A stretch of 64,000 nt of DNA from Raillietiella orientalis (taxonomy: Eukaryota): NCBI GenBank assembly GCA_036172245.1, contig JAYWIR010000096.1:1-64000 (forward strand), in the 5' to 3' direction. A model generated the notes under the pieces. It was not told where the DNA came from, did not search any database, and was given only the letters and a program-made list of their open reading frames with translations. The position numbers and the translations under genes are program-made. Of this stretch, positions 1-64,000 are shown piece by piece (the stretch's first letter is position 1; every line of letters starts with the position of its first letter).

Positions 1-410
1 TTCGCGGACGTGGCTGATTCTGCAGCCGTAGAAGGACGCCTCTCCGACTAGAAGAAGTTGCAGGCATATGTAGCCCAGGGCTGCAAACCTGCTCTTTGCT
101 ATAACGTAAGTGGAGTACGTACACCTGGGGTTGAGTATGTTGACGAACCATTTCGTGTGGGAGTGCAAGAGGAGGACCTGATCGCACTCATGCCTGTTCC
201 AGCATTGGGCTATGTCAAGGTGCTATGCAATCACGCCGCTCTTATGCAGGGGCTCCTTTGCACAACCTTGTCCATCCGTAAGAAAAAAGTATTTCCCACC
301 GCGATGGGCGAGTCTTTTGTAGTTGTTCTCTTAGACCTCAAGCCGCAGATCTACGTCAAACAACTGATAAACATGTAGGCGGAATTAGAACCCTTCACGC
401 GGTACAGAGG
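1..410 (+). mobile_element. Degenerate LINE ORF1 fragment (family F-like), cut by an antisense 3' end at 411
   Basis: FADVA..LQAYVAQGCKPAL..VGVQEEDLIALMP matches ORF1 at 17945; in-frame stops. Confidence 0.85.
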
Positions 411-2496
411 TTGCCACCTGGGTAAGCCGGAGGGTCTATTTAAATATCACAAAAGCGAAATACAAGGCTGCGCTCAAGGCCATAGACACCGCACGTGCAT
501 AGACGCTGGGACGCAACCCGGAGTAACTGTCCACGGCAGTGAAAGGGGATATGGGAAAAAATCAAAAACAAAAATATACTATAAACAAAACAAAAAGAAG
601 TTATAAGGAAGAGAAGAAATCAAAGTTCACTCGGAGGAGGACCCATCCGTCTAAGGAAGCCCTCGATGCCCATCCGCATATTCCCCAGATGGAGTCATCG
701 TTCAGGTCTGTACAGGAAGCATACAGCATGCTGGATGGCTTACCTCTCGTTCATGTCCCGATCTTCGTTGTTGGAGTCGTTTCAAGCCTCCACGATGCCT
801 AGAACGTAGCAGAATGCTGCTAGGACAGTGACTAGCTATAGGGCGTCCCACACCAAGAGATACTGGAGAACGTCTCTGGGGGTGCTGCCCATCGGGATCC
901 CGACGGTCGGCCCAAACCTTTCCCAAAGTGGTCGGAGGGCAGCACAGTGAACGATGAGTTGGCGGAGGTATTCCCGCTCCCCGCATCCAGCACACGCAGA
1001 ATCCACAGCTCCCCTTGTCCAATGGAAGAGGTGAGTGTTGCAGGGTAAACTCCAGTGCAACAGGAGCAACGTCGACTCTTACAACTGAAGGGGCAGGATC
1101 CTGAATTCTCTTGAAACCGTTCGCCACTTCAGCTCCTCCATCGGGATGGCGAGCAGCTCTCCCTATCGCAAAAGTCCTCTCGGCTGGACGCTCGGGGTCG
1201 TGGCGTCAGCCAGCTCTCTCATCCGCTCATCATCTTCTCCCGTCCCGCTATGCAGCAGGAGACTTGCCACCTTGGCGTCCGGCTGCTGTGAAGCGCCCTT
1301 CTCAGGAAGAGCAACGCCGTAGCTAGGCAGGTTGTCTCTGTCCACGTGCTTCTGGCATGACTCTCCAGAAGGTTCCGCAGAGTGCAGCGGGCAAAGGGGC
1401 CACGTCGCAGGTGCATCAACGTCTCGTGTATCCTCTGGTTTAGGAATGCCCACGGGCCGATGTTCTCCAACAGGCAAGCGGGGAAGTTGAAGAAGCAGCA
1501 AAGCATCCACTGTTCTCCTTCGCCATGGCTGCAATGCGTCCGAGCAGTAGGCCGCATCTTCGGATCTTCCGGCATGAACACAGAAGAAAAGATGCGAGTC
1601 TCTCGGTTCGAGATACACGACTGGCAACGAGTCGAGACAAAATGCACCAAGGTGTCCACCACATCTTCGCTGCGATGGCCATTGTTCGCCACTGCAGCTG
1701 AATCTCCACGCGCTCCAGTGTCGGGATGCTAAGACCGCTGCGACGACGCGAAGCGCACAAGTCCTTCAAAGGGACTCAGGGCCTACCCTAGCCCCAAAGG
1801 GCGATGCGAAGGATCTCATTGGTCCTTTTTTTTATTTCTACGGGTCGAAGCAAACAAAGAGCAGAGGATGAAGGATGGGGGCCGCGAAGGCGTTCCAAAG
1901 CGCGGAATGTTCCTGGAAGTAAAACTTATCTTCCAGGGACGGGCCGATCGCCAACTCCATTTTTTGAATACGACCTGACCAAGCTTCTGTGGGACAGAGG
2001 TCCCCCAGCAGGACGCTTAGTTTCTTCAGGTGCCTGGCCAAAAGGATCCAGTGAGGCCATCCTACCCACGTCGCTCCAATTAGCACCACCGATGACTTAG
2101 CTTGGTTAATGAGCAGTCCGGTCCCGCTAATAAGCGAATCAAAGAAGTCCCCTTCTGTCGCTGCCGTAGTGGACATAGGAAAAAAAAACAGAAGATCGAC
2201 GGCATACGCTGAAACGGCGGGAGTGCCAAGGCACGAGCTCGCCAAGGGAGCCAAAGCAGCCCTGTACGCTGTCAGCACCAAAGCAAAGTAGGTACTAAAG
2301 AGCAGGGGACAGAGACTATCGTCCTTTCTTATGCCCCGCCGCACAGGAACGCCATACACCTTTTGTCCACTAAAACAAAGCGTGATCAGCGCATTGCGAC
2401 TGCAGGAGAGTAGCTAGGTAATATAGGTGGGTGGAAAGCCCATGTGACGGAGACCTCCAGCAGGAGATCCTGGTCCACGCAGTCGACCTCTTTATG
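411..2496 (-). mobile_element. LINE 3' half (E-like): RT C-terminal half, CCHC finger, 3' UTR, terminal hairpin; degenerate
   Basis: HKEVDCVDQ, GVPVRRGIRKDDSLCPLLF, YAVDLL, CAGCGEREYLRQLIVHC; 3' end CCTCCGGCTTACCCAGGTGGCAA at 411-433; UTR resembles 47550-47696. Confidence 0.88.
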
Positions 2497-2503
2497 CGCC
2501 CTA

Positions 2504-3698
2504 GGGCGAACGTTTTTTGTTTGTGCTCCTCGTGCCAGAACCACCCCTCCCTCAGTGCTCGCGTTCAATGGTCCAGTGGTCGATCAGGTAGCGATGCCTG
2601 AGACAATCACCAGTGAGTGCCAGGAGGCCGCGGGAACGTCGCCCCAAGAGGCGAAGGAGTACCAGGGGGCGGAGGCAACGTCGCCCTCAGAGGCGATGGA
2701 GGTGGGGACATCCGCCCCCACAGAATCGATCCCCGCAGCAGCGCGGGCGTGGAGCGCCGTCATGGCGGCGCCATTGCTTGCAATCGCGGCGGAATTGTCT
2801 GCCTATGTGGAGGAAGGATATAACTTCTCACTGTTCTACAAGGTAGGCAATCTATATTGTTCTGAGAGTGCTCGCCAATTCTCTAAAGGGATGCGTGCTC
2901 TCAATATACAGGAGGAGTAGCTCTGCGCTGTGACCATGCGTAGCGGGGGTAGTACGTTGAGCTGAACTGCAAACAGGCAGATCTGGCCCAGCGTCAGCTC
3001 AAAAACACCGTGGCGATGGGGACACGCAGGCTCCTTCCCATTACGGCGGACCCCAGTATGGTGGAAAACCGGTTGAAGGTTATAGCGCGGATGCGGAAAG
3101 AACAAGTACGCGCCGCTTTAGATGAACACGGAACGGTCCATGCAGTTTGGACCAAGCCTAGTACCTTTGAGAACTACACTAGACTGCAATGCGGCCTCAC
3201 GGCTGACGCGTAACCGTCCGCGAGGGCACCTTTCTACACCACAAACTGGTGCTCGGCGGCGAAACCGTCGACCGTTGGTATGTGGGGAAGTTCAAATAAT
3301 GTGGTTTCTGCAACACGTCAGGCCACTTCGAAACGAGGTACCCCAACGTGCAGTGCTTCGTATACGGTACAATGGGCCACACGAGGGAAGTGTGCTCACA
3401 AGCTTCTGTGTGCCTGGTTTCCAAAAGAAACTCTATAAAACGAGCTTGGTTGCTACAGAAAAAGGCTGGCGGCGAAAGCAGCCGCGACAGCTGTGCCACC
3501 CGCGTCCATGGTCCAGGCTGCAATCGAGACACCGGCAAAGAACGCCGAAAATGTAGAAAGAAACGGCCAGAAGCCTGGCTGGCAAGAAGCTACAACAGAA
3601 AATAGATCGAAAAAGAACGCCGACCTGAAAAAAAGTTAGCCTACCAAAACAAAAAAAACAAAAGGTAGTGAGATCATAAAGAAATGCAGCGTCGTTGT
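2504..3698 (+). mobile_element. Family A 5' fragment (5' UTR + disrupted ORF1)
   Basis: GAACGTTTTTT head at 2508; MPETITSECQ..ARAWSAV..EEGYN; zinc knuckles near 3300-3400; homologous to 29753 and 42301 copies. Confidence 0.9.
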
Positions 3699-6154
3699 AT
3701 ATTACCCGGTTGCGCCGGGACGTTCAGTAATGTCATCTGGGAACTGCCTTCTCTGGCAAGGGGAACACAAGATGCGCAGTAGGGTTCCCAACAAGCAGGC
3801 CAGGCGCACTGAGAGTTGGGAACGGGAGAAGGGGGACAATCAATAAAAAAATAAGGTGATAGGGTGTAGATAGGTAACCGCTGTCCAGGAGTTTCTATTC
3901 TCAGATCCGACTGCGAATGCCGCCAATCACCGTCCTTACTTCTGCTCTGAGGTGGGGCCACCCGGCAGACATTTGCAGGTTGCTGGATGCAGTGTCGGGA
4001 CAGATGTTGGGACCACTCTAATACGTGGCAGGCCCTGACAATGGCGCGAACGCAGCAGATAAATAAAACCACCGCTCCAAGAGAAAGACCGCCACACGTG
4101 AAAAAGCGGCGCATCCAATCCATTGCTGTGCGTCCGAGGTGCAGGAGACCTGAACACAGCCGCCGCTACAGCTCCTGGTGGGCACCGCATTCAAACAGCA
4201 AATGCGGAAGCGATTCCACCGCTCCGTATTTGGCACAGTTCGGAGACGCAATCCCCCTGGAAATCAGGTGCCCCCGCTAGTTGCAGTACGAACCCCAATG
4301 CACCAGCAGAAAAGCGTCCTGTTTCCAGCGAAGGGGGAAGAGAGTCGCGTCCAAACATGCAGAAGGGATTACAAGTTCATCGGTAGGCACCCCTAGGAGC
4401 TCACTCCACAGGAGAAGTCTTTTGGCACGAATGAGAGGCGTGGCAGCGTCTGGCAGCTTGCGATTCCTCCAGACGCCTAGCAGTCGTGTTTCGCCTACGA
4501 TTCCGCAAGAGACCTCCCACCTCGCCGGTAGGGCACTGTCGTGTCGCACCATCAGTGCAGACTGTGCTACTGCAAGATGCTTAGCGGCTAGGCATATCCA
4601 CTGGTCCTGGTCCTTGAGCACCTCCCCCACTGGACAGTATGGGGAAAGGTTCACACGACGGAGTTAAAAACGGGACAAATCCTTTTGCACTGCCCAGGAC
4701 GATTAGGCTTCCTGCCTCCAGGCATTGATTCTCGTCGGCCGGCAGGAGATCCAAGTATCCTTTCCCAGAAGTGAGGCGAGCTGCTTCACAGGGAAGCCGA
4801 ATCCTCGCTGAACGCGCTCCGTGCGCAGGTGCAGCGAAAAAAGTCCGTGGCCACCCGTGCAGCGCCGCAGCAACAGCCGCGCTGAAGCAGACCAGGTCCA
4901 TAGCTGGGCGCACAGTGCCAGCATGCAAAACTGCACTAGCAGTCCGATCTGCTGCAGCGTCAGGATGCCGAATCCTGCATCCCTCGAGGAGCCGTTTAGT
5001 CCTTCGGGCGGATACTGGACTTCGCCGGTCTCCGAAATGCGTATGGCAAGAAGCGTTTTGCCCGACGCTAACTGAGTAGGGAGAACATCAAACAAAAAAA
5101 AAGGTGACGGAGGATAGGGGCAACGAAAATGTTTCACGCGAAAATGTTTCACAGACTGCTGTGGGCCCTGTCCGACAGGACGAAACTGCCGCCTTGAAAC
5201 GGGCCCAGAGCAGTCTCGGCCATGTGAATGCATACCGACCACGCTTCTGCTTGATAGAAAGCTCCCAAGTAAACGCCAAGGTAATTGAAGCAGCTGCATG
5301 TTGGGATCGTTAGGCGCTTCCAGTAGGACTGCCCCTCCCACCTAAAGCCAACCGGTACAAAGGTAGATTTTGTCCTCTTGACGCTCAGGCCCGCTCCCCG
5401 ACGAATGAGTTCAAAGACGTTTTCGAGTTTGCACACCTGGGTGGACATGGGCAGCAGCAGGAAAAGGTCGTCACGATAGGCGGCCACGGACGGAGTTCCC
5501 GAGCAGAAGATCGGCAGGGTGGCCAGCGTCAGCCTGTTCGCTGTCAGCACCAACTAAAAGAAAATGCTGAAAAGCAGGGGGCTTAAGCTGCCTCCGTGCC
5601 TGATACTCCGCCGTATAGGAACACCATACACGTGGCGCCTGCTAAAAGGGATACAACATAACGCGTGGCGCCCGCAGGAGCGGAAGTAGGCGCTGAGGTG
5701 CGCAGGGAGGATGAAGCGTCCCACAAGCTCCAAAAATAGGTGCTGGTTTACGCTGTCAAACGCTTTGCAGAGAACTTCCTCGACTGCTAAGGCCCTCAAC
5801 GTTACATCGTGCCTTGAGCACCGCCGCTTACCTTTGGCAGCGGGACTTTCCGCTGACTGCCTTTGCTGCGCCACGTGCTGCTGCAACTCCAACGATGTAC
5901 GCGCGAAGAACAGATTCGCGTCCATGGACCGCTTTGGAAAAGCAACCGTCTGCACCGGACTTACCGAGGAATCTGCGATTCACCACAGCCGCGCGACAAA
6001 AACTATCGAGAACAACTGGAGGTCCGAATTCACCAAGTTGATCGGACGCCAGCAATTGAGGTGGCGCAGATCCCCGCCTTTCATTAGGAGCCGCACCATT
6101 GTTGACCGGAGAGAAGCGGCAACATCTCCAGTCTCCCGCATCAGCGCCTGCCGC
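3699..6154 (-). mobile_element. LINE 3' portion (family K): RT to 3' hairpin, heavily degenerate
   Basis: LMRETGDV, WRPI, KAFDSVNQ, GGSLSPLLF, YRDDL, YLGV; 3' end GTCCCGGCGCAACCGGGTAAT at 3701-3722. Confidence 0.87.
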
Positions 6155-6962
6155 GCACAGACGTGCTTTTGCGTCGCTTTGCGGTAGGCTCACTCTTCTG
6201 TGTTTTTGTTCTGCTGTGCTTCGGTGCTGCAATGAGAGTAAAAATGAACATCAGTTACAAGATGTGAACGGTATCTGCTCCTAAGATGGCGATTTCGGCT
6301 GATAGCAAGAAGCCACAGTTCTTGCCGACGGCGAGCACATACGCCCAGGTCGCTGCACTCACGGCTACGATGAGACCTTCGTCCGACATCCCTGAGCTTC
6401 AGGCGTATGTAGCAAATGGCTACACGCCTGCACTCAGGTATAAGGTTAGTGTCCTTATGCCTGAGCGAGTTATGCGCGAGTTTGGCCAGGAACTCCGACG
6501 GATTGGAGTTCAAAAAGGCCAACTGGAGTCCATCATGCCCATGAGTGGGTGCGGCTACTGGGAGGTGTCCAGTAAGGACGCTCTCCTTACGCAGCGTTTG
6601 CTGCACACGTCGCTGCTCATTCGTGAGCAGGAAATGCTCCCTGTCACAACGGAACAGTCGTTCGCTCTCCGGCTCAGTAGAGTGTGTAAGGGCCTTTCGG
6701 ACCTCCAGGTCGTGGAGGCCCTTGAAAAACTCGCTATCGTCCACGCGCTCTGGAGGCTGCCAAACCCTGCTGAAGGGTTCGAAGACCACCACAGCGGGCT
6801 CGCGCAAGTGCGAGAGACGATGACGGATCGCCGTGCAATGCCCACGCGACTGCAGGTGGATAGAATAACCGTCCGCCTGTGGTTTGCCGGGCAAACGCGT
6901 GTATGCGCGGAATGCGGGCAGGAAGGTCACCGCATTACGAAGTGTCCCTCAGCCTCTTGCCG
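6155..6962 (+). mobile_element. Family I 5' fragment (ORF1 up to first zinc knuckle)
   Basis: AGACGTGCTTTT head at 6159; ORF from 6286 with CAECGQEGHRITKC; homologous to 62448-63928. ORF tail after ~6962 is antisense J sequence. Confidence 0.9.
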
Positions 6963-7588
6963 CCACCGACGCATACGAAAAGGGCTGCGCCGCCACAGCC
7001 GAACAAGATGGCGTGACGCCCTGTACCGCGTGCACGCCAGCGGGTCTTGCCTGGGACGCTGCCGCCGCGTGCGCAACCCTCGACGTCGCCACCGTTGCCG
7101 CCGCGGGCGGCACCCTCGGCATCGCCGCTGCAGGCGCGACCTTCCCCGCCGCGGGCACGATCCTCAGCGTCGCCGCTACGGGCACAACCTCCGCCGTCGT
7201 CGCCGCGGGCATGACACTTGGCATCGCCTCCGCCGGCGCAGCAAACCCCGAAGTGGGCGCGATCCTCGGCATGCCCGCCACCGTCTCGCCGTTGCTGCAC
7301 ATTACCTCCATGGCTTCCATGGGGGACGACGGTCTCTCCACTTCTCCTCCAGGTGCCTGCATCCTGGCAGCTGGTCTTGCTGCACGGAACGACTGCAGGT
7401 CTTCCGCCGTGATCTCCTCGGCGCTTTTTCGTAGCTGTATGAGGAGATCCTATGCAGCACACTCTAGTCCACACTCACTTTCTTCTGGATTCTTTTCCTC
7501 TCCGGGCACACAAGATCAGAATTAACTGATTAATCATCGTCGTGCGCGCATTACTATGAGCTGCGAAGCAAGGTCACCGAGTCGGCAG
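6963..7588 (-). mobile_element. Family J 5' fragment (5' UTR + Ala/Pro-rich ORF1 N-terminus)
   Basis: MQAPGGEVERPSSPMEAMEV..MPRIAP matches 10480-10867 and 57710-58150; head TGCCGACTCGGTGA. Confidence 0.87.
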
Positions 7589-10500
7589 TTTTCCCCGAGT
7601 CCCACTAGGGGTGGGGTAAATTTATTTTTCTCAAATTTTTCTAGAAAAACATTCACACTACAATCTCATCCATACCATTGGCACCTTTTTTACCACCATG
7701 AAGTCCTTGGGTTCTCACAAGTTCTGCACTCATGGTGGATTTCCTGCTGTTTGGTCGCGGGCGTCGTCTTCTATCCTCTTCAGGATGAATCGGCACGTTT
7801 AGGCTTGGATTTTCCCACAGTTTCTAATGCCGATTTACCTCTTCAGGAGCCCTTGTAGGATCTCCATCGCTGGTGCGGCTCTTCTGGCTTTCCTCATTTT
7901 CCACCACCGCACAAGTATGGCGGTGATGAAGAGGGCGATGGTCGTCCTCACCATGGGATTGTAACAGGGAACATTACCATCCCCCTGAAACATCCCGGCG
8001 AGGATCTCCATTACGGACCTGGTGGTGAGTCCGATGATCCTTTTCAGGATCAGCCAGTCATGCAGCAAGGTGGGACACGTCAAGACGTGAAGACTCGTGT
8101 CGATGTCTCCACATGCTGTGCAGACTCGATCTTCCCTTCTTCCCGTGTAGTGCAGCAATCGGGACCCACTCTGGATTCCTCCATGATAAAACATCAGGAG
8201 GTCATCCTGGGTGCCCGGCGGAAGGTCACTTCTCCAGAGCGTCGTGCCAATCGCTAACAGGTTGATCCGGTCACTCCCGTAGCGATCGGCGGCTTCCTGG
8301 AGGACACTGATATCACTGTGTTCTTCTTGAATTAGTCTTCGGAGGTTTGTTTTGGTCACCCTGGACCACGCAAAGTCGTTGTGATTAAACCACACTTCGC
8401 GAGTCATGTGGATAAACCTTCCTAACATCATCTCTATATACCTAAGTATACGAGTGTGATGTAGGTACCCTCCTCGTTTCCACTCCTGGATTCGTTGAAG
8501 GGTAACTCTGGACCGCTGGTGGATCCAGCTTCTCGTGTCCGGCGGGACAGGAAGCATCCAAGAAATCACCAGGATAAACTCGTCCTGCCAGAGTTCCCTA
8601 CTTCTCGGCACGATCTTGATTTTGTGCTTTCGCACCAGCCGTGGCTTCCTCGTCCAGGTAGGGTCGATTTTTTTCCATTTGCCTGCTCGGCCTAGCAGCG
8701 CAGTCATCAGGCCTTTCGAGTTGTTCAACAACAACGCGTAGGCCCTGTGCGCCGCATACGGCCAGTCATTCCAGTGAGTGGCAATGTCCAGGATGTGTTG
8801 CGTATCCATGATTTCTATGGAGTGTGCAAGCGACTTCATCCCGGAACCGCCTTCTTCCCTGGGACGACACAGGGGTTTTAGTCGGACTCTTGGGCGATAG
8901 TGGCCCCACAGTGTTTTTCTCTGCAGCTTGTCGAACTCCCTCGTGGTTTCCTTGTTCATCCTCGCGAAGGCCGCCCCGAAGAGCACTTTTGGAAGGAGTA
9001 CTCCGTTCCATATGTTGGCCTTTCGCTTCATTCCAAGGTCCGTTCGGGTGTACTTGGCTGCTTCCTTGGCCGTTTTCCCTAGGATCAAGGTCCACAATAG
9101 CTTCGACGCGGAGACGTCGCCAATGTAGACACCCAGGTACTTGGCCTTGTCCACCGTTCGGAATCCTCTCCTTGCTAGAGTGGAGAGATCGAGGATTCCA
9201 ACGGGCAAGAGCTGGCTTTTATGGGCGTTGCTCTTTAGACCGAGGCCTTGATCCATCAGGTCTACCACATAAAGAAACGCTCGTTGATTTCTCTCTCCCT
9301 TGATAAAGAAGAGTAGATCATCAGCGTATGCCAGATAAGTAAGACGCTGGCCATCTATTGTTATGCCTTGCAGTCGTCCGCTCTTCTCGATAAAGGACCA
9401 CAACGCCTCCATGTAGATGACGAACAGCATAGGACTAAACGAATCGCCCTGCCGGACTCCCCGTTCCATCCGGATTGCTGCCGCCTCCTGGCCTTTGATT
9501 TTGATTCAACAGTACTGGTTCTGGAGTACCATTCTCACGAAGTTGCTGAAGTGTTCCGTAAGTCCGAGCTTTTCCAGAACCATCAGCAGCATCTTATGGT
9601 CGATGGAGTCGAAAGCCTTCTCCATGTCAGTGAACACCAGCGCCAGATTCTCGCCGACGTATTGGCTGAGTCCGACGGTGGCCTGGGCACACTTGACATT
9701 GTCCGACATGTGACGTCCAGGGACTGCACACGTTTGGACCGGAGAGATGAGCCTCGACATGACCTTGCCTAAGCGGTTGGACCAGATCTTCGCCAACCAC
9801 TTGGCATCGGAGTTTAGGATCGAGATTGGCCTCCATTGAGCGACCTGCGTGAGGTCGGCTTCTTTTGGCAACAAGCACATCCGACTCTCGTAGAAGGACT
9901 GTGGAAGTCTTCCCTCTTAGCGGATGCAGAGGGTCAACTGGTGGAACAAACGCAGGTAGGCATGCAAGTACCGCTGATAGTGAGTGATGGGTACGCTGTC
10001 AGGGCCCGCTGCCACGTCCCTGCGTAGTTGACCAAACGCAGTCTTCTCCTCGTCTTCGGAGAATTCCTCCTCCAGTCTGTTCCGCTGGAGATCGTCAATC
10101 CTCTTCTCGAGGTAGCTCAGAAAGGCCTGTTGACTAGACCGACAGAATGTTGTCGCCTAAAGTGTTTCGTGTAATGCCTTTGAAAGGCTTCCACGATATC
10201 TTTGGACGACTGTCGCTCTTGACCGTCGTACTGGATGCAGAAGATATCTGTTGCCAGATTTCTTTTCTCCAGCACGCCGACTTCCCCTTTTATGTTCTTG
10301 CAGACGTACCGACTCTCGTACTGATCGAAGTACTTTGAGAGTGAGCGATCTTGGATGTTCAGCTCCCGGTACGCGTCTTGCTTCAAGCACCTATCCCCGA
10401 ACTGCATGTTCGCAAACAGTTGTATCCTGTGTTTCAGGCTGTCCCAGTCGGCGACTCTTCGGATTGTTGTTGCCCTTAGAATCGTCCTCGGCGTCCCCGC

Positions 10501-10867
10501 CGCGAGCACGACCTCCGCCGTAGTCGCCGCATGCACGACCCTTGGCATCGCCGCTGCCGGCGCTGCAATGCCCGCCGCGGGCGCGATCCTCGGCATGCCT
10601 GCCACCGCCTCGCCGTTGCCGCACGTTACCTCCATGGTTTCCATGGGGGACCACGGTCTCTCCACTCCTGCTCCAGGTGCCTGCATCCTGGCAGCTGGTC
10701 TTGCTGCACGGGACCACTACAGGTCTTCCGCCGCGATCTCCTCCGTGCTTCTTTTGTAGTTTCGTCTGGAAAACTTCCCCTCTCCGGGCACACACGTGCA
10801 CAATTAACTGATTAAGTTGTCGAGCGCACAATACTTTTTGCAGCAAAGCAAGTTCACCGACTCGGCA
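7589..10867 (-). mobile_element. Family J element with both termini and an internal deletion (ORF1 start fused to post-EN linker near 10480)
   Basis: 5' TGCCGAGTCGGTGA at 10867; fusion ..TPRTILRATTIRRVADWD; 3' end AATAAATTTACCCCACCCCTAGTGGGACTCGGGGAAAA. Confidence 0.9.
7835..9469 (-). CDS. Family J ORF2 C-terminal part (RT + CCHC zinc finger); open here but frameshifted from the upstream RT
   Basis: GVRQGDSFSP, YADDLL, YLGV, CTACGDIDTSLHVLTC. Confidence 0.85.
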   Translation of the reverse strand: MERGVRQGDSFSPMLFVIYMEALWSFIEKSGRLQGITIDGQRLTYLAYADDLLFFIKGERNQRAFLYVVDLMDQGLGLKSNAHKSQLLPVGILDLSTLARRGFRTVDKAKYLGVYIGDVSASKLLWTLILGKTAKEAAKYTRTDLGMKRKANIWNGVLLPKVLFGAAFARMNKETTREFDKLQRKTLWGHYRPRVRLKPLCRPREEGGSGMKSLAHSIEIMDTQHILDIATHWNDWPYAAHRAYALLLNNSKGLMTALLGRAGKWKKIDPTWTRKPRLVRKHKIKIVPRSRELWQDEFILVISWMLPVPPDTRSWIHQRSRVTLQRIQEWKRGGYLHHTRILRYIEMMLGRFIHMTREVWFNHNDFAWSRVTKTNLRRLIQEEHSDISVLQEAADRYGSDRINLLAIGTTLWRSDLPPGTQDDLLMFYHGGIQSGSRLLHYTGRREDRVCTACGDIDTSLHVLTCPTLLHDWLILKRIIGLTTRSVMEILAGMFQGDGNVPCYNPMVRTTIALFITAILVRWWKMRKARRAAPAMEILQGLLKR

Positions 10868-12583
10868 AGAGCGGAGCGTTCTGCCGACTGCCAAGAAGGT
10901 GACTGCGCTGCCTCGCTTTAAAGGCGTGGCGAAAACCACGCCCCTAGAGGCGGCCGCGAAAACTCAGGAGGTTTCGGAGACGAAAGTCGCGGAAGCGTCC
11001 CAAAATCGTGACGGAGAATGGAAGATTGTAGAGAGGAGAAAAGAAAAATCCCCCAAAAAGGCTTCGCAACCTCCATCCGCGAGCTCTTTGAAGGCAAAAA
11101 ACAGCCGTGTGAAAAGGTAAACACCCGCGGAGCGTTCTTCTGCCCAGGAAAAAGCCAGCGCCGTCAACGCTTGCAAGTCTGTCTCTGTGAGTGCTAAGAA
11201 AACCATTCCGGTGCGAACGGACGGATGCAAACGCACGCCGATCGCGCGAGCATCAGACAGCTTGAAGGAGTCCGATAGCGCCGCTGAACGACGAGATACT
11301 CGCGCCGGAGCGAACGCTTGCAGGGCTGAAGCTCTGAGGCGTGACACACTCGCCGAGGAACAGCGAGTGCTCACACCGGAATCCACAGGTTCTGCACACT
11401 GGGAGGAGCACTCGATTACGCGCAGCACGGTGGTGGCCGGTGGCGATCGCGCCCTCCAGCCCGTCGTGCTGCCTACTGCCCGCTCGCCGGGTGAGGCGAG
11501 CACCACAGCCTCGCTTCCCCAGCCGTGATGAGGGCAATCGCGTCTTCTCGTCGTGTTGCCGTGGCGTGCTGAAACGTCAACGGTCTCCAACACGACGAGA
11601 AGAGGCCACTGGTAGCCAACGCTCTGCGCGCCTTCGACTTGACGCTCCTGCAGGAGATTCACAGCATCTCCGAAGACCAGGCTGCAGATGTCGAACGGCG
11701 TGCGGGCGCAACGGTACATTACAGTTGCTGCGTCGCCCGTTCGTGCGACGTCGCTTTCCTCGTAGGAAGAACTTTGGCGGTAGCAGTGCGCGGTGTTCGC
11801 TTCGAGACGGAAGGCCGAGTGGGACAGCTTGTACTCAAGTGGTCCTTCTCAATCGACCTTGTCGTAACGAACGTGTACGCGTTAAGCGGTGCTGGACGAT
11901 GGGCCGAAAGGGTTGAGTTCTTCGGTACCGTGGAGAGCCAGTGGCTTACTCGCTTTACCCTACTGTGGCGCATCTCATTGCGGGGGACTTTAACGTTCAC
12001 CTGCTGACCGAGAATAGCGCACACAAAAGGGAAAAGTTGCTAGTGGAAGAGATGTACGCGTCCGTGCACGCGTGCAACTAGTTTGCTAAGGACCCTGTAA
12101 TTGCAACATCACCGGACCATGTATTCCTCGATGAACACTTGCTCTCTCGAGTGGGTCGGAGAGGTCCCATGCCGTCCGTGCTATCAGACCACAACAGGCT
12201 CGAGTTCGAGTTTCTCCCTCCAGGAAAGGGGCCTCCAAACTGTGTTTAGAGGATGCCAGCAGACTGGCTAATTCAAGCGAAGGCGGCGGAGCATCTACGC
12301 TAGTACCTTTGCGGCTTTGCCATAAGTAAGCGCGCTGACTGGGACGATCTGAAAAGATCGGTCCGCGAGTTTTGCTGCCGGTTTCCCTTGAACCAGCTTC
12401 CGCTCGGCTTCGGACAGAATGTAGCCAAGAGCAGAGATTTTCTGCAGCACCGCTTCTACTCCAGGCGCGCGGACGTTGGTCGATTATCCGAGTACAAGGC
12501 CAAGGCTGCGCGCCAGGTCTGGCAGTCTGGAACGACAGTTCTGCTCGACGACCAGGACCGGGAATGCTCGGTTACAGACGACC
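10868..12583 (+). mobile_element. I/F-like LINE: ORF1 C-terminus + pseudogenised endonuclease + linker
   Basis: TGATG at 11526; C*NVNGL, LLQEIH, NVYA, GDFN, SDH; ends at ECSVTDDL. Confidence 0.88.
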
Positions 12584-15571
12584 TTTGCCACCCGGATATG
12601 CCGGGGCATTTATTATTATAATTTTTTGCTAGAATTAGATAATAAAGTCTTTAGAAAGATGTTTTCTGTGGGGAAACACTGGGTTCTGCCACCTTGCTGG
12701 ACGTGTCGGTTGCCGGTGCATAGACCGGCTAGGTCCATTCACGAGGCGCATGGGAAGGGAAAACTAGAACTACAACAAACAAAAAAAGAGATAACAGGGA
12801 GGAAAACAGTTGTATGGGGAGAGGGAGGAGGGCATGAAAGGGAGCACTGGGCGGCTGGGTCGGTCCTCCGCATCCTGTTGAGGATGAAGTCAAGTTCAGT
12901 TTTTATCGTGAAAGGTAGACGCCACCTTGTCGCCTTCTCTAAAGACATCGTCGTCCAGTGGATGGCGTCCCTGCATCTTAAGCCTCTCCTTCTAACGTGC
13001 CACCTTTGCACAATGCCGCGCACGCAGCAGAGGACTGCTAGAGACGCAGCGGGCGCAGGCCGTCACGCAGAAAGAGGCGACGGTAAATTTCCTTAGGGTC
13101 GCCTACTGGAAGATGGAGGATTGGGGCGATTCGACTCCAGAGTCAATCCAGGGCGACACACTCGAGGGTGAGATGCGGGAAGGTTTCTCTTTCTCCGCAC
13201 TCGACACAGCGGGCATCCACATTTACCAGTGTCCAGTGAGACAGGCGTGCTCTGCTTAACAGTCCCCATTGCAGAAATAGCAACGCCGTCTCCTGCCACT
13301 TCAACGGAAGTGTGCCGCAATCCCAACACGCTAAGGGCCACTTAACCTCTTCCGGAGGTATTGCAAGCAGCTCTCCCCAGCGCGCAAGTCCGTGAAGCGG
13401 GACGCTCGGAGTCGCAGCGTCCGTGAGCTACCGAGTCGTCCACGCCTTCAAAGGTTTTTTCCTGCGTCGGATAAGGCAGGACTCTTCCCACGATTCCAGC
13501 TCGTTGCTGCTCCTACTGTTTTTCAGGGAGGACAGAACGGGTGCAAGGTTGCTGAAAGAAGCCCACAGAAACTACCGGAGCGTGTTGAAAATCTCCTGCA
13601 GCGGCTGTCGAGCGTAAGGTCCTCGTCGTAGGCAGTTGTATTCCGCCTCGCTCGTGCCGTTGATCTTAACTCACGAGGAAGCTGACTCCTGAAGCCAGGC
13701 AGTGCAGTTCGCGGGGATGCAGGAGATCCAGGTATTCTCCCTCATCAGAGCGACCATCTGGCGCAAATCGGGGCCACAGTTGGAGAGGCTGCGCTGGTAG
13801 GCCACGAGGATCGAGGACAATCCTTCGCAGCCGGTCGCTCTTCTGGCGAGGAGCCGTGCCGAATCGCAAAATGGCGTAAACCATAAGCTAGCCGCAAGGG
13901 CTAACTTTCGAATTGTTGTTTGAAGTTGGATGCGCTCCAACGTGACGAGGCCCAAGCCACCATCCCTGCGTGGAGCGCACAGGTCTTTCAATCGGACTCG
14001 CGACCTCGCTGTGCCCCAAAGGGCAGTCCTCAAGAGGGCTTTGGTCCGTCTCTGTATGATAAGAGGGGCGGGGCAAACAAAAAGTCAGGGGCGAAGGAGG
14101 GGGGCCACGAACGCGTTCCACACCGCGGCTCGCTCCTAAAAGTAAAACCTGCCGTTCCGGAACGGGCCGATCGCCAACTCCAGCTTTTCGAGACGGTCGG
14201 ACCAGGCTTCTGCGACGCAGAAGTCCCCCAACGGAACGCCAAGGTACTTGAAGCACCTGCTCGTGGGGATCCCCAAGCGGATCCAGTCCGGCCGTCCGGC
14301 CCACGCCGTATTGTTGGAAAGTAGTGGTGATGTTGGTACGATGGAAGATTTCTCTCTGTTCACCTCGAGGCCCGTGCCGCGGCGCAGCAACTCACAGAAA
14401 TCTTCGAGCGCCGACGCCGGGGTGGACCCGGGGAGCAGGAGCAGAAGGTCGTCGCCGTAGGCCGACACGGCAGGCGTGCCGGGACACGAGATTGGCAGGG
14501 TTGACAGAGTCTCCCTGTATGTCCTCAGCACCAGCTCGAAGTAGTTGCTGAAGAGCAAGGGTCTCAGACTGTCACCCTGCCTTATGTCACGCCGAACCGG
14601 CACGCCGTACACGTGCCGGCCGCTAAAAGAGATGTTCATTAGAGCGAAGCGCCAGCAGGAGCTCAGGTAAGCCCGGAAGACCTCCGGGAATCTCAAGCGT
14701 TCCAGGAGCTCCAGAAGCAGTGCTTGGTCGACGCAATCGAACGCTTTACGCAGATCGACTGCGACCGCAAGGGCACCGGGCGCATCTCTTCCATGAAGGA
14801 CGTCCCCTTCCTGGTCAGAGGAGAATCCAGGATTCTTTTGACCTCCCTGGTCTTCGCTTTGTTGCAACTGCCACCATGTACTGGCGAGGAACTGGTTGGC
14901 CTCCATGCTACGTCCGGGAACAGCGTATGTCTGCTCCGGACAAACCACGGATTCCGCCACCCGTCCCAGTCGCTTAGCCCAAAGCTTGGCAAGCGACTTC
15001 GCATCCGCATTCACTACTGTGATGAGACGCCAGTTGCCTACGTTGCGATTGTCTCCTCCTTTCGGCAGGAGACGTACTCTAGCTGACCGGAACGATTTGG
15101 GGACGTCCCCTTGTTCTCGGATCAGCATGCATAGCCGATGCACCAGGGGAACCAGCTCCGCCACGAAGCCTTAGTAGAACTCCGCGGGCAGACCTTCTTC
15201 CCCTGGTGCTTTCCTCTTTCGGAGCTTTCCGATGGCGGAGACGATCTCCCCCATCGAGAGAGCCTCCGCGAGTTCATGTGCCTGCTCTTCTTGCAGCGCG
15301 GGGGTGCCTTGCGGCAGCAAGCGCTGCGCCACGGCGTTCTCTGTAGTTCTACGCGCGTACAAAGAGGAGTAATAGTCTCGCAGGATGCGGTTTATTCTCG
15401 CCGGAGCTAAGCATTCTTGGCTTTCGGCGTCCAGCAGGCTGGGCGACCCGAATTGCCAAGTCTGTTGCTCAGCCCCAGCTTTATACTCCGTCAGGCGTCG
15501 AACGTCGAGAGTCCTAGAGTAAAGACGGGCGTGGTGGTATGCCCGGTCGTTCCTTAGCCCTCGCCGAATCC
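12584..15571 (-). mobile_element. Family C 3' portion (linker, RT, CCHC, 3' UTR, hairpin)
   Basis: GFGEGLRNDRAY, KAPGEEG, DLRKAFD, QGDSL, YGDD, CVECGERETFPHLTLEC; 3' end AATAAATGCCCCGGCATATCCGGGTGGCAAA. Confidence 0.93.
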
Positions 15572-15667
15572 CTTGGCGAGTGGACGTGTGTTTCCCTCGC
15601 TCCCGAGTGAGTCGAAAGGAAGCGGTTTTTTCTATTGTTGTTTGGTGTGGAACATCGTTGGTGTCCG

Positions 15668-17422
15668 ATGGCAGCGATGCCTGAGGACACCACGATGGAG
15701 GTAGGTGTGGGGGAGGCTTGCCCACCCCCACAGCCTACAGAATCAGGGGCGTCCGCCCCGGAATCGCCCTCGCCGCTCAAGGCGAGGAGCTGGAGCGCCA
15801 TGGTGGCCGCGCCGAGCGCGGAAACCATGGCCGAGATGGCGGCCTACCGGGCAGCTGGGTACAAGCCCAGCTTGGTTTACCAGGTAGGCAATCTCTTTGA
15901 CGGGCGAACTGCACGCGCTTTTTCGAAAGCGCTGCCGAACGCCAACGTGTTAGAAAAGGACCTTGACGGTCCATCCGTGCTAAGCGGGGGTCAGCGCGTA
16001 GAGGTTGTCTGCAAGGACATCACCTTAGCGCAAAGCTTGATAACCACCCCGCTGAACGTGGACGGACGCAAGATCCTACCAGTCACGATGGACCGCTCCG
16101 TAGTGGTCCATCTGACAGGGATCACCAGCCGCATGACGCGGTCTGCGGTTGGTGATCAGTTAAGAAAGCACGGGGATGTTCACGCGCTTTGGCCAAAGGC
16201 CACAATCTTCGATGGCTACGATAGCCTTTTCGGAGGGCAGGCCGCCGCGCGCGTGACGGTGAACGAGAGTGGGCTTCCCCACAAACTAGAGGTCAATGGC
16301 GAAGTCGTAGACCTCTGGTACGTGGGGAAACCCCGCTTTTGTGGCTACTGCAATGCAGTAGGACACTTGCGCAAGCGGTGCCCGAACATTGTGTGCCACT
16401 TATGCGGGGAGAAGGGCCACGTACGCCGCGTATGCCCTAAACGCCCCACTCCGGTGCCGCCTGCTGCAAAAAAAGCACAGGCAAAACGCGGTAAACTGGT
16501 CGAAAGGCCAAAAAGAGATACTTGCCGGCAGCAGCCGCTAGCCCCTGTTCCTCCCACACAGGCGTCGGAAGAAAAACCCTCCGAAGACGCGGGAGTCCAA
16601 GACGGCTGGCAGCTGGTCAAGGCCAGGAAGGAGAAAAAGGTGCACCTCGCGGAACCCGCGAAAGCGGTAAAAAAGACAGCCGGCAAGGCGAAAAAACCTG
16701 GGCCGCGCTCTAAGGCCATGCGGGAATGTACGGTAGCACTGGAGCGTATAGCCGTTCCCGAGATTGCCACCCGGGGCGACGAGCCTTCCCTCGCCGTTTC
16801 CGCCGCGCCCGAGGTTCGCGACGACGAACCCTCTGTTTACACAGAGGGTGAGCCGCGCGACCCGCCGGTCGACACTGCGAACGCCGCGTTCGCAAAGGCG
16901 GCGGCGGAGCTCGCGGCCACGCTGGCGGAGCGTGAGAACCCCTCACGCAAGGCCGTGCGAAGGCCGGCTCCCGCGAAAAAGGCTCCCACAGGTGAGTCGG
17001 GCCTGGCGGCCGGAAGTGCATCCTCCTCCTCGGAGGCACCCCCCAGGAAGTCAGGACGCAAGTCCCAGAAACCCAGAAGGCGCCTCCCCTCCACCAGCGA
17101 GGAGGAGAAGCAGGAAGGTAGCGGTAGCGTGGGAATCCCGGAGGGGGAACTCCCACGCTCGGAAGCCGTCGACCCGGCCACCCCCATGGAGGAGGGTGAG
17201 CAGGGGGGCGAAGTCCTTTCTGCAGTCGCCGAGCCTGAACAGCCCGTCCCCATGGAGGAGGGCCAACAGGTAGGCGCGACCCCACTTAAGGGTGACCCCC
17301 TCGACGCGCCGTTACCCATGGAGGAGGGGGACCAGGTGCACGCAGCGTCTGACCCTCCTCCTCCACCTAGCGTCCCGCCCCAACAGGTGGCGGACGCCGC
17401 ACTGCCATCTTCCCAGGAGTAA
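15668..17422 (+). CDS. Intact LINE ORF1p (RNA-binding; two CX2CX4HX4C knuckles, low-complexity C-terminus)
   Basis: CGYCNAVGHLRKRC and CHLCGEKGHVRRVC; first ATG at 15668. Confidence 0.9.
   Translation: MAAMPEDTTMEVGVGEACPPPQPTESGASAPESPSPLKARSWSAMVAAPSAETMAEMAAYRAAGYKPSLVYQVGNLFDGRTARAFSKALPNANVLEKDLDGPSVLSGGQRVEVVCKDITLAQSLITTPLNVDGRKILPVTMDRSVVVHLTGITSRMTRSAVGDQLRKHGDVHALWPKATIFDGYDSLFGGQAAARVTVNESGLPHKLEVNGEVVDLWYVGKPRFCGYCNAVGHLRKRCPNIVCHLCGEKGHVRRVCPKRPTPVPPAAKKAQAKRGKLVERPKRDTCRQQPLAPVPPTQASEEKPSEDAGVQDGWQLVKARKEKKVHLAEPAKAVKKTAGKAKKPGPRSKAMRECTVALERIAVPEIATRGDEPSLAVSAAPEVRDDEPSVYTEGEPRDPPVDTANAAFAKAAAELAATLAERENPSRKAVRRPAPAKKAPTGESGLAAGSASSSSEAPPRKSGRKSQKPRRRLPSTSEEEKQEGSGSVGIPEGELPRSEAVDPATPMEEGEQGGEVLSAVAEPEQPVPMEEGQQVGATPLKGDPLDAPLPMEEGDQVHAASDPPPPPSVPPQQVADAALPSSQE
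17180..17345 (+). repeat. Three degenerate ~66-bp coding repeats (PMEEG motif) at family E ORF1 C-terminus
   Basis: CCCATGGAGGAGGG three times; also near 37110-37265 and 45380-45535. Confidence 0.75.
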
Positions 17423-17892
17423 CACCTGGGCTCGCCAGTCACCGTCGGATTCGCGCCGCCTGTTGGAATGTCAACGGGCTGCGCGACGACGGTAACAGGC
17501 GAGATACAGCCGACACCCTGCGGGAGTTCGACCTGGCCCTGTTGCAGGAGATCCACGTGATCACCGCGGCAGACGTCCAGGAGATCGAGACGATCGCGGG
17601 GGGTCGGCTGTACTGGCAATGCGGCATCCGCAACACCTGAGGGGTCGCGTTCTTCGTGAAGCCGGCCATCGACGCTGCCGTGAAGGGCGTGCGCTTCGAT
17701 GACGACGGTCGGGTCGGTCAGCTGACTCTCGGCTGGTCGGACTCGATCGATCTGATCGTCACGAATGTGTACGCCCCAACCGGTCAAAAGGGATACAGCA
17801 ACCGTACCAGGCTGCTTGAATCCCTGAAGCGCGACTGGCTGGCGAACACGAGCGTGCGGAAGGCTCACCTGATAGCGGGAGATTTCAATCGA

Positions 17893-20800
17893 GTGCGGAC
17901 GTGTTTTTCTTCGCTCTCGTCTCCGTGCTTTCATCCGCTTCTTCTTGGCTTCGTACATTTTGACGACGATGTCGACCCAACTTGAAGCTACTGAAGTTGG
18001 AGGAACAGCATCCGGATCTGCAATCGCGGAACCGACGGCCGCCTCCACTTCGTCTTTCTCGCCAATGGAGAGGAGTTTTGCTGACGTTGCTGCGACAGCG
18101 GCCGTCAAAGGGAAACCACTCGACGAGTCGGAGTTGCGGGCATACGTAGCCCAAGGCTATAGACCTGCTCTCCGATATAAGGTGAGTGGTTTTCTTTCTG
18201 CGCGCGACGGGAATCAGTTCAACGATGAACTGACCCGTGTTGGCGTGCGGGAGGAGGACCTTCTCGCCATAATGCCCGTAAAAGACATGGGCTATTTCAA
18301 GGTGCGTTGCAAAGACGCTGCACTTGTGCAACGCTTGCTGCGCACCCCGTTGTCGATCCGTGGCCAGAAGGTCTTCCCGGCCGCCATGGACGACTCATTT
18401 GTGGTGGAGATTTTCGACATCGAGTCGGAAATCTCCGATATTGATATTCGAAACGCGTTGGCGAAATTCGCCTCGGTCCATGCGCTGTGGAGTGTGCGTA
18501 GCAACCTCAAGGACTTCCCGTCCATACACAGCGGAGTCGCTGGAGTCCGGCTTACAATGCCGGACCGCCGTCTGCTGCCCACCAAACTACAGGTGAAAGA
18601 CACGGTCGTTCACCTGTGGTTCGTGGGCAAAGTAAAAACGTGCGAGCAATGCGGGAAGGAGGGGCATTCTTTGGATAAATGCCCCTCTGAAAAATGCCGT
18701 TATTGCAAACTATCCGGGCACCAATTGAAAAATTGCCCGGACCTTTTGCGAAAAAAGGCAGCCGCATTGCTTCATCTTAAGAAACAAAGCGCGGATAAAA
18801 AGAAAAAATCTGCGAAAAATCTGGATACCCCACGGCAGAAATTCCGAAAAAACGCGAGGCGGAATGTCGCCCCAAAGCAGCAGGAAACCTCGCACGCGAA
18901 GCCCTGCGCGCCCCCTCTCGCGGCAGGGCAGCCGCAAAAGAATGGGTGCGGGGAATCCGGGGCAATGGTAAGTCCCCCTAGGCGCAATAGCTGTCCTAAC
19001 CAAGCACGCCCGGCTCTTTCGGTGTTCGAGCAACCGGCGGGGACGTCAATGGACAACGGCGGTAAAAACACTTCCAGTACCGCCAGATCCATTCCTTCAC
19101 CTCCTGCAGTGGCTGAGAAGCCCAAATCGGGCAAGAAGGGTTGTGCCGTGTCTTCTTCGAAAGTCGGCAAAAAAAAAACGCGTCGCGATCCAACAATGCG
19201 AAAGCGGAGAAAAATCTCACGCCGTCGCAGTCGGAGAGCAAGCTCTCGACTGGCGCGGATGCCATGCCACCGAAGGGATTAAAAGCCCTTCCGAAGGCAG
19301 CGTCCATGACGAGCGTGTCGAAGCCATCCAAAGTGCTCCCGTCCAAAGACGCGGAAGGCTTCAAAGATGGCAATGCAGCACAATCTCCATTTACGGCGCC
19401 ACGCGAAGTGAGGAACCGTAATGAAGTAAAGAAGACTTCAGCAAAGGTCCCTCGTGCAGCTGCGCGTGAGCACGCTGAAAACGCGCGCGCCGGGAAAGCA
19501 GCCGTCACCAAAAGCGATGCTCTGGAGACAAAAAACGAAAACAGGACAGATGTCAATCCAGCAGAACCTGTCACTGCTTCGCGGTAGGCCGAAACCCGAT
19601 CGAACATGCGCCGGACGGACTCCGAAATGGATGCCGTTTCGATCACCGAGACGAGGACTACTCGTTCAAAAGCGTGTGCGCGCCGATCAAAAGTAGGCAG
19701 CCAGGCAACGCTCGCCGCGAAGCAACGCGAAGTCTCCACGAAACCCGAAGGGGTTCAGCCTGGCGTGGAGGCATTACATGCATGCAGCACGACAGAGAAC
19801 GGTGGCGACCGTCCCCTCCAGCCACTCGTGCTGCTCGCCGTCTGCTCGCCGGATAAAGCGAGCAAAAAGCCGCCACCTGCCCAGCAGTAATGCGGGAAAT
19901 CGCGCCTTCTCGTTATCTGTCCGTAACGTGTTGGAACGTGAACGGACTATGGAACGACGAGAAGAGGCGATTAGTAGCCAACGCCCTGCGCCCCTTCGTC
20001 CTCGCGCTCCTGCAGGAGATTCACGTAATCTCCGACGAGCAGGCAGCCGAAATCGAGGGGCGCGCAAGCGGAACGCCACATTGGCGGTGCGGCGGCGCAT
20101 ACACGTGCGGCGTCGCGTTCCTCGTAAGAGGAAAAATGGCGGAAGCGGTGCGTAGTGTTCGTTTCGATGACGACGGATGGATAGGCCAGCTTGTCATCAA
20201 GTGGTCCGAGTCCATCGATCTCGTCGTTACGAACGTCTACGCGCCGAGTGGCTCTCGCTACCTCGAAGAAAGAGTAGCCTTCTTTGGTGAGGTGCAGAGC
20301 CACTGGCACAACAACTCCGTTTTCCAAGTGGCGCACCTCGTCGCTGGGGACTTCAACGTCCGCCTGCTCTCCGACGATTGGAGCCGCCCGAGGGAGCGCG
20401 CTCTGCCCATCGAGATGTGCGCGTCCGTGCACGCCGCCAACTTGATGGTCAGCGAACCTGGAATGGAAAGATCGCTCGACCACGTTTTCCTCGATAAAAA
20501 CCTGCATTCAGGTGTGAGTAGGAGAGGAAGATTGTTGACTAGGCTTTCTGACCACTACAGGTTGGAGTTTGAGATCCTTCCGCCAGGCAGGGGGCCTCCG
20601 TTGCAAAACTGGAGGATGCAGGCCGATTGGCTCAGCCAGCCGGAGGCTGCGGAGCAACTACGTGGATACCTCCGAGGCTTTGCCATTCAAGAACTTGCGG
20701 ACTGGGACGATGTCAAAAGATCTGTCCGCGAGTTCTGCTGCCAATTCCCCTTGCACCGGCTTCCACGCGGTTTCGGAGAGATCTTGGCCAACAGTAGAGA

Positions 20801-20946
20801 CTTTCTGCAGGCCCGGACGTTTTCGAGACGCGCCGATGTCCGGCGTCTCGCAGAGTACAAGGCGAGGGCCCAGCGCCAGGTCTGGCAGTCCGGAGCAGCA
20901 TGCCTGTTGGACGACAAGGGCCAGGAATGTTCAGCCCCAGCCGAAG
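17893..20946 (+). mobile_element. Family F 5' portion (ORF1 with a frameshift near 19170 and a stop at 19585; intact endonuclease)
   Basis: GGACGTGTTTTT head at 17897; CEQCGKEGHSLDKC and CRYCKLSGHQLKNC; TAATG at 19888. Confidence 0.92.
19890..20946 (+). CDS. ORF2 N-terminus: APE-type endonuclease + linker, truncated by antisense insertion
   Basis: WNVNG, LQE, NVYAP, GDFN, LDHVF, SDH catalytic motifs in one frame. Confidence 0.92.
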
Positions 20947-23900
20947 TTTGCCACCCGGATATGCCGGGGCATTTATTATTCTAATTTTCTACAAAAATTA
21001 GATAGTAAAGTCTCTCAAAAGTTAATTGTGGGAAACAATTGGTTTTCCCAGCTTGGTTGACGTGTCTGTTGCCGGTGCATAGACCGGTTAGGTCCATTCC
21101 CGAGGCGCATGGGAAGGGAAAACTAAAACAAAAACAAACAAAAAGAGAGATAACGGGGAGGGAAACAGTTGTATGGGGAGAGGGGGGGGGGCAGGGAAGG
21201 GATCACTGAGCGCCTGGGTCGGTCCTCCGCATCCTGTTCAGGATTCAGTCAAGTTCTGTTTTAACTCTGAAAGGAAGACGCCACCTTGTCGCCGTCTCTA
21301 AAGAGATCGTCGTCCAGTGGATGGCGTCCCTGCATCTTGGGCCTCTTCTTCTGGCGTGCCAGCTTTGCACAATGCCGCGCACGCAGCACAGGACTGCTAG
21401 AGACGCGGCGGGGCGCAGTCCGTCACGCAGAAAGAGGCGACGGTAAATTTCCTCAGGGTCGCCTACTGGAAGATGGAGGATTGGGGCGATTCGACTCCAG
21501 AGTCCATCCAGGCGACACACTCGAGGGTGAGATGCGGGAAGGTTTCTCTTTCTCCGCACTCGACACAGCGGGCATCCACATTTCCCAGTGTCCAGTGAGA
21601 CAGGCGTGCTCTGCTTAACAGTCCCCAGTGCAGAAATAGCAACGCCGTCTCCTGCCACTTCAACGGAAGTGTGGCGCAATTTCAAAACGCTGGGGGCCAC
21701 TTCACCTTCTCCGGAGGTATTGCGAGCAGCTTTCCCCAGCGCGCAAGTCCGTGAGGCGGGACGCTCGGAGTGGCAGCGTTAGTGAGCTCCCGAGTCGTCC
21801 ACGCCTTTAAAGGTTTTTTCCTGCCTCGGATGAGGCAGGACACTTCCCACGATGCCAGCTCGTTGCTGCTCCTACTGTTTTTCAGGGAGGACAGAACGGG
21901 TGCAAGGTTGCTGAAAGAAGCCCACAGAAACTTCCGGAACGTGTTGATAATATCCTGCAGCGGCTGTCGAGCGTACGGTCCTCGTCGTAGGCAGTTGTAT
22001 TCCGCCTCGCTCGTTCCGTTGATCTTAGCCCACGCGGAAGCTGACTCCTGAAGCCAGGCAGTGCAGTTCGAGGGGATGCAGGAGATCCAGGTATTCTCCC
22101 TCATCAGGGCGACCATCTGGCGCAAATCAGGACCACAGTTGGAGAGGCTGCGCTGGTAGGCCACGAGGATGGAGGAAAATCCTTCGCAGCCGGTCGCTCT
22201 TCTGGCGAGGAGCCGTGCCGGATCGCAAAATGGCGTCATCCATAAGCTAGCCGCAAGGGCTAACTTTCGAATTGTTGTGTGAAGTTGGATGCGCTCCAAC
22301 GCAAGGAGGCCCAAGCCACCATCCCTGCGTGGAGCGCACAAGTCTTTCAATCGGAATCGCGACCTCGCTGTGCCCCAAAGGGCAGTCCTCAAGAGGGCTT
22401 TGGTCCGTCTCTGTATGATGGGAGGGGCGGGGCAAACAAAAAGTTAGGGGCGAAGGAGGGGGGCCGCGAACGCGTTCCACACCGCGGCCCGCTCCTGCAA
22501 GTAAAACCTGCCGTTCCGGAACGAGCCGATCGCCAACTCCACCTTTTGGAGACGGTCGGACCAGGCTTCTGCAACGCAGAAGTCCCCCAACGGAACGCCA
22601 AGGTACTTCAAGCACCTGCCCGTGGGGATCCCCAAGCGGATCCAGTCCGGCCGTCCGGCCCACGCCGCATGGTTGAATAGTTGTGGTGATGTTGTAACGA
22701 TGGAAGATTTCTCTCTGTTCACCTCGAGGCCCGTCCCGCGGCGCAGCAACTCAAAGAAATCTTCGAGCGCCGACGCCGGGGTGGACCCGGGGAGCAGGAG
22801 CAGAAGGTCGTCGGCGTAGGCCGACACGGCAGGCGTGCCGGGACACGAGCTTGGCAGGATTGCCAGAGTCTCCCTGTATGCCCTCAGCACCAGCTCGAAG
22901 TAGATGCTGAAGAGCATGGGGCTCAGACTGTCACCCTGCCTTATGCCACGCCGAACCGGCACGCCGTACACGTGCCGGCCGCGAAAAGAGATGTTGATTA
23001 GAGCGAAGCGCCAGCAGGAGCGCAGGTAAGCCCGGAAGACGGCCGGGAATCCCAAGCGTTCCAGGAGCTCCAGAAGCAGTGCTTGGTCGACGCAATCGAA
23101 CGCTTTACGCAGATCGACTGCGACCGCAAGGGCACCGGGCGCGGCTCTTCCATGAAGGGCGTCCCCTCCCTGGTCAGAGGAGAATCCAGGATTCTCTTGA
23201 CCTCCCTGGTCTTCGCTTTGTTGCAACTGCCACCATGTACTGGCGAGGAACAGGTTGGCCTCCATGCTTCTTCCGGAAACAGCGTATGTCTGCTCCGGAC
23301 TCACCACGGATTCCGTCACCCGTCCCAGTCGCTCAGCCCAAAGCTTGGCAAGCAGCTTCGCATCCGCATTCACTACTGTGATGGGACGCCAGTTGCCTAC
23401 GTTGCGATTGTCTCCTCCTTTCGGCAGGAGACGTACTCTAGCTGACCGGAACGATTTGGGGACGTCCCCTTGTTCTCGGATCAGCATGCATAGCCGATGC
23501 ACCAGGGGGGCCAGCTCCGCCACGAAGCCTTAGTAGAACTCCGCGGGCAGACCGTCTTCCCCTGGTGCTTTTCTCTTTCGGAGCTTTCCGATGGCGGAGA
23601 CGATCTCCGCCATCGAGAAAGGCTCCGCGAGTTCATGTGCCTGCTCCTCCTGCAGCGCGGGGGCGCCTTGCGGCAGCAAGCGCTGCGCCACGGCGCTCTC
23701 CGTTGTTCTACGCGCGTACAAAGAGGAGTAATAGTCCCGCAGGATGCGGTTTATTCTCGCCGGAGCTGAGCATTCTTGGCCTTGGACGTCCAGCAAGCTG
23801 GGCGACCCGGATTGCCAGGTCTGTCGCTCAGCCCCAGCTTTATACTCCGCCAGGCGTCGAACTTCGGGAGTCCTAGAGTAAAGACGGGCGTGGTGGTATG

Positions 23901-25138
23901 CCCGGTCGTTACTCAGCCCTTCGCCGAAACCTGGAGGGAGACGGTTCAGGGGAAACTGGTCGCAGAACTCGCGGACTGAGCTCTTCAAGTCGTCCCAGTC
24001 CGCGAGCGACTGCAGATGGAAGCCTTGCAGGAACGAGCGAAGACGACCGGTTTCTGCTTTTTCGGCGCCGACTTGTGTATCTTTTTTGCCTCCTTCTTCT
24101 GGGGCTTCTTCCTTTCTACCTTTTGCCAACCTTCCTCGTTCTCGGCGCTTTCTCCAGCTGGTTGTTCGCTGGTGGATGCCTGAGTAGCGGGTTGGTCGAC
24201 AGGGCGGGGTTCTGCCAGTTGTTGGCTTCGGTCCTTTTTTTTCGGCGTCTCATCCTTTCTCGCGCCTGACGGAACGGACCTTTTTCGGTTCGGGCACATC
24301 CGCCTGATGTGCCCCTTCTTCCCACAGCCCAAGCACACGATGTTGGGGCATTTCTTCTCCAGGTGCCCCGACATTTGGCAAAAGCCGCAGTATACGGGTT
24401 TCCCCACATACCACAGGTCGATCTCCTCCTCCCCGACCTGCAGTCTGTGGGGTAGCCCACCCTCGGCACGTACCGTCACGCGCGCAGCGGCGTAACCACT
24501 AAATGCCCTGGTGTAACCCAGGACATTGGGTTTTGCCCACAACGCGTGAACGGTCCCGAACTTCTCTAACGATTCTCGCACGGCGCTCTTTGCCATGCGC
24601 ATCGTTATGCCGGTCAAATGCACCACGATCGAATTGTCGGCCGTGAACGGGAAGATCCTTCTCCCGTTCACGGTGACCGGCAGGCGGAGCAGCTGCTGAG
24701 CCATCCCTGCAGACTTGCAGTTCAGCTCAATCAGCTGCCCGCCACTCCTTACCGAAAGTCCGAGGACTTCGTCCTCCGGGACTTTTAATTTTTTAAACTC
24801 GGACGCGAACGACCGCAAAACCGCGGGGGAGTACAGGCCACCTACCTTGTATAACAAGGCCGGGTTATACCCGTCGGCCATGTAGGCCCGCTGTTCCTCT
24901 GCGGGGGGCGGCGCAGGCGCCGCCACCACCGCGCTCCAAGCCCTCGCCGGGGCGGGGGACGATTCCGTGGGGGAGATGGCCCCCACATCCATGGGCTGGG
25001 GGGACGAGGCTCGCTCGCCCCCCTCCGCCGACTTTGCGGCGTCCTCGGGCATCTCTGCCCAGGAACAACCGCTCCCAGCTGAAAACCCCGAAAACACTCG
25101 CGAGAAAAACGCAGAGCACCACAAAAGCACGTCCACCC
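20947..25138 (-). mobile_element. Family C element with both termini and an internal deletion removing ORF1 C-terminus and endonuclease (junction ~24045)
   Basis: GGACGTGCTTTT head at 25134; ORF1 knuckles CGFCQMSGHLEKKC; RT YADD; 3' hairpin at 20947-20978. Confidence 0.93.
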
Positions 25139-25150
25139 TCTCAGGCGGCG

Positions 25151-26245
25151 GGTTGTTCACACGCGGATGTGCCGGGGCATTTATTTCATAGAAATAAAAT
25201 TACAGAAAAATGTCGCGTGGCGAACCCGAAGGTTTACCACTCCAAAACAGCTTGCTGGTTACCGGCTCCGTGCCGGAGAGGTCCTTCCGATGCGCGGGGA
25301 TGGGAAATAAAGAAAAACAAAAAGAAACAAAAAGTTCAAATGTGGGGGCGAACAAATGTTGTAGGGGTGGGAGGGCGGGGAAGGGATCACGGTGCGCGTG
25401 GAGAGGTCCTCTAGATCCTATTCAGGATCCGCACAAGCTGAGTCCTTTCAGCGCCCAAGTGGCGCCACTTGCAGACACTTCGCGCGAAAACGCGAGTCCA
25501 GTGTAAGGCGTTGCCGGTTGGCTGACGCCTACTTCTGGTGGCGTTGCAAGCCGCCACAATTCCTCTGATGCAGCAGAGGACTGCTACACTAGCGGGCGGG
25601 GACAAGGCGTCACTACAGAAGAGGCGCCTGAAAACGTCCTTTGGGCCGCATCCGCGCAAGTCCAGGATCGCCGCGAGACGATCCCATAAAGGGCGGATGG
25701 CACTGCACTCCATGAGAAGGTGGGGGAAGGTCTCTTTTTCCCCGCACCGGTCACAATAAGGATCCACAGCCCCCCGGGTTGTGTGATGAAGGCGTGCTTT
25801 GAATGGAAGTCCCCAGAGCACCACAAGCAGACCACCTCGACCCGCTGCCCTCCGCTCCGTATTGACAGGCAAAGAATTTTATGGTGGGCAATGCCCATCT
25901 TTTTGATATCATTGCCGAACTTTCGCGCCCTTAACGGGAAATATAAATTGCCTACCTTGTAAAGGAGGGCCGGATTGTAGCCCTCCTGGATGTAGGATTG
26001 GATTTCGGCGGCGACATCGGGTGTTTCCGCCGCTGCCACCGCGCTCCAGGCCCTCGCCGTAGCTGCGGGTTTAGAAGAAGTAATGGGGCGTGATCCCACC
26101 TTTTTTGGCTTGGGAGGCGCGGTCTTCCCGCCTCCCTCACCTGAAACTGCGGCGTTTACAGGCATTTCTGCCTGTCAACGGCCGCGAAACACACACGGAA
26201 CACCAGGAAAGAAAAACTCCCTATCCACGGAGCGCAAAACATTGG
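25151..26245 (-). mobile_element. ~1.1-kb mini-element: 5' UTR/ORF1 start fused (~25826) to family D 3' end
   Basis: MPVNAAV..QRVEVVC joined to LLWCSGD..CDRCGEKETFPHLLMEC; 25151-25825 near-identical to 49073-49750. Confidence 0.88.
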
Positions 26246-26724
26246 AGTCCGCAGTTTACCGCCTCCGAAGGAGCTACTACTCCTCTTAGTACTCGGAGGA
26301 GCCCAGCACCGCGCAGTCAAGCGCTACTCTCGTCGCTGATGCGAGACTTGGGCGATGTCCTTGCCTCGTTTCCCTCAGCAAAGCTGCGTCTCCTGCCGAA
26401 AGGCCTCGATTTGCGCCAACTGAACAAATGGCGTCCGATCACCTTAGTGAATTCGCACGTCAAGTTTTTCTCGAAACTTTGGGTGGCGCGGATGGAAGGA
26501 TCGCGGTGTCTTTGGTAAGACCGGAGCAGACCAACGCTGTTCCTGGGCGGACCATGGAAGCGAACATCTTATCCATCCGCACATGGCTGCAATTGCAGCA
26601 TCGCGTGGGGATGGATCGTCGTGCGGAAGCAACGCCTTCGATCTCTCACAAACGGAGGCGCGGGTGGCAAAGGGTTACCTCGGGAGCCTTGGCGATTGCC
26701 TGCGATTTGCAGAAAGCTTTCGAT
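26246..26724 (+). mobile_element. F-like linker/RT N-terminal fragment ending at KAFD
   Basis: VYRLRRSYYSS, LRLLPKG, WRPITLVN, DLQKAFD. Confidence 0.85.
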
Positions 26725-28534
26725 GTTCACCCGGATTTCTCCGGGGCGTTTACTGTTGAATAAACATGAAAATTATTTATGGCTGGAGCATTGCCACAGC
26801 CATAAAGAATTTTAACATGAAGTTTTTTTTTTAATACGCTGCCGGCTTCCCCCTCGGTTGCCGGTGCGTCTTCCCCCTTCTTTGTCGGGATGCGCCTCTC
26901 TGGATTTTTGGATTTCCGTCCAGTTTCCTTCAGAGGAACCTCCGCGGAGGAGGACGCACTTCCGGCATCCGGTTCGTGGTCACCTGTCGGAGTTGCCTGG
27001 TCGCGGCCGGCCTTCGCAAGGCCTTTCGCCCTCCGTTTTCACGGTTCGCGAGTTCGGCCGCGAGCTCTTCCGCCGCCTGTTGGAAGGCGTCGTCCTCCAT
27101 TGCGGCGAGCGCGTCGCTCGGCTCCCCTTCTGTTTGCGCAGAGGGTTCGCCTTACTCGTTCGCGGCTATGACGTCAACGAGGCGGGGGATATCTCCTTCG
27201 TTGGAGGTCTCGGGGATCTCCACGCGCTCCAAAGCGACCGAGCATTCGCGCAGCAAAGCGCGGCGTTGCCTTCTATTTCAAGAAGTTGTCGCGGGTTCCG
27301 CTGTCCGTTCCTCGGTTTTACGGATGTTTTGACTTTTCGGCTTCGCTGTTCGCCAGTTCTCGTTGTAACCAGCGTCGTCGGGAGTTATCTTGACCGCCGT
27401 TTGCTAAGAGCATTCGGACTCTGGCTTTTTTCTTGGACTTTCCTTTGCTTCTTCTGGCTTGCTTGTTTTCTCCAAGCGTTTCCCCTTACCTTTTTTCAAG
27501 ACAGAGGGGGCTGGAGGTTTCCGCTTTGGGCACACTTTTTGGAGGTGGCCCTTCTTCCCGCAGGGGAAACACTGGATGTGAAGGCACCGTTTTTTCAGGT
27601 GCCCTGTTGCATCACAGTGCCCACTGTAATTGGGCTTGCCCACGTACCAGACGTCGACGACCTAGTTGCCAACGGCGAGTACGTGGGGCAGCCCACCGTT
27701 TTCGTGGACGGTCACACGCGCTGCAGCCATGCCACTGAACAGTCTTGCGTATGTTTGGGAGACTTTGGGCTTGGTCCAGAGCGCAAGCACCGTATCATGT
27801 ATTTGAAATTCTTCCTGAAAGCCAGCTTTGGTCATGCGAAGAGTTGCAGAGGTTAGGTGTGCAACAATGGAGCGGTCCTCCGTTACGGGGAAGACTTTTC
27901 GGCCTTCCAAAGTGATGGGAGTGTTCAGCAGGCTCTGAGCCAGACTTGCATTTTTCAAGTCACCTCCACCCGCTGGCCCCCACTCATCACGGAGAGACCT
28001 TCCAGGTCTTCCTCTTTGACATCCAACCGCTGTAACTCTCTTTCAAAGTTACGAGCGGCGTTTCCCACAAATAGATTGTATACCTTGTAAATCAAGGACG
28101 GCTTGTATCCTTGTTCCAGGTAGGCCGGTTGTTCTCCTCAGGCTGCGGAAGATGGCGCTGCAGCCACGGAGCTCCAGGTCCTCGTGAATGGTGCAGACGG
28201 ATCCAAAGACGCGGTTGCTCTCTTTTTCAGGGAAGCGGTTGCGCCCATTTCCAAGGCAGCGGTTGTCCCCTTTTTCAAGGGGGCGATTGCTTCCTTTTCC
28301 AAGAGAGAGTCTGCTTCCTTTTTCAAGAAGGCTGTTGCCCTCTCCTCCGTGGGGGCAGTTGCCCTCACCTCATTGGGTTGGGGAGAGGTACAATCCTCTC
28401 ACCCGCCGACTTCCATCGCGGTGTCCTCAGGCATTTCTGCCATTGGACACCGCAGATGCACCACACACTCACACTAACGCAACGAACGGCTTTACAACAG
28501 TCGCTGGAGAGCGTGGAAAAAACACGTCCGCACG
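26725..28534 (-). mobile_element. Deletion derivative (B): 5' end + disrupted ORF1 joined to ~110 bp of an A-like 3' end
   Basis: GGACGTGTTTTT head at 28530; CFPCGKKGHLQKVC; 3' end TAAACGCCCCGGAGAAATCCGGGTGAAC. Confidence 0.85.
28205..28362 (-). repeat. About 6-7 degenerate 24-bp coding repeats (LKKxATAS-like) in ORF1 N-terminus
   Basis: ATAPTEER ATAFLKKE ADSLLEKE AIAPLKKG TTAALEMG ATASLKKR ATASL. Confidence 0.75.
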
Positions 28535-29752
28535 CCAAGTTGATAGCGAAGCTGTAGGCAGAGCGTCTGGGACGGGTTGCCAACATCTTCATCAGCCCTG
28601 AACAGATATATGCTGTTCCCAGGCGGAGCATGGAGGCAAACCTGGAACACGCTTTCACATGGTTAGAGCTCCAACAAGGAAGGGGCTTATTGAGCAGCCG
28701 GAATTCCAGTGCGTCCGTTGGCGGGACACGGGACACTCCGGTGGGAAAGGAAGCCCTTGCGGTCGCTGGGAACTTGCGTAAAGCATTCAGACAGCGTCGA
28801 CGAGAATCTCCTGCTGGAGTTTCTTAAACGCTTGGGCTTCCCGGTTTCTTTGTTGGCCCACCTGCGCTGCTGCTGGCGCGAAGCGCTCATCAACGTTTCT
28901 TTCAACGAGCAGACCGTGCACGGCGTGTCGGTGCGGCGTGGGATCCGGCAGGGAGACAGCCTGAGCCCCTTGCTCTTCAGTACCTACTTTGAGTTGGTAC
29001 TGAGAGCGTACAGGGGAACTCTGGTGCACCTGTTGCCCGACTGTGCCGGTACGCCGGCCGTTTCAGCATACGCGAACGACCTTCTGCTGCTGCTCCCTAT
29101 GTCCACCCCGGCTGCGGCTGTCGAGTTCTTCGACCTGCTGCATCGGGGAACAGGACTTACGGTGAACAGGGCGGAGTCGTCCGTGATGCCAGTTTGTGCG
29201 GCGTGGGCAGGGCAGCAGGACTGGGTCCGTTTGGGGATCCCCACGGTGAGGTACTTCAAGTACCTTGGTGTGCCGTTGGGGGAATACTCCCCTGTGGAAG
29301 CGTGGTCCGGCTGCCTTCAGAAGGCTCAGGCGGCGATCGGCCCGTTCCAGGACGGCAGGTTCAACCTGTGGGAACATGCTGCGGCGTGAAACGCGTTTGC
29401 GGCCCCCATTCTCCGCCCCTTGCTTTTTGTATGCCCCGCCCCCGTGGAATCAAAAAACCGGACGAAGGACCTCCTCCGCATAGCTCTTTGGGGCAAGGGG
29501 AGGCCCCGATTCCGTTTGACGGACCTTTGCGCTCCGCGTCGGGACGACGGTCTCAGCATCCTGACGCTGGAGCGCGTGGAAATCCAGATGCGATAGCGGA
29601 CCCTCGCCATCGCAGCGAAGATGTGGAGCACCGCTTGGTGCATTCCGGCCCGCCTCCTGGCCAGGCGTGTGTCCCTCTGAGAAGGACTCGCATCGTTTCT
29701 TCTGTGCCCTGGCCGGAAGATTCGAAGGTGCAGTCTACTGCTCGGCGCTCCA
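28535..29752 (+). mobile_element. A-like RT core fragment, no termini
   Basis: AKLIAKL, GIRQGDSLSPLLF, YANDLL, YLGVP; similar to 32960-34150. Confidence 0.9.
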
Positions 29753-32700
29753 GGGTGAACGTGTTTTCTCGGTGCTCCTCGTGCCAGAAAGTCTCCCCCA
29801 GTGCAAGCGTCGTGTGGTTCGGTGGTCGATCAGGCAGCGATGCCTGACGAGACCACCAGGGATGGCCAGGAGGCAGCGGCAACGCCGCCCCCAGAGGCGA
29901 TGTAGAGCCAGGGGGCGACGGCAACGTCGCCTTCAGAGGCGATGGAGGTAAGGGCATCCGCCCCCACAGAATCGGTTCCCGCTGCAGCGCGGGCGTGGAA
30001 CGCCGTTGTGTCGGCGCCATCGCCTGTAGCCGCGGCGGAATTGTTGGCCTATGTAGAGGAGGGGTACAACCCCTCATTGTTTTACAAGGTAGGCAATTTA
30101 TATTCTTTAGAGAACGCACGCGCCTTCTTGAAGGGCATGCGCGCTCTCGATGTGAAAGAGGAGGAGCTCAGCGCTATGACCATCCGCAGCGGGGGTCAGT
30201 ACATTGAGGTCATCGGCAAACATGCAGAGCTGGCCCAGCGACGGCTTAAAACCCCCTTGGTGATGGGAACGCGCAGGCTCCTCCCTATTACGGCGGACCG
30301 CACCATGGTGGTCCACCTGTTAAGTGTTACCGCGCGGATGCGTAAGGAACAGGTTCGCGCCGCGTTGGAGAAATACGGAACGGTCCACGCGCAGTGGACG
30401 AAAGTAAGTCCTTTCGAGGACTACACGGGGCTGCAACACGGCCTCACTGCTGCGCGCGTGATTGTTCGGGAGGGCTGCACTCTTCCCCACAAACTGGTGG
30501 TCGAAGGCGAAACCGTCGACCTCTGGTATGTGGGGAAGCCGAAATACTGTGGCTTCTGCAATACGTCGGGCCACCTCAAAAAGAGGTGTCCCAATGTGCA
30601 GTGCCAAGTATGCGGAACCATGGGACACACAAGGGAGGTGTTCCCAAAAGCAGCAGTGGGGGTGGTTTCCAAGAGAATCCTTAAAAAACGCGCCCGGCTT
30701 CTGCAGAAAAGGCTAGCGGCGAAAGCTCCCTCGAAGGCTGTGCCACCCGCGCCCAAGACCCAGGCCGCACCCGTGACCCCGGCGACCAACGCCGAAAAAG
30801 TTGAGGGAGCCGGTCAGGACACTGGGTGGCAAGCTGCAACGCCAAAAAATCAAAGAAGGAGAGAAAAATGGAAAAGAAAATCGCCTACAAACAGAGGCAG
30901 GAAGAGCAGGGTAGCGCGATTATTAAAGAGTGCAGCGTCGTTGTCGAACGCGTTCTCGATGTTGCCGAACGCTGCCGGAAAAAACTCGCCGCTTCCGACG
31001 ACCTCTTCTCTGTTGACACAGTCAACAGCGAGGGGAGCGAGCCGGCGGCGGCGTCCGTCATCGACACCACCATCGATGACGTAGCCTTAGCGCGAGCCGC
31101 GGAGGAGGTGGCAGCCTCGTTGCAGCGAGAACCCTTTAAGGCTGGCAAGAAGGCCGAAAGGCGTCCGGCCTCTCTTCAGGAGTCCCCCACTTCCGACCCG
31201 AGGTGGAGGCCGGAAGCGCAGCCTCCGTTTCCACGGCACCGCGCAAGAAGTCTGGACGTAAGTCCACAAAGCCAAGGAAGCTCGCTTCCCCCGTCGAAGG
31301 GGAAGAGATGGCTTCCGCAAGCAAGGTTGCCATGAGCGTGGGAAACTCTCGGGACCCGTCGCCCGAGAGAATCCCACGTGCGGACACGGAGGGGATGGAG
31401 GGGGTGGAGGCCGAACAGGTGCGTCAGGTGCCTGAGAAGGCCGGAACCCTCATGGACATCCCACCCGCCTCGCAAGAGGAGGGCTCCCCCACACCTTAAT
31501 CTTCCCAGCAGTAATGCCGGGAATCTCCTCCCGCCGTCGTCTGCGCATCGCCGTTTGGAACGTGAACGGCATGACAGACGCCTGCAGGTGAAAAGTCATA
31601 TCCGCCCTAATGGAGTCCTACGTCCTTGCGCTGCTGCAGGAGATCCACGTGATCTCTGCAGCACAAGCGCAAGAGATCGAACGGATCTCCGGAGGGCGGC
31701 TATGGTACAGGTGTGGGAGAGCGAAAAGTTAAGGTGTCGCCTACCTGCTTCGGCCAACGGTCGAGGCCGCGGCTCGGGGCGTGCGGTTCGACGATCACGG
31801 TCGTGTCGGCCAGCTGACTCTCAGGTGGTGCGACTCGATCGATCTGATCGTCACGAAGGTGTACGCACCGAGCGGCAAGGACCTGATGACCAGGAGGGCG
31901 GGGAAAGAGTTTTTCCTTCCTTCCCTAGACTGGCTGGCCGAAGCAGGCGTGCGGAATGCCCATCTGGTTGCAGGCGATTTCAACGTTCGCCTGAAACCAG
32001 ATGAGCAGAATCCCGAGCGTGACCTGGTCAACGAGGTGTGCATGGCGGTGCACACCTGTAATCTGTTGGCCAGTGCACCGGAGATGGAAGACAGCATTGA
32101 CCAAGTGTTTCTTGACGAGCACCTGTGCCCTCGCGTGGGCAGGCGCGGCAAGTTACTGTGCGAGCTGTCCGACCATCGCCTGCTAGTCCTCGAAATCCAT
32201 CCGCGCGACAAAGGCTTCCCCTCGTCAGCGTGGCGTCTCCCAGGTGACTGGCTGAAGCTCCCGGACGCGGCCGAACATCTCCGCACGTTCATACGGAGCT
32301 TCAGGCTGCGGACACTCCAGGATTGGGACCGCTTCAAGCGGTCGGTCCAGGAGTTTTGCGACCAGTTCCCTCTGCACCGCCTACCTACGGGTTTTGGGAC
32401 CGGGGTCCGTAACGAACGAGCCTACCTGCAGGCCCGCTTTTACGCCAGGACCCCCGACATCCGCTGGCTGGCGGAATACAAAGCGGGAGCCGAGAGGCAA
32501 GCCTGGCAGTCAGGATCGGCCAGCCCACTGGACGATCAGGGCCAGGAGCACTCGGCACCCGCTTAAATCCGCGGCCTGCTGCGCAGTTACTACTCCTCCC
32601 TGTATGCCAGGGCACCTCCAAAGAGGAACGTCTCACGACTCCTGCTTCCGGAAGGCGCTCCAGCAATCGGAGAGGAGCAGAGAAAGAACCTCGACGAGCC

Positions 32701-35312
32701 TTTCACGATGGACGAGATCCTCTCGGCCATCGGAAAGCTTACGAGGCGAAAGGCTCCAGGGGGGACGGCCTGCCCGCGGAGTTTTATCAAACTTTCGCGG
32801 CTGAGCTTACCCCCCTGGTACAGCAACTCACCTTGCTGATACGCGAAACAGGTGACGTTACCGCCTCGTTTCGTTCGGCAAAGGTGCGGCTCCTCCCTAA
32901 GGGAGGAGATCTGAGGAGCATGAACAACTGGCGTCCCATCACAATAGTGAATGCGGACGCCAAGTTGGTGGCCAAGGTTTGGGCAGAGCGTCTGGGACGG
33001 GTTGCCAACATCTTCATCAGCGCGGAACAGACATATGCTGTTCCTGGGGGAAGCATGGAGGCGAACCTGTTCCATGGTTCCACCTGGCTAGAGCTCCAAC
33101 ATGAAAGGAGCTTGGTGCGCAGCCGGAATTCCGGTGCGTGCGCCGGCAAGGGGTTGGATGGTCGTGTGGGGGAGGGAGCCCTTGCGGTCGCAATCGACTT
33201 GCGAAAAGCATTCGATTGCGTCGACCAGAATCTCCTTCTGGAGCTTCTGGAACGCTTGGGCTTCCCGCCCTCATTAATGGCCTATCTGCGCTCCTGCTGG
33301 CGCGGAGCGCTCATCAATGTTACTTTCAGCGGGCAGACCGTGCACGGCGTGCCGGTGCGGCGTGGGATCCGGCAGGGATACAGCCTGAGCCTTTTGCTCT
33401 TCAGTACCTACTTTGAGTTGGTACCGAGAGCGTACAGGGGAACTCTGGCGCTGCTGTCGCACGACTGTGCCGGTACGCCGGCCGTTTCAGCATACGCGGA
33501 CGACCTTCTGCTGCTGCTCCCCATGTCCACCCCGGCTGCGGCGGTCGAGGAGTTCTTCGACCTGCTGCATCGGGGAAGCGGACTTACGGTGAACAGGGCG
33601 AAGTCGTCCGTGATGCCAGTTGGTGCGGCGTGGGTAAAGCAGCAGGACTGGGTCCGTTTGGGGATCCTTACAATCAGGTACTTCAAGTTCTTTGGTGTGC
33701 CGTTGGGGGACTACTCCCCTGCGGAAGCGTGGTCCGGCTGCCTCCAAAATGTAGAGACGGCAATCGGCCCGTTCCGAGGCAGCAGGTTTTTCCTGCATGA
33801 ACGGGCCGCGGTTTGGAACACGTTCACGGCTCCTCTCCTCCGCTCCCTGCTTTTTGTTTGCCCCCCCACAGAGAGGATCAAAAAGCGGACGAAGGACCTC
33901 CTCCGTATCGCCCTTTGGGGCAACGGGAGCGCCCGATTCCGCTTAAAGGACTTGTGCGCTCTTCGTCGGGATGGTGGTCTGGGCCTCCTGACGCTGGAGC
34001 GGCTGGAGCTTCAGCTCCAGTTCCGCATGTCGGCAATCGTTCGAGAGGTGTGGTGCACCTGTTGGTGCGTCCCTGCACGTCTCCTACTCCAGCAAGCCAC
34101 CGGGAAGACGGGACTGACGTCGTTTCTTGCACTTCGTCGCCGCGTCAACCGATGCGGACTCCACCTACGGAGGGTGGCTGCGCTGTATCAAAAAAACCAG
34201 GACTGCTCACCTGTCACCCGTTGAACGGTAGTGCCTGGTTGCAGGAAACCGTTCGAACGTGATGACAGTTCGGCATGCAACGCTCCCAACAGGAACAGAG
34301 GTTCCTGTTTGGGGGTTACAGAAGTTGCACGCTTCCCGAGATCCTGGAGGATCCAAAGAAGAGAGCGTGGGCAGGAAGAACCCTCCTCGCTGCTGCGCTG
34401 CCCTCCCTGATTGAAGATCTGGACAGCGATGTGGCGGCGAAGTGGGTGGTTACAGTAACAATCTCCGGAATGCAGAAGAAGATAGGAGAGTGGAAGACGG
34501 GCCAGTTAACAGAGGCTGCGACCCCGAGTACGCCTCCCAATGGACTTATGCGCTGGGGCGCGCTGCTCGATGTTCTCATTGAACATCTGAGGTGGCCCCC
34601 GGTGCTCATGAACACTTTCGCCCTCCCCTTGAAATGGCAGGAGTCGGCTCTCCTGTAGCAGCACTGGGGACTACCCTGCAGCGCCGTTCGTCACCACTGG
34701 ACCTGGGGAGCGGTGGACCCCAATTGCGTCAGGTGTGGGCAAAGGGAGTCCCTCCCCCACCTGCAAGTGGATTGTGTTGCCCTTCGGCCCCTTTGGTTCC
34801 GCTTTTCCGCGGCCATCGGTATCCCCTGCGGCAACCCCAGGGACGCACCGAAAGCTCTCTTCGTTGCCGACGCCCTTCGGCCAGCGGCCTCGTTAGCAGC
34901 TTTGTGCTGCCTACGCGGGATCGTCAGCGCTTGGAGCAAGGCTACGAGAGGACAACGCCACCAGGGTGCCATCCAGCCAGCCTCCCAGTTCCTGAAAAGG
35001 GCGTCCCGATGGCCCCACCTGGATCCAGGAATACAGAAGGAGCTTGCCGGCATCCTGCAAAGGATGCAACGGCCCCAACAGCAACTGTGATCCCTTCCCT
35101 TACCCACTCAACTTTTCTTTTTCTTTTTTGTTTTCTTTTTTTTTTGTTTTTTCCTTTTCCCCCTGCTTCCGTGGTGAACCGTACCGGTCTGCGAACCGGT
35201 GACCCGGCAGGCTCTGTGTTTCTTCATGCGTGGCTGGAGCAATGGTCCAGTCACCGCACGTGTTTGTAAAAGTTTATTTTACAATAAACGTCCCGGCGAA
35301 ATCCGGCTGAAA
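29753..35312 (+). mobile_element. Full-length (~5.56 kb) family A LINE with frameshifts and stops
   Basis: GAACGTGTTTT head at 29757; ORF1 from 29840; TAATG at 31512; EN, RT (YADD), CVRCGQRESLPHLQVDC; stop 35090; AATAAA + hairpin 35283-35312. Confidence 0.95.
31514..35090 (+). pseudogene. Family A ORF2 (EN-RT-CCHC), disrupted
   Basis: Motifs spread over ORFs 31781-32566, 32833-34224, 34275-34658 and 34713-35090. Confidence 0.88.
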
Positions 35313-37742
35313 ATCAAACGCCTTGTGGAGATCGACTGCGAGCGCTAGGGCCCCCTTCCCTGCACAGCGTTCCCTTCCCATCGCGGCTAGTGGCCTCAAT
35401 GTGGGTTTGCCGACTTTCCCCATTCCTTTCTTTTCTCTTCTCTGCAGGTGCACCGATGTGCTTGCGAAGAAGAGGTTGGCATCCATACTTCGCCCGAAAA
35501 CAGCATAAGCCTGCTCCGGGTTAATAGCGGATTCTGCCACCTGTCCGAGACTCGAAGCCCTCAGCCCTGCTATCAACTTGGCGTCCGTATTCACGATCGT
35601 GATATGACGTCAGTTCCTTAAATCCCTGAGGTCTCCCCCTTTCGGAAGGAGCCTCACTCTGGCTGACCGAAACGAGGCGCCTACATCGCCTTCGTCTCGG
35701 ATCAGCGTGATCAACTTAAGCAGCAGGTGTGCGAGCTCTTCCGCGAAGCACTGAAAGAACTCCGCGGGAAAGCCGTCTTCCCCTGGAGCTTTACGCCTCT
35801 TGAGCCTTTTCATACTGGCGAGAATTTCGCCGGTGGTAAAAGGCTCGTCAAGGCTTTCCATCTCCTCCTCCCCTATTGCCGGGGCGCCATCCGGAAGCAA
35901 GCGGCGAAAGGCGTTCCGATCCGAGGGCTCACTGGCGTAAAGGGAGGAATAAAAACTCCGCATGTGCTGCCGTTCCGACGCCGGGGACGAACATTCCCGG
36001 CCCTGGTCGTCCAGCAATCTGGCCGACCCGGATTTCCAGGCTTGGCGTTCGGCCCCGGCGCGGTACTCGGCCAGGCGACGGACATTAGGGGTTCTCTCGT
36101 ACCTACATGCCTGTAAATAGGCCCGATGGTTGCGAGCACCCTCGACGAATCCGGGGGAGCAGGCGATCCAGAGGGAACTGCTCACAGAACTCGCGGACCG
36201 ATTCCTTAAAAGGGTCCCAGTCCCGCAGATTCCGAACCGTGACGCCTCTCAGATATTCGCGGAGGTGTTCTTTCGCACCTGAGAGTCGCGTCCAGTCCCC
36301 CGGCAGACGCCAATCCCTGGATGACGGTCCTTTGTTGCAAGACCGCATCAAGAAAATTAGCCGGGAATGGTCCCACAACGTCGACGCTACCCTCTCCCGT
36401 GTGCGACCCGTGAACACAGGTCGGCGTCGAGGAAGACGTGGTCGATGCTGCGGACCATTCCCCTCTCACATGCAAAGAATTTGCGCGCACGCATGGAGGC
36501 GCACAACTCGTTCATCGCGTTCAATTGTGTTTGAGTCTCACCTGTTAGCAGAAGGAGATTGAAATATCCCGCTATCAGGTGAGCCTTCCCCACGTCCGTG
36601 TCTGCCATCCAGTCGCGCTTCAGGGATTCCAGCAGCCTGGTACGGTCGCTGTATCCCTGTTTACCGCTGGGTGCGTACACATTCGTGACGATCAGTTCGA
36701 TCGAGTCGGACCAGCTGAGAATCAGCTGACCGACCCGACCGTCGTCATCGAGGCGCACGCCCTTCACGGCAGCGACGTTGGCCGGCTTCACGAAGAACGA
36801 TACCCCGCTGGTGTTGCGGAGTCCGCATCGCCAATACAACCGACCCCCCGCGATCGTCTCGATCTCCTGGGCGTCTGCCGCGGTGATCACGTGGATCTCC
36901 TGCAGCAGGGCCAGGTCGAGCTCACGGAGGGTGTCGGCCGTATCTCGCCTGTTTCCGTAGTCGCGACGCCCGTTGACGTACCAACAGCCGGCGCGAATCC
37001 GACGGCGACTGGCGAGCCCAGGTGTTACTCCTGGGAAGATGGCGATGCGGCGTCCGCCAGCTGTTGGGGCGGGACGCTAGGTGGAGGAGGAGGGTCAGGC
37101 GCTGTGTGCACCTGGTCCCCCTCCTCCATGCGTAACGGCGCGTCGAGCGGGTCACCCTCAGGTTGGGTCGCGCCTACCTGTTGGCCCTCCTCAATGGGGG
37201 TGGACTGTTCAGGCTCGGCGACTGCAGGGAGGACTTCGCCCTTCTGCTCACCCTCCTCCATGGGGGTGGCCGGCTCGACGGCTTCCGAGCGTGGGAGTTC
37301 CCCTCTTGGATTCCCACGCTACCGCTAGATTCCCGCTTCTCCTCCTCGCTGGTGGAGGGGAGGCGCCTCGTGGGTTTCTGGGACTTGCGTCCCGACTTCC
37401 TGGGGGGTGCCTTTGAGGAGGAGGATGCACTTTCGGCCCCCAGGTCCGACTAAACTGTGGGGGCCTTTTTCGCGGCTGCCGGCCTTCGCACGGCCTTGCG
37501 TGAGGGGTTCTCACGCTCCGCCAGCGTGGCCGCGAGCTCCTCCGCCGCCTTTGGGAACGCGGCGTCCCCGGTGTCGACCGGCGCGTCGCGTGGCTCACCC
37601 TCTGTTTGCACAGAGGGTTCGTCGTCGCGAACTTCGTGCGCGACGGAAACGGCGGGAGGAGGCTCGACGCCCCGGGTGGCATCTTCCGGAGCGACGATAC
37701 GTTCCAGTGCCACCGTGCACTCGCGTACGGTTTTCGAACGGG
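35313..37742 (-). mobile_element. Family E internal portion (ORF1 C-terminus, EN, RT up to KAFD)
   Basis: Closely similar to 44910-47330; ends at AVDLHKAFD. Confidence 0.92.
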
Positions 37743-40138
37743 TTTCGAACTACGCAGGAATGCGCGCAGATGTTCGCGCGCTCCAGCGAGTCGCAACCAG
37801 TCCCCCGGTAGGCGCCACGCTTCGGAGGGTGGACCTCTGTCGCGCGCATGGATGTTGATTACTAGCCGAGAGTGATCGGACAGCTCCGACGGAATTGCTC
37901 CTCGAGTCCCCACCCGCGTACACAAGTGGTTATCGAGGAACACGTGGTCGATTCTGCTTCTCACCCCGGCTTCATCGGCCAACAAGTTGCGTGTGTGCAT
38001 AGCCGCACACAACTCGTTGACCAATTGTGCTCGTATGTCGGGCGCTTCCGACAGCAGACGGACGTTGAAGTCTCCCGCTATCAGATAGGCCCGCTGTACG
38101 CCTGCTTCGGCCAGCCAGTCTCGCCGCAGGGCTTCGAAGAACGCATTGCGTTCTGCGCGCCTGTGGCTGGTGCAGGGCGCGTACAGGTTCGTGAATACGA
38201 GGTCGATCGATTCGGACCACTTAAGGACAATTTGTCCGACTCGACCTTCCTCGTCGAACTGTGCTCTGCGCATTGCATTGGCGACGGCCGGCTTCAGCAG
38301 GAAGGCCACTCCGCGGGAGTGGTCTCCTCCACCACGCCAAAGTAGCCTCCCCCCTGTGAGCCTCTCGATTTCCTGGACGTCCTCTGCTCTGAGGGCATGC
38401 ACCTCTTGGAGAAGTGTCAGGTCGAAAGGTCGCAGGGTGTCGGCCACGCTACGCCTCTTGCTTTCGCTACGCAGCTCGTTGACATTCCAACAGGTTATAC
38501 GCAGCTGCCGGCAAGAAGCGATTCCACGCATCATACTAATGATGGTGGTGGCGTGTGTATTGCCGCCTCCTGTTCGGGAGGCATCTGGTCGTTGTCCATC
38601 TGCGGTTATGGCGTTTCGGCAACGACCGGAACGTCTGCAGCCGGACTGAGGTCGATAGGAAGGACCGACCGGATGCTGTAGATAGAGGGATCCCGCGACC
38701 TCGCTGACATCGCCTCCTCGCTATCCGAGCGCATCTCCTCCTGCTTAGCCTGAGGGGGAGAGACGCGCATAGGGTTGCGCGACTTCCGGCCCGCCTTCCT
38801 CTTCGGAAGGGCGACGGTGGGAGCGTTTCCGGATTCCACCTTGAACCCGGAAGTTTCCGGGCCCTTAAGTTCCGCCGGACGTCTGACGGCCTTCTTTGCA
38901 GCCTTAGGCGGCTGCATTAAGGTGGCCGCGAGTTCCTCCGCCGCCTTCGCGAAGTTTTCCCCTCGCTGCTGCTCCCGTGTTTGTCGCAGGATTCGTGCGG
39001 CAATTCCGCGGCGTTCGCGACGGTTGCGGGAGTCGCGTTCGCCGATCGACGCTCGATCGACGGAACGCGCCGTTTGTAACGCGTCATTCCTTTATGGACT
39101 CGCGCGGCGAAATTTTTGGTTTGCCGACCGCGGGTTTTTTGGGAACGCTCGCGTTCTGATTTGTTTTATTTTTTGTATTTATTTTCGTTTTTTTTTGTGT
39201 GTGTTTCTTTTGGTTTTTTGTTTGAAACGACTTTCATTTTCCTCGTCGGCAGTTGGCTCAGAAGTCTCCTTTTGAGGCTTCTGCTCCTTGTGCACGACTT
39301 CTTCTGAGGTCGGCTGTTAATCGTTGGTTTTTTGGTTTTCTACCTTCTTCCCCTTATTTGTCGAAGGGGCTGAAGGCGTTGTCGCGGCGGTTTTCGGGCA
39401 CACAGCACTAGTGTGGCCCTTCGCGCCGCAGGTTGGGCATGTGGCATCGGGGCATCTCTTTTTAAGATGCCCGAATGTGTTGCACAGCCCACATTATTTT
39501 TCCTTCCCTACGTACCAGAGGTCAACGAGCTCGTCGTTGACTTCAAGCTTGTGGGGAAGTTCTTTGTTTACGCGGAGAGTTACGCGTGCGGCCACTCGCC
39601 CACTGAATGCGCCTCGATAAGTAAAGGCCTTGGGCTTCGACCACATCGCGAATATCTCCGCGAACTTGTTGATTTAAGTGCGGATGGCTTCTTCGGTCAT
39701 CCGCACCGTTGCACCAGTGAAGTAAATCACCATATAGTGATCCACCGTGTGTGGGAGGAGATTCCGCCCTTCAAACGGAACGGGCGTGCAGAGCAGTTTG
39801 TGTGTGAGCGCTGCATGTTTGCAGATCAGCTCCGCGAACTGCCCGCCGCTCCGAATCGAGAAGCAAAGAATCTCCTCGTCAGAGATTCCCATCCTACGGA
39901 TTTCGTTTCCAAATTTCCGCGTTGTAAGCGGAGAATGAAGATTTCCTACCTTGTATAGGAGGGCTGGGTTGTAGCCCTCCTTTATGTAGGCCTGCACTTC
40001 GGCGGCCACGTCCGGCGGATCCGCCGCGGTCACCTTGTTTTACGCCCTTGCAAGGGTGGCGGGGGCTGATTTTGTGGTGGGGCATGACCCCACCTCCATA
40101 GGTTGGGGAGACGTATGCCTCACGTCTCCCGTCGCAGG
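37743..40138 (-). mobile_element. Family H portion: disrupted ORF1 + intact endonuclease, both termini missing
   Basis: EGYNPALLYKVGNL; knuckles; ORF from 38534 MMRGIASCRQLRITCWNVN..GDFN..IDHVF..SDH. Confidence 0.9.
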
Positions 40139-42293
40139 TTTTCCATCCGGGTTAGCCGGGGCTTTTATTACTAAAATTCTGACATTACAAAATTTTGTAA
40201 GAAGGTCTTTGTTGTTCAAAAAAAAATCTTTCTTTTTCGGACGTCAGACGTTCATTGAAGTTCAATAGCACTTGTCTTTATCGACCCGGAAGCCGATAAA
40301 GTCCTTCATTGGCGCCGAAACGAAGAAAATAAACAGCAAACAAAACAAAAAAAGGAAAACGTCTAGAGGGCAATGTTTATGGGGAGCGGGAAAGAGGGAG
40401 GGGATCACGGTGCGCCGTGAGCAGGCCTTTGCATCCGGTTTCGGATGCGAACAAGTGCCGGTAAATGTTTTTGAAGTCGGCGCCAACGGCACGCTTTCTC
40501 CAAGGAGATCGCTGCCCAGTGGATGGCATTCCTGCTGGTCCTTCCTCTCCTAGACGCGGTATACTTCTCTAGGATACCGCGTATGCAGCAGAGCACTGCT
40601 GCACTCCCGGAGGCTGGCAAGCCGTCTCGCGTCAGTAGGCGTCTGAATAAATTTTTTGGGTCACCCTCCGGAATGTTGAGAAACTACGAGATTCTGTCCC
40701 ACATTTCGCGGAGGGCAACACACTCCAGAATCAAGTGAGGGATGGTCTCCCTTTCCTCGCACTCTGCACAACTAGCATCCACATTCCCCGTTGTCCAGTG
40801 AGATAGGCGTGCTCTGCTTAAAAGTCCCAAGTGGAGCAGAAGCAACGCCGTCTCCTGCCACTGCAGGGGAAGGGTACCGTTGTCTCATGACGCTGGGGGC
40901 CACTTCACCTCCTCCGGAGGTATACCGAGCAGCGCGCCCCAGCGTAAAAGTCCGTACGGCGGGACACTCGGGGTACTAGCGTCCCCTAGTTCCCTCGGCG
41001 TCCACGCCTTCAGTGATTTTTTCCTGCTTCCGATGAGACAGGACACTTCCCACGATGCCTGTTGGTACCTGTCCCGAACTTCCCTGAGGGAGCGCAGCAC
41101 TGAGGCAAGGGAATAAAGGAAGCCCACAGAAGTTTCCCTGGGCTGGAAACGATCTCCTGGAGTGGCTGACCAGCGTGCCTCCCTCTGCGGAGGCAGGAGA
41201 AGTCCTCATGGCTGGTGCCATTGATCTTCGCCCATGCGGATACGGACTCCTGAAGCCAGGTAGTCCAGTCCGCTGGGATGCAGGAGATCCAAGGGTTGTC
41301 TCTCATCAGAGCAACCAAATCCCGCAGCTGATAACCACAATGGTTCAGGCTGCGTTCGTTGGCTACGAGGATTGAAGTCAATCCGAAGCAGCCGGTTGCC
41401 CTGTGAGCAAGGAGTCTAGCTGGTGCAGACCAGGGTGCTGTCCAAAACTTTGCCACAACGGCAAGTTTTCTGAATTGGACCTGTCGCTCCATGCGCTCCA
41501 ACGTCAGGATACCAAGTCCACCGTCCCTGCGTAGAGCGCACAAGTCTTTGAGCGGGACGCGGGGCCTCCGGTTGCCACAGAGGGCTTTCCGTATAAGGCC
41601 CCTAGTCCGTGTCCTAATTTGATACGGGGTAGAGCACACAAAAAGTAGGGGGCGAAGGAGGGGGGCCGCGAAAGCGTTACATACCGTGGCCCGTTGCTGC
41701 AAGTGAAACTTGCCGTCCCGGAACGAGCCGATCGCCAGCTCCACCTTTTGTAGACGGTCGGACCAGGCTTCTGCAGAGCAGAAGTCCCCCAACGGAACTC
41801 CAAGGTACTTGATGTACCTGCCCGTGGTGATCCCCAAGCTGATCCAGTCCGATCGTCCGGCCCTCGTCACGTCGGTGAAATGCAACGACGACTTCGTCCT
41901 GTTCACCTGGAGGCCTGTCCCACGGTATAGCAACTCGAAGAAATCCTCGAGCGCCGATGCCGGGGTGGACCCGGGAAGCAGGAGCAGAAGATCGTCGGCA
42001 TAGACCGACACGGCAGGCGTGCCGGGAAACGAGCTCGGCAGGGTTGCCAAAGTCTCCCTGTATGCTCGCAGCACCAACTCAAAGTAGATGCTGAAGAGCA
42101 GGGGGCTGAGGCTGTCACCCTGCCGGACTCCACGACGAACCGGCACGCCGAACACGTGCCGGCCGCTGAAATTAATATTAATGAAAGCGAAGCGCCAGCG
42201 GGAGCGCAGGTAGGCCAGGAAGACGGCCGGAAATCCCAAGCGTTTCAGGAGCTTCAGAAGGAGCTCCTGGTCGACGCAATCGAAAGCTTTACG
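40139..42293 (-). mobile_element. Family G 3' half starting at RKAFD
   Basis: RKAFDCVDQ, GVRQGDSLSP, YADD, YLGV; 3' end AATAAAAGCCCCGGCTAACCCGGATGGAAAA. Confidence 0.92.
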
Positions 42294-42300
42294 TCGGCAA

Positions 42301-43779
42301 GAGCGGACGTGTTTCCTCAGTGCTCCTCGTGCCGAGAACCGTCCCTAGGTGTAGGCTTCGTGTGTAGTGGTGGTCGATCAGGCAGCAATGCCTGACACGA
42401 CCACCAGTGCGTGTCAGGGGGCGGTGGCAACGTCGCCTCCTGAAGAAATGGAGTGCCAGGTGCAGGCGGCAACGTCGCCTCTAGAGAAGGTGGAGTGCCA
42501 GGAGGCGGCGGCAACGTCGCCTATAGAGAAGGTGGAGTGTCAGAAGGCAGCGGCAACGTCGCCCTCAGTGGCGAAGAAGGTGGAGGCGTTCGCCCCCACA
42601 AAACCGGTCCCCGCTGCAGCGCGGGCGTGGAGCGCCGTCGTGTCGGCGCCATCGCCTGCAGCCGCGGCGGAATTATCTGCCTATGTGGAAGAGGGGTATA
42701 ACCCATCACTATTCTACAAGGTAGGAAATTTGTATTCTGCTGAGAGTGCGCGCGCCTTTTCGAAGGGGATGCGCGCTCTCGATGTTAAAGAAGAGGAGCT
42801 CTGCGCAATGACTATTCGTAGCGGGGGGCAGTACGTAGAGGTGATCTGCAAACATGCAGATCTGGCCCAACGTCTGCTTAAATCCTTCGTGGTAATGGGG
42901 ACACGCAGGCTCGTTCCCGTTACGGCGGACCACAGTATGGTGGTTCACCTTTTAGGAGTTACCGCGCGGATGCAGAAAGAACAGTTACGCGCCGCGTTGG
43001 GAAAAGAAGGCACGGTCCATGCAGTATGTACTAAGCCTAGTTCTTTCGAGGACTATACCACAGTTCAGTGCGGCCTCACGGCTGCCCGTGTAACCGTTCG
43101 GGAGGGCTTTACCCTTCTCCACAAACTGGTGGTCGGCGGAGAAAATGTCGACCTCTGGTACGTGGGGAAGCCCAAATACTGTGGCTGCTGGAACACGTCG
43201 GGACACCTCAAAAGGAGGTGCCTCAACGTACAGTGCCTGCTATGCCTGACAACGGGCCACACGAAGGAAGTGTGTCCACAATCCGCTGTGTGCGTGGTTT
43301 CCGCAGGGAACCTAAAAAAACGCGCGCAACTGCTACAGAAAAAACTGGCGGCGAAGGCTGCCGCTCAAGCTGTGCCACCCACTCCCGTGGTCCAGGCCTC
43401 AGCCGACACCCGGGCAACGCATGTTGAAAAGATTGACAAAAGTGGTCAGGTGTTGGAATGGCAAGAAGTCACAGCGAAAAAGAAAAAAAAGTCGAAGAAA
43501 AAACGACGAATCGAAAAAAAGCTCGCCTACCAAAATAAAAAACATTAGGTTAGCGAGAATTTAAGAGAATGCAGCGTCGTAGTGGAACGCGTCTGCGCCG
43601 AACGGGGCACGGTAGAAATCGCTGCTACCGACGAGCAACCCACTGTTGAAAATGTCAACAGCGTGGGGAGCGAACCGGCGGAAGCGTCCGTCATTGAGAC
43701 CGTGATCGATGACGCCGTCTTCGAGCGTGCGGCGAAGCAGCTGGCTGCATCGTTGCAGCCAGACCCCTCCACGGCCAGT
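42301..43779 (+). mobile_element. Family A 5' fragment (ORF1)
   Basis: GGACGTGTTT head at 42305; ORF1 ATG 42388; CGCWNTSGHLKRRC, CLLCLTTGHTKEVC. Confidence 0.92.
42409..42576 (+). repeat. Four 42-bp coding tandem repeats (ECQEAAATSPxEKV)
   Basis: Units start at 42409, 42451, 42493, 42535; only two units in the copies near 2625 and 29860. Confidence 0.88.
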
Positions 43780-43795
43780 AGGAGGACGTGTTTTT
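43780..43795 (+). promoter_or_regulatory. Conserved LINE 5' terminal motif GGACGTGTTTT (putative internal promoter/initiator); representative copy
   Basis: Also at 2508, 6159, 15582, 17897, 29757, 42305, 53543 (+) and 25134, 28530, 63924 (-), always ~60-130 nt upstream of ORF1. Confidence 0.65.
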
Positions 43796-43868
43796 CCTTC
43801 ACTCCCCAAAGAGTAGTAGGAAAGCGCTTTTTCTTCTGTGTGGTGTTTTGTGTACATCGTCGCTGTCC

Positions 43869-45615
43869 AATGGCCACGACGCCAGAGAACACCGCGATGG
43901 AGGTGGGAGTGGGGGAGGCTAGTTCGCCCCCACAGCCTACTGGAGCAGGGGCAGCCGCCCCGGAATCATCCCCGGCCACGCCGAGGACATGGAGCGCCAT
44001 GGTGGCCGCGCCCAGCGCAGAAGCCATGGCGGAGATGGCCGCATACAAGGCCTCCTGGTACAAGCCATCGCTTGTCTACCAGGTAGGCAACTTGTTCGAC
44101 GGCCGGACAGCGCGCGCATTCAGCAAAGCGTTGAAGGACGCGAATGTCACAGAGAAGGATCTGGACGGCCTCTCCGTCCTCAGCGGCGGGCAGCGGGTCG
44201 AGGTGGTCTGCAAAGATGTCACCTTGGCTCACCGCCTAATCCATGCGCCGCTGAACGTAGACGGCCGCAAGATCCTGCCAGTATCCATGGACCGCTCCGT
44301 GGTGGTCCACATGACTGGCATCACCAGCCGCATGACGGGGTCAGCGGTTGGTGAGGAATGGCGGAAGTACGGTGAGGTGCACGCACTGTGGCCGAAACCC
44401 TCCATTTTCGACGGCTTCGATAGCCTTTTTGGTGGGCAGGCTGCAGCGCGGGTCACCGTACGGGAGAATTGTGGGCTTCCCCACAAACTACAGGTGGCGC
44501 AAGAAAACGTCGACCTGTGGTATGTAGGGAAGCCCCGGTATTGCGGGCATTGTGATACCGTGGGACACGTACGTAAAAGGTGTCCCAATATACAATGCCA
44601 TTTGTGCGGGGAGCGGGGCCACGTTCGGCGCGTGTGTCCCAAACGCCCCACCTTGGTTCCCCCTGCCGCGAAAAAAGCGCAGGGGAAACGTGCTTCAAAG
44701 GTCTCTAGACCTCAAGTAGAAAAGGGCCAGCACAAGCTGCCAACACCTCAACCTCCGGCGCGTAAGCCGGAGGATAAACCTTCTGAAACGGTGGAAGGCG
44801 AAGAGGGATGGCAGCTTGTAGAGGCCACAAAGCCGAGGAAACTCCCACCCGCGGAGAGCAAAGAGCGCAAGACGGCCGGTAAGCCGAAAAAAACCGGTTT
44901 CCGCTCGAAAACTTTGCGCGAGTGCACGGTGGCACTGGAACGAATCGTCGTTCCCGAGATTGCCACCCGGAGCGTCGGTCCTCCCCTTGCCATTTCCGCT
45001 GCGCCCGAGGCTCTCGACGGCGAACCCTCTGTTTACACAGAGGGTGAGCCGCGCGACATAGCGGCGGTCGAAGCCGCGGACGCCGCGTTCGCGCAGGCGG
45101 CGGAGGAGCTCGCGGTCACGCTGGCCGAGCGTGAGAACCCCTCGCGCAAGGCCTTGCGAAGGCCGGCTCCGGCGAGGAAGGCCCCCAAAGGTGAGTTAGA
45201 CCTATGGGCCGGAAGCACATCCTCCTCCTCGGAGGCACCCCCCAGGAAGTCCGGACGCAAGGCTCAGAAGCCCAGGAGGCGCCTCCCCTCCACCAGCGAG
45301 GAGGAGAAGACGGAAACCGTCGCCAGCGTGGGAAATTCGGAGGAGGAATTCCCACGCTCGGAAGCCGTCGATGCGGCCACCCCCATGGAGGAGGGTGAAC
45401 AGGGGGGTGAAGTCCCCCCTGCAGGCGCCGACCCTGAACAGCCCGCCCCCATGGAGGAGGGCGAACAGGTAGGCGCGACTCCACCTGCGGGTGATCCGGC
45501 CGACGCGCCGGCACCGATGGAGGAGGGGGACCAGGTGCCTTCAGCACCTGACCCCCCTGCTCCACCAAGCGTCTCGCCCCAGCAGGTGGCGGACGTTGCA
45601 CTGCCATCTTCCTAG
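43869..45615 (+). CDS. Family E ORF1p (essentially intact; CAG>TAG two codons before the normal stop)
   Basis: MATTPENTAMEVG; CGHCDTVGHVRKRC, CHLCGERGHVRRVC. Confidence 0.88.
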
Positions 45616-45620
45616 GAGTA

Positions 45621-47465
45621 ACACCTGGGCTCGCCAGTCGCTGTCGGATTCGCGCGGCCTGTTGGAATGTCAACGGGCTGCGCGACGACGGTAACAGGCG
45701 AGATACAGCCGACACCCTGCGGGAGTTCGACCTGGCCCTGTTGCAGGAGATCCACGTGATCACCGCGGCAGACGTCCAGGAGATCGAGACGATCGCGAGG
45801 GGTAAGCTGTACTGGCAATGCGGCATCCGCAACACCTGCGGGGTCGCGTTCTTCGTGAAGCCGGCCATCGACGCTGCCGTGAAGGGCGTGCGCATCAATG
45901 ACGACGGTCGGGTCGGTCAGCTGATTCTCAGCTGGTCCGACTCGATCGAATTGATCGTCACGAATGTGTACGCCTCCAGCGGTAAACAGGGATACAGCGA
46001 CCGTACCAGGCTGCTGGATTCCCTGAAGCGCGACTGGCTGGCGGACACGAACGTGCGGAAGGCTCACCTGATAGCGGGAGATTTCAATCTCCGCCTGCTA
46101 ACAGGTGAGCCAGAAACACAAGTGAACGCGATGAACGAAATGTGCGCCGCCATGCGTGCGCGCAACTTGTTCGCGGGTGAGAGGGGAATGGTGCGCAGCA
46201 TCGACCACGTCTTCCTCGACGCTGACCTGTGTTCACGGGTCGGCAAACGGGGGAGAGTTGCGTCGACGTTGTCGGACCATTCCCGGTTAATTTTCGAGAT
46301 GCGGCCTCGTGACAAGGGACCGCCATCCAGGGATTGGCGTCTGCCGGGGGACTGGACGCGACTCTCAGGAGCGAAGGAATACCTTCGCGAATACCTGAGA
46401 GGTGTCACGCTCCGGAATCTCCAGGACTGGGACCTTTTTAAGGAATCGGTCCGCGAGTTCTGTGAGCAGTTCCCCCTGGATCGCCTGCCCCCCGGATTCG
46501 GCGAGGGTGCTCGCAACCATCGTGCCTATTTACAGGCTCGTAGGTACGAGAGAACCCCTAATGTCCGTCGCCTGGCCGAGTACCGCGCCGGAGCCGAACG
46601 CCAAGCCTGGCAATCCGGGTCGGCCAGCTTGCTGGACGACCAGGGCCGGGAATGTTCGTCCCCGGCGTCGGTACGGCATCTCGTGCGAAGTTTCTATTCC
46701 TCCCTTTACGCCAGGAAGCCCCCGGATCGAAACGCCTTTCGGCGCTTGCTTCCGGATGGCGCCCCGGCAATAGGGGAGGAGGAGATGGAAAGCCTCGACG
46801 AGCCTTTTACCACCGGCGAAATTCTCGCCGGTATCAAAAGGCTCAAGAGGCGTAAAGCTCCAGGGGAAGACGGCTTGCCCGCGGAGTTCTTTCAGAGCTT
46901 CGCGGAAGAGCTGGCCCCCCTGCTGCTTAAGTTGATCAGGCTGATCCGAGACGAAGGCGATGTTCCCGCCTCGTTTCGGTCAGCCAGAGTGAGGCTCCTG
47001 CCGAATGGGGGAGACCTCAGGGATTTAAAGAACTGGCGTCCGATCACGATCGTGAATACGGACGCCAAGTTGATCGCAGGGCTATGGGCTTCGCGTCTGG
47101 GGCAGGTGGCAGAATCCGTAATTAGCCCGGAGCAGACTTATGCTGTTCCCGGGCGAAGTATGGATGCCAACCTCTTCTTCGCAAGCACATGGGTGCACCT
47201 GCAGAGAAGAGAGAAGAAAGGGATAGGAAAAGTCGGCAACCCCACATTGGGGCCGCCAGCCGGGCTGGGAAGGGACCCTTGGGCGGGGAAGGGGGCCCTA
47301 GCGCTCGCAGTCGATCTCCACAAGGCTTTCGACTGTGTAGACCAGGAACTTCTCTTGGAGCTCCTAAGTCGCATGGGCTTTCCACCCTCCCTGATTTCCT
47401 ACCTGCGCTCTTGCTGGCGGAATGCGATAATTACCGTCTCTTTCAGCGGTCAAAAGGTGCATGGG
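45621..47465 (+). CDS. Family E ORF2 N-terminal half (EN + RT up to motif A), no AUG at its start
   Basis: Open frame TPGLASRCRIRAACWNVNG..GDFN..SDH..KAPGEDG..DLHKAFD. Confidence 0.82.
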
Positions 47466-47664
47466 CCCTCCTCTCAGCGAACAGTGATCCCTTCATTGCC
47501 CCCCAACCTCATTTGTTTGTTTGCCTTCTTGTTTTTATTTTTGTTTTTTCCTATTTCCTTTTGCTGCCGGGGAGTGCCACGCCGGGCTGCGTCTCGGCGT
47601 CCCGGTAGGTCCCGTGCATAAGGCCGTGAGCGGGGCTGGTACCGCAATTGCAGAGTTTTTTATA

Positions 47665-47696
47665 AATAAACGCCCCGGGCGTACCCGGGTGGCAAT
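47665..47696 (+). terminator. Conserved LINE 3' terminus: AATAAA + CCCGG(G) stem-loop; representative copy
   Basis: Variants at 411, 3701, 12584, 20947, 25151, 26725, 40139, 49073 (-) and 35283, 54604 (+). Confidence 0.7.
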
Positions 47697-49072
47697 GCCG
47701 AAACCTGGAGGGAGACGGTTCAGGAGAAACTGGTCGCAGAACTCGTGGACTGAGCTCTTCAAGTCGTCCCAGTCCGCGAGCGACTGCAAATAAAAGCCTT
47801 GCAAAAACCAGCAAAGATGTTGCGCTGCTCCTAAGAGGCGCAACCAGTCCCCTCGCAAACGCCACGCTGTGGAGGGTGGACCTCTACCGCGCGGGTGTAT
47901 TTCTAGCACGAGCCGGGGATGGTCGGAAAGTTCGGATGGCACTGCCCCTCGATTCCCCACCCGCGAACACAGGTGGTTGTTGAAGAACATATGGTCGATC
48001 CTCGTCTCCGTCCCGGCGTCACCGGCCAACAAGTTGCGCGCGTGCATGGCAGCGCACATCTCGTTGACCAGCTGTGCGCGAATGTCGAGCGCACCTGCCA
48101 GCAGGCGGACGTTAAAGTCCCCGACAATGAGGTGCGCCTTTCGCATGTCTGCTACGGCCAGCCAATCTCGCCGCAGGCCTTAGAAGAACGCATTGCGTTC
48201 CCCGCGCCTGTGGCTCGTGCCGGGCGCGTACACCTTGGTCACGACGAGGTCGATCGCGTCGGACCACTTGGCAACAAGCTGCCCGATTTGACCTTCCCCG
48301 TCGAAGTGCACGTCGCGCAGCGCATTAACGACGGCTGGCTTCAGAATTAAAGCCACACCGCGGGTGTGGTCTCTCCCGTTTTAGTATACGAGCCGCCCTC
48401 CTGCGATCTGTTGGATTTCCTGGTCATCCCCTGCGTGGAGCACGTGCGTCTCCTGCAGAAGCGACAGGTCGAAGTCCCGCACACCGGCGGCCACTTCTCT
48501 CCTCTTGCCGTCGTCGCGCAACGTGTAGACGTTCCAACAGATTACGCGCAGTCGCCGGCAGGAGGAGAGCCCACGCGTTGGTGTGTTTATGGTGTTTGCT
48601 TACCGTCCTCCGCCTGCTGTTCAGCAGCTGGGAGTTGTGTACCCATTGCGACGGGCTGTTGCTCGCAAGGAGGCGGTACGTCGGTTGTTGTGGTGGTGGT
48701 TGGAGGATCCTGCTTGGCCAGGGACGTCTCCGGCGAGGAGTCGCGAGACCTCGCGGACATCGCCTCCCCGTCGTCGTGGTGCGACCGCATTTCCTCCTCC
48801 GCCGGTGGAGCTGCGGAGCGCCGCGGGTTGCCTACCTTGAGGCCCGCTTTGCGCTTCGGGAGAGCGACAGCCGGAGCGTTGCCGGATTCGGCTTCGGACT
48901 CGGAAGTCTCCGGTCCTTTCGCCTTAGCCGGACGCCTCAAGGCCTTTTCTGGGCCTTGGGAGGTTGCTGGAGCATGGTTACCAACTCTTTCGCCGCCTTG
49001 TTGAAGTCAGGGTCCTCGCTGCTCACGCTGGGCTCGCGACTTTGTCGCGGCGTCGGCTGTCGCGCGGCGGCA
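47697..49072 (-). mobile_element. Family C internal portion (ORF1 C-terminus + EN + linker ending at PPGFG)
   Basis: LQSLADWDDLKSSVHEFCDQFLLNRLPPGFG matches 23920-24040. Confidence 0.9.
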
Positions 49073-52000
49073 GGTTGTTCACACCCGGATGTGCCGGGGC
49101 ATTTGTTTCATAGAAATAAAATTACAGAAAAATGTCGCGTGGCGAACCCGAAGGTTTACCACTCCAAAACAGCTTGCTGGTTACCGGCTCCGTGCCGGAG
49201 AGGTCCTTCCGATGCGCGGGGATGGGAAATAAAGAAAAACAAAAAGAAACAAAAAGTTCAAATGTGGGGGGGAACAAATGTTGTAGGGGTGGGAGGGCGG
49301 GGAAGGGATCACGGTGCGCGTGGAGAGGTCCTCTAGATCCTATTCAGGATCCGCACAAGCTGAGTCCTTTCAGCGCCCAAGTGGCGCCACTTGCAGACAC
49401 TTCGCGCGAAAACGCGAGTCCAGTGTAAGGCGTTGCCGGTTGGCTGACGCCTACTTCTGGTGGCGTTCCAAGCCGCCACAATTCCTCTGATGCAGCAGAG
49501 GACTGCTACACTAGCGGGCGGGGACAAGGCGTCACTACAGAAGAGGCGCCTGAAAACGTCCTTTGGGCCGCATCCGCGCAAGTCCAGGATCGCCGCGAGA
49601 CGATCCCATGAAGGGCGGATGGCACTGCACTCGATGAGAAGGTGGGGAAAGGTCTTTTTTTCCCCGCACCGGTCACAATAAGGATCGACAGCCCCCCGGG
49701 TTGTGTGATGAAGGCGTGCTTTGAATGGAAGTCCCCAGAGTACCACAAGCAACGCCACATCCTGCCATTTCAGGGGGAGGGATGCACTGTTCCAGGACGC
49801 TGGGGGTCACTTCATCTCCTCCGGAGATAGTCCGAGTAGCTCGCCTCAGCGTCGAATTCCGTTGGGCGGGACACTCGGCATCGCAGCGTCAGCTAGCTGC
49901 CGAGATGTCCACGCCTTTATCGATTGTGTCCTGCCGCCTATAGTGCAGGACACGGTCCATTTCCGCTGCTCGCTACTGTCCCTGGCATTCACAAGGAAGG
50001 GCAGCACTAGGGCGAGGGGGGTTATCAAGGCCCACAGAAGCTTGTCGTGGGACTGCACGATCTCCTGCAGCGTCCAGCGGGCGTGCCTTTTCATACAAGT
50101 GTTCCTTGTGCCCGCCGGAACGTGGATCTTTACCCAAGTGGAGACTGACTCGTGCAACCAGGCGGAGTAGTTCCCTGGGAGGCAGGAGATCCAGGCGTTC
50201 TCCCGGACCGCAACAAAGATGCGTCGCAGGATAGAGGCACAGTATGGTCTTCTGCAGACGCGCGCAGACAGAAACGACAAAAGTCCGCGGATTCCGCAGG
50301 CTCGTTGGGCCAGGAGGCGTGCTGGAACGCACCAAGGCGTGTCCCACAATTCTGCCGCAAGGGCGAGAGTCCTGAATCGAAGTTGTATTTCGATGCGCTC
50401 CAGCGTAAGTAAGCCAAGTCCACCGTCCTTACGTGGAGCGCACAAGTCTTTGAGCCTCCCACGGGACCTCCCTTCGCCCCAAAGGACTGTCCTCAGGAGG
50501 CCCGCTGCTCGTATCCGAATAAAATAAGGAGCGGGGCAAACAAAAAGTAGAGGGCGAAGGAGGGGAGCCGCAAACGCGTTCCACACCGCGGCCCGTTCCT
50601 GCAAGTAGAACTTGCCTTTTGGAGACGGTCGGACCAGGCTTCTGCTGCGCAGAAGTCCCCCAACGGTACGCCGAGGTACTTGAAGCACCTGCCCGTGGGG
50701 ATCCCCAAGGGGATCCAGTCCGACCGTCCAGCCCACGCCGAACCGACGAAGACCATGGACGACTTCGCCCTGTTCACCTCCAGACCCGTCCCGCGGCGCA
50801 GCAACTCGAAGAAGTCCTTGAGCGCACTCGCCGGGGTGGACCTGGAAAGCAGCAGCAGAAGATCGTCTGCATAGGCCGACACGGCAGGCGTGCCAGCACA
50901 CGAGCTCGGCAGGGTTGCCAGAGCTACCCTGTATGCCCTCAGCACCAACTCGAAGTAGATGCTGAAGAGCAAGGGGCTCAGGCTGTCACCCTGCCGGATG
51001 CCGCGGCGTACGGGCACGCCGTACACGTGCCGGCCGCTGAAACCGATATTGATTGACGCGTTGCGCCAGCAGGAGCGCAGGTAAGATTGAAGCACGGCAG
51101 GGAAACCCATGCGTTCCAGGAGCTCCAGAAAGAGATCCTGGTCGACGCAGTCGAATGCTTTGTGCAAATCGACCGCGACGGCAAAGGCTCCCGCCGAGTC
51201 CATCCCACCCACTGCCCGATCTTCTTGGTCAGAGGGGGGCGCGAGGCTCCCTTGACCGTCCTGTGCAACGCGTTGTCGCAACTGCCACCATGAGCTGGCG
51301 AGGAGCAGGTTGGCCTCCATGGTTCGTCCGGGAACAGCAAAGGTCTGCTCGGGACTCACCACGGAAGCGGCCACCCGCCCCAAACGCTCAGCCCACAACT
51401 TGGCATACAACTTTGCGTCCGCATTCACTACTGTGATAAGACGCCAGTTGCCAATGTTGCGTAAGTCTCCTGACTTCGGCAGGAGACGTACTTTAGCTGA
51501 CCGGAACGAGGCGGAAACTTCGCCGTGTTCGCGGATCAGCGCACTTAACCTGAGCACCAGGGGGGCCAGCTCTGGCGCGAAGCGATGGTAAAACTCCGCG
51601 AGCAGGCCGTCCTCCCCTGGTGCCTTCCTTCTCTTGAGTCTGTTGATGGCGGAGATTGTCTCCGCCATCGTGAACGGTTCCGCCAATCTGGAACGGTCCT
51701 CCTCCTTGAGCGCGGGAGCGCCATCTGGCAGCAGGCGCTGCGCGAAATGGCGCTCAGGTGTTAGTGGCGCGTACAAGGAGGAATAAAACTCCCGCACGAT
51801 GCGGCTTACCTGGGCTGGGCTAAAGCGTTCTTGGCCCTGATGATCCAGCAGGCAGGCCGAGCCTGACTGCCAGGCCTGCCTCTCCGCCTCAGCCTTGAAT
51901 TCAGCCAGGCGACGGACGTCGGGACGCCGGGAATAACGGCGCGCCTGGAGGTACGCCCGCTCGTTCCTGACACCCTCCCCGAAGCCCGGCGGAAGACGTT

Positions 52001-53538
52001 CCAGCGGAAACTGGTCGCAAAACTCACGGACTGAGCACTTCATTTCGTCCCAGTCCGCGAGCGTGTGAAGCTGGAATCCTCGCAGGAAACAGCGTAGATG
52101 TTCCGCCGCTCCTGCAAGGCGCAACCAATCCATTGGCAGGCGCTATGTTTTCAGGGGAGGGCCCTTATTGCGCGGATGTAACTCGAGCACGAGCCGTGGA
52201 TGGTCGGACAGCTCTGCCGGGAGCGTTCCTCGAGTTCCCACCCGCGTGCACAGGTGGTTGTCGAGGAACATGTGGTCGATGTTCCGATCTCTCCCGGCAT
52301 CGCCGGCCAACAAGTTGCGCGCATGCATGGCTGCGCACAACTCGTTGACCAGCTGTGCTCGTCCGCTGGGTGCACCTGCCAGCAGGCGGAGATTGAAATC
52401 GCCCGCAATGAGGTGCGCCCTTCGCACGCCTGCTTCGGCCAACCAGTCTCGCCGCAAGGTTTCGAAGAACGCAGTGCGTTCCTCGGCCCTGTGGCTGCTC
52501 ACCGGAGCGTACAGTTTCGTGAATACGAGGTCGATCGAGTGGGACCACTTGAACACAATCTGCCCAACTCGACCATCCCCGTCGAACCGTGCACTGCGCA
52601 GTGAGTTGTCGACGGTTGGCTTTAGCAGAAAGGCCACTCCGCAGGAGTTGTCCGTTCCGTTCCTCCACAGTAGCCGCCCTCCCGCGATTCTTTCGATTTC
52701 CTGGACATCTCCCGGTCGGAGAACGTGCGTCTCTTGCAGGAGCACCAGGTCGAAATCTCGCAGTATGGCGGCTACATCTCGCCTCTTTCCGTCGTCGCGC
52801 AACCCGTTGACATTCCAACAGGTGATGCGCAAGCGGCGGCAGAAGGCGAGCCCACGCACTGATGCGTTTATTGTGGGGTGGAGGCGGCCTCCTCCCTTGC
52901 GGGAGGCGGCTTGTTGGCGGCCGTGACGACGGTCGGCTGCTCACACGGGAGCACGTCGTCCACAGCGACTTCCATGGGGCTGGCTTCCGAGACACGGATC
53001 GGAGAGGGGTCGCGTGGCGCGACGCACATTGCCTCCTCCTCCGTGCCCGAGGACATGGCCTCCTCCACCTGCGGAGGGGCGACCCGTCTCGGGCAACCGG
53101 TCTTCTTGCCAGCCTTCCTCTTCGGCACGGCTGCGGAAGTAGAACAACCGGCTTTGGTTTCGGACTCGGAATTTTCCGGGCCCTTCACCGTTGCCGGTCG
53201 TCTCAAGGCCTTATTCTCGGCCTTGGCAGGCTGCCGTAACATGGCTGCCAGCTCTTCCGCGGCCTGCGCGAAGGTCGCGTCCGTTATGCGCGCCGCCTCC
53301 TCGCTTTCCGCACCGACGCTTTGCGCAGGCGCGACAGGGGCGGCTTCATCGATTGGCGCGCAGACGTCCTTCGCTGGCAATGCCGGAACGGCATTGTCGT
53401 CAGCTGATGGTGACGTCACTGCGGGCACGACCGGCTCAGGATCGACGGTATCGATCGCCTTTACCGTTACTTTCTTTACGGCTCTGGCGATCGAGACGCG
53501 TTCGATCTTCACCGTACAAGCGCGGACGACCGTAAAGT
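49073..53538 (-). mobile_element. Family D element lacking its 5' end (ORF1 C-terminus, EN, RT, CCHC, 3' hairpin)
   Basis: ORFs 52143-52859 (EN), 50493-52133 (RT, YADD), 49333-49758 (CCHC); 3' end TGCCCCGGCACATCCGGGTGTGAACAACC. Confidence 0.93.
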
Positions 53539-54633
53539 GAGAGGACGTGTTTTTCGGTGCTTCCGAAAACCGTCTTTTTTGCGAGTGTCGGTGTTTTTCT
53601 AGGTGCGGTCGTTCCTGGGCAGAAATGCCCGAGGACACCGCCGCCACGGCGAAGGGGGGCGAGCGAGCCTCGTCCCCCCAACCCATGGATGTGAGGGCCA
53701 TCTCCCCCACGGATTCGTCCCCCGCCCCGGCGAGGGCTTGGAGCGCGGTGGTGGCGGCGCCTGCGCCGCCACCATGCGAGGAACAGCGGGCCTATGAGTC
53801 CCACGGATATAATCCGGCCCTACTGTATAAGGTAGGTGGGCTTTATTCTCCCGCGATGCAAAAAGGTTTCTCTTTCTCCGCACTCGACACAGCGGGCATC
53901 CACATTTCCCAGTGTCCAGTGAGACAGGCGTGTTCTGCTTAACAGTCCCCAGTGCAGAAATAGCAACGCCGTCTCCTGCCACTTGAACGGAAGTGTGCCG
54001 CAATCCCAATACGCTGGGGGCCATTTCACCTTCTCCGGAGGTATTGCAAGCAGCTCTCCTCAGCGCGCAAGTCCGTGAGGCGGGACGCTCGTGGTGGCAG
54101 CGTCCGTGTGCTCCCGAGTCGTCCACGCCTTCAAAGGTTTTTTCCTGCCTCGGATGAGGCAGGACTCTCCCCACGATTCCAGCTCGTTGCTGCTCCTACG
54201 GTTTTTCAGGGAGGACAGATCGGGGGCAAGGGGACTGAAAGAAGTCCACAGAAATTTCCGGGGCGTGTTGATAATATCCTGCAGCGGCTGTCGAGCGTAC
54301 GGTCCTCGTCGTAGGCAGTTGTATTCCGCCTCGCTCGTGCTCTTCATCTTAGCCCACGCGGAAGACGACTCCTGAAGCCAGGCAGTGCAGTTCGCGGGAA
54401 GGCAGGAGATCCAGGTATTCTCCCTCATCAGGGCGAATTTTTTTTTTTTTGTTCTAGTTTTCCCTTCCCATGCGCCTCGGGAATGGACATAACCGGTCTA
54501 TGCACCGGCAAAAGAAACGTCAACCAAGGTGGGAAAACCAAGTGTTTCCCACAATTAACTTTTGAAAGACTTAATTATCTAATTTTTTTAAAAAATTAGA
54601 ATAATAAATGCCCTGGAAAATCCGGGTGGCAAA
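53539..54633 (+). mobile_element. ~1.1-kb family C mini-element: 5' end (+), inverted ORF2 C-terminal piece (~53856-54436), 3' UTR (+)
   Basis: 53543-53855 matches 24820-25134; inverted part matches 21530-22110; 54437-54633 matches 20947-21140. Confidence 0.9.
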
Positions 54634-57549
54634 CCACATACGGAGGCGGGCAAACAAAAAATAAGGGGCGGAGGAGAGGGGCAAGGAAATTGTTCCATAT
54701 GCACGCCCTTTCAGGCAAGACGAACCTGCCTTCCAGGAAAGTGCCTAGAGCCATCTCTGCCTTCTGAAGACAGGCTGACCACGATTCAGACGAGCAGAAG
54801 TCGCCCAACGGAACGCCAAGGTACTTGGAGTACCTGTCCGTGGGGATCCCCAGGCGGATCCTTTCGGCCTGTCCCTCCCACGACGCACTCACCGGCACTA
54901 CGTAGCACTTCGCTTTGCTAACGCTCATGCTTGCTCCACGACGGATCAGCTCGAAGAAGTCTTGGAGCGAGTCCGGCGGAGTAGACATGGGCAACAGAAG
55001 CAGAAGGTCGTCGGCGTATGCTTCCGCCGACGGAGTCCACGGACAGGCGCTGGGCAGGACGGCCAGCTTCAGCCTGTACGCTTTTACCACCAACTCAAAG
55101 TAGATGCTGAAGAGCAACGGGCTTAAGCTGTCGCCCTGTCTGATGCCTCTGCGCACGGCCACTCGGTACACGCGGGAGCTACTGAAATACAAGTTGATAA
55201 TCGCGTGGCGCCGCAACGCACTCTTAAAGCTGCCACCAGGTGCGCGCGAAAAGAAGGTTTGCATCCATGGATCTTCCCGGTACAGCGTAAGACTGCTCCG
55301 GGCTTACCATGGACTCCGCGACATTCCCTATGAGCGTCACCCACAGCTTCGAAAACAACTTTACGTCCGTATTCACTAATGAGATCGGAAGCCAGTTTTT
55401 GAGATGGCGCAGATCCTCTCATTCCGGGAGGAGACGCACCCTCGCTGAGAGGAAGGAATAAGGGACATCGCCCGTTACCCTCATCAGCGTCGAGATTCTA
55501 AGCACCAGTGGGGCGAGTTCGGCCGCGAAGCTCTCATAGAACAAAGCGGGCAGTCCGTCCTCACATGGCGTCTTCCGTTTCTTGAGTCCTGCGATAGCGG
55601 AAGAAACTTCCTCCAACGTGAAGGGCTCGTCGAGACGATCGCGTTCCTCCTCGCCGATGCCATGTGCAGCCCGCGGCAAAAGTAGTTCGGAGAGGACTCT
55701 TTTCGTCGGGAAATTAGCGTAGAGCAAGGAGGAGTGACGCTTTAGTGCTCGCCGCACTTCGTCAGGAGCCGTGCATTCCCTGCGTTGGTCGTCGAGCAGA
55801 ATAGCCGCTCCAGACAGCCAGACCGGGAGCTCGGCCCTCGCCTTGTACTCTGCGAGTTGCCGTACTTCCGCACGTCTCGAGAAGGTGCGCGCCTGCAGAA
55901 ATGCTCTGCTATTGGCCACGTCTTCTCTGAAGCCGCGTAGTGGCAGGTGCAGGGGGAACCGGTCGCAAAACTTGCGAACCGATCTTTTAAGATGGTCCCA
56001 GTCTGCGAGTTCCCGGATGGCAAAGCCGCGAAGGAACTGGCGAAGATGCTCCGCCGCTTCCGGATGACTCAGCCAATCCGCCGGCATCCTCCAAACATTG
56101 TTTGGAGGTCTCTTGCCCGGCAAGAGTTGCTCGAACTAAAGCCTATCATCGTCCGATAACGTAGACGGCACCCGGCCTCATCGTCCCACTCGCGATAGTA
56201 GGTGTTCATCGAGGTAGAGGTGATCTACGCACCTTTCCAGTCCAGGCTCGCCGGCATCCAAGTTACGCGCGTGCAACGACGCGCATGCCTCTTCCACCCG
56301 CGACCGTTATGCCAGGAAACGCGTCTCGAAGGAAAGCAGGTGGACGTTGAAGTCCCCTGCGACGAGTTGCGCCACTCTGGCTCCGGAGTTTCTGAGCCAT
56401 TGTCTCTCCAGCACGAGGAAGAACTCGATTCTTTCGACACGCCGATGAAAGCCGCGCGGCGCGTAGACGTTCGTTACGACGAGGTCGATTGAATCTGACC
56501 ACCTGAGTACAAGTTGGCCCATTCGCCCTTCCTGGTCTAATCGAACGCTGCGCACCGCTCTTGCCATCCTACTGTTGACGAGAAAACCGACTCCGCACGA
56601 TTGTGCAGAACCTTCTCGCCAGTAAAGGGTGCCACCCGCGCGCTTTTCGATTTCCGCAACCTCCGCATCGGAGATGTAATGCTTCTCCTGAAGGATCGCC
56701 AAATCGGAATGTTGCAGGGGGCCTAACACGCCGCGCCTCTTTTTGTCCCTGCGCAGCCCATTGACGTTCCAACAGGCTATGCTGAATCGACGAGAAGAGG
56801 TGACTTCCTGCATTAAGGCTGGGAAGGTGAGCACAGGTTTCTCGCCTTGTCCAGCGAGTGGTCAGGAGACAGAGCAATCGATCTCAAAGACGTGAAATCT
56901 CCATTCGAAGCCGCACTGCTTGTTGCCGGTAGCTCAGACGTGAGGTCCTTTTCCTCCTCTTCGCTCCCCTGCAACAGCCCCTCCTCGGCAACTACGCACT
57001 TGCGGGTCTTCGATAGGCGAATGCGCGGTTTCGGGCGGTTGTCGCGCTCTGTGCACTTTCTGTCGGACTCTGGATCAGAATCCGACAGTCGAAAGCTTGC
57101 CATGCGCTGCTGCTGTTTCCCGGAATTAAAGAAATCGTTTGCTGCCTGTTTCCTAGCGCTTTCTGCAACTGCGGCTGAAACTTTCGTCCTTTTAGCCGCA
57201 GCAGCAGCTTCCCGCTTCATCCGCGAGAGGACAACAGCGCAGGAGGAAAGAATAGCAATCTTTTTCTGGGAATGTTTCGCGGGCTTCTTTCGCTTACTCA
57301 CCTTTACACAGACCTGCGAAGACCTTGATGGTTTCTTTCTTATGTTCTATCTCACTGGCGTCCAGCCGTCTTGCTTGGCGTCGCAGTTATCTTTGCCATC
57401 CTGAGATGGCGCTGCTTCCACGGATGTAAAAGGCGTTGCCTTGGCTGCCTCTTGGAGCGCTGCCTCCACGCAGGCGTCAGCAACTCCTTTAGCGATCGAA
57501 AGAGCCTTGCGCACGGGCGGTATCGCCGCCGCTGAACGAAAAGGAGGCG
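54634..57549 (-). mobile_element. I/F-like internal portion (ORF1 C-terminus, EN, RT)
   Basis: TAATG at 56815-56811; CWNVNGL, GDFN, KTPCEDG, QGDSLSP, YADD; motif A region deleted near 55215. Confidence 0.9.
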
Positions 57550-57707
57550 TGATTATTGCTAGTTCAAAACTATACCCAATACCTCACCAAGGTAATGTTT
57601 AAAACCACTGCCAAGGCAATTTTTGAGTGCCCTGAGAGGGCAAATGTTTAAGTGAACGCCAGTGTGGAAAGAGTTCAACCGAGGACCATCATCAGCAGCA
57701 GCAGCAT

Positions 57708-60700
57708 CGCCGACAATTCCACGGTGGAAGTCCTGCAGTCGTTCCGAGCAGCAAGAACAGCTGCCAGGATGCAGGCATCTGGAGTTGGAGGAGTGGTGAG
57801 GCCATCGTCCGTCATGAAAGCCATGGAGGTGACGAGCGGAAACGGCGAGGTGGCGGCAGGCATGCCGAGGATCGCGTCCGCGGCGGGCTTTGCTGCGCCG
57901 GAGGCGGCGATGCCAAGGGTCGTGCCCGCGGCGACGACGGCGGAGGTCGTGCCCGCGGCGGCGACGCCGAGGATCGTGCCCGCGGCGGGGAAGGTCGCGC
58001 CTGCGGCGGCGATGCCGAGGGTGTCGCCCGCGGCGGTAACGGCGGCAACGTCGAGGTTTACGCCCGCGGCGACGGCGTCCCAGGCGGGACCCGCGGGCGT
58101 CCAGGCGGTGCAGGGAGCGACGCAATCTTGTTCGGCTTCGGAGTCGCAGCCCTTTTCTATGCGTCGGTTGCGGCTGGACAGGCGAGTGTCCACCCACCTA
58201 GGAAATTTGGTAAGCTGCTTAGCGGAAAAGTTCTAAAACTGGACCGACCAATAGTCGAAATGGGCCCCAACGTGAAGCCCATTATCTTCAAAACCGGGCT
58301 AATAAAATTTAATAACTTCAGGTAGGTCTATTTGTCACTCGACAAGACGGACATAGACTTTGATCGCATTCAGGCGATCATTCCATCGAACAACGGGTTC
58401 ACAGTCTTTACAGACTGTGAAAACATTACAGAGCGATTGATCCAGAAGGGGATCAATATACAAGGACGGATGGTTTGTGCTATTGGCGAGATGCCATATA
58501 CAACCGTCTTTTTAAACGGCATCTCCATCCGCACGCCGCAACTAGCGGTGTGGAATTACTGGGAGCAGTTTGGGGAAGTTCTGGACCTTGATTACCAGAA
58601 CATCCCTGGAAACATATTTTCTGGCGACATGATCGCAAAGATGAAGTTGAAAGAGGGAGCGATGATCCCTGGATTGACCGTTATTGACGAACAATCGCCG
58701 GCAGCGAGAAGCCCGCTGCTTCTTTGACGTCTGAAAGAGCACGCTCTCCCAGACATAAGAAGCTCAGGAAGGCCAAGAAATAGGTCTTCCCATTTTATGA
58801 CCTCTCCCTATCGACCGCCAGAAGGCTGAACATCGCCTCATGGAACGTCAACGGTGTTGTCGACCAGGCAAAAAGAAGAAGGATTGTGCGGACCATCGCA
58901 CAACAAGACATCGTGTGCCTGCAGGAGACCCACAGGATGGGTCTCGAGATCAGCCAGCGAATGGAACGGCGATTCAACGGGCAGATGTTCGTCAGCGAAG
59001 GAGAACGGAACACGAAGGGTGTGGCGGTGCTAATAAAGAACCACTTAGCCCCCACTATTCTGGAAGTGTTCTGTCCCCAACCCGGACGAATCAACGGCGT
59101 GCGACTGGCCTGGTCCGCGACTGTTCACCTTATCCTGGTGAACGTGTACGGGCCGCACAGGCTAAAACATCGTTGTGCGGAGGCGCTGCATGCAGCACTC
59201 CGTGAAAAGGTTGCTTCCAAGGACGTCGTGATTGTTGCTGGCGATCTCAACATATTGGATGAGATCACTCACTCCGAAGACGCCAGAGAAAGGACGGCGT
59301 ATCGGCGGTTATCCGACGAGTTCGGACTGGTGTGGCGAACTGCAAGTCACAAGCCGATCGATCACGTCCTGCACAGCACCGAACTTGGGAATCGCATCCA
59401 GGGTTTTCGAGACATTATGACCACGGTGTCCGATCACCCCCTGGTGCGGTTTTCCCTAAGAACGGAGAATCCTCGGCGGAGGCACGGCACCAGGGCGGCG
59501 CTCATCAGCATGCCCGCCTGGTTCGAAACCCATCCCGGACATCAGGCTGTCCTGGAGGCGATTCTGAGGGCAACAACAATCCGAAGAGTCGCCGACTGGG
59601 ACAGCCTGAAACACAGGATACACCTGTTTGCGAACATGCAGTTCGGGGATAGGCGCTTGAGGCAAGAGGCGTACCGGGAGCTGAACATCCAAGATCGCTC
59701 CCTCTCAAAGTAATTCGATCAGTACGAGAGTCGGTACGTCCTCAATAACATAAAAGGGGAAGTCGGCGTGCTGGAGAAGAGAAATCTGGCAACAGATATC
59801 TTCTGCATCCAGTACGACGTTTAAAAGCGACAGTCGTTTGAGAATATCGTGGATGCCTTTCACAGGCATTACACGAAACACTTCAGGCGACAACAACTGT
59901 GTCGCTCTAGTCTACAGGCCTTCTTCAGCTATCTCGAGAATAGGACCGACGACCTATAGCGGAACAGACTGAAGGAGGAGTTCTCCGAAGAAGAGGTGAA
60001 GACTGCGTTTGGGCAGCTTCGCAAGGACTTGACAGCGTGCCCTGACAGTGTACCCATCACGCACTATCAGCGGTACCTGCACGCCTGCCTGCGCTTGTTC
60101 CACCAGTTGACCCTCTGCATCCGGGAAGAAGGCAGACTACCTCAGTCCTTCTACGAGTGTCGGATGAAATTGCTGCCGAAAGGAGGCGACTCTACCCAGG
60201 TCGCCCTATGGAGGCCAATCTCGATCTTAAACTCGGATGCCAAGTGGTTGGCGAAGATCTGGTCCAACCGCTTAGGCAAGGTCATGTCGAGGCTCATCTC
60301 TCCGGTGCAAACGTGTGCAGTCCCAGGACGACACATGTCGGACAATGTCAAATGTGCCCAGGCCACTGTTGGACTCAGTCGATACGTCGGCGAGAACCTG
60401 GTGCTGATGTTCACTGACATGGAGAAGGCCTTCGACTCCATCGACCATGGGATGCTGCTGAAGGTTCTGGAGAAGCTAGGGCTTCCGGAACACTTCAGCA
60501 ACTTCGTGAGGGCGGTACTCCAGAACCAGTACTGCCGGATCAAGATCAACGGCCAGGAGACGGCAGCAATCAGGATGGAACGGGGAGTCCGACAGGGCGA
60601 CTCGCTAAGTCCGATGCTGTTCGTCATCTATATGGAGGCGTTGTCGTCCTTTATCGAGAAGAGCGGACGACTAAGAGGGATTACCATCGATAGCCAGCGT

Positions 60701-62447
60701 CTTACCCATCTGGCATACGCCGATGATCTACTCTTCTTCATCAAGGGAGAGAAAAATCAGCGTGCGTTTCTGGATGTGGTGGACCTGATGGAACAGGGCT
60801 TGGGCTTAAAAATTAATTCCCAGAAGAGCCAGCTTTTGCCCGTCGGAATACTGGATCTCTCCACTCTAACGGGTAGTGGATTCCGTACGGTGGACACGGC
60901 CAAGTACCTGGGAGTCTACATCGGCGACGGCTCTGCGTCGAAGCTGCTGTGGAAGAAAATCCTGGGGAAAACGGCCAAGGAAGCTGTCAAGTACACTTGA
61001 ACGGACCTTTGGATGAAGCGAAAGGCCAACATATGGAACGGAGTACTCCTTCCGAAAGTGCTCTTCTGGGCGGCCTTCGCAAGGATGAACAAGGACACTA
61101 CTAGGGAGTTCGACAAGCTGCAAAGAAAAACACTCTGGGGCCACTATCGCCCAAGAGTAAGACTTAAACCCCTGTGTCGTCCCACGGAAGAAGGCGGTTC
61201 CGGGATGAAGTCGCTTGCACATTCCACGGAAATCATGGATACGCAAATCATCCTGGACATTGCCACTCACTGGGATGACTGGTGGTATGCGGCGCACAGG
61301 GCCTACGCGTTGTTGCTTAACAACTCGAAACGGCTGATGACTGCGCTGCTAGGCAAAGTAGGGGAATGGATAACAATCGACCCGACCTGGAGGAGGAAGA
61401 AACGGCTGGTGCGGAAACACCAAATCGAGATCGTGCCGCTAAGCAGGGAACTCTGGCAGGACGAGTGCATCCTGGTGATCCCTCGGATGCTTCCTGTCCC
61501 ACCGGACACGAGAAGCTGGATCTACCAGCGGTCCAGAGTTACCCTACTGCAAATCCAGGAGTGGAGGCGAGGAGGCTACCTACATCAAACTCGTGTACTT
61601 CGGTATACAGAGATGATGTTAGGAAGGTTTATCCACAGCACACGCGAAGTGTGGTTCAACCACAACGACTTCGCATGGTCGAGGGTAACCAGAACAAACC
61701 TCCGAAGGTTTATTCAAGAAAACGACCGTGACACCAGTGCCCTCCAGGAAGCCACCGAACGCTACGGGAGTGAACGGTTCAACCTGTTAGCGATCGGTAC
61801 GACGCTCTGGAGGAGTGACCTTCCGCCGGGCACCCAGGATGACCTCCTGATGTTTTATCACGGAGGAATCCAAAGTGGGTCCCGATTGCAGCACTTCACA
61901 GGAAGACGGGAAGACCGAGACTGCGAGCATGTGGAGACGACGACACGAGACTTCACGTCTTGACGTGTCCCACACTGCTGCATGACTGGCTGATCCTGAA
62001 AAGGATCATAGGACTTACCAACAAGTCCGCTATGGAGATCCTCGCCGGGATGTTTCATGGGTATGGTAATGTTCCCTGTTACAATTTCATGGTGAGGACG
62101 ACCATAGCCCTCTTCATCACCGCCATACTTGTGCGGTGGTGGAAAATGAGGAAATCCAGGAGAGCCGCACCACCGATGGAGATCCTACAAGGGCCCTTGA
62201 AGAGGGAAAACGGCATCAGGAACTGCGGGAATATCCACGCCTGGACGTATCGATTCATCCTGAAGAGGATCCAGGACGACGCCCGGGACCATCCAGCTGG
62301 AATTCCCACCTGAAAAGCAGAACCCTAGTGCAACCAAAGGACCTACAAGTGCAAAATGTTTGTATTGAGTGAATGAGAGTGCGAATGTAAATATTGTATT
62401 TTTATAGAAAAATAAACTTACCCCACCCCTTGTGGGACTTGGGGAAA
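57708..62447 (+). mobile_element. Near full-length family J element (5' UTR missing; ORFs disrupted)
   Basis: Ala-rich ORF1 start, RRM-like region 58332-58690, SWNVNG/GDLN/IDH/SDH EN, RT YADD, stop 62313, 3' end AATAAACTTACCCCACCCCTTGTGGGACTTGGGGAAA. Confidence 0.93.
57860..58085 (+). repeat. GC-rich degenerate 24-27-bp coding repeats (PRxVPAAA) in family J ORF1
   Basis: Repeated CCCGCGGCG; same array near 7060-7280 and 10490-10610 on the minus strand. Confidence 0.78.
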
Positions 62448-63928
62448 CTTAGCGATCGCGAGAGGCGCTGCCTCTTCCAGATCGGAGGGTTCGCGCGTTG
62501 CCTTTGCGACCGTTGGGGGCACTGCTGTAGCGGTTGTGCTCGCCCTAGCAGTTTCTTCCTTGGCCGCAGTAGGCGCTGCGTCCGCGCGCGAGGACTGCGG
62601 GTTTGCCGGCTGTTTCTTCGCGGCACTCGGTGCCTGGGGCACCTTGGCCGCGGTAGCTTCAGACGGCTCGGTGTTCTTTGCCCGCGGGAGCGTTTTTCCC
62701 GTATCGGGCGAACGACCGCATTCCGCGCCGCTCGTCGAGGCCTTGGTACGAGGCTTCGCGGTCGTGATGCCGACAGTAGGAGGCTTTTTGACCTTCGGTA
62801 CAATGTCTCCTGCATTCAACAATTGGCTGCGAGGTCTCGTAGAAAGGTCGCATACTTCGCAAGCTTTCTTCGAATCGATAGCCGGAGGCTTTGCCGCGAC
62901 AACTTTTTTCGTTTTTCACCCCTATTTTGTCGGTGCAAGAAACAGTTTTCTGCACGTGAGTGGTCGCGGTTTTCGCAACGCTTTTCGAAGCTTTGATGTT
63001 TCTTTCTCTTGATTCGCGGCGATTATTCCGCGATGCGGAACGCGATTCGTTCCTGTGCTCTTCGTTTTTTAAAAGGAGCTCCGGGCACGTTCCTTTTCTG
63101 TGCCGGTGCACGTGGCAGTAACGGCAAGCGCCCAAGGGACACTTCGTAATACGGTGACCCTCCTGCCCGTATTCCGCGCGCACGCACGTTTGCCCGGCAA
63201 ACCACAGGTAGACGGTCATTCCATCCACCTGCAGTCGCGTGGGCATTGCACGGCAATCCGTCATCGTCACTCGCACTTGCGCGAGCCCGCTTTGGTGGTC
63301 TTCGATCCCTTCAGCAGGGTTTGGCAGCCTCGAAAGCGCGTGAACGGTAGGTAATTTTTCAAGGGCCTCCACGACCACGCGGCCCGAAATGCCCTTACAC
63401 ACTCCACTGAGCCGGACAACAAACGACTGGTCCGTTGTGACAGTGAGTATTGCCTGCCCACGAATAAGCGGTTGCGTGTGCAGCAAACGCTGCGTGAGAA
63501 GAGCGTCCTTACTGGACACCTCCCAGTAGCCGCACCCACTCATGGGCATGATGGACTCTAGTTGGCCTTTTTGAACTCCAATCCGTTGAGTTCCTGGCCA
63601 AACTCGCGCCCAACCCGCTCAGGCATAAGGACACTAACCTCATACCTGAGTGCAGGAGTGTAGCCATTTGCTACATACGCCTGAAGCTCAGGGATGTCGG
63701 GCGAAGGTCCCATTGTAGCCGGGAGGGCAGCGACCTAAGCGAATGTCCTCGCCGACGGCGAGTACAGAGGCTCCTTGCTTGCACCCAAAGCAGCCATCTC
63801 AGGAGCAGGTGGCGTTCCCTTCTTGCGGCTCATGTTCTTCTTTGCTCCCATTGCAGCACAGAAGCACAGCGGAACAAAAACACACAAGAGGCAATCTACC
63901 TCGGAGCGACGCAAAAACACGTCCGTAC
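62448..63928 (-). mobile_element. Family I 5' portion (5' end + disrupted ORF1)
   Basis: GGACGTGTTTTTG head at 63924; homologous to 6155-6962; CRYCHVHRHRKGTC. Confidence 0.9.
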
Positions 63929-64000
63929 GCGACCGTCGCTGATGCGTGTGACGGGAGGTGTTCCCGCTTATTTTCGCTCAGCAAAGGAGCGGCTCCTGCC
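63929..64000 (+). mobile_element. Start of another RT N-terminal fragment, continuing beyond the window
   Basis: SLMRVTGGVPAYFRSAKERLLP. Confidence 0.75.

Follow-up and report, generated by a model that had tools for sequence, protein, structure and literature searches.

In a 64-kb stretch of Raillietiella orientalis DNA (64,000 nt, analysed whole and referred to here as the window), LINEs are inserted into one another, and three types of insert, designated A, C and E, return to type-specific positions within coding motifs in the second open reading frame (ORF2) of other LINEs. We favor the explanation, at a probability of about two in three, that in at least three insert types a sequence-specific endonuclease nicks the coding strand of ORF2 in other elements and that the LINE-only island nests into itself. 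A preliminary description of the window had proposed a network in which each LINE targets its own conserved site in other LINEs. That proposal is partly supported, for the A, C and E insert types. Site specificity is seen for these three insert types only, in four, two and two events, respectively, all within one 64-kb window.

Composition of the window and element termini

LINE fragments account for ~96% of the window and comprise ~34 pieces of L1/Tx1-like families (Table 1), which bears out the earlier statement that about 30 fragments are accompanied by almost no other DNA. At a family cut-off of ~80% identity at least 12 families are present within the window, compared with 9-10 in the preliminary description. 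Positions within elements are expressed as R coordinates with element R1 as reference (R = 53800 minus window position; ORF2 = R 860-4464). In tblastn searches the ORF pieces of R1 (49066-53542, minus) tile the window on both strands, and only ~2.6 kb (4%) contains no recognizable LINE part. No relationship to any LINE part was found for X (62441-63121) or for 56829-57502.

Pfam searches identified APE endonuclease, reverse transcriptase (RT) and CCHC zinc-knuckle domains in 12 of 15 long ORFs tested. Exo_endo_phos and RVT_1 occur together in a single ORF (45552-47621) and also in many fragments. As in the L1 superfamily, ORF2 has an N-terminal APE-type endonuclease followed by the RT, and its closest solved structure is human LINE-1 ORF2p (L1; E = 3.9e-41). 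ORF1 in 15611-17422 likewise has the zf-CCHC match of that superfamily (23.6 bits, cut-off 20.8), and weaker matches were seen in three further ORF1s. A C-terminal zf-RVT match in ORF2 is weak (21.2 bits, under the 27.5 cut-off); a CxxC..HLLxEC pattern is seen in three ORF2 copies. The only close relatives in protein databases were two RT fragments, P0011 (68% identity) and P0015. A scan of metagenomes with the 3'-end pattern returned 19 loci, none of which had blastn or tblastn similarity to the window, and we therefore regard them as chance matches.

The window contains 25 precise termini, 12 5' ends and 13 3' ends. Eleven of the 5' ends read GGACGTG(T/C)TTTT..CGCTC or have the variants GAACGTG or AGACGTG, the shared 5' end beginning GGACGTGTTTTT; the twelfth, that of Z (~26326, minus strand), is degenerate. 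The count of the bare GGACGTG heptamer is not significant (14 versus 10.1 expected). Derivation of GGACGTG from the target was rejected, since the motif runs into a conserved 5' leader of 20-70 nt and the upstream flanks differ. Eleven 3' ends consist of AATAAA, a CCCGG-N5/6-CCGGG hairpin and a short tail such as TGGCAAA, 5-7 nt in length (18 nt in R1 and R2), with an A run or poly(A) absent at all 11. Family J has a separate type of 3' end, found twice. The stem is present in 11/11 ends; because compensatory changes were seen in 0 of 4 predicted pairs, a 3' stem-loop structure is only suggested, and no Rfam family matched these ends at the gathering score. A hairpin-like match at 24507-24522 was dropped as a 3' end, as it lies within an uninterrupted ORF1.

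Table 1. Features of the window in order of position (window coordinates; R, reference coordinate)
Feature	Position	Strand	Description	Junctions
M	411..2497	-	A1 host; 3' end to R ~2640	3' end adjoins H-like ORF1 fragment (1-410, plus), antisense
A1	2508..3698	+	5' part of A-family element	~8 nt filler; adjoins M at (A)HKEVD, antisense
N	3699..6147	-	I1 host; 3' end to R 2258	3' end adjoins ORF1 of A1, antisense
I1	6159..7587	+	I-family 5' terminus (AGACGTG) and ORF1	5' end adjoins N ~12 nt upstream of LMRETGDV, antisense
J1	7590..10489	-	Distant LINE family; ~30% amino acid identity to R1 ORF2	Antisense in I1
Non-LINE	10868-11421
K1	11422..12583	+	Host ORF2 fragment (APE to ECS)
C1	12584..15572	-	C-family copy	3' end at ECSVTDD of host K1, antisense; cut at PPGFGEG (R ~1816) by E1 5' end
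E1	15582..17890	+	E-family 5' terminus, ORF1, APE	5' end adjoins C1 at (A)KGFGEG, antisense
H1 (incl. K2)	17897..20946	+	C2 host; 5' terminus, 468-aa ORF1, ORF2 up to ECSAPAE	5' end adjoins E1, same orientation, at R 1408
Non-LINE	19283-19783
C2	20947..24043	-	C-family copy	3' end at ECSAPAE of host H1/K2, antisense
Q2	24044-25134	-	5' terminus and ORF1	Head to tail with R2, 9 nt apart (24044..25833)
R2	25144-25833	-	3' end of R copy; 98.4% to R1
Z	25834..26326	-	5' part, non-I family (nearest Q2 and T)	5' end adjoins V at LMR, antisense
V	26327..26724	+	Host RT fragment (R 2246-2650) between two hot spots	Left end at LMRDLGDV (Z 5' end); right end at DLQKAFD (P 3' end)
P	26725..28529	-	1.8 kb; 5' terminus, ORF1, A-type 3' hairpin; no ORF2	3' end adjoins host V right after DLQKAFD, antisense; 5' end adjoins U (A-family RT fragment), antisense
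A2	29757..35312	+	Full-length A-family LINE; 5' GAACGTG, ORF1, frameshifted ORF2, 3' hairpin (loop GAAAT, tail TGAAA)	3' end (35312/35313) adjoins host E2 right after D codon of DLHKAFD, antisense
E2	35313..37741	-	E-family copy, 89% to E3; A2 host	Cut at DLHKAFD
S-left	40139..42293	-	A3 host; 3' end to R 2639	3' end adjoins ORF1 of T, same orientation
A3	42305..43783	+	5' part of A-family element	11 nt filler; adjoins S-left at RKAFD, antisense; cut on 3' side by E3 5' end
E3	43784..47695	+	E-family, both termini; internal deletion (R ~2800 joined to 3' UTR)	3' end adjoins S-right after PPGFG, antisense; 5' end adjoins A3, same orientation
S-right	47697..49065	-	C-family 5' half, 92.6% to C2; E3 host at PPGFG
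R1	49066..53542	-	Reference element	3' end adjoins S-right, same orientation; cut in ORF1 by Q1 5' end, antisense
Q1	53543-53854	+	Part of composite 53543..54633
W	53855-54436	-	C family, R 3574-4158
C3	54438-54633	+	C-family 3' UTR and 3' end	3' end adjoins Y at R ~3282, antisense
Y	54634..56828	-	C3 host; ORF2 R 926-3282
Non-LINE	56829-57719
U4 snRNA	57503..57640	+	Full-length, inside the LINE island; not a LINE part; within a non-LINE stretch
J2	58175..62440	+	Longer J copy, 87.6% to J1	Antisense, between two I2 pieces
Non-LINE (X)	62441-63121
I2	63122..63924	-	I-family 5' part, 87% to I1	5' end adjoins plus-strand RT fragment (63925-64000) at LMRVTGG, antisense

Recurrent junctions in ORF2

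A-type ends were said in the preliminary description to recur at DLxKAFD in different hosts, and this is confirmed at the nucleotide level. Within the window, 4 of the 5 terminal junctions of this type lie there (2497/2510, 42293/42305, 26724/26725 and 35312/35313), in four hosts of different families that are 67-68% identical and all antisense to the insert. In host M the position of DLxKAFD is taken by (A)HKEVD. Two 5' junctions keep RKAFD and HKEVD on the host side; identity is 78% between their inserts and 67% between their hosts. The other two are 3' junctions, with the sequences ..TTCGAT followed directly by GTTCACCCGG and ..TTTGAT followed directly by TTTCAGCCGG. The inserts at these 3' junctions are unlike in structure, one being the 5.5-kb full-length A2 and the other the 1.8-kb P, which lacks ORF2, and the hosts are 68% alike. 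P and A2, which have the target in common, also agree in the hairpin loop GAAAT and the tail TGAA, and in this differ from every other family. The single off-site junction is the 5' end of A2 in U at R ~3575, in sense orientation. Two host ORFs read through an A junction (..KAFD + xxPDFxGxF), and a profile made from them found no junction-bearing protein in protein databases.

For the C type, 2 of the 3 terminal junctions within the window fall at ECSxPxxV (12583/12584 and 20946/20947), and the recurrence claimed earlier is at the identical nucleotide in hosts K1 and K2. The inserts C1 and C2 are 93.8% identical and the hosts K1 and K2 72.3%; identity steps from ~0.70 to ~0.94 exactly at the junction. 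The pairs C1/K1 and C2/K2 had appeared as a single duplicated event from an alignment of 87%, an interpretation rejected once host was split from insert. K2 is continuous with H1, and the element upstream of K1 is a different one; K1 probably represents the ORF2 of I1. The remaining C junction, between C3 and Y, is not at ECS. Host Y has a 200-nt deletion (R 2536-2735) that takes out DLxKAFD.

E-type ends recur at PPGFGEG (15572/15582 and 47695/47697), again as first described and to the nucleotide, with 2 of the 3 terminal junctions within the window at this site. The 3' junction reads PPGFG followed by the tail in S-right, and the 5' junction keeps GFGEG in C1; the off-site junction is the 5' end of E3 in A3, in sense orientation. 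E1 and E3 are 82% alike and both sit in C-family copies that are ~93% alike, and the E copies therefore derive from diverged sources. S-left and S-right were considered as halves of one host and rejected as such, since S-right belongs to the C family (92.6% to C2 over a region where other families are 65-83% alike) and S-left is 74% identical to C.

Three 5' ends lie at LMRxTGDV (6147/6159, 63925/63924 and ~26326/26327, the third newly found here). This site had been assigned to family I. The two I junctions stand, and the specificity for I does not, since Z of a non-I family ends there too; the ORF1 of Z has its nearest match in Q2 (46%), and its match to I extends over no more than 39 residues. 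The flanks of I1 and I2 are 78% identical over 73 nt and the inserts 87%, values within the 71-99% range of the insert itself. Each is linked to a J copy, and the I+J blocks at 6086-10867 and 57720-63997 are inverted copies of ~87% identity. Judged from these identities, the I1 and I2 junctions may be one duplicated event. Because the LMR site is common to unrelated families and has 5' ends only, it is more readily taken as a hot spot for second-strand or joining events than as a nick site specific to one family.

The figure of 18 antisense junctions among 25 was reproduced on recount (5' ends 8/12, 3' ends 10/13; one-sided binomial p = 0.02). At recurrent sites 11/11 junctions are antisense, and the remaining 14 split 7 versus 7; the bias comes entirely from the recurrent sites, and there is no general antisense rule besides. 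Insertion points are not uniform along the hosts within the window. The 15 host breakpoints within ORF2 form 11 pairs ≤20 nt apart, compared with a mean of 1.19 under uniform placement, and 0 of 100,000 uniform simulations reached 11 pairs (P < 1e-5). When I2 was dropped as a possible duplicate, 9 close pairs were left (P = 5e-5). Nor are the shared junctions all copies of single events: host and insert identities differ at the C, A and E sites, and the recurrent events are independent. Neither of the two patterns that the preliminary description named as contrary to it is seen within the window. The ends of U and W at R ~3575 were not counted as a fifth hot spot, since the two breakpoints are ~20 nt apart and differ in kind. 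The DLxKAFD motif itself is present in every family, the distant J included. In an automated scan the four sites had nucleotide-conservation percentiles of 12-66 and were not among the most conserved windows, a result given little weight either way since the alignment is unreliable near DLxKAFD. Target motifs are mostly unoccupied; for example, ~4/13 DLxKAFD sites are hit.

Proposed mechanism and alternative explanations

The island was probably built by repeated retrotransposition of about a dozen related L1-superfamily families with common termini. The encoded APE endonuclease would set the site, and target-primed reverse transcription would start from it; the APE-plus-RT domains and the closeness of ORF2 to human L1 ORF2p place the elements in the class whose endonuclease determines the target, as described for Tx1 (PMC4494074). 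For A-type inserts, the ORF2-less P included, priming would occur on the coding strand of the host, immediately past the final codon of DLxKAFD (RT motif A), and a second break ~15 nt upstream would duplicate the xKAFD codons. Priming of C-type inserts would take place after the seventh codon of ECSxPxxV, and that of E-type inserts inside PPGFG^EG. Since the nicked strand would be the sense strand of the host, the new copy would be antisense. None of the A, C and E inserts is seen with one host on its two sides, so that no single event displays the putative target-site duplication, which is assembled from the 5' junctions of some events and the 3' junctions of others. Every insertion would ruin the ORF2 of its host and supply fresh target sites, and the island would thus grow by nesting into itself.

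A regional cue such as chromatin, a tethering factor or open breaks might instead draw the elements, the recurrent positions being breakage or end-joining hot spots open to any family. Use of the LMR site by at least two unrelated families would agree with this, as would the 7/14 orientation outside recurrent sites and the finding that the 5' and 3' flanks of one element usually come from different hosts (A2, E3); the composites Q2+C2, Z+R2, A3+E3 and W+C3 suggest template switching and messy joining. We nevertheless consider it unlikely, as ends of only one 3'-end type are found at each of the A, C and E sites (DLxKAFD 4/4 A-type, ECS 2/2 C, PPGFGEG 2/2 E), the 3' junctions are nucleotide-exact and the junctions at sites are antisense in 11/11 cases.

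It is quite improbable that a few original junctions were spread by segmental duplication and that the inserts appear younger than the hosts owing to later gene conversion. Duplicated composites do exist, namely the inverted I+J blocks, divergence is not clearly greater in the flanks of I1 and I2 than in the inserts, and the numerous C copies, ~93% alike, mean that conversion donors exist. Conversion would, however, have to cover the whole 3 kb of C1/C2 and halt exactly at the 3' terminus, and the different sequences upstream of K1 and K2 do not fit. At the A sites, moreover, the hosts belong to different families and vary in extent, and the inserts are structurally unlike; at the E sites one junction is a 5' end and the other a 3' end, with E copies only 82% alike. 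Assembly errors can be given very little credence even in a region made up entirely of repeats, since mis-joins arise in shared co-oriented sequence, whereas here exact termini meet unrelated antisense sequence and copies are ≤94% alike over kilobases, save one 686-bp stretch at 98.4%.

Beyond nicking by sequence-specific endonucleases, we tentatively suggest, at rather less than even odds, that the window records a self-sustaining LINE community in which the endonuclease of each family evolved for a different ORF2 coding motif, RT motif A included. If so, every transposition would disable a relative or competitor and add targets, elements without ORF2, such as P, would take advantage of those sites as riders, and reciprocal LINE-on-LINE targeting alone would create and enlarge LINE-only islands like those at the centromeres of some algae. 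Were the pattern genome-wide, it would provide a sequence-level mechanism for the origin and growth of LINE-only islands (candidate centromeres or heterochromatin), and competition among transposons could take the form of mutual inactivation at essential motifs. It would also make available a naturally occurring set of related APE endonucleases that differ in their long recognition sites, on which the acquisition of specificity by L1-type endonucleases could be studied.

Comparison with known systems

LINEs with specific targets have been described from rRNA and snRNA genes, microsatellites and telomeres, as well as from a few DNA or LTR transposons. In the portion of PMC4494074 considered here, Tx1-clade elements insert into other transposons (Tx1 in Tx1D, Tx1-Mar in Mariner-N4_AMi, Tx1-9_AMi in Harbinger, and Tx1-8_Crp and Tx1-4_AMi in LTR elements), and the endonuclease of Tx1 sets the target. 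A target preference is recognized there when one kind of sequence occupies >20% of flanks (PMC4494074); within the window the proportions are 4/5, 2/3 and 2/3 for the A, C and E types. As far as that portion describes them, the Tx1-clade elements resemble ours in being APE-type LINEs with a fixed position and orientation inside another transposon family and in having a non-autonomous partner that shares the target, SINEU with Tx1-Mar (PMC4494074) and P with A here. This likeness is one of domains and target habit. In contrast to the Tx1 cases, the targets here are LINEs of the same community, hit in ORF2 coding motifs including RT motif A; several families each have their own site, and hosts and inserts swap roles.

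Zepp and ZeppL of green algae are L1-type elements whose insertions go into copies already present, so that dense clusters of almost nothing but LINEs arise, the putative centromeres (portions of PMC8226300, PMC3446292, PMC9940879 and PMC11005252). Their arrays are tandem, consist mostly of 3' ends through frequent 5' truncation and involve one family per species, according to the part of PMC8226300 considered. The window shows the same nested insertion into existing copies and the same LINE-only clustering, with ~96% abutting LINE fragments, a comparison by described features. Unlike Zepp, it has at least 12 families in alternating orientation, 12 complete 5' against 13 3' termini, and antisense insertions at fixed codons. 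Zepp has a poly(A) 3' end, whereas the 3' ends here are a hairpin and a short tail without poly(A).

In stringent-type LINEs such as eel UnaL2, a 3' stem-loop is recognized by the element's own RT. The 3' ends in the window, in their predicted structure, similarly have a stem-loop and then a short tail instead of reliance on poly(A). The rRNA-gene LINEs R1 and R2 (not the copies so labeled in Table 1) exploit a multicopy sequence of high conservation, which provides a safe target that is always at hand, and R2 uses a restriction-like endonuclease. A conserved multicopy target is common to both systems; theirs is a host gene, whereas here it is the RT gene of a competitor or relative. Internally deleted and hybrid non-autonomous derivatives occur among such rRNA-gene elements, on the evidence of the portion of PMC3414825 considered, and P and the 5'/3' composites of the window can be likened to them.

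A search of the full-text literature, with most subscription-journal papers and among them the original Zepp paper outside its range, found no description of a LINE-to-LINE targeting network. What sets the window apart from the known cases is that the targets are defined at the level of codons in the RT gene of other LINEs and that several families use such targets in parallel.

Composition of the island and its element ends

The 64-kb window has a G+C content of 53-63% and long stop-free frames extend over both strands; Pfam finds APE endonuclease, reverse transcriptase or CCHC zinc-knuckle domains in 12 of 15 frames. The closest solved structure to ORF2 is human LINE-1 ORF2p (E = 3.9e-41). 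A fairly complete element, R1, served as the ruler (R = 53800 - window position; ORF2 = R 860-4464). Nearly the whole window was tiled by tblastn with pieces of the R1 ORFs and eight ORF1s; the ordered map holds ~34 pieces from at least 12 families at the 80% identity level, and ~2.6 kb carry no recognisable LINE part. Family J is distant, with its own type of 3′ end. Several elements are internally deleted: E3, a copy of family E, lacks R ~2800 to the 3′ UTR, and P lacks any ORF2. P is likely a non-autonomous rider on the A machinery with the same DLxKAFD target. All three A-family copies have a 42-nt tandem repeat at the start of ORF1, in a variable number of 1.9-3.3 copies (2615-2701, 29865-29944 and 42426-42563, plus strand).

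Eleven elements start with GGACGTG (or GAACGTG/AGACGTG), after which come a T-rich stretch and ..CGCTC..; the shared 5′ end sequence is GGACGTGTTTT.. A profile made from eight 5′ ends recovered those eight together with the ends of I1 and A2, and the A1 end was spotted by eye in the A1/A3 alignment. The bare heptamer is not over-represented in the window (14 versus 10.1 expected); conservation lies in the longer leader found where alignments end, not in the heptamer alone. At most 5′ junctions 4-13 nt of filler, often ending in G(T/A/G)GC, separate the host from GGACGTG (2497-2510, 42293-42305, 17890-17897, 28529-28533), and represent either untemplated addition or a few extra conserved 5′ nucleotides.

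The 3′ ends of eleven elements consist of AATAAA, then CCCGG-N5/6-CCGGG, then a tail of 5-7 nt (TGGCAAA, TGAAA, TGGAAAA or TAATAT); poly(A) is absent from these eleven shared-type ends. The hairpin stem is retained in all 11, with a compensatory change in none of four predicted pairs, and comparison of the 3′ ends with Rfam gave no family match. Complete 5′ ends (12) are almost as frequent as 3′ ends (13). The tail of R1 and R2 is 18 nt long (TGTGAA plus 12 nt). These two R-family 3′ ends (49066-49083 and 25144-25161, minus strand) form the window's youngest pair, with 98.4% identity across 686 nt. Each runs into the same 12 nt (CAACCYGCCGCC), after which the flanks, in the same orientation in both, diverge; the shared 12 nt are either a long tail or a common target.

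Features and recurrent-site junctions in the window. Single letters, with or without a number, name LINE copies, fragments or hosts; a slash marks a junction.
Feature	Position	Strand	Description
R1, ruler element	49066-53542	minus	
P	26725-28529	minus	1.8 kb; complete 5′ terminus, ORF1 related to E and A (~45% aa), A-type 3′ hairpin, no ORF2
Compound block C2, Q2, R2, Z	20947-26326	minus	5.4 kb; between the ECS site of H1 (17897-20946, plus; left, R 1990) and the LMR site of V (26327-26724, plus; right, R 2246)
W + C3	53855-54633		W minus, R 4158 down to 3574; C3 plus, short sense C 3′ end; inverted C fragment directly adjoins C3
U4 snRNA	57503-57640	plus	Rfam U4, 82.6 bits, model 1-138 of 138, Sm site present
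X	62441-63121		680 nt
P in V, DLxKAFD			3′ junction ..GCTTTCGAT/GTTCACCCGG
A2 in E2, DLxKAFD			3′ junction ..GCGTTTGAT/TTTCAGCCGG
A3 in S-left, DLxKAFD			5′ junction; host RKAFDCVDQ; filler 11 nt
A1 in M, DLxKAFD			5′ junction; host (A)HKEVDCVDQ; filler ~8 nt
C1 in K1, ECSxPxxV			3′ junction GAATGCTCGGTTACAGACGACC/TTTGCCA
C2 in K2, ECSxPxxV			3′ junction GAATGTTCAGCCCCAGCCGAAG/TTTGCCA
E3 in S-right, PPGFGEG			3′ junction; follows ..CCAGGTTTCGGC
E1 in C1, PPGFGEG			5′ junction; C1 retains TTCGGCGAGGGC onward
LMRxTGDV			5′ junctions of I1 in N, I2 in fragment 63925-64000, Z in V

Recurrent junctions within ORF2

The preliminary description held that LINE families insert antisense into one another at family-specific conserved coding motifs. 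All junction results given here refer to the single 64-kb window, with the neighbour strand at each terminus taken from tblastn maps and flank readings. An antisense neighbour was found at 18 of 25 termini, the same figure as before (one-sided binomial p = 0.02). Every recurrent-site junction (11/11) is antisense and the other 14 split 7 to 7, so antisense orientation is a property of the sites and does not hold as a general rule. That insertion points are non-uniform was borne out: the 15 host breakpoints within ORF2 form 11 pairs no more than 20 nt apart, compared with a mean of 1.19 under uniform placement, and none of 100,000 uniform simulations reached 11 close pairs. With I2 left out, nine close pairs are left (P = 5e-5).

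DLxKAFD is RT motif A (R 2630-2650); all families have it, distant J included, and about 4 of its 13 copies in the window are occupied. A-type ends recur there, as had been proposed, and the hosts number four. Two 3′ ends meet the host sense strand immediately 3′ of the D codon, and at two 5′ ends the host retains xKAFD onward, with filler before the element; combined, these junctions imply a putative stagger of ~15 nt. Identity is 67% between hosts M and S-left and 78% between their inserts A1 and A3; for hosts V and E2, which are of unequal extent, it is 68%. Their inserts differ in structure, P being 1.8 kb and ORF2-less and A2 5.5 kb and full-length, and these two alone have the hairpin loop GAAAT and tail TGAA in common. 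Judged by sequence, the DLxKAFD insertions are independent events. A fifth A-type terminal junction lies off-site, the A2 5′ end being in U at R ~3575, in sense. In the host copy Y, a clean deletion of 200 nt (R 2536-2735; at 55210-55212, minus strand) takes out exactly the DLxKAFD region used by A-type elements elsewhere.

At ECSxPxxV (R ~1970-1990) C1 and C2 stop at the identical nucleotide of K1 and K2, in agreement with the recurrence claimed for family C. One duplicated event, suggested by a 4.2-kb alignment at 87% identity, was rejected, the hosts being 72.3% identical and the inserts 93.8%. In 100-nt windows identity jumps from ~0.70 to ~0.94 at the C junction; K2 runs on from H1 (5′ terminus 17897, ORF1 of 468 aa), and K1 has another upstream element. 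On sequence comparison, C1 and C2 are two separate insertions. A third C 3′ end, that of C3, is off-site, antisense in Y at R ~3282. The W/C3 arrangement looks like twin priming, and ~340 nt are missing where the two pieces meet.

The claim for family E at PPGFGEG (R 1808-1831) likewise held, with one 3′ end and one 5′ end, both in C-family hosts. S-right and C2 are 92.6% identical over 121 nt, a stretch where other families are 65-83% alike, and C1 and C2 are 93.5% identical in the 93 nt adjoining the E1 junction. At only 82% identity, E1 and E3 are too diverged to be copies of one insertion into such young hosts. The stagger at the E site falls somewhere from 6 to 18 nt, part of the host sequence at the 5′ junction being unreadable. 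A third terminal junction, the E3 5′ end in A3, is off-site and in sense.

LMRxTGDV (R ~2246) had been assigned to family I. Its recurrent 5′ junctions stand, three within ~4 nt in antisense hosts, but the site does not belong to I alone. Z lies outside the family: its ORF1 is closest to that of Q2 (46%), and its match to I1 spans just 39 residues. The I1 and I2 junctions may also be a single event; identity is 78% in the 73-nt flank and 87% in the insert, whose own windows range from 71 to 99%, and both blocks carry a J copy, in arrangements that differ by deletions. LMRxTGDV is a 5′-junction hot spot, and a preference of I for it is a candidate only.

Complex joins and other sequences

The compound block can be read as a head-to-tail pair of internally deleted elements separated by 9 nt. 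The order H1, C2..Z, V hints that the ECS and LMR sites are possibly two ends of the same events; if V continues H1, the block would be a single compound insertion that deleted 256 nt of its target. Some features are at odds with simple targeting. Only for J in I, and perhaps for H1, does the host flank its insert on either side; for several elements (A2, E3) the two ends lie in different hosts. Same-orientation head-to-tail or internal joins (R2-Q2, Q2-C2, Z-R2, A3-E3, T-E2) point to template switching, to deletion of target sequence or to rearrangement afterwards. An automated conservation scan placed the four sites at percentiles 12-66, with poor alignment near DLxKAFD.

A full-length, well-formed U4 snRNA has the region upstream of Y on one side and an I2 piece on the other. 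It is antisense to both, and so forms no simple LINE-snRNA chimera with them. snRNA genes are known targets of Tx1-type LINEs. The segment X, similar to nothing else in the window, sits between the J2 3′ end and the I2 break. Since removal of X and J2 joins the two I2 pieces with a 4-nt overlap, X may have come in with J2 as a 3′ transduction.

Probable target-specific and self-nesting behaviour

The recurrent junctions are real and non-random. For this single window, the best explanation, to which we give roughly two chances in three, is that endonucleases of at least three insert types would nick the coding strand of other LINEs' ORF2 sequence-specifically, and that this nicking would give rise to a self-nesting island. 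Scanning metagenomes for the 3′ end pattern produced 19 matches, all by chance. Protein database searches returned only two close relatives, both RT fragments, and no junction-bearing proteins. In a full-text literature search, with the original Zepp papers outside its scope, no report turned up of LINE families that use coding motifs in other LINEs as targets.

Published work describes Tx1 families whose insertions take fixed positions and orientations within Mariner, Harbinger and LTR elements, and SINEs that use the same target (PMC4494074, in part), and an excerpt of PMC4640811 lists 'transposons' among LINE targets. Zepp and ZeppL clusters grow by nested insertion into existing copies and, as far as the sections consulted describe them, are arrays of mostly 5′-truncated 3′ ends of one family (PMC8226300, PMC3446292, PMC9940879, PMC11005252). 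On the favoured reading, the present island would combine target-specific and self-nesting LINE behaviour in a variant form.

Follow-up and report, generated by a model that had tools for sequence, protein, structure and literature searches.

The A-type elements and the LINEs that they interrupt

The window, by which we mean the whole 64-kb stretch of DNA analysed here, is made up almost entirely of LINEs: it is a nest of related L1-like elements that possess an ORF1 and an ORF2 with endonuclease and reverse transcriptase (RT) domains. The sole end-to-end copy of the A type in the window is A2 (29746-35312, plus strand, 5567 bp), which has a head (29746-29880), ORF1 (approximately 29876-31188), ORF2 (approximately 31478-35066, with the APE at 31478-32221 and the RT at 32234-33840) and a 3' UTR of three hairpins that finishes with ..CCGGCTGAAA at 35312; the copy has both frameshifts and stops. 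Positions 32413-34221 match the Pfam profile RVT_1 (E = 2.2e-19), the APE shows 51% identity to the H APE in tblastn and keeps the NVNG, LQE, GDFN and SDH motifs, and the element as a whole has the APE-then-RT layout of ORF2 that characterises APE-type non-LTR retrotransposons. Exo_endo_phos was found by Pfam in six sibling copies, and matches to zf-RVT and to a CCHC motif in ORF1 were weak. Affinity to L1 was measured on the sibling E2, 57% identical to A2 in the part concerned: the N-terminal part of E2 ORF2 matches human LINE-1 ORF2p with E = 3.9e-41 and R2 proteins with 5.8e-07. The only pointer to the Tx1 clade is the homologue P0017, whose Atlas cluster is named 'Transposon TX1 ...' at 0.88. 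L1 elements of the relaxed type typically end in poly(A), but the tails here consist of a CCCGG-loop-CCGGG hairpin followed by TGAAA or TGAAC with no run of A, and the three-hairpin fold of the 3' UTR is common to the tails of all families, which fits a stringent type of 3'-end recognition.

Two further A-type heads are present on the plus strand. A1 (2497-3700) begins with CGCCCTAGGGC GAACG.. and extends into part of ORF1 before the 3' end of copy c5 truncates it near 3700; A3 (42294-43768) begins with TCGGCAAGAGC GGACG.. and has an ORF1 with 73% amino-acid identity to that of A2, after which the head of E2 follows. The head core GTGCTCCTCGTGCC has three mismatch-free occurrences (2523, 29772, 42320), a second head motif also has three occurrences against none expected, and the A-type tail motif has two against 0.00 expected. 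The 11 nucleotides before G(A/G)ACG are part of the element (CGCCCTAGGGC in A1, CGCTCCAGGGT in A2) and form a small terminal hairpin of a kind that other families also have. A4 (26725-28539, minus strand) combines an A-type 3' tail (26725-26834) with a divergent ORF1-like region (approximately 26993-28250) and an E-type 5' head that reaches 28539, and is without ORF2. The single "family A" of the preliminary description is thus heterogeneous, for A4 has another head and a different ORF1, lacks ORF2 and holds only the 3' hairpin tail in common; it looks like a non-autonomous rider. Between the heads of A4 and A2 lies A5 (28540-29745, plus strand), an A-like ORF2 fragment that corresponds to residues 178-585, approximately, of the A2 RT frame and is 78% identical to A2 over the 252 nucleotides compared; its motif A (28777-28791) is uninterrupted and frameshifted.

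Four LINE copies are broken where they meet A-type termini. Host1 (420-2496, minus strand) is the 3' half of a LINE ORF2, starting with the H codon of HKEVD and finishing in a C-type 3' tail near 420; it is broken by A1 and resumes at 2496 with HKEVDCVDQ, so that its motif A (2482-2496) is a degenerate form of xKAFD, and residues 279-483 of the A2 RT map to 1850-2452 in tblastn. Host G (40338-42293, minus strand) is likewise a 3' half of ORF2, broken by A3 and resuming at 42293 with RKAFDCVDQ, its RKAFD occupying 42279-42293. Host F is an RT fragment (26327-26724, plus strand) that ends exactly in ..CDLQKAFD, with KAFD at 26713-26724, and the reverse complement of the A-type tail begins directly afterwards at 26725, where A4 has its 3' end. 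Host E1 (35313-37741, minus strand) is the 5' part of an E-family LINE, made up of the C-terminal part of ORF1, the APE and the RT as far as ..VDLHKAFD; its KAFD (35313-35324) is broken by the tail of A2.

Geometry of the insertion junctions

Two A-type 3' ends therefore adjoin the GAT of KAFD (26724/5 and 35312/3), and two A-type 5' ends adjoin the H/R codon of xKAFD (2496/7 and 42293/4). We re-derived the junction coordinates by hand and obtained exactly the four positions of the preliminary description, along with the antisense orientation of the insertion to the host that it had reported (four of four) and its 11-nt distance from the host to the G(G/A)ACG head, which is seen at host1 and host G. 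The 5' flanks stop at the x codon and the 3' flanks start at the D codon, and they thus overlap by 15 bp. From this overlap, which has the geometry of a 15-bp target-site duplication (TSD), we infer such a duplication by composing flanks of different copies, because no single copy in the window shows both. The overlap announced in the preliminary description is accordingly real, although it comes from different copies, and A2 and A4, the elements with both ends, have 5' flanks that do not match. The 5' ends of A2 (29746) and A4 (28539) are both away from KAFD and adjoin the same 1.2-kb fragment A5, the A2 head lying off-site against the sense-oriented A5 at a point close to residue 585 in the frame of the A2 RT; to account for their position, an additional rearrangement or template switching has to be assumed. 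A clean 10-bp TSD is seen in the sibling element T2, indicating that target-primed reverse transcription with target duplication operates in these LINEs.

E2, a close relative of E1, provides an unoccupied reference site (HKAFD, 47319-47333, plus strand; antisense strand GTCGAAAGCCTTGTG). The first seven nucleotides of the E1 flank (ATCAAAC) differ from those of E2 (GTCGAAA) at three positions and the following 33 nucleotides are identical, which makes the exact position of the nick and the length of the TSD uncertain. The same comparison bears on another way of reaching the site, in which RNA-DNA pairing guides homing more than a specific endonuclease does. A read-through A transcript, its 3' extension derived from the KAFD flank of the donor copy, would anneal to nicked or breathing KAFD sites and fix where reverse transcription starts; RNA would then be the template for the first bases of the apparent 3' flank, and the true duplication would be about 8 bp. 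Read-through pairing of this sort is known for R1Bm. The concentration of differences between E1 and its 89%-identical relative E2 (three in the first seven flank nucleotides, none in the next 33) would follow, and the A tail (..TGAAA or ..TGAAC) is not complementary to a primer ending ..TTYGAT, with which a read-through ..AUCRAA would pair. Nevertheless, the argument draws on one informative junction and a post hoc test (p of about 0.03 by hand arithmetic at 11% divergence), and we consider it unlikely that pairing takes the leading part. It would still require a nick at the KAFD site and so is better seen as an addition to a specific endonuclease than as a substitute.

The site is available in A2 itself, where the RKAFD codons (33202-33216, plus strand; antisense strand ATCGAATGCTTTTCG) are uninterrupted. 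They differ from a site that was hit (ATCGAAAGCTTTACG) at only two of 15 positions and so give no sign of self-immunity in A. As a point against targeting, near-perfect sites in copies c14 and c23 (ATCGAACGCTTTACG), one mismatch from the site hit in G, contain no insertion.

Recurrence and independence of the breaks at motif A

Fourteen RT copies in the window reach motif A. Nine are intact there (two of them, c14 and c23, lie within one segmental duplication, 11422-15571 = 19784-23931, 87%), four are broken exactly at xKAFD, and one, copy K, has lost about 200 nucleotides around the motif and has no insertion. All four breaks are made by A-type termini. Among the termini that we read in the window, four of five of the A type are at the KAFD site as against none of 12 from other LINE types (Fisher's exact test, p of about 0.002 by hand arithmetic), a small sample of four junctions, representing three to four events, in a single 64-kb window. 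Chance is a negligible cause of this distribution, and coincidence at the same nucleotide in hosts of about 5.5 kb is far less likely than the Fisher value. In a related organism one contig connects 26674 to 42290 on opposite strands, which is the appearance expected of an uninterrupted RT.

The loss in copy K, together with a perfect 8-bp palindrome (AAAGCTTT) in the hit sites of F and G, could be taken to mean that KAFD is a fragile or recombination-prone spot that captures any end, A being merely the element active at the time. We think this improbable: the perfect palindrome is missing in E1 and host1, the 12 termini of other families are located elsewhere, and the four breaks are all of A type, in one orientation, with full-length heads or exact tails and a constant 15-bp offset between the 5' and the 3' breakpoints.

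The preliminary description had counted at least three host families, and our trees place the four hosts in different lineages, which gives three or more events of independent origin. The sister of E1 is the uninterrupted E2 (support 96/100, identity about 89-90%), and that of host F is the uninterrupted c5 (support 100/99). The insertions themselves are also diverse: A1, A2 and A3 are 71-76% identical to one another, and A2 and A4 have only their last 105 or so nucleotides in common. Descent of the junctions from one or two old composite units of host half plus A, duplicated or moved together with no preference for a site, had been named in the preliminary description as what would overturn its claim; despite the segmental duplication in the window and a single BLAST alignment that spans both 5' junctions (1704-3698 against 41487-43583, 69.7%), it is very improbable, being largely refuted by AU tests that reject F plus E1 (p = 3e-5) and host1 plus G (p = 0.018) as single clades and by the host identities (80% between G and the intact c23, 66% between G and host1), while every interrupted host has its nearer relative in an uninterrupted copy and not in its interrupted counterpart, and the 11 nucleotides of the A3 head and the bodies of A2 and A4 cannot be aligned as duplicates.

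Probable target choice in A-type LINEs

Target-specific LINEs are recognised by independent copies at the same nucleotide position, and here there are four junctions from at least three events; two otherwise different elements with an A-type tail, A2 and A4, both have it at KAFD. We consider it probable that elements with this tail are target-sequence-specific LINEs aimed at the motif-A codons of their siblings. The recurrent, independent and antisense insertion on which the preliminary description based its claim of site specificity is found at these codons, and cleavage by the A endonuclease, which it also proposed, is retained as a putative step; its further idea, that the site was selected as one from which hosts can hardly mutate away, is a possible one. 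Against specificity stands the A2 endonuclease, which lines up collinearly with the endonucleases of non-specific siblings and has no distinctive loop in that comparison.

From the observed positions, orientation and independence of the junctions we infer a cutter, an order of nicks and a TSD as follows. L1-like APE-type LINEs with the A-type 3' tail would comprise an autonomous lineage (A1-A3) and the ORF2-less rider A4, and would integrate by target-primed reverse transcription at the x-K-A-F-D codons of the RT of related LINEs, always antisense. The A-encoded endonuclease would nick the host-sense strand directly after the GAT/GAC of KAFD, and the freed 3' OH would prime reverse transcription of the A RNA, whose recognition by the RT may depend on the terminal CCCGG-loop-CCGGG hairpin and TGAA(A/C). 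A second cut, in the opposite strand, would then fall at a distance of 15 bp, ahead of the H/R codon, so that a complete insertion would carry ATCRAANGCYTTRYG on both flanks of the A-sense strand. The insertion would split the host RT at its catalytic motif. Since the target would be a conserved coding motif in every sibling LINE, targets would always be in supply, and A insertions would enlarge LINE-only islands such as this window. The copies are all old, those of A diverging from one another by 24-29%, so they are no evidence that A is active at present.

Known target-specific LINEs occupy rDNA, snRNA and tRNA genes, telomeres, microsatellites and one DNA transposon. In the Tx1 group, Tx1L is found in the DNA transposon Tx1D, Keno in U2 genes and Mutsu in 5S genes; in the R1 clade, R1 is found in 28S rDNA and TRAS/SART in telomeric repeats. 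Such elements have a fixed TSD of about 14-15 bp (14 bp in R1). Like them, A is an APE-plus-RT LINE found at a single nucleotide position in a sequence that exists in many copies; unlike them, it would have as its target the coding sequence of RT motif A in sibling LINEs, in antisense. Our literature search found no published LINE that targets the RT motif-A (KAFD) codons of other LINEs. The Tx group falls inside the L1 clade (PMC3747384).

The dense LINE-only nest in the window resembles those of Zepp (Chlorella, Coccomyxa) and ZeppL (Chlamydomonas), which are L1-clade LINEs for which the available parts of the literature give no target nucleotide sequence. The 3' end of ZeppL-1_cRei (L1-1_CR) is described as poly(A) repeats in the text available to us (PMC3747384), in contrast to the hairpin and TGAA(A/C) at the ends of the elements here; ZeppL is also larger (about 8.3 kb, compared with 5.6 kb for A2), and the hosts in our window are several diverged lineages and not only the element itself. 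In their three-hairpin 3' UTR and in the rider-like A4, the elements of the window resemble the stringent-type L1-clade LINEs of the monocot L1 lineage, whose conserved 3' stem-loop shows compensatory changes, implying that the RNA is recognised specifically by its 3' end and that non-autonomous riders are possible; these plant elements are not reported to be target-specific, as far as the available sections of both sources go (PMC3747384, PMC3472496).

If our reading of the target is correct, A would supply a natural endonuclease/RT pair with a recognition site on the scale of 15 bp, of interest for targeted RNA-templated insertion, and a testable mechanism for the unexplained nested self-insertion that builds the centromeric clusters of Zepp and ZeppL. 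A broader reading, on which we are evenly divided, is that A is a hyperparasite that homes genome-wide and in antisense to the x-K-A-F-D codons of sibling LINEs with a 15-bp stagger, that the same 3' hairpin brings riders of the A4 kind to these codons, that nesting makes Zepp-like and possibly centromeric islands grow, and that an arms race takes place at a motif fixed at the protein level. Such a target exists in many copies, does the cell no harm and is kept from changing by the selection that acts on the RT of the hosts themselves. If confirmed, a LINE directed at the codons of the catalytic motif in other LINEs would clearly exemplify parasite-on-parasite targeting in eukaryotic retrotransposons.

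Interrupted RT motifs in the LINE nest

The window is occupied along its entire 64-kb length by nested, related LINE copies on both strands. A Pfam scan of 146 frames found RVT_1 in 13 and Exo_endo_phos, the APE endonuclease, in seven, together with a CCHC knuckle in one ORF1 and a weak zf-RVT match. Self-BLAST and tblastn with in-window frames separated several lineages with an ORF2 identity of 50-65%, which we name A, E, H, C (copies c12, c21, c14 and c23), c5/F, G and, more distantly related, T. In its N-terminal part the ORF2 of E2, an E copy, matches human LINE-1 ORF2p (E = 3.9e-41) far better than R2 (5.8e-07), so the elements of the window belong to the L1 group. An Atlas match points tentatively towards diatom-rich clusters. 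An exhaustive protein search returned two relatives, P0017 (65%) and P0043 (56%), in both of which motif A is intact; word-indexed protein searches gave distant matches only (24-33% identity), and the genome-contig and viral-contig collections held no relative of the E2 ORF2. Contigs of one public sequencing run, which shares 13% of words, matched 26000-45999 mostly as relatives below 90% identity. Within the nest a 4.1-kb composite, an APE fragment (+) interrupted in antisense, at ORF2 residue ~376, by a C-family LINE (-), occurs twice as a segmental duplication (11422-15571 and 19784-23931; 87% identity).

Of the 14 RT copies that extend into the motif-A region, nine are intact (c5, T1, A5, A2's own, E2, H, T2, and c14 and c23, these last two within a single segmental duplication of 87% identity), four break off exactly at xKAFD, five codons of motif A, and one, K, is deleted there. 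All four breaks coincide with an A-type terminus. Conversely, four of the five A-type termini lie at xKAFD compared with none of the 12 other-type termini whose flanks were read, namely the heads of E2, E3, A4 and B and the tails of H, H-dup, c21, host1, c5, T1, T2 and the copy ending at 54634 (Fisher's exact test, p ~0.002). In copy K (54644-56876, -) about 200 nt are missing at 55205-55230, equivalent to residues ~228-297 of the A2 RT frame with motif A included, and no inserted sequence is present at the joint.

The positions and antisense orientation of the four junctions are plain, and re-reading the sequence returned exactly the positions given in the preliminary description. Two of them are 3' junctions: in host sense, ..CDLQKAFD of F (26327-26724, +) is followed from 26725 by an A tail in reverse complement, and ..VDLHKAFD of E1 (35313-37741, -) by the reverse-complemented tail of A2 (29746-35312, +), which ends at 35312. 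At the 5' junctions host1 (420-2496, -) restarts at 2496 with HKEVDCVDQ next to A1 (2497-3700, +), and G (40338-42293, -) restarts at 42293 with RKAFDCVDQ next to A3 (42294-43768, +). The 11-nt spacing ahead of G(A/G)ACG that had been described is present at both of these; the 11 nt are element sequence (A1 CGCCCTAGGGC, A2 CGCTCCAGGGT), so host1 and G stop right at the x codon. A similar small hairpin ahead of G(G/A)ACGTGTTT opens other families too. Head motifs occur three times in the window and the tail motif twice, where zero would be expected for the long motifs; the A-type tail reads AACGYCCCGGNGAAATCCGGNTGAA.

The third A head, that of A2 at 29746, adjoins A5 (28540-29745), a sense-oriented A-like ORF2 fragment, and not a KAFD site; its flank, considered as an antisense 'RRAVDC', is the sense strand of that ORF2. 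A KAFD-like string to the left of A5 (28480-28496), considered as a fifth junction, belongs to the E-type 5' UTR of A4. A protein search with the 40 C-terminal residues of the E1 frame that reads into the A tail (..KAFDFQPDFAGTFIVK) returned three candidates, none of which scored; the tail-encoded peptide of the E1/A2 junction was found in none of 165 proteins compared. A metagenome scan for the tail core gave 120 loci, all of them chance matches that lack both the extended tail and any KAFD flank.

Target sequence and mechanism of insertion

On the A-sense strand the 5' flank ends in ..GCA ATCGAAAGCTTTACG at G and in ..GCA GTCGACCTCTTTATG at host1, and the 3' flank begins with ATCAAACGCCTTGTG GAGATC at E1 and with ATCGAAAGCTTTCTG CAAATC at F. 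The proposed 15-bp target site duplication (TSD) holds to the extent that the two flanks overlap by 15 nt encoding x-K-A-F-D, but the overlap is pieced together from different copies, and no A-type element in the window has both copies of this TSD on one insertion. A complete insertion would carry the 15-bp duplication ATCRAANGCYTTRYG. The flank of E1 differs from E2 at three of its first seven nt and at none of the next 33; the first flank bases of E1 may have been copied from read-through A RNA, so that the true duplication would be shorter.

From this one 64-kb window of old, decayed copies we infer that A is probably a target-sequence-specific APE LINE acting by TPRT. Its nuclease would make the first nick in the host-sense strand, after GAT, priming would use the A RNA with its hairpin mark, and the second strand would be nicked 15 bp away. 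No distinctive loop was seen in the A2 endonuclease. Homing guided by the RNA flank is an unlikely account of the junctions, and one that is complementary to target-specific insertion by TPRT. The palindrome AAAGCTTT lies within the F and G sites, and a fragile or palindromic site is a very improbable source of the breaks. The empty site of c14 and c23, ATCGAACGCTTTACG, is one base off the site of G, and A2's own site, ATCGAATGCTTTTCG, is two bases off it; thus nothing shows self-immunity of A, and occupancy of the site is incomplete.

Number of insertion events

The junctions are independent of one another. A tree built on 400 nt upstream of the break pairs E1 with its uninterrupted sister E2 (96/100; 90% identity) and F with its uninterrupted sister c5 (100/99), and the AU test rejects a clade of F and E1 (p = 3.1e-5); for a tree built on 780 nt downstream of the break it rejects a clade of host1 and G (p = 0.018). 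Identity to G is 80% for the intact c23 and 66% for host1. On the A side, A1, A2 and A3 have a mutual identity of 71-76%, and A2 and A4 can be aligned over their last ~105 nt only. Trees, AU tests and identities therefore speak against one or two duplicated events, the case that the preliminary description had set against its own claim, and duplicated composite units can hardly be the origin of the four junctions.

Pairings of the broken hosts were also considered. G is of a different lineage from E1 and F and is not the other half of either, nor are E1 and G halves of one host; F and A5, at 54% identity, do not form a single host carrying a long duplication. Host1 and F may belong to the same lineage, which puts the number of events at three or more, most likely four. 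Terminal branches tend to be longer in the interrupted hosts than in their intact relatives (E1 0.10 vs E2 0.013; F 0.26; host1 0.22-0.34), which fits older copies with more time to be hit.

Element ends, composite units and known systems

A 3' UTR with three hairpins is common to all LINE lineages of the window (35203-35312, 26725-26834, 49077-49186, 20952-21061 and 54525-54634). The hairpins are GC-rich (with a sequence that varies between lineages), AT-rich and, at the end, CCCGG-loop-CCGGG, followed by a short family-specific tail (A, TGAAA/TGAAC; H, TGTGAAC..; C, GGCAAA); no poly(A) was found at LINE 3' ends of the window. All 5' ends have a small GCCC..GGGC-like hairpin and then G(G/A)ACGTGTTT. 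The 3' ends are of the 'stringent' type, which one account describes from some L1-clade lineages (PMC3747384). A hairpin-type 3' end explains how an ORF2-less element with an A-type tail could reach the KAFD target. A4 (26725-28539, -; 1.8 kb) is such an element. Its E-type head is complete (CTTGGCGTGC GGACGTG.., to 28539), its ORF1 shares only 37-45% identity with the ORF1 of A2 or E2, its three-hairpin tail is A-type, and it has no ORF2. Hence the four termini ascribed to family A are all A-type ends, but the body of A4 is not family A; A4 may be a non-autonomous rider that uses A-type machinery.

Only A2 and A4 have both of their ends inside the window. Their 3' ends lie at the KAFD of E1 and of F, respectively, and their heads, both adjoining A5, point at each other across its 1.2 kb. 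We found no derivation of this layout from simple insertions. Template switching is plausible in this LINE group because of two other units. In the first, T2 (57641-62447) has a full-length U4 snRNA sequence immediately on its 5' side (57503-57640; Rfam RF00015, 82.6 bits, model positions 1-138), and direct repeats of 10 bp, TTAGCGATCG (57489-57498 and 62449-62458), enclose the pair (57489-62458). This looks like a single retrotransposition event, either a template-switch U4/LINE chimeric retrocopy or a U4-headed LINE; at the other T copy (T1, 7590-10733, -) no U4 was detected at E <= 1. In the second, H-dup, a 5'-truncated H copy of 686 bp that is 98.4% identical to H (25133-25829 and 49066-49751; the youngest pair of the window), is joined head to tail, at its 3' end (..TGTGAACAACCYGCCGCC), to B (-), the LINE that follows with its 5' head directly at the joint; this suggests template jumping between LINE RNAs.

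The ATCGAAAG ahead of U4 was considered as a half site but falls within the TSD that flanks the U4-T2 insertion. By eye, the U4 5' end (AGCCTTGCGCAC.., 57503-57525) agrees with the antisense KAFD site (..GCTTTACGCAG, e.g. 23095-23112) in 8 of 11 positions. The likeness may be a coincidence; as snRNA genes are targets of relatives of these LINEs elsewhere, it could also hint at the origin of such a target.

Target-specific LINEs with an APE endonuclease are described as mostly members of the Tx1 and R1 clades, 'transposons' being among the target classes listed (PMC4640811). The L1-clade LINEs Zepp and ZeppL form nested clusters and are characterised as 'targeting existing copies'; the descriptions compared do not state a target sequence. 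In full-text literature, a scope outside which subscription journals and Repbase Reports fall, we found no LINE reported to target the RT motif of other LINEs. Site-specific LINEs are already known, and what would be new here, on the sequence of this nest, is a target that lies in the RT motif of other LINEs.
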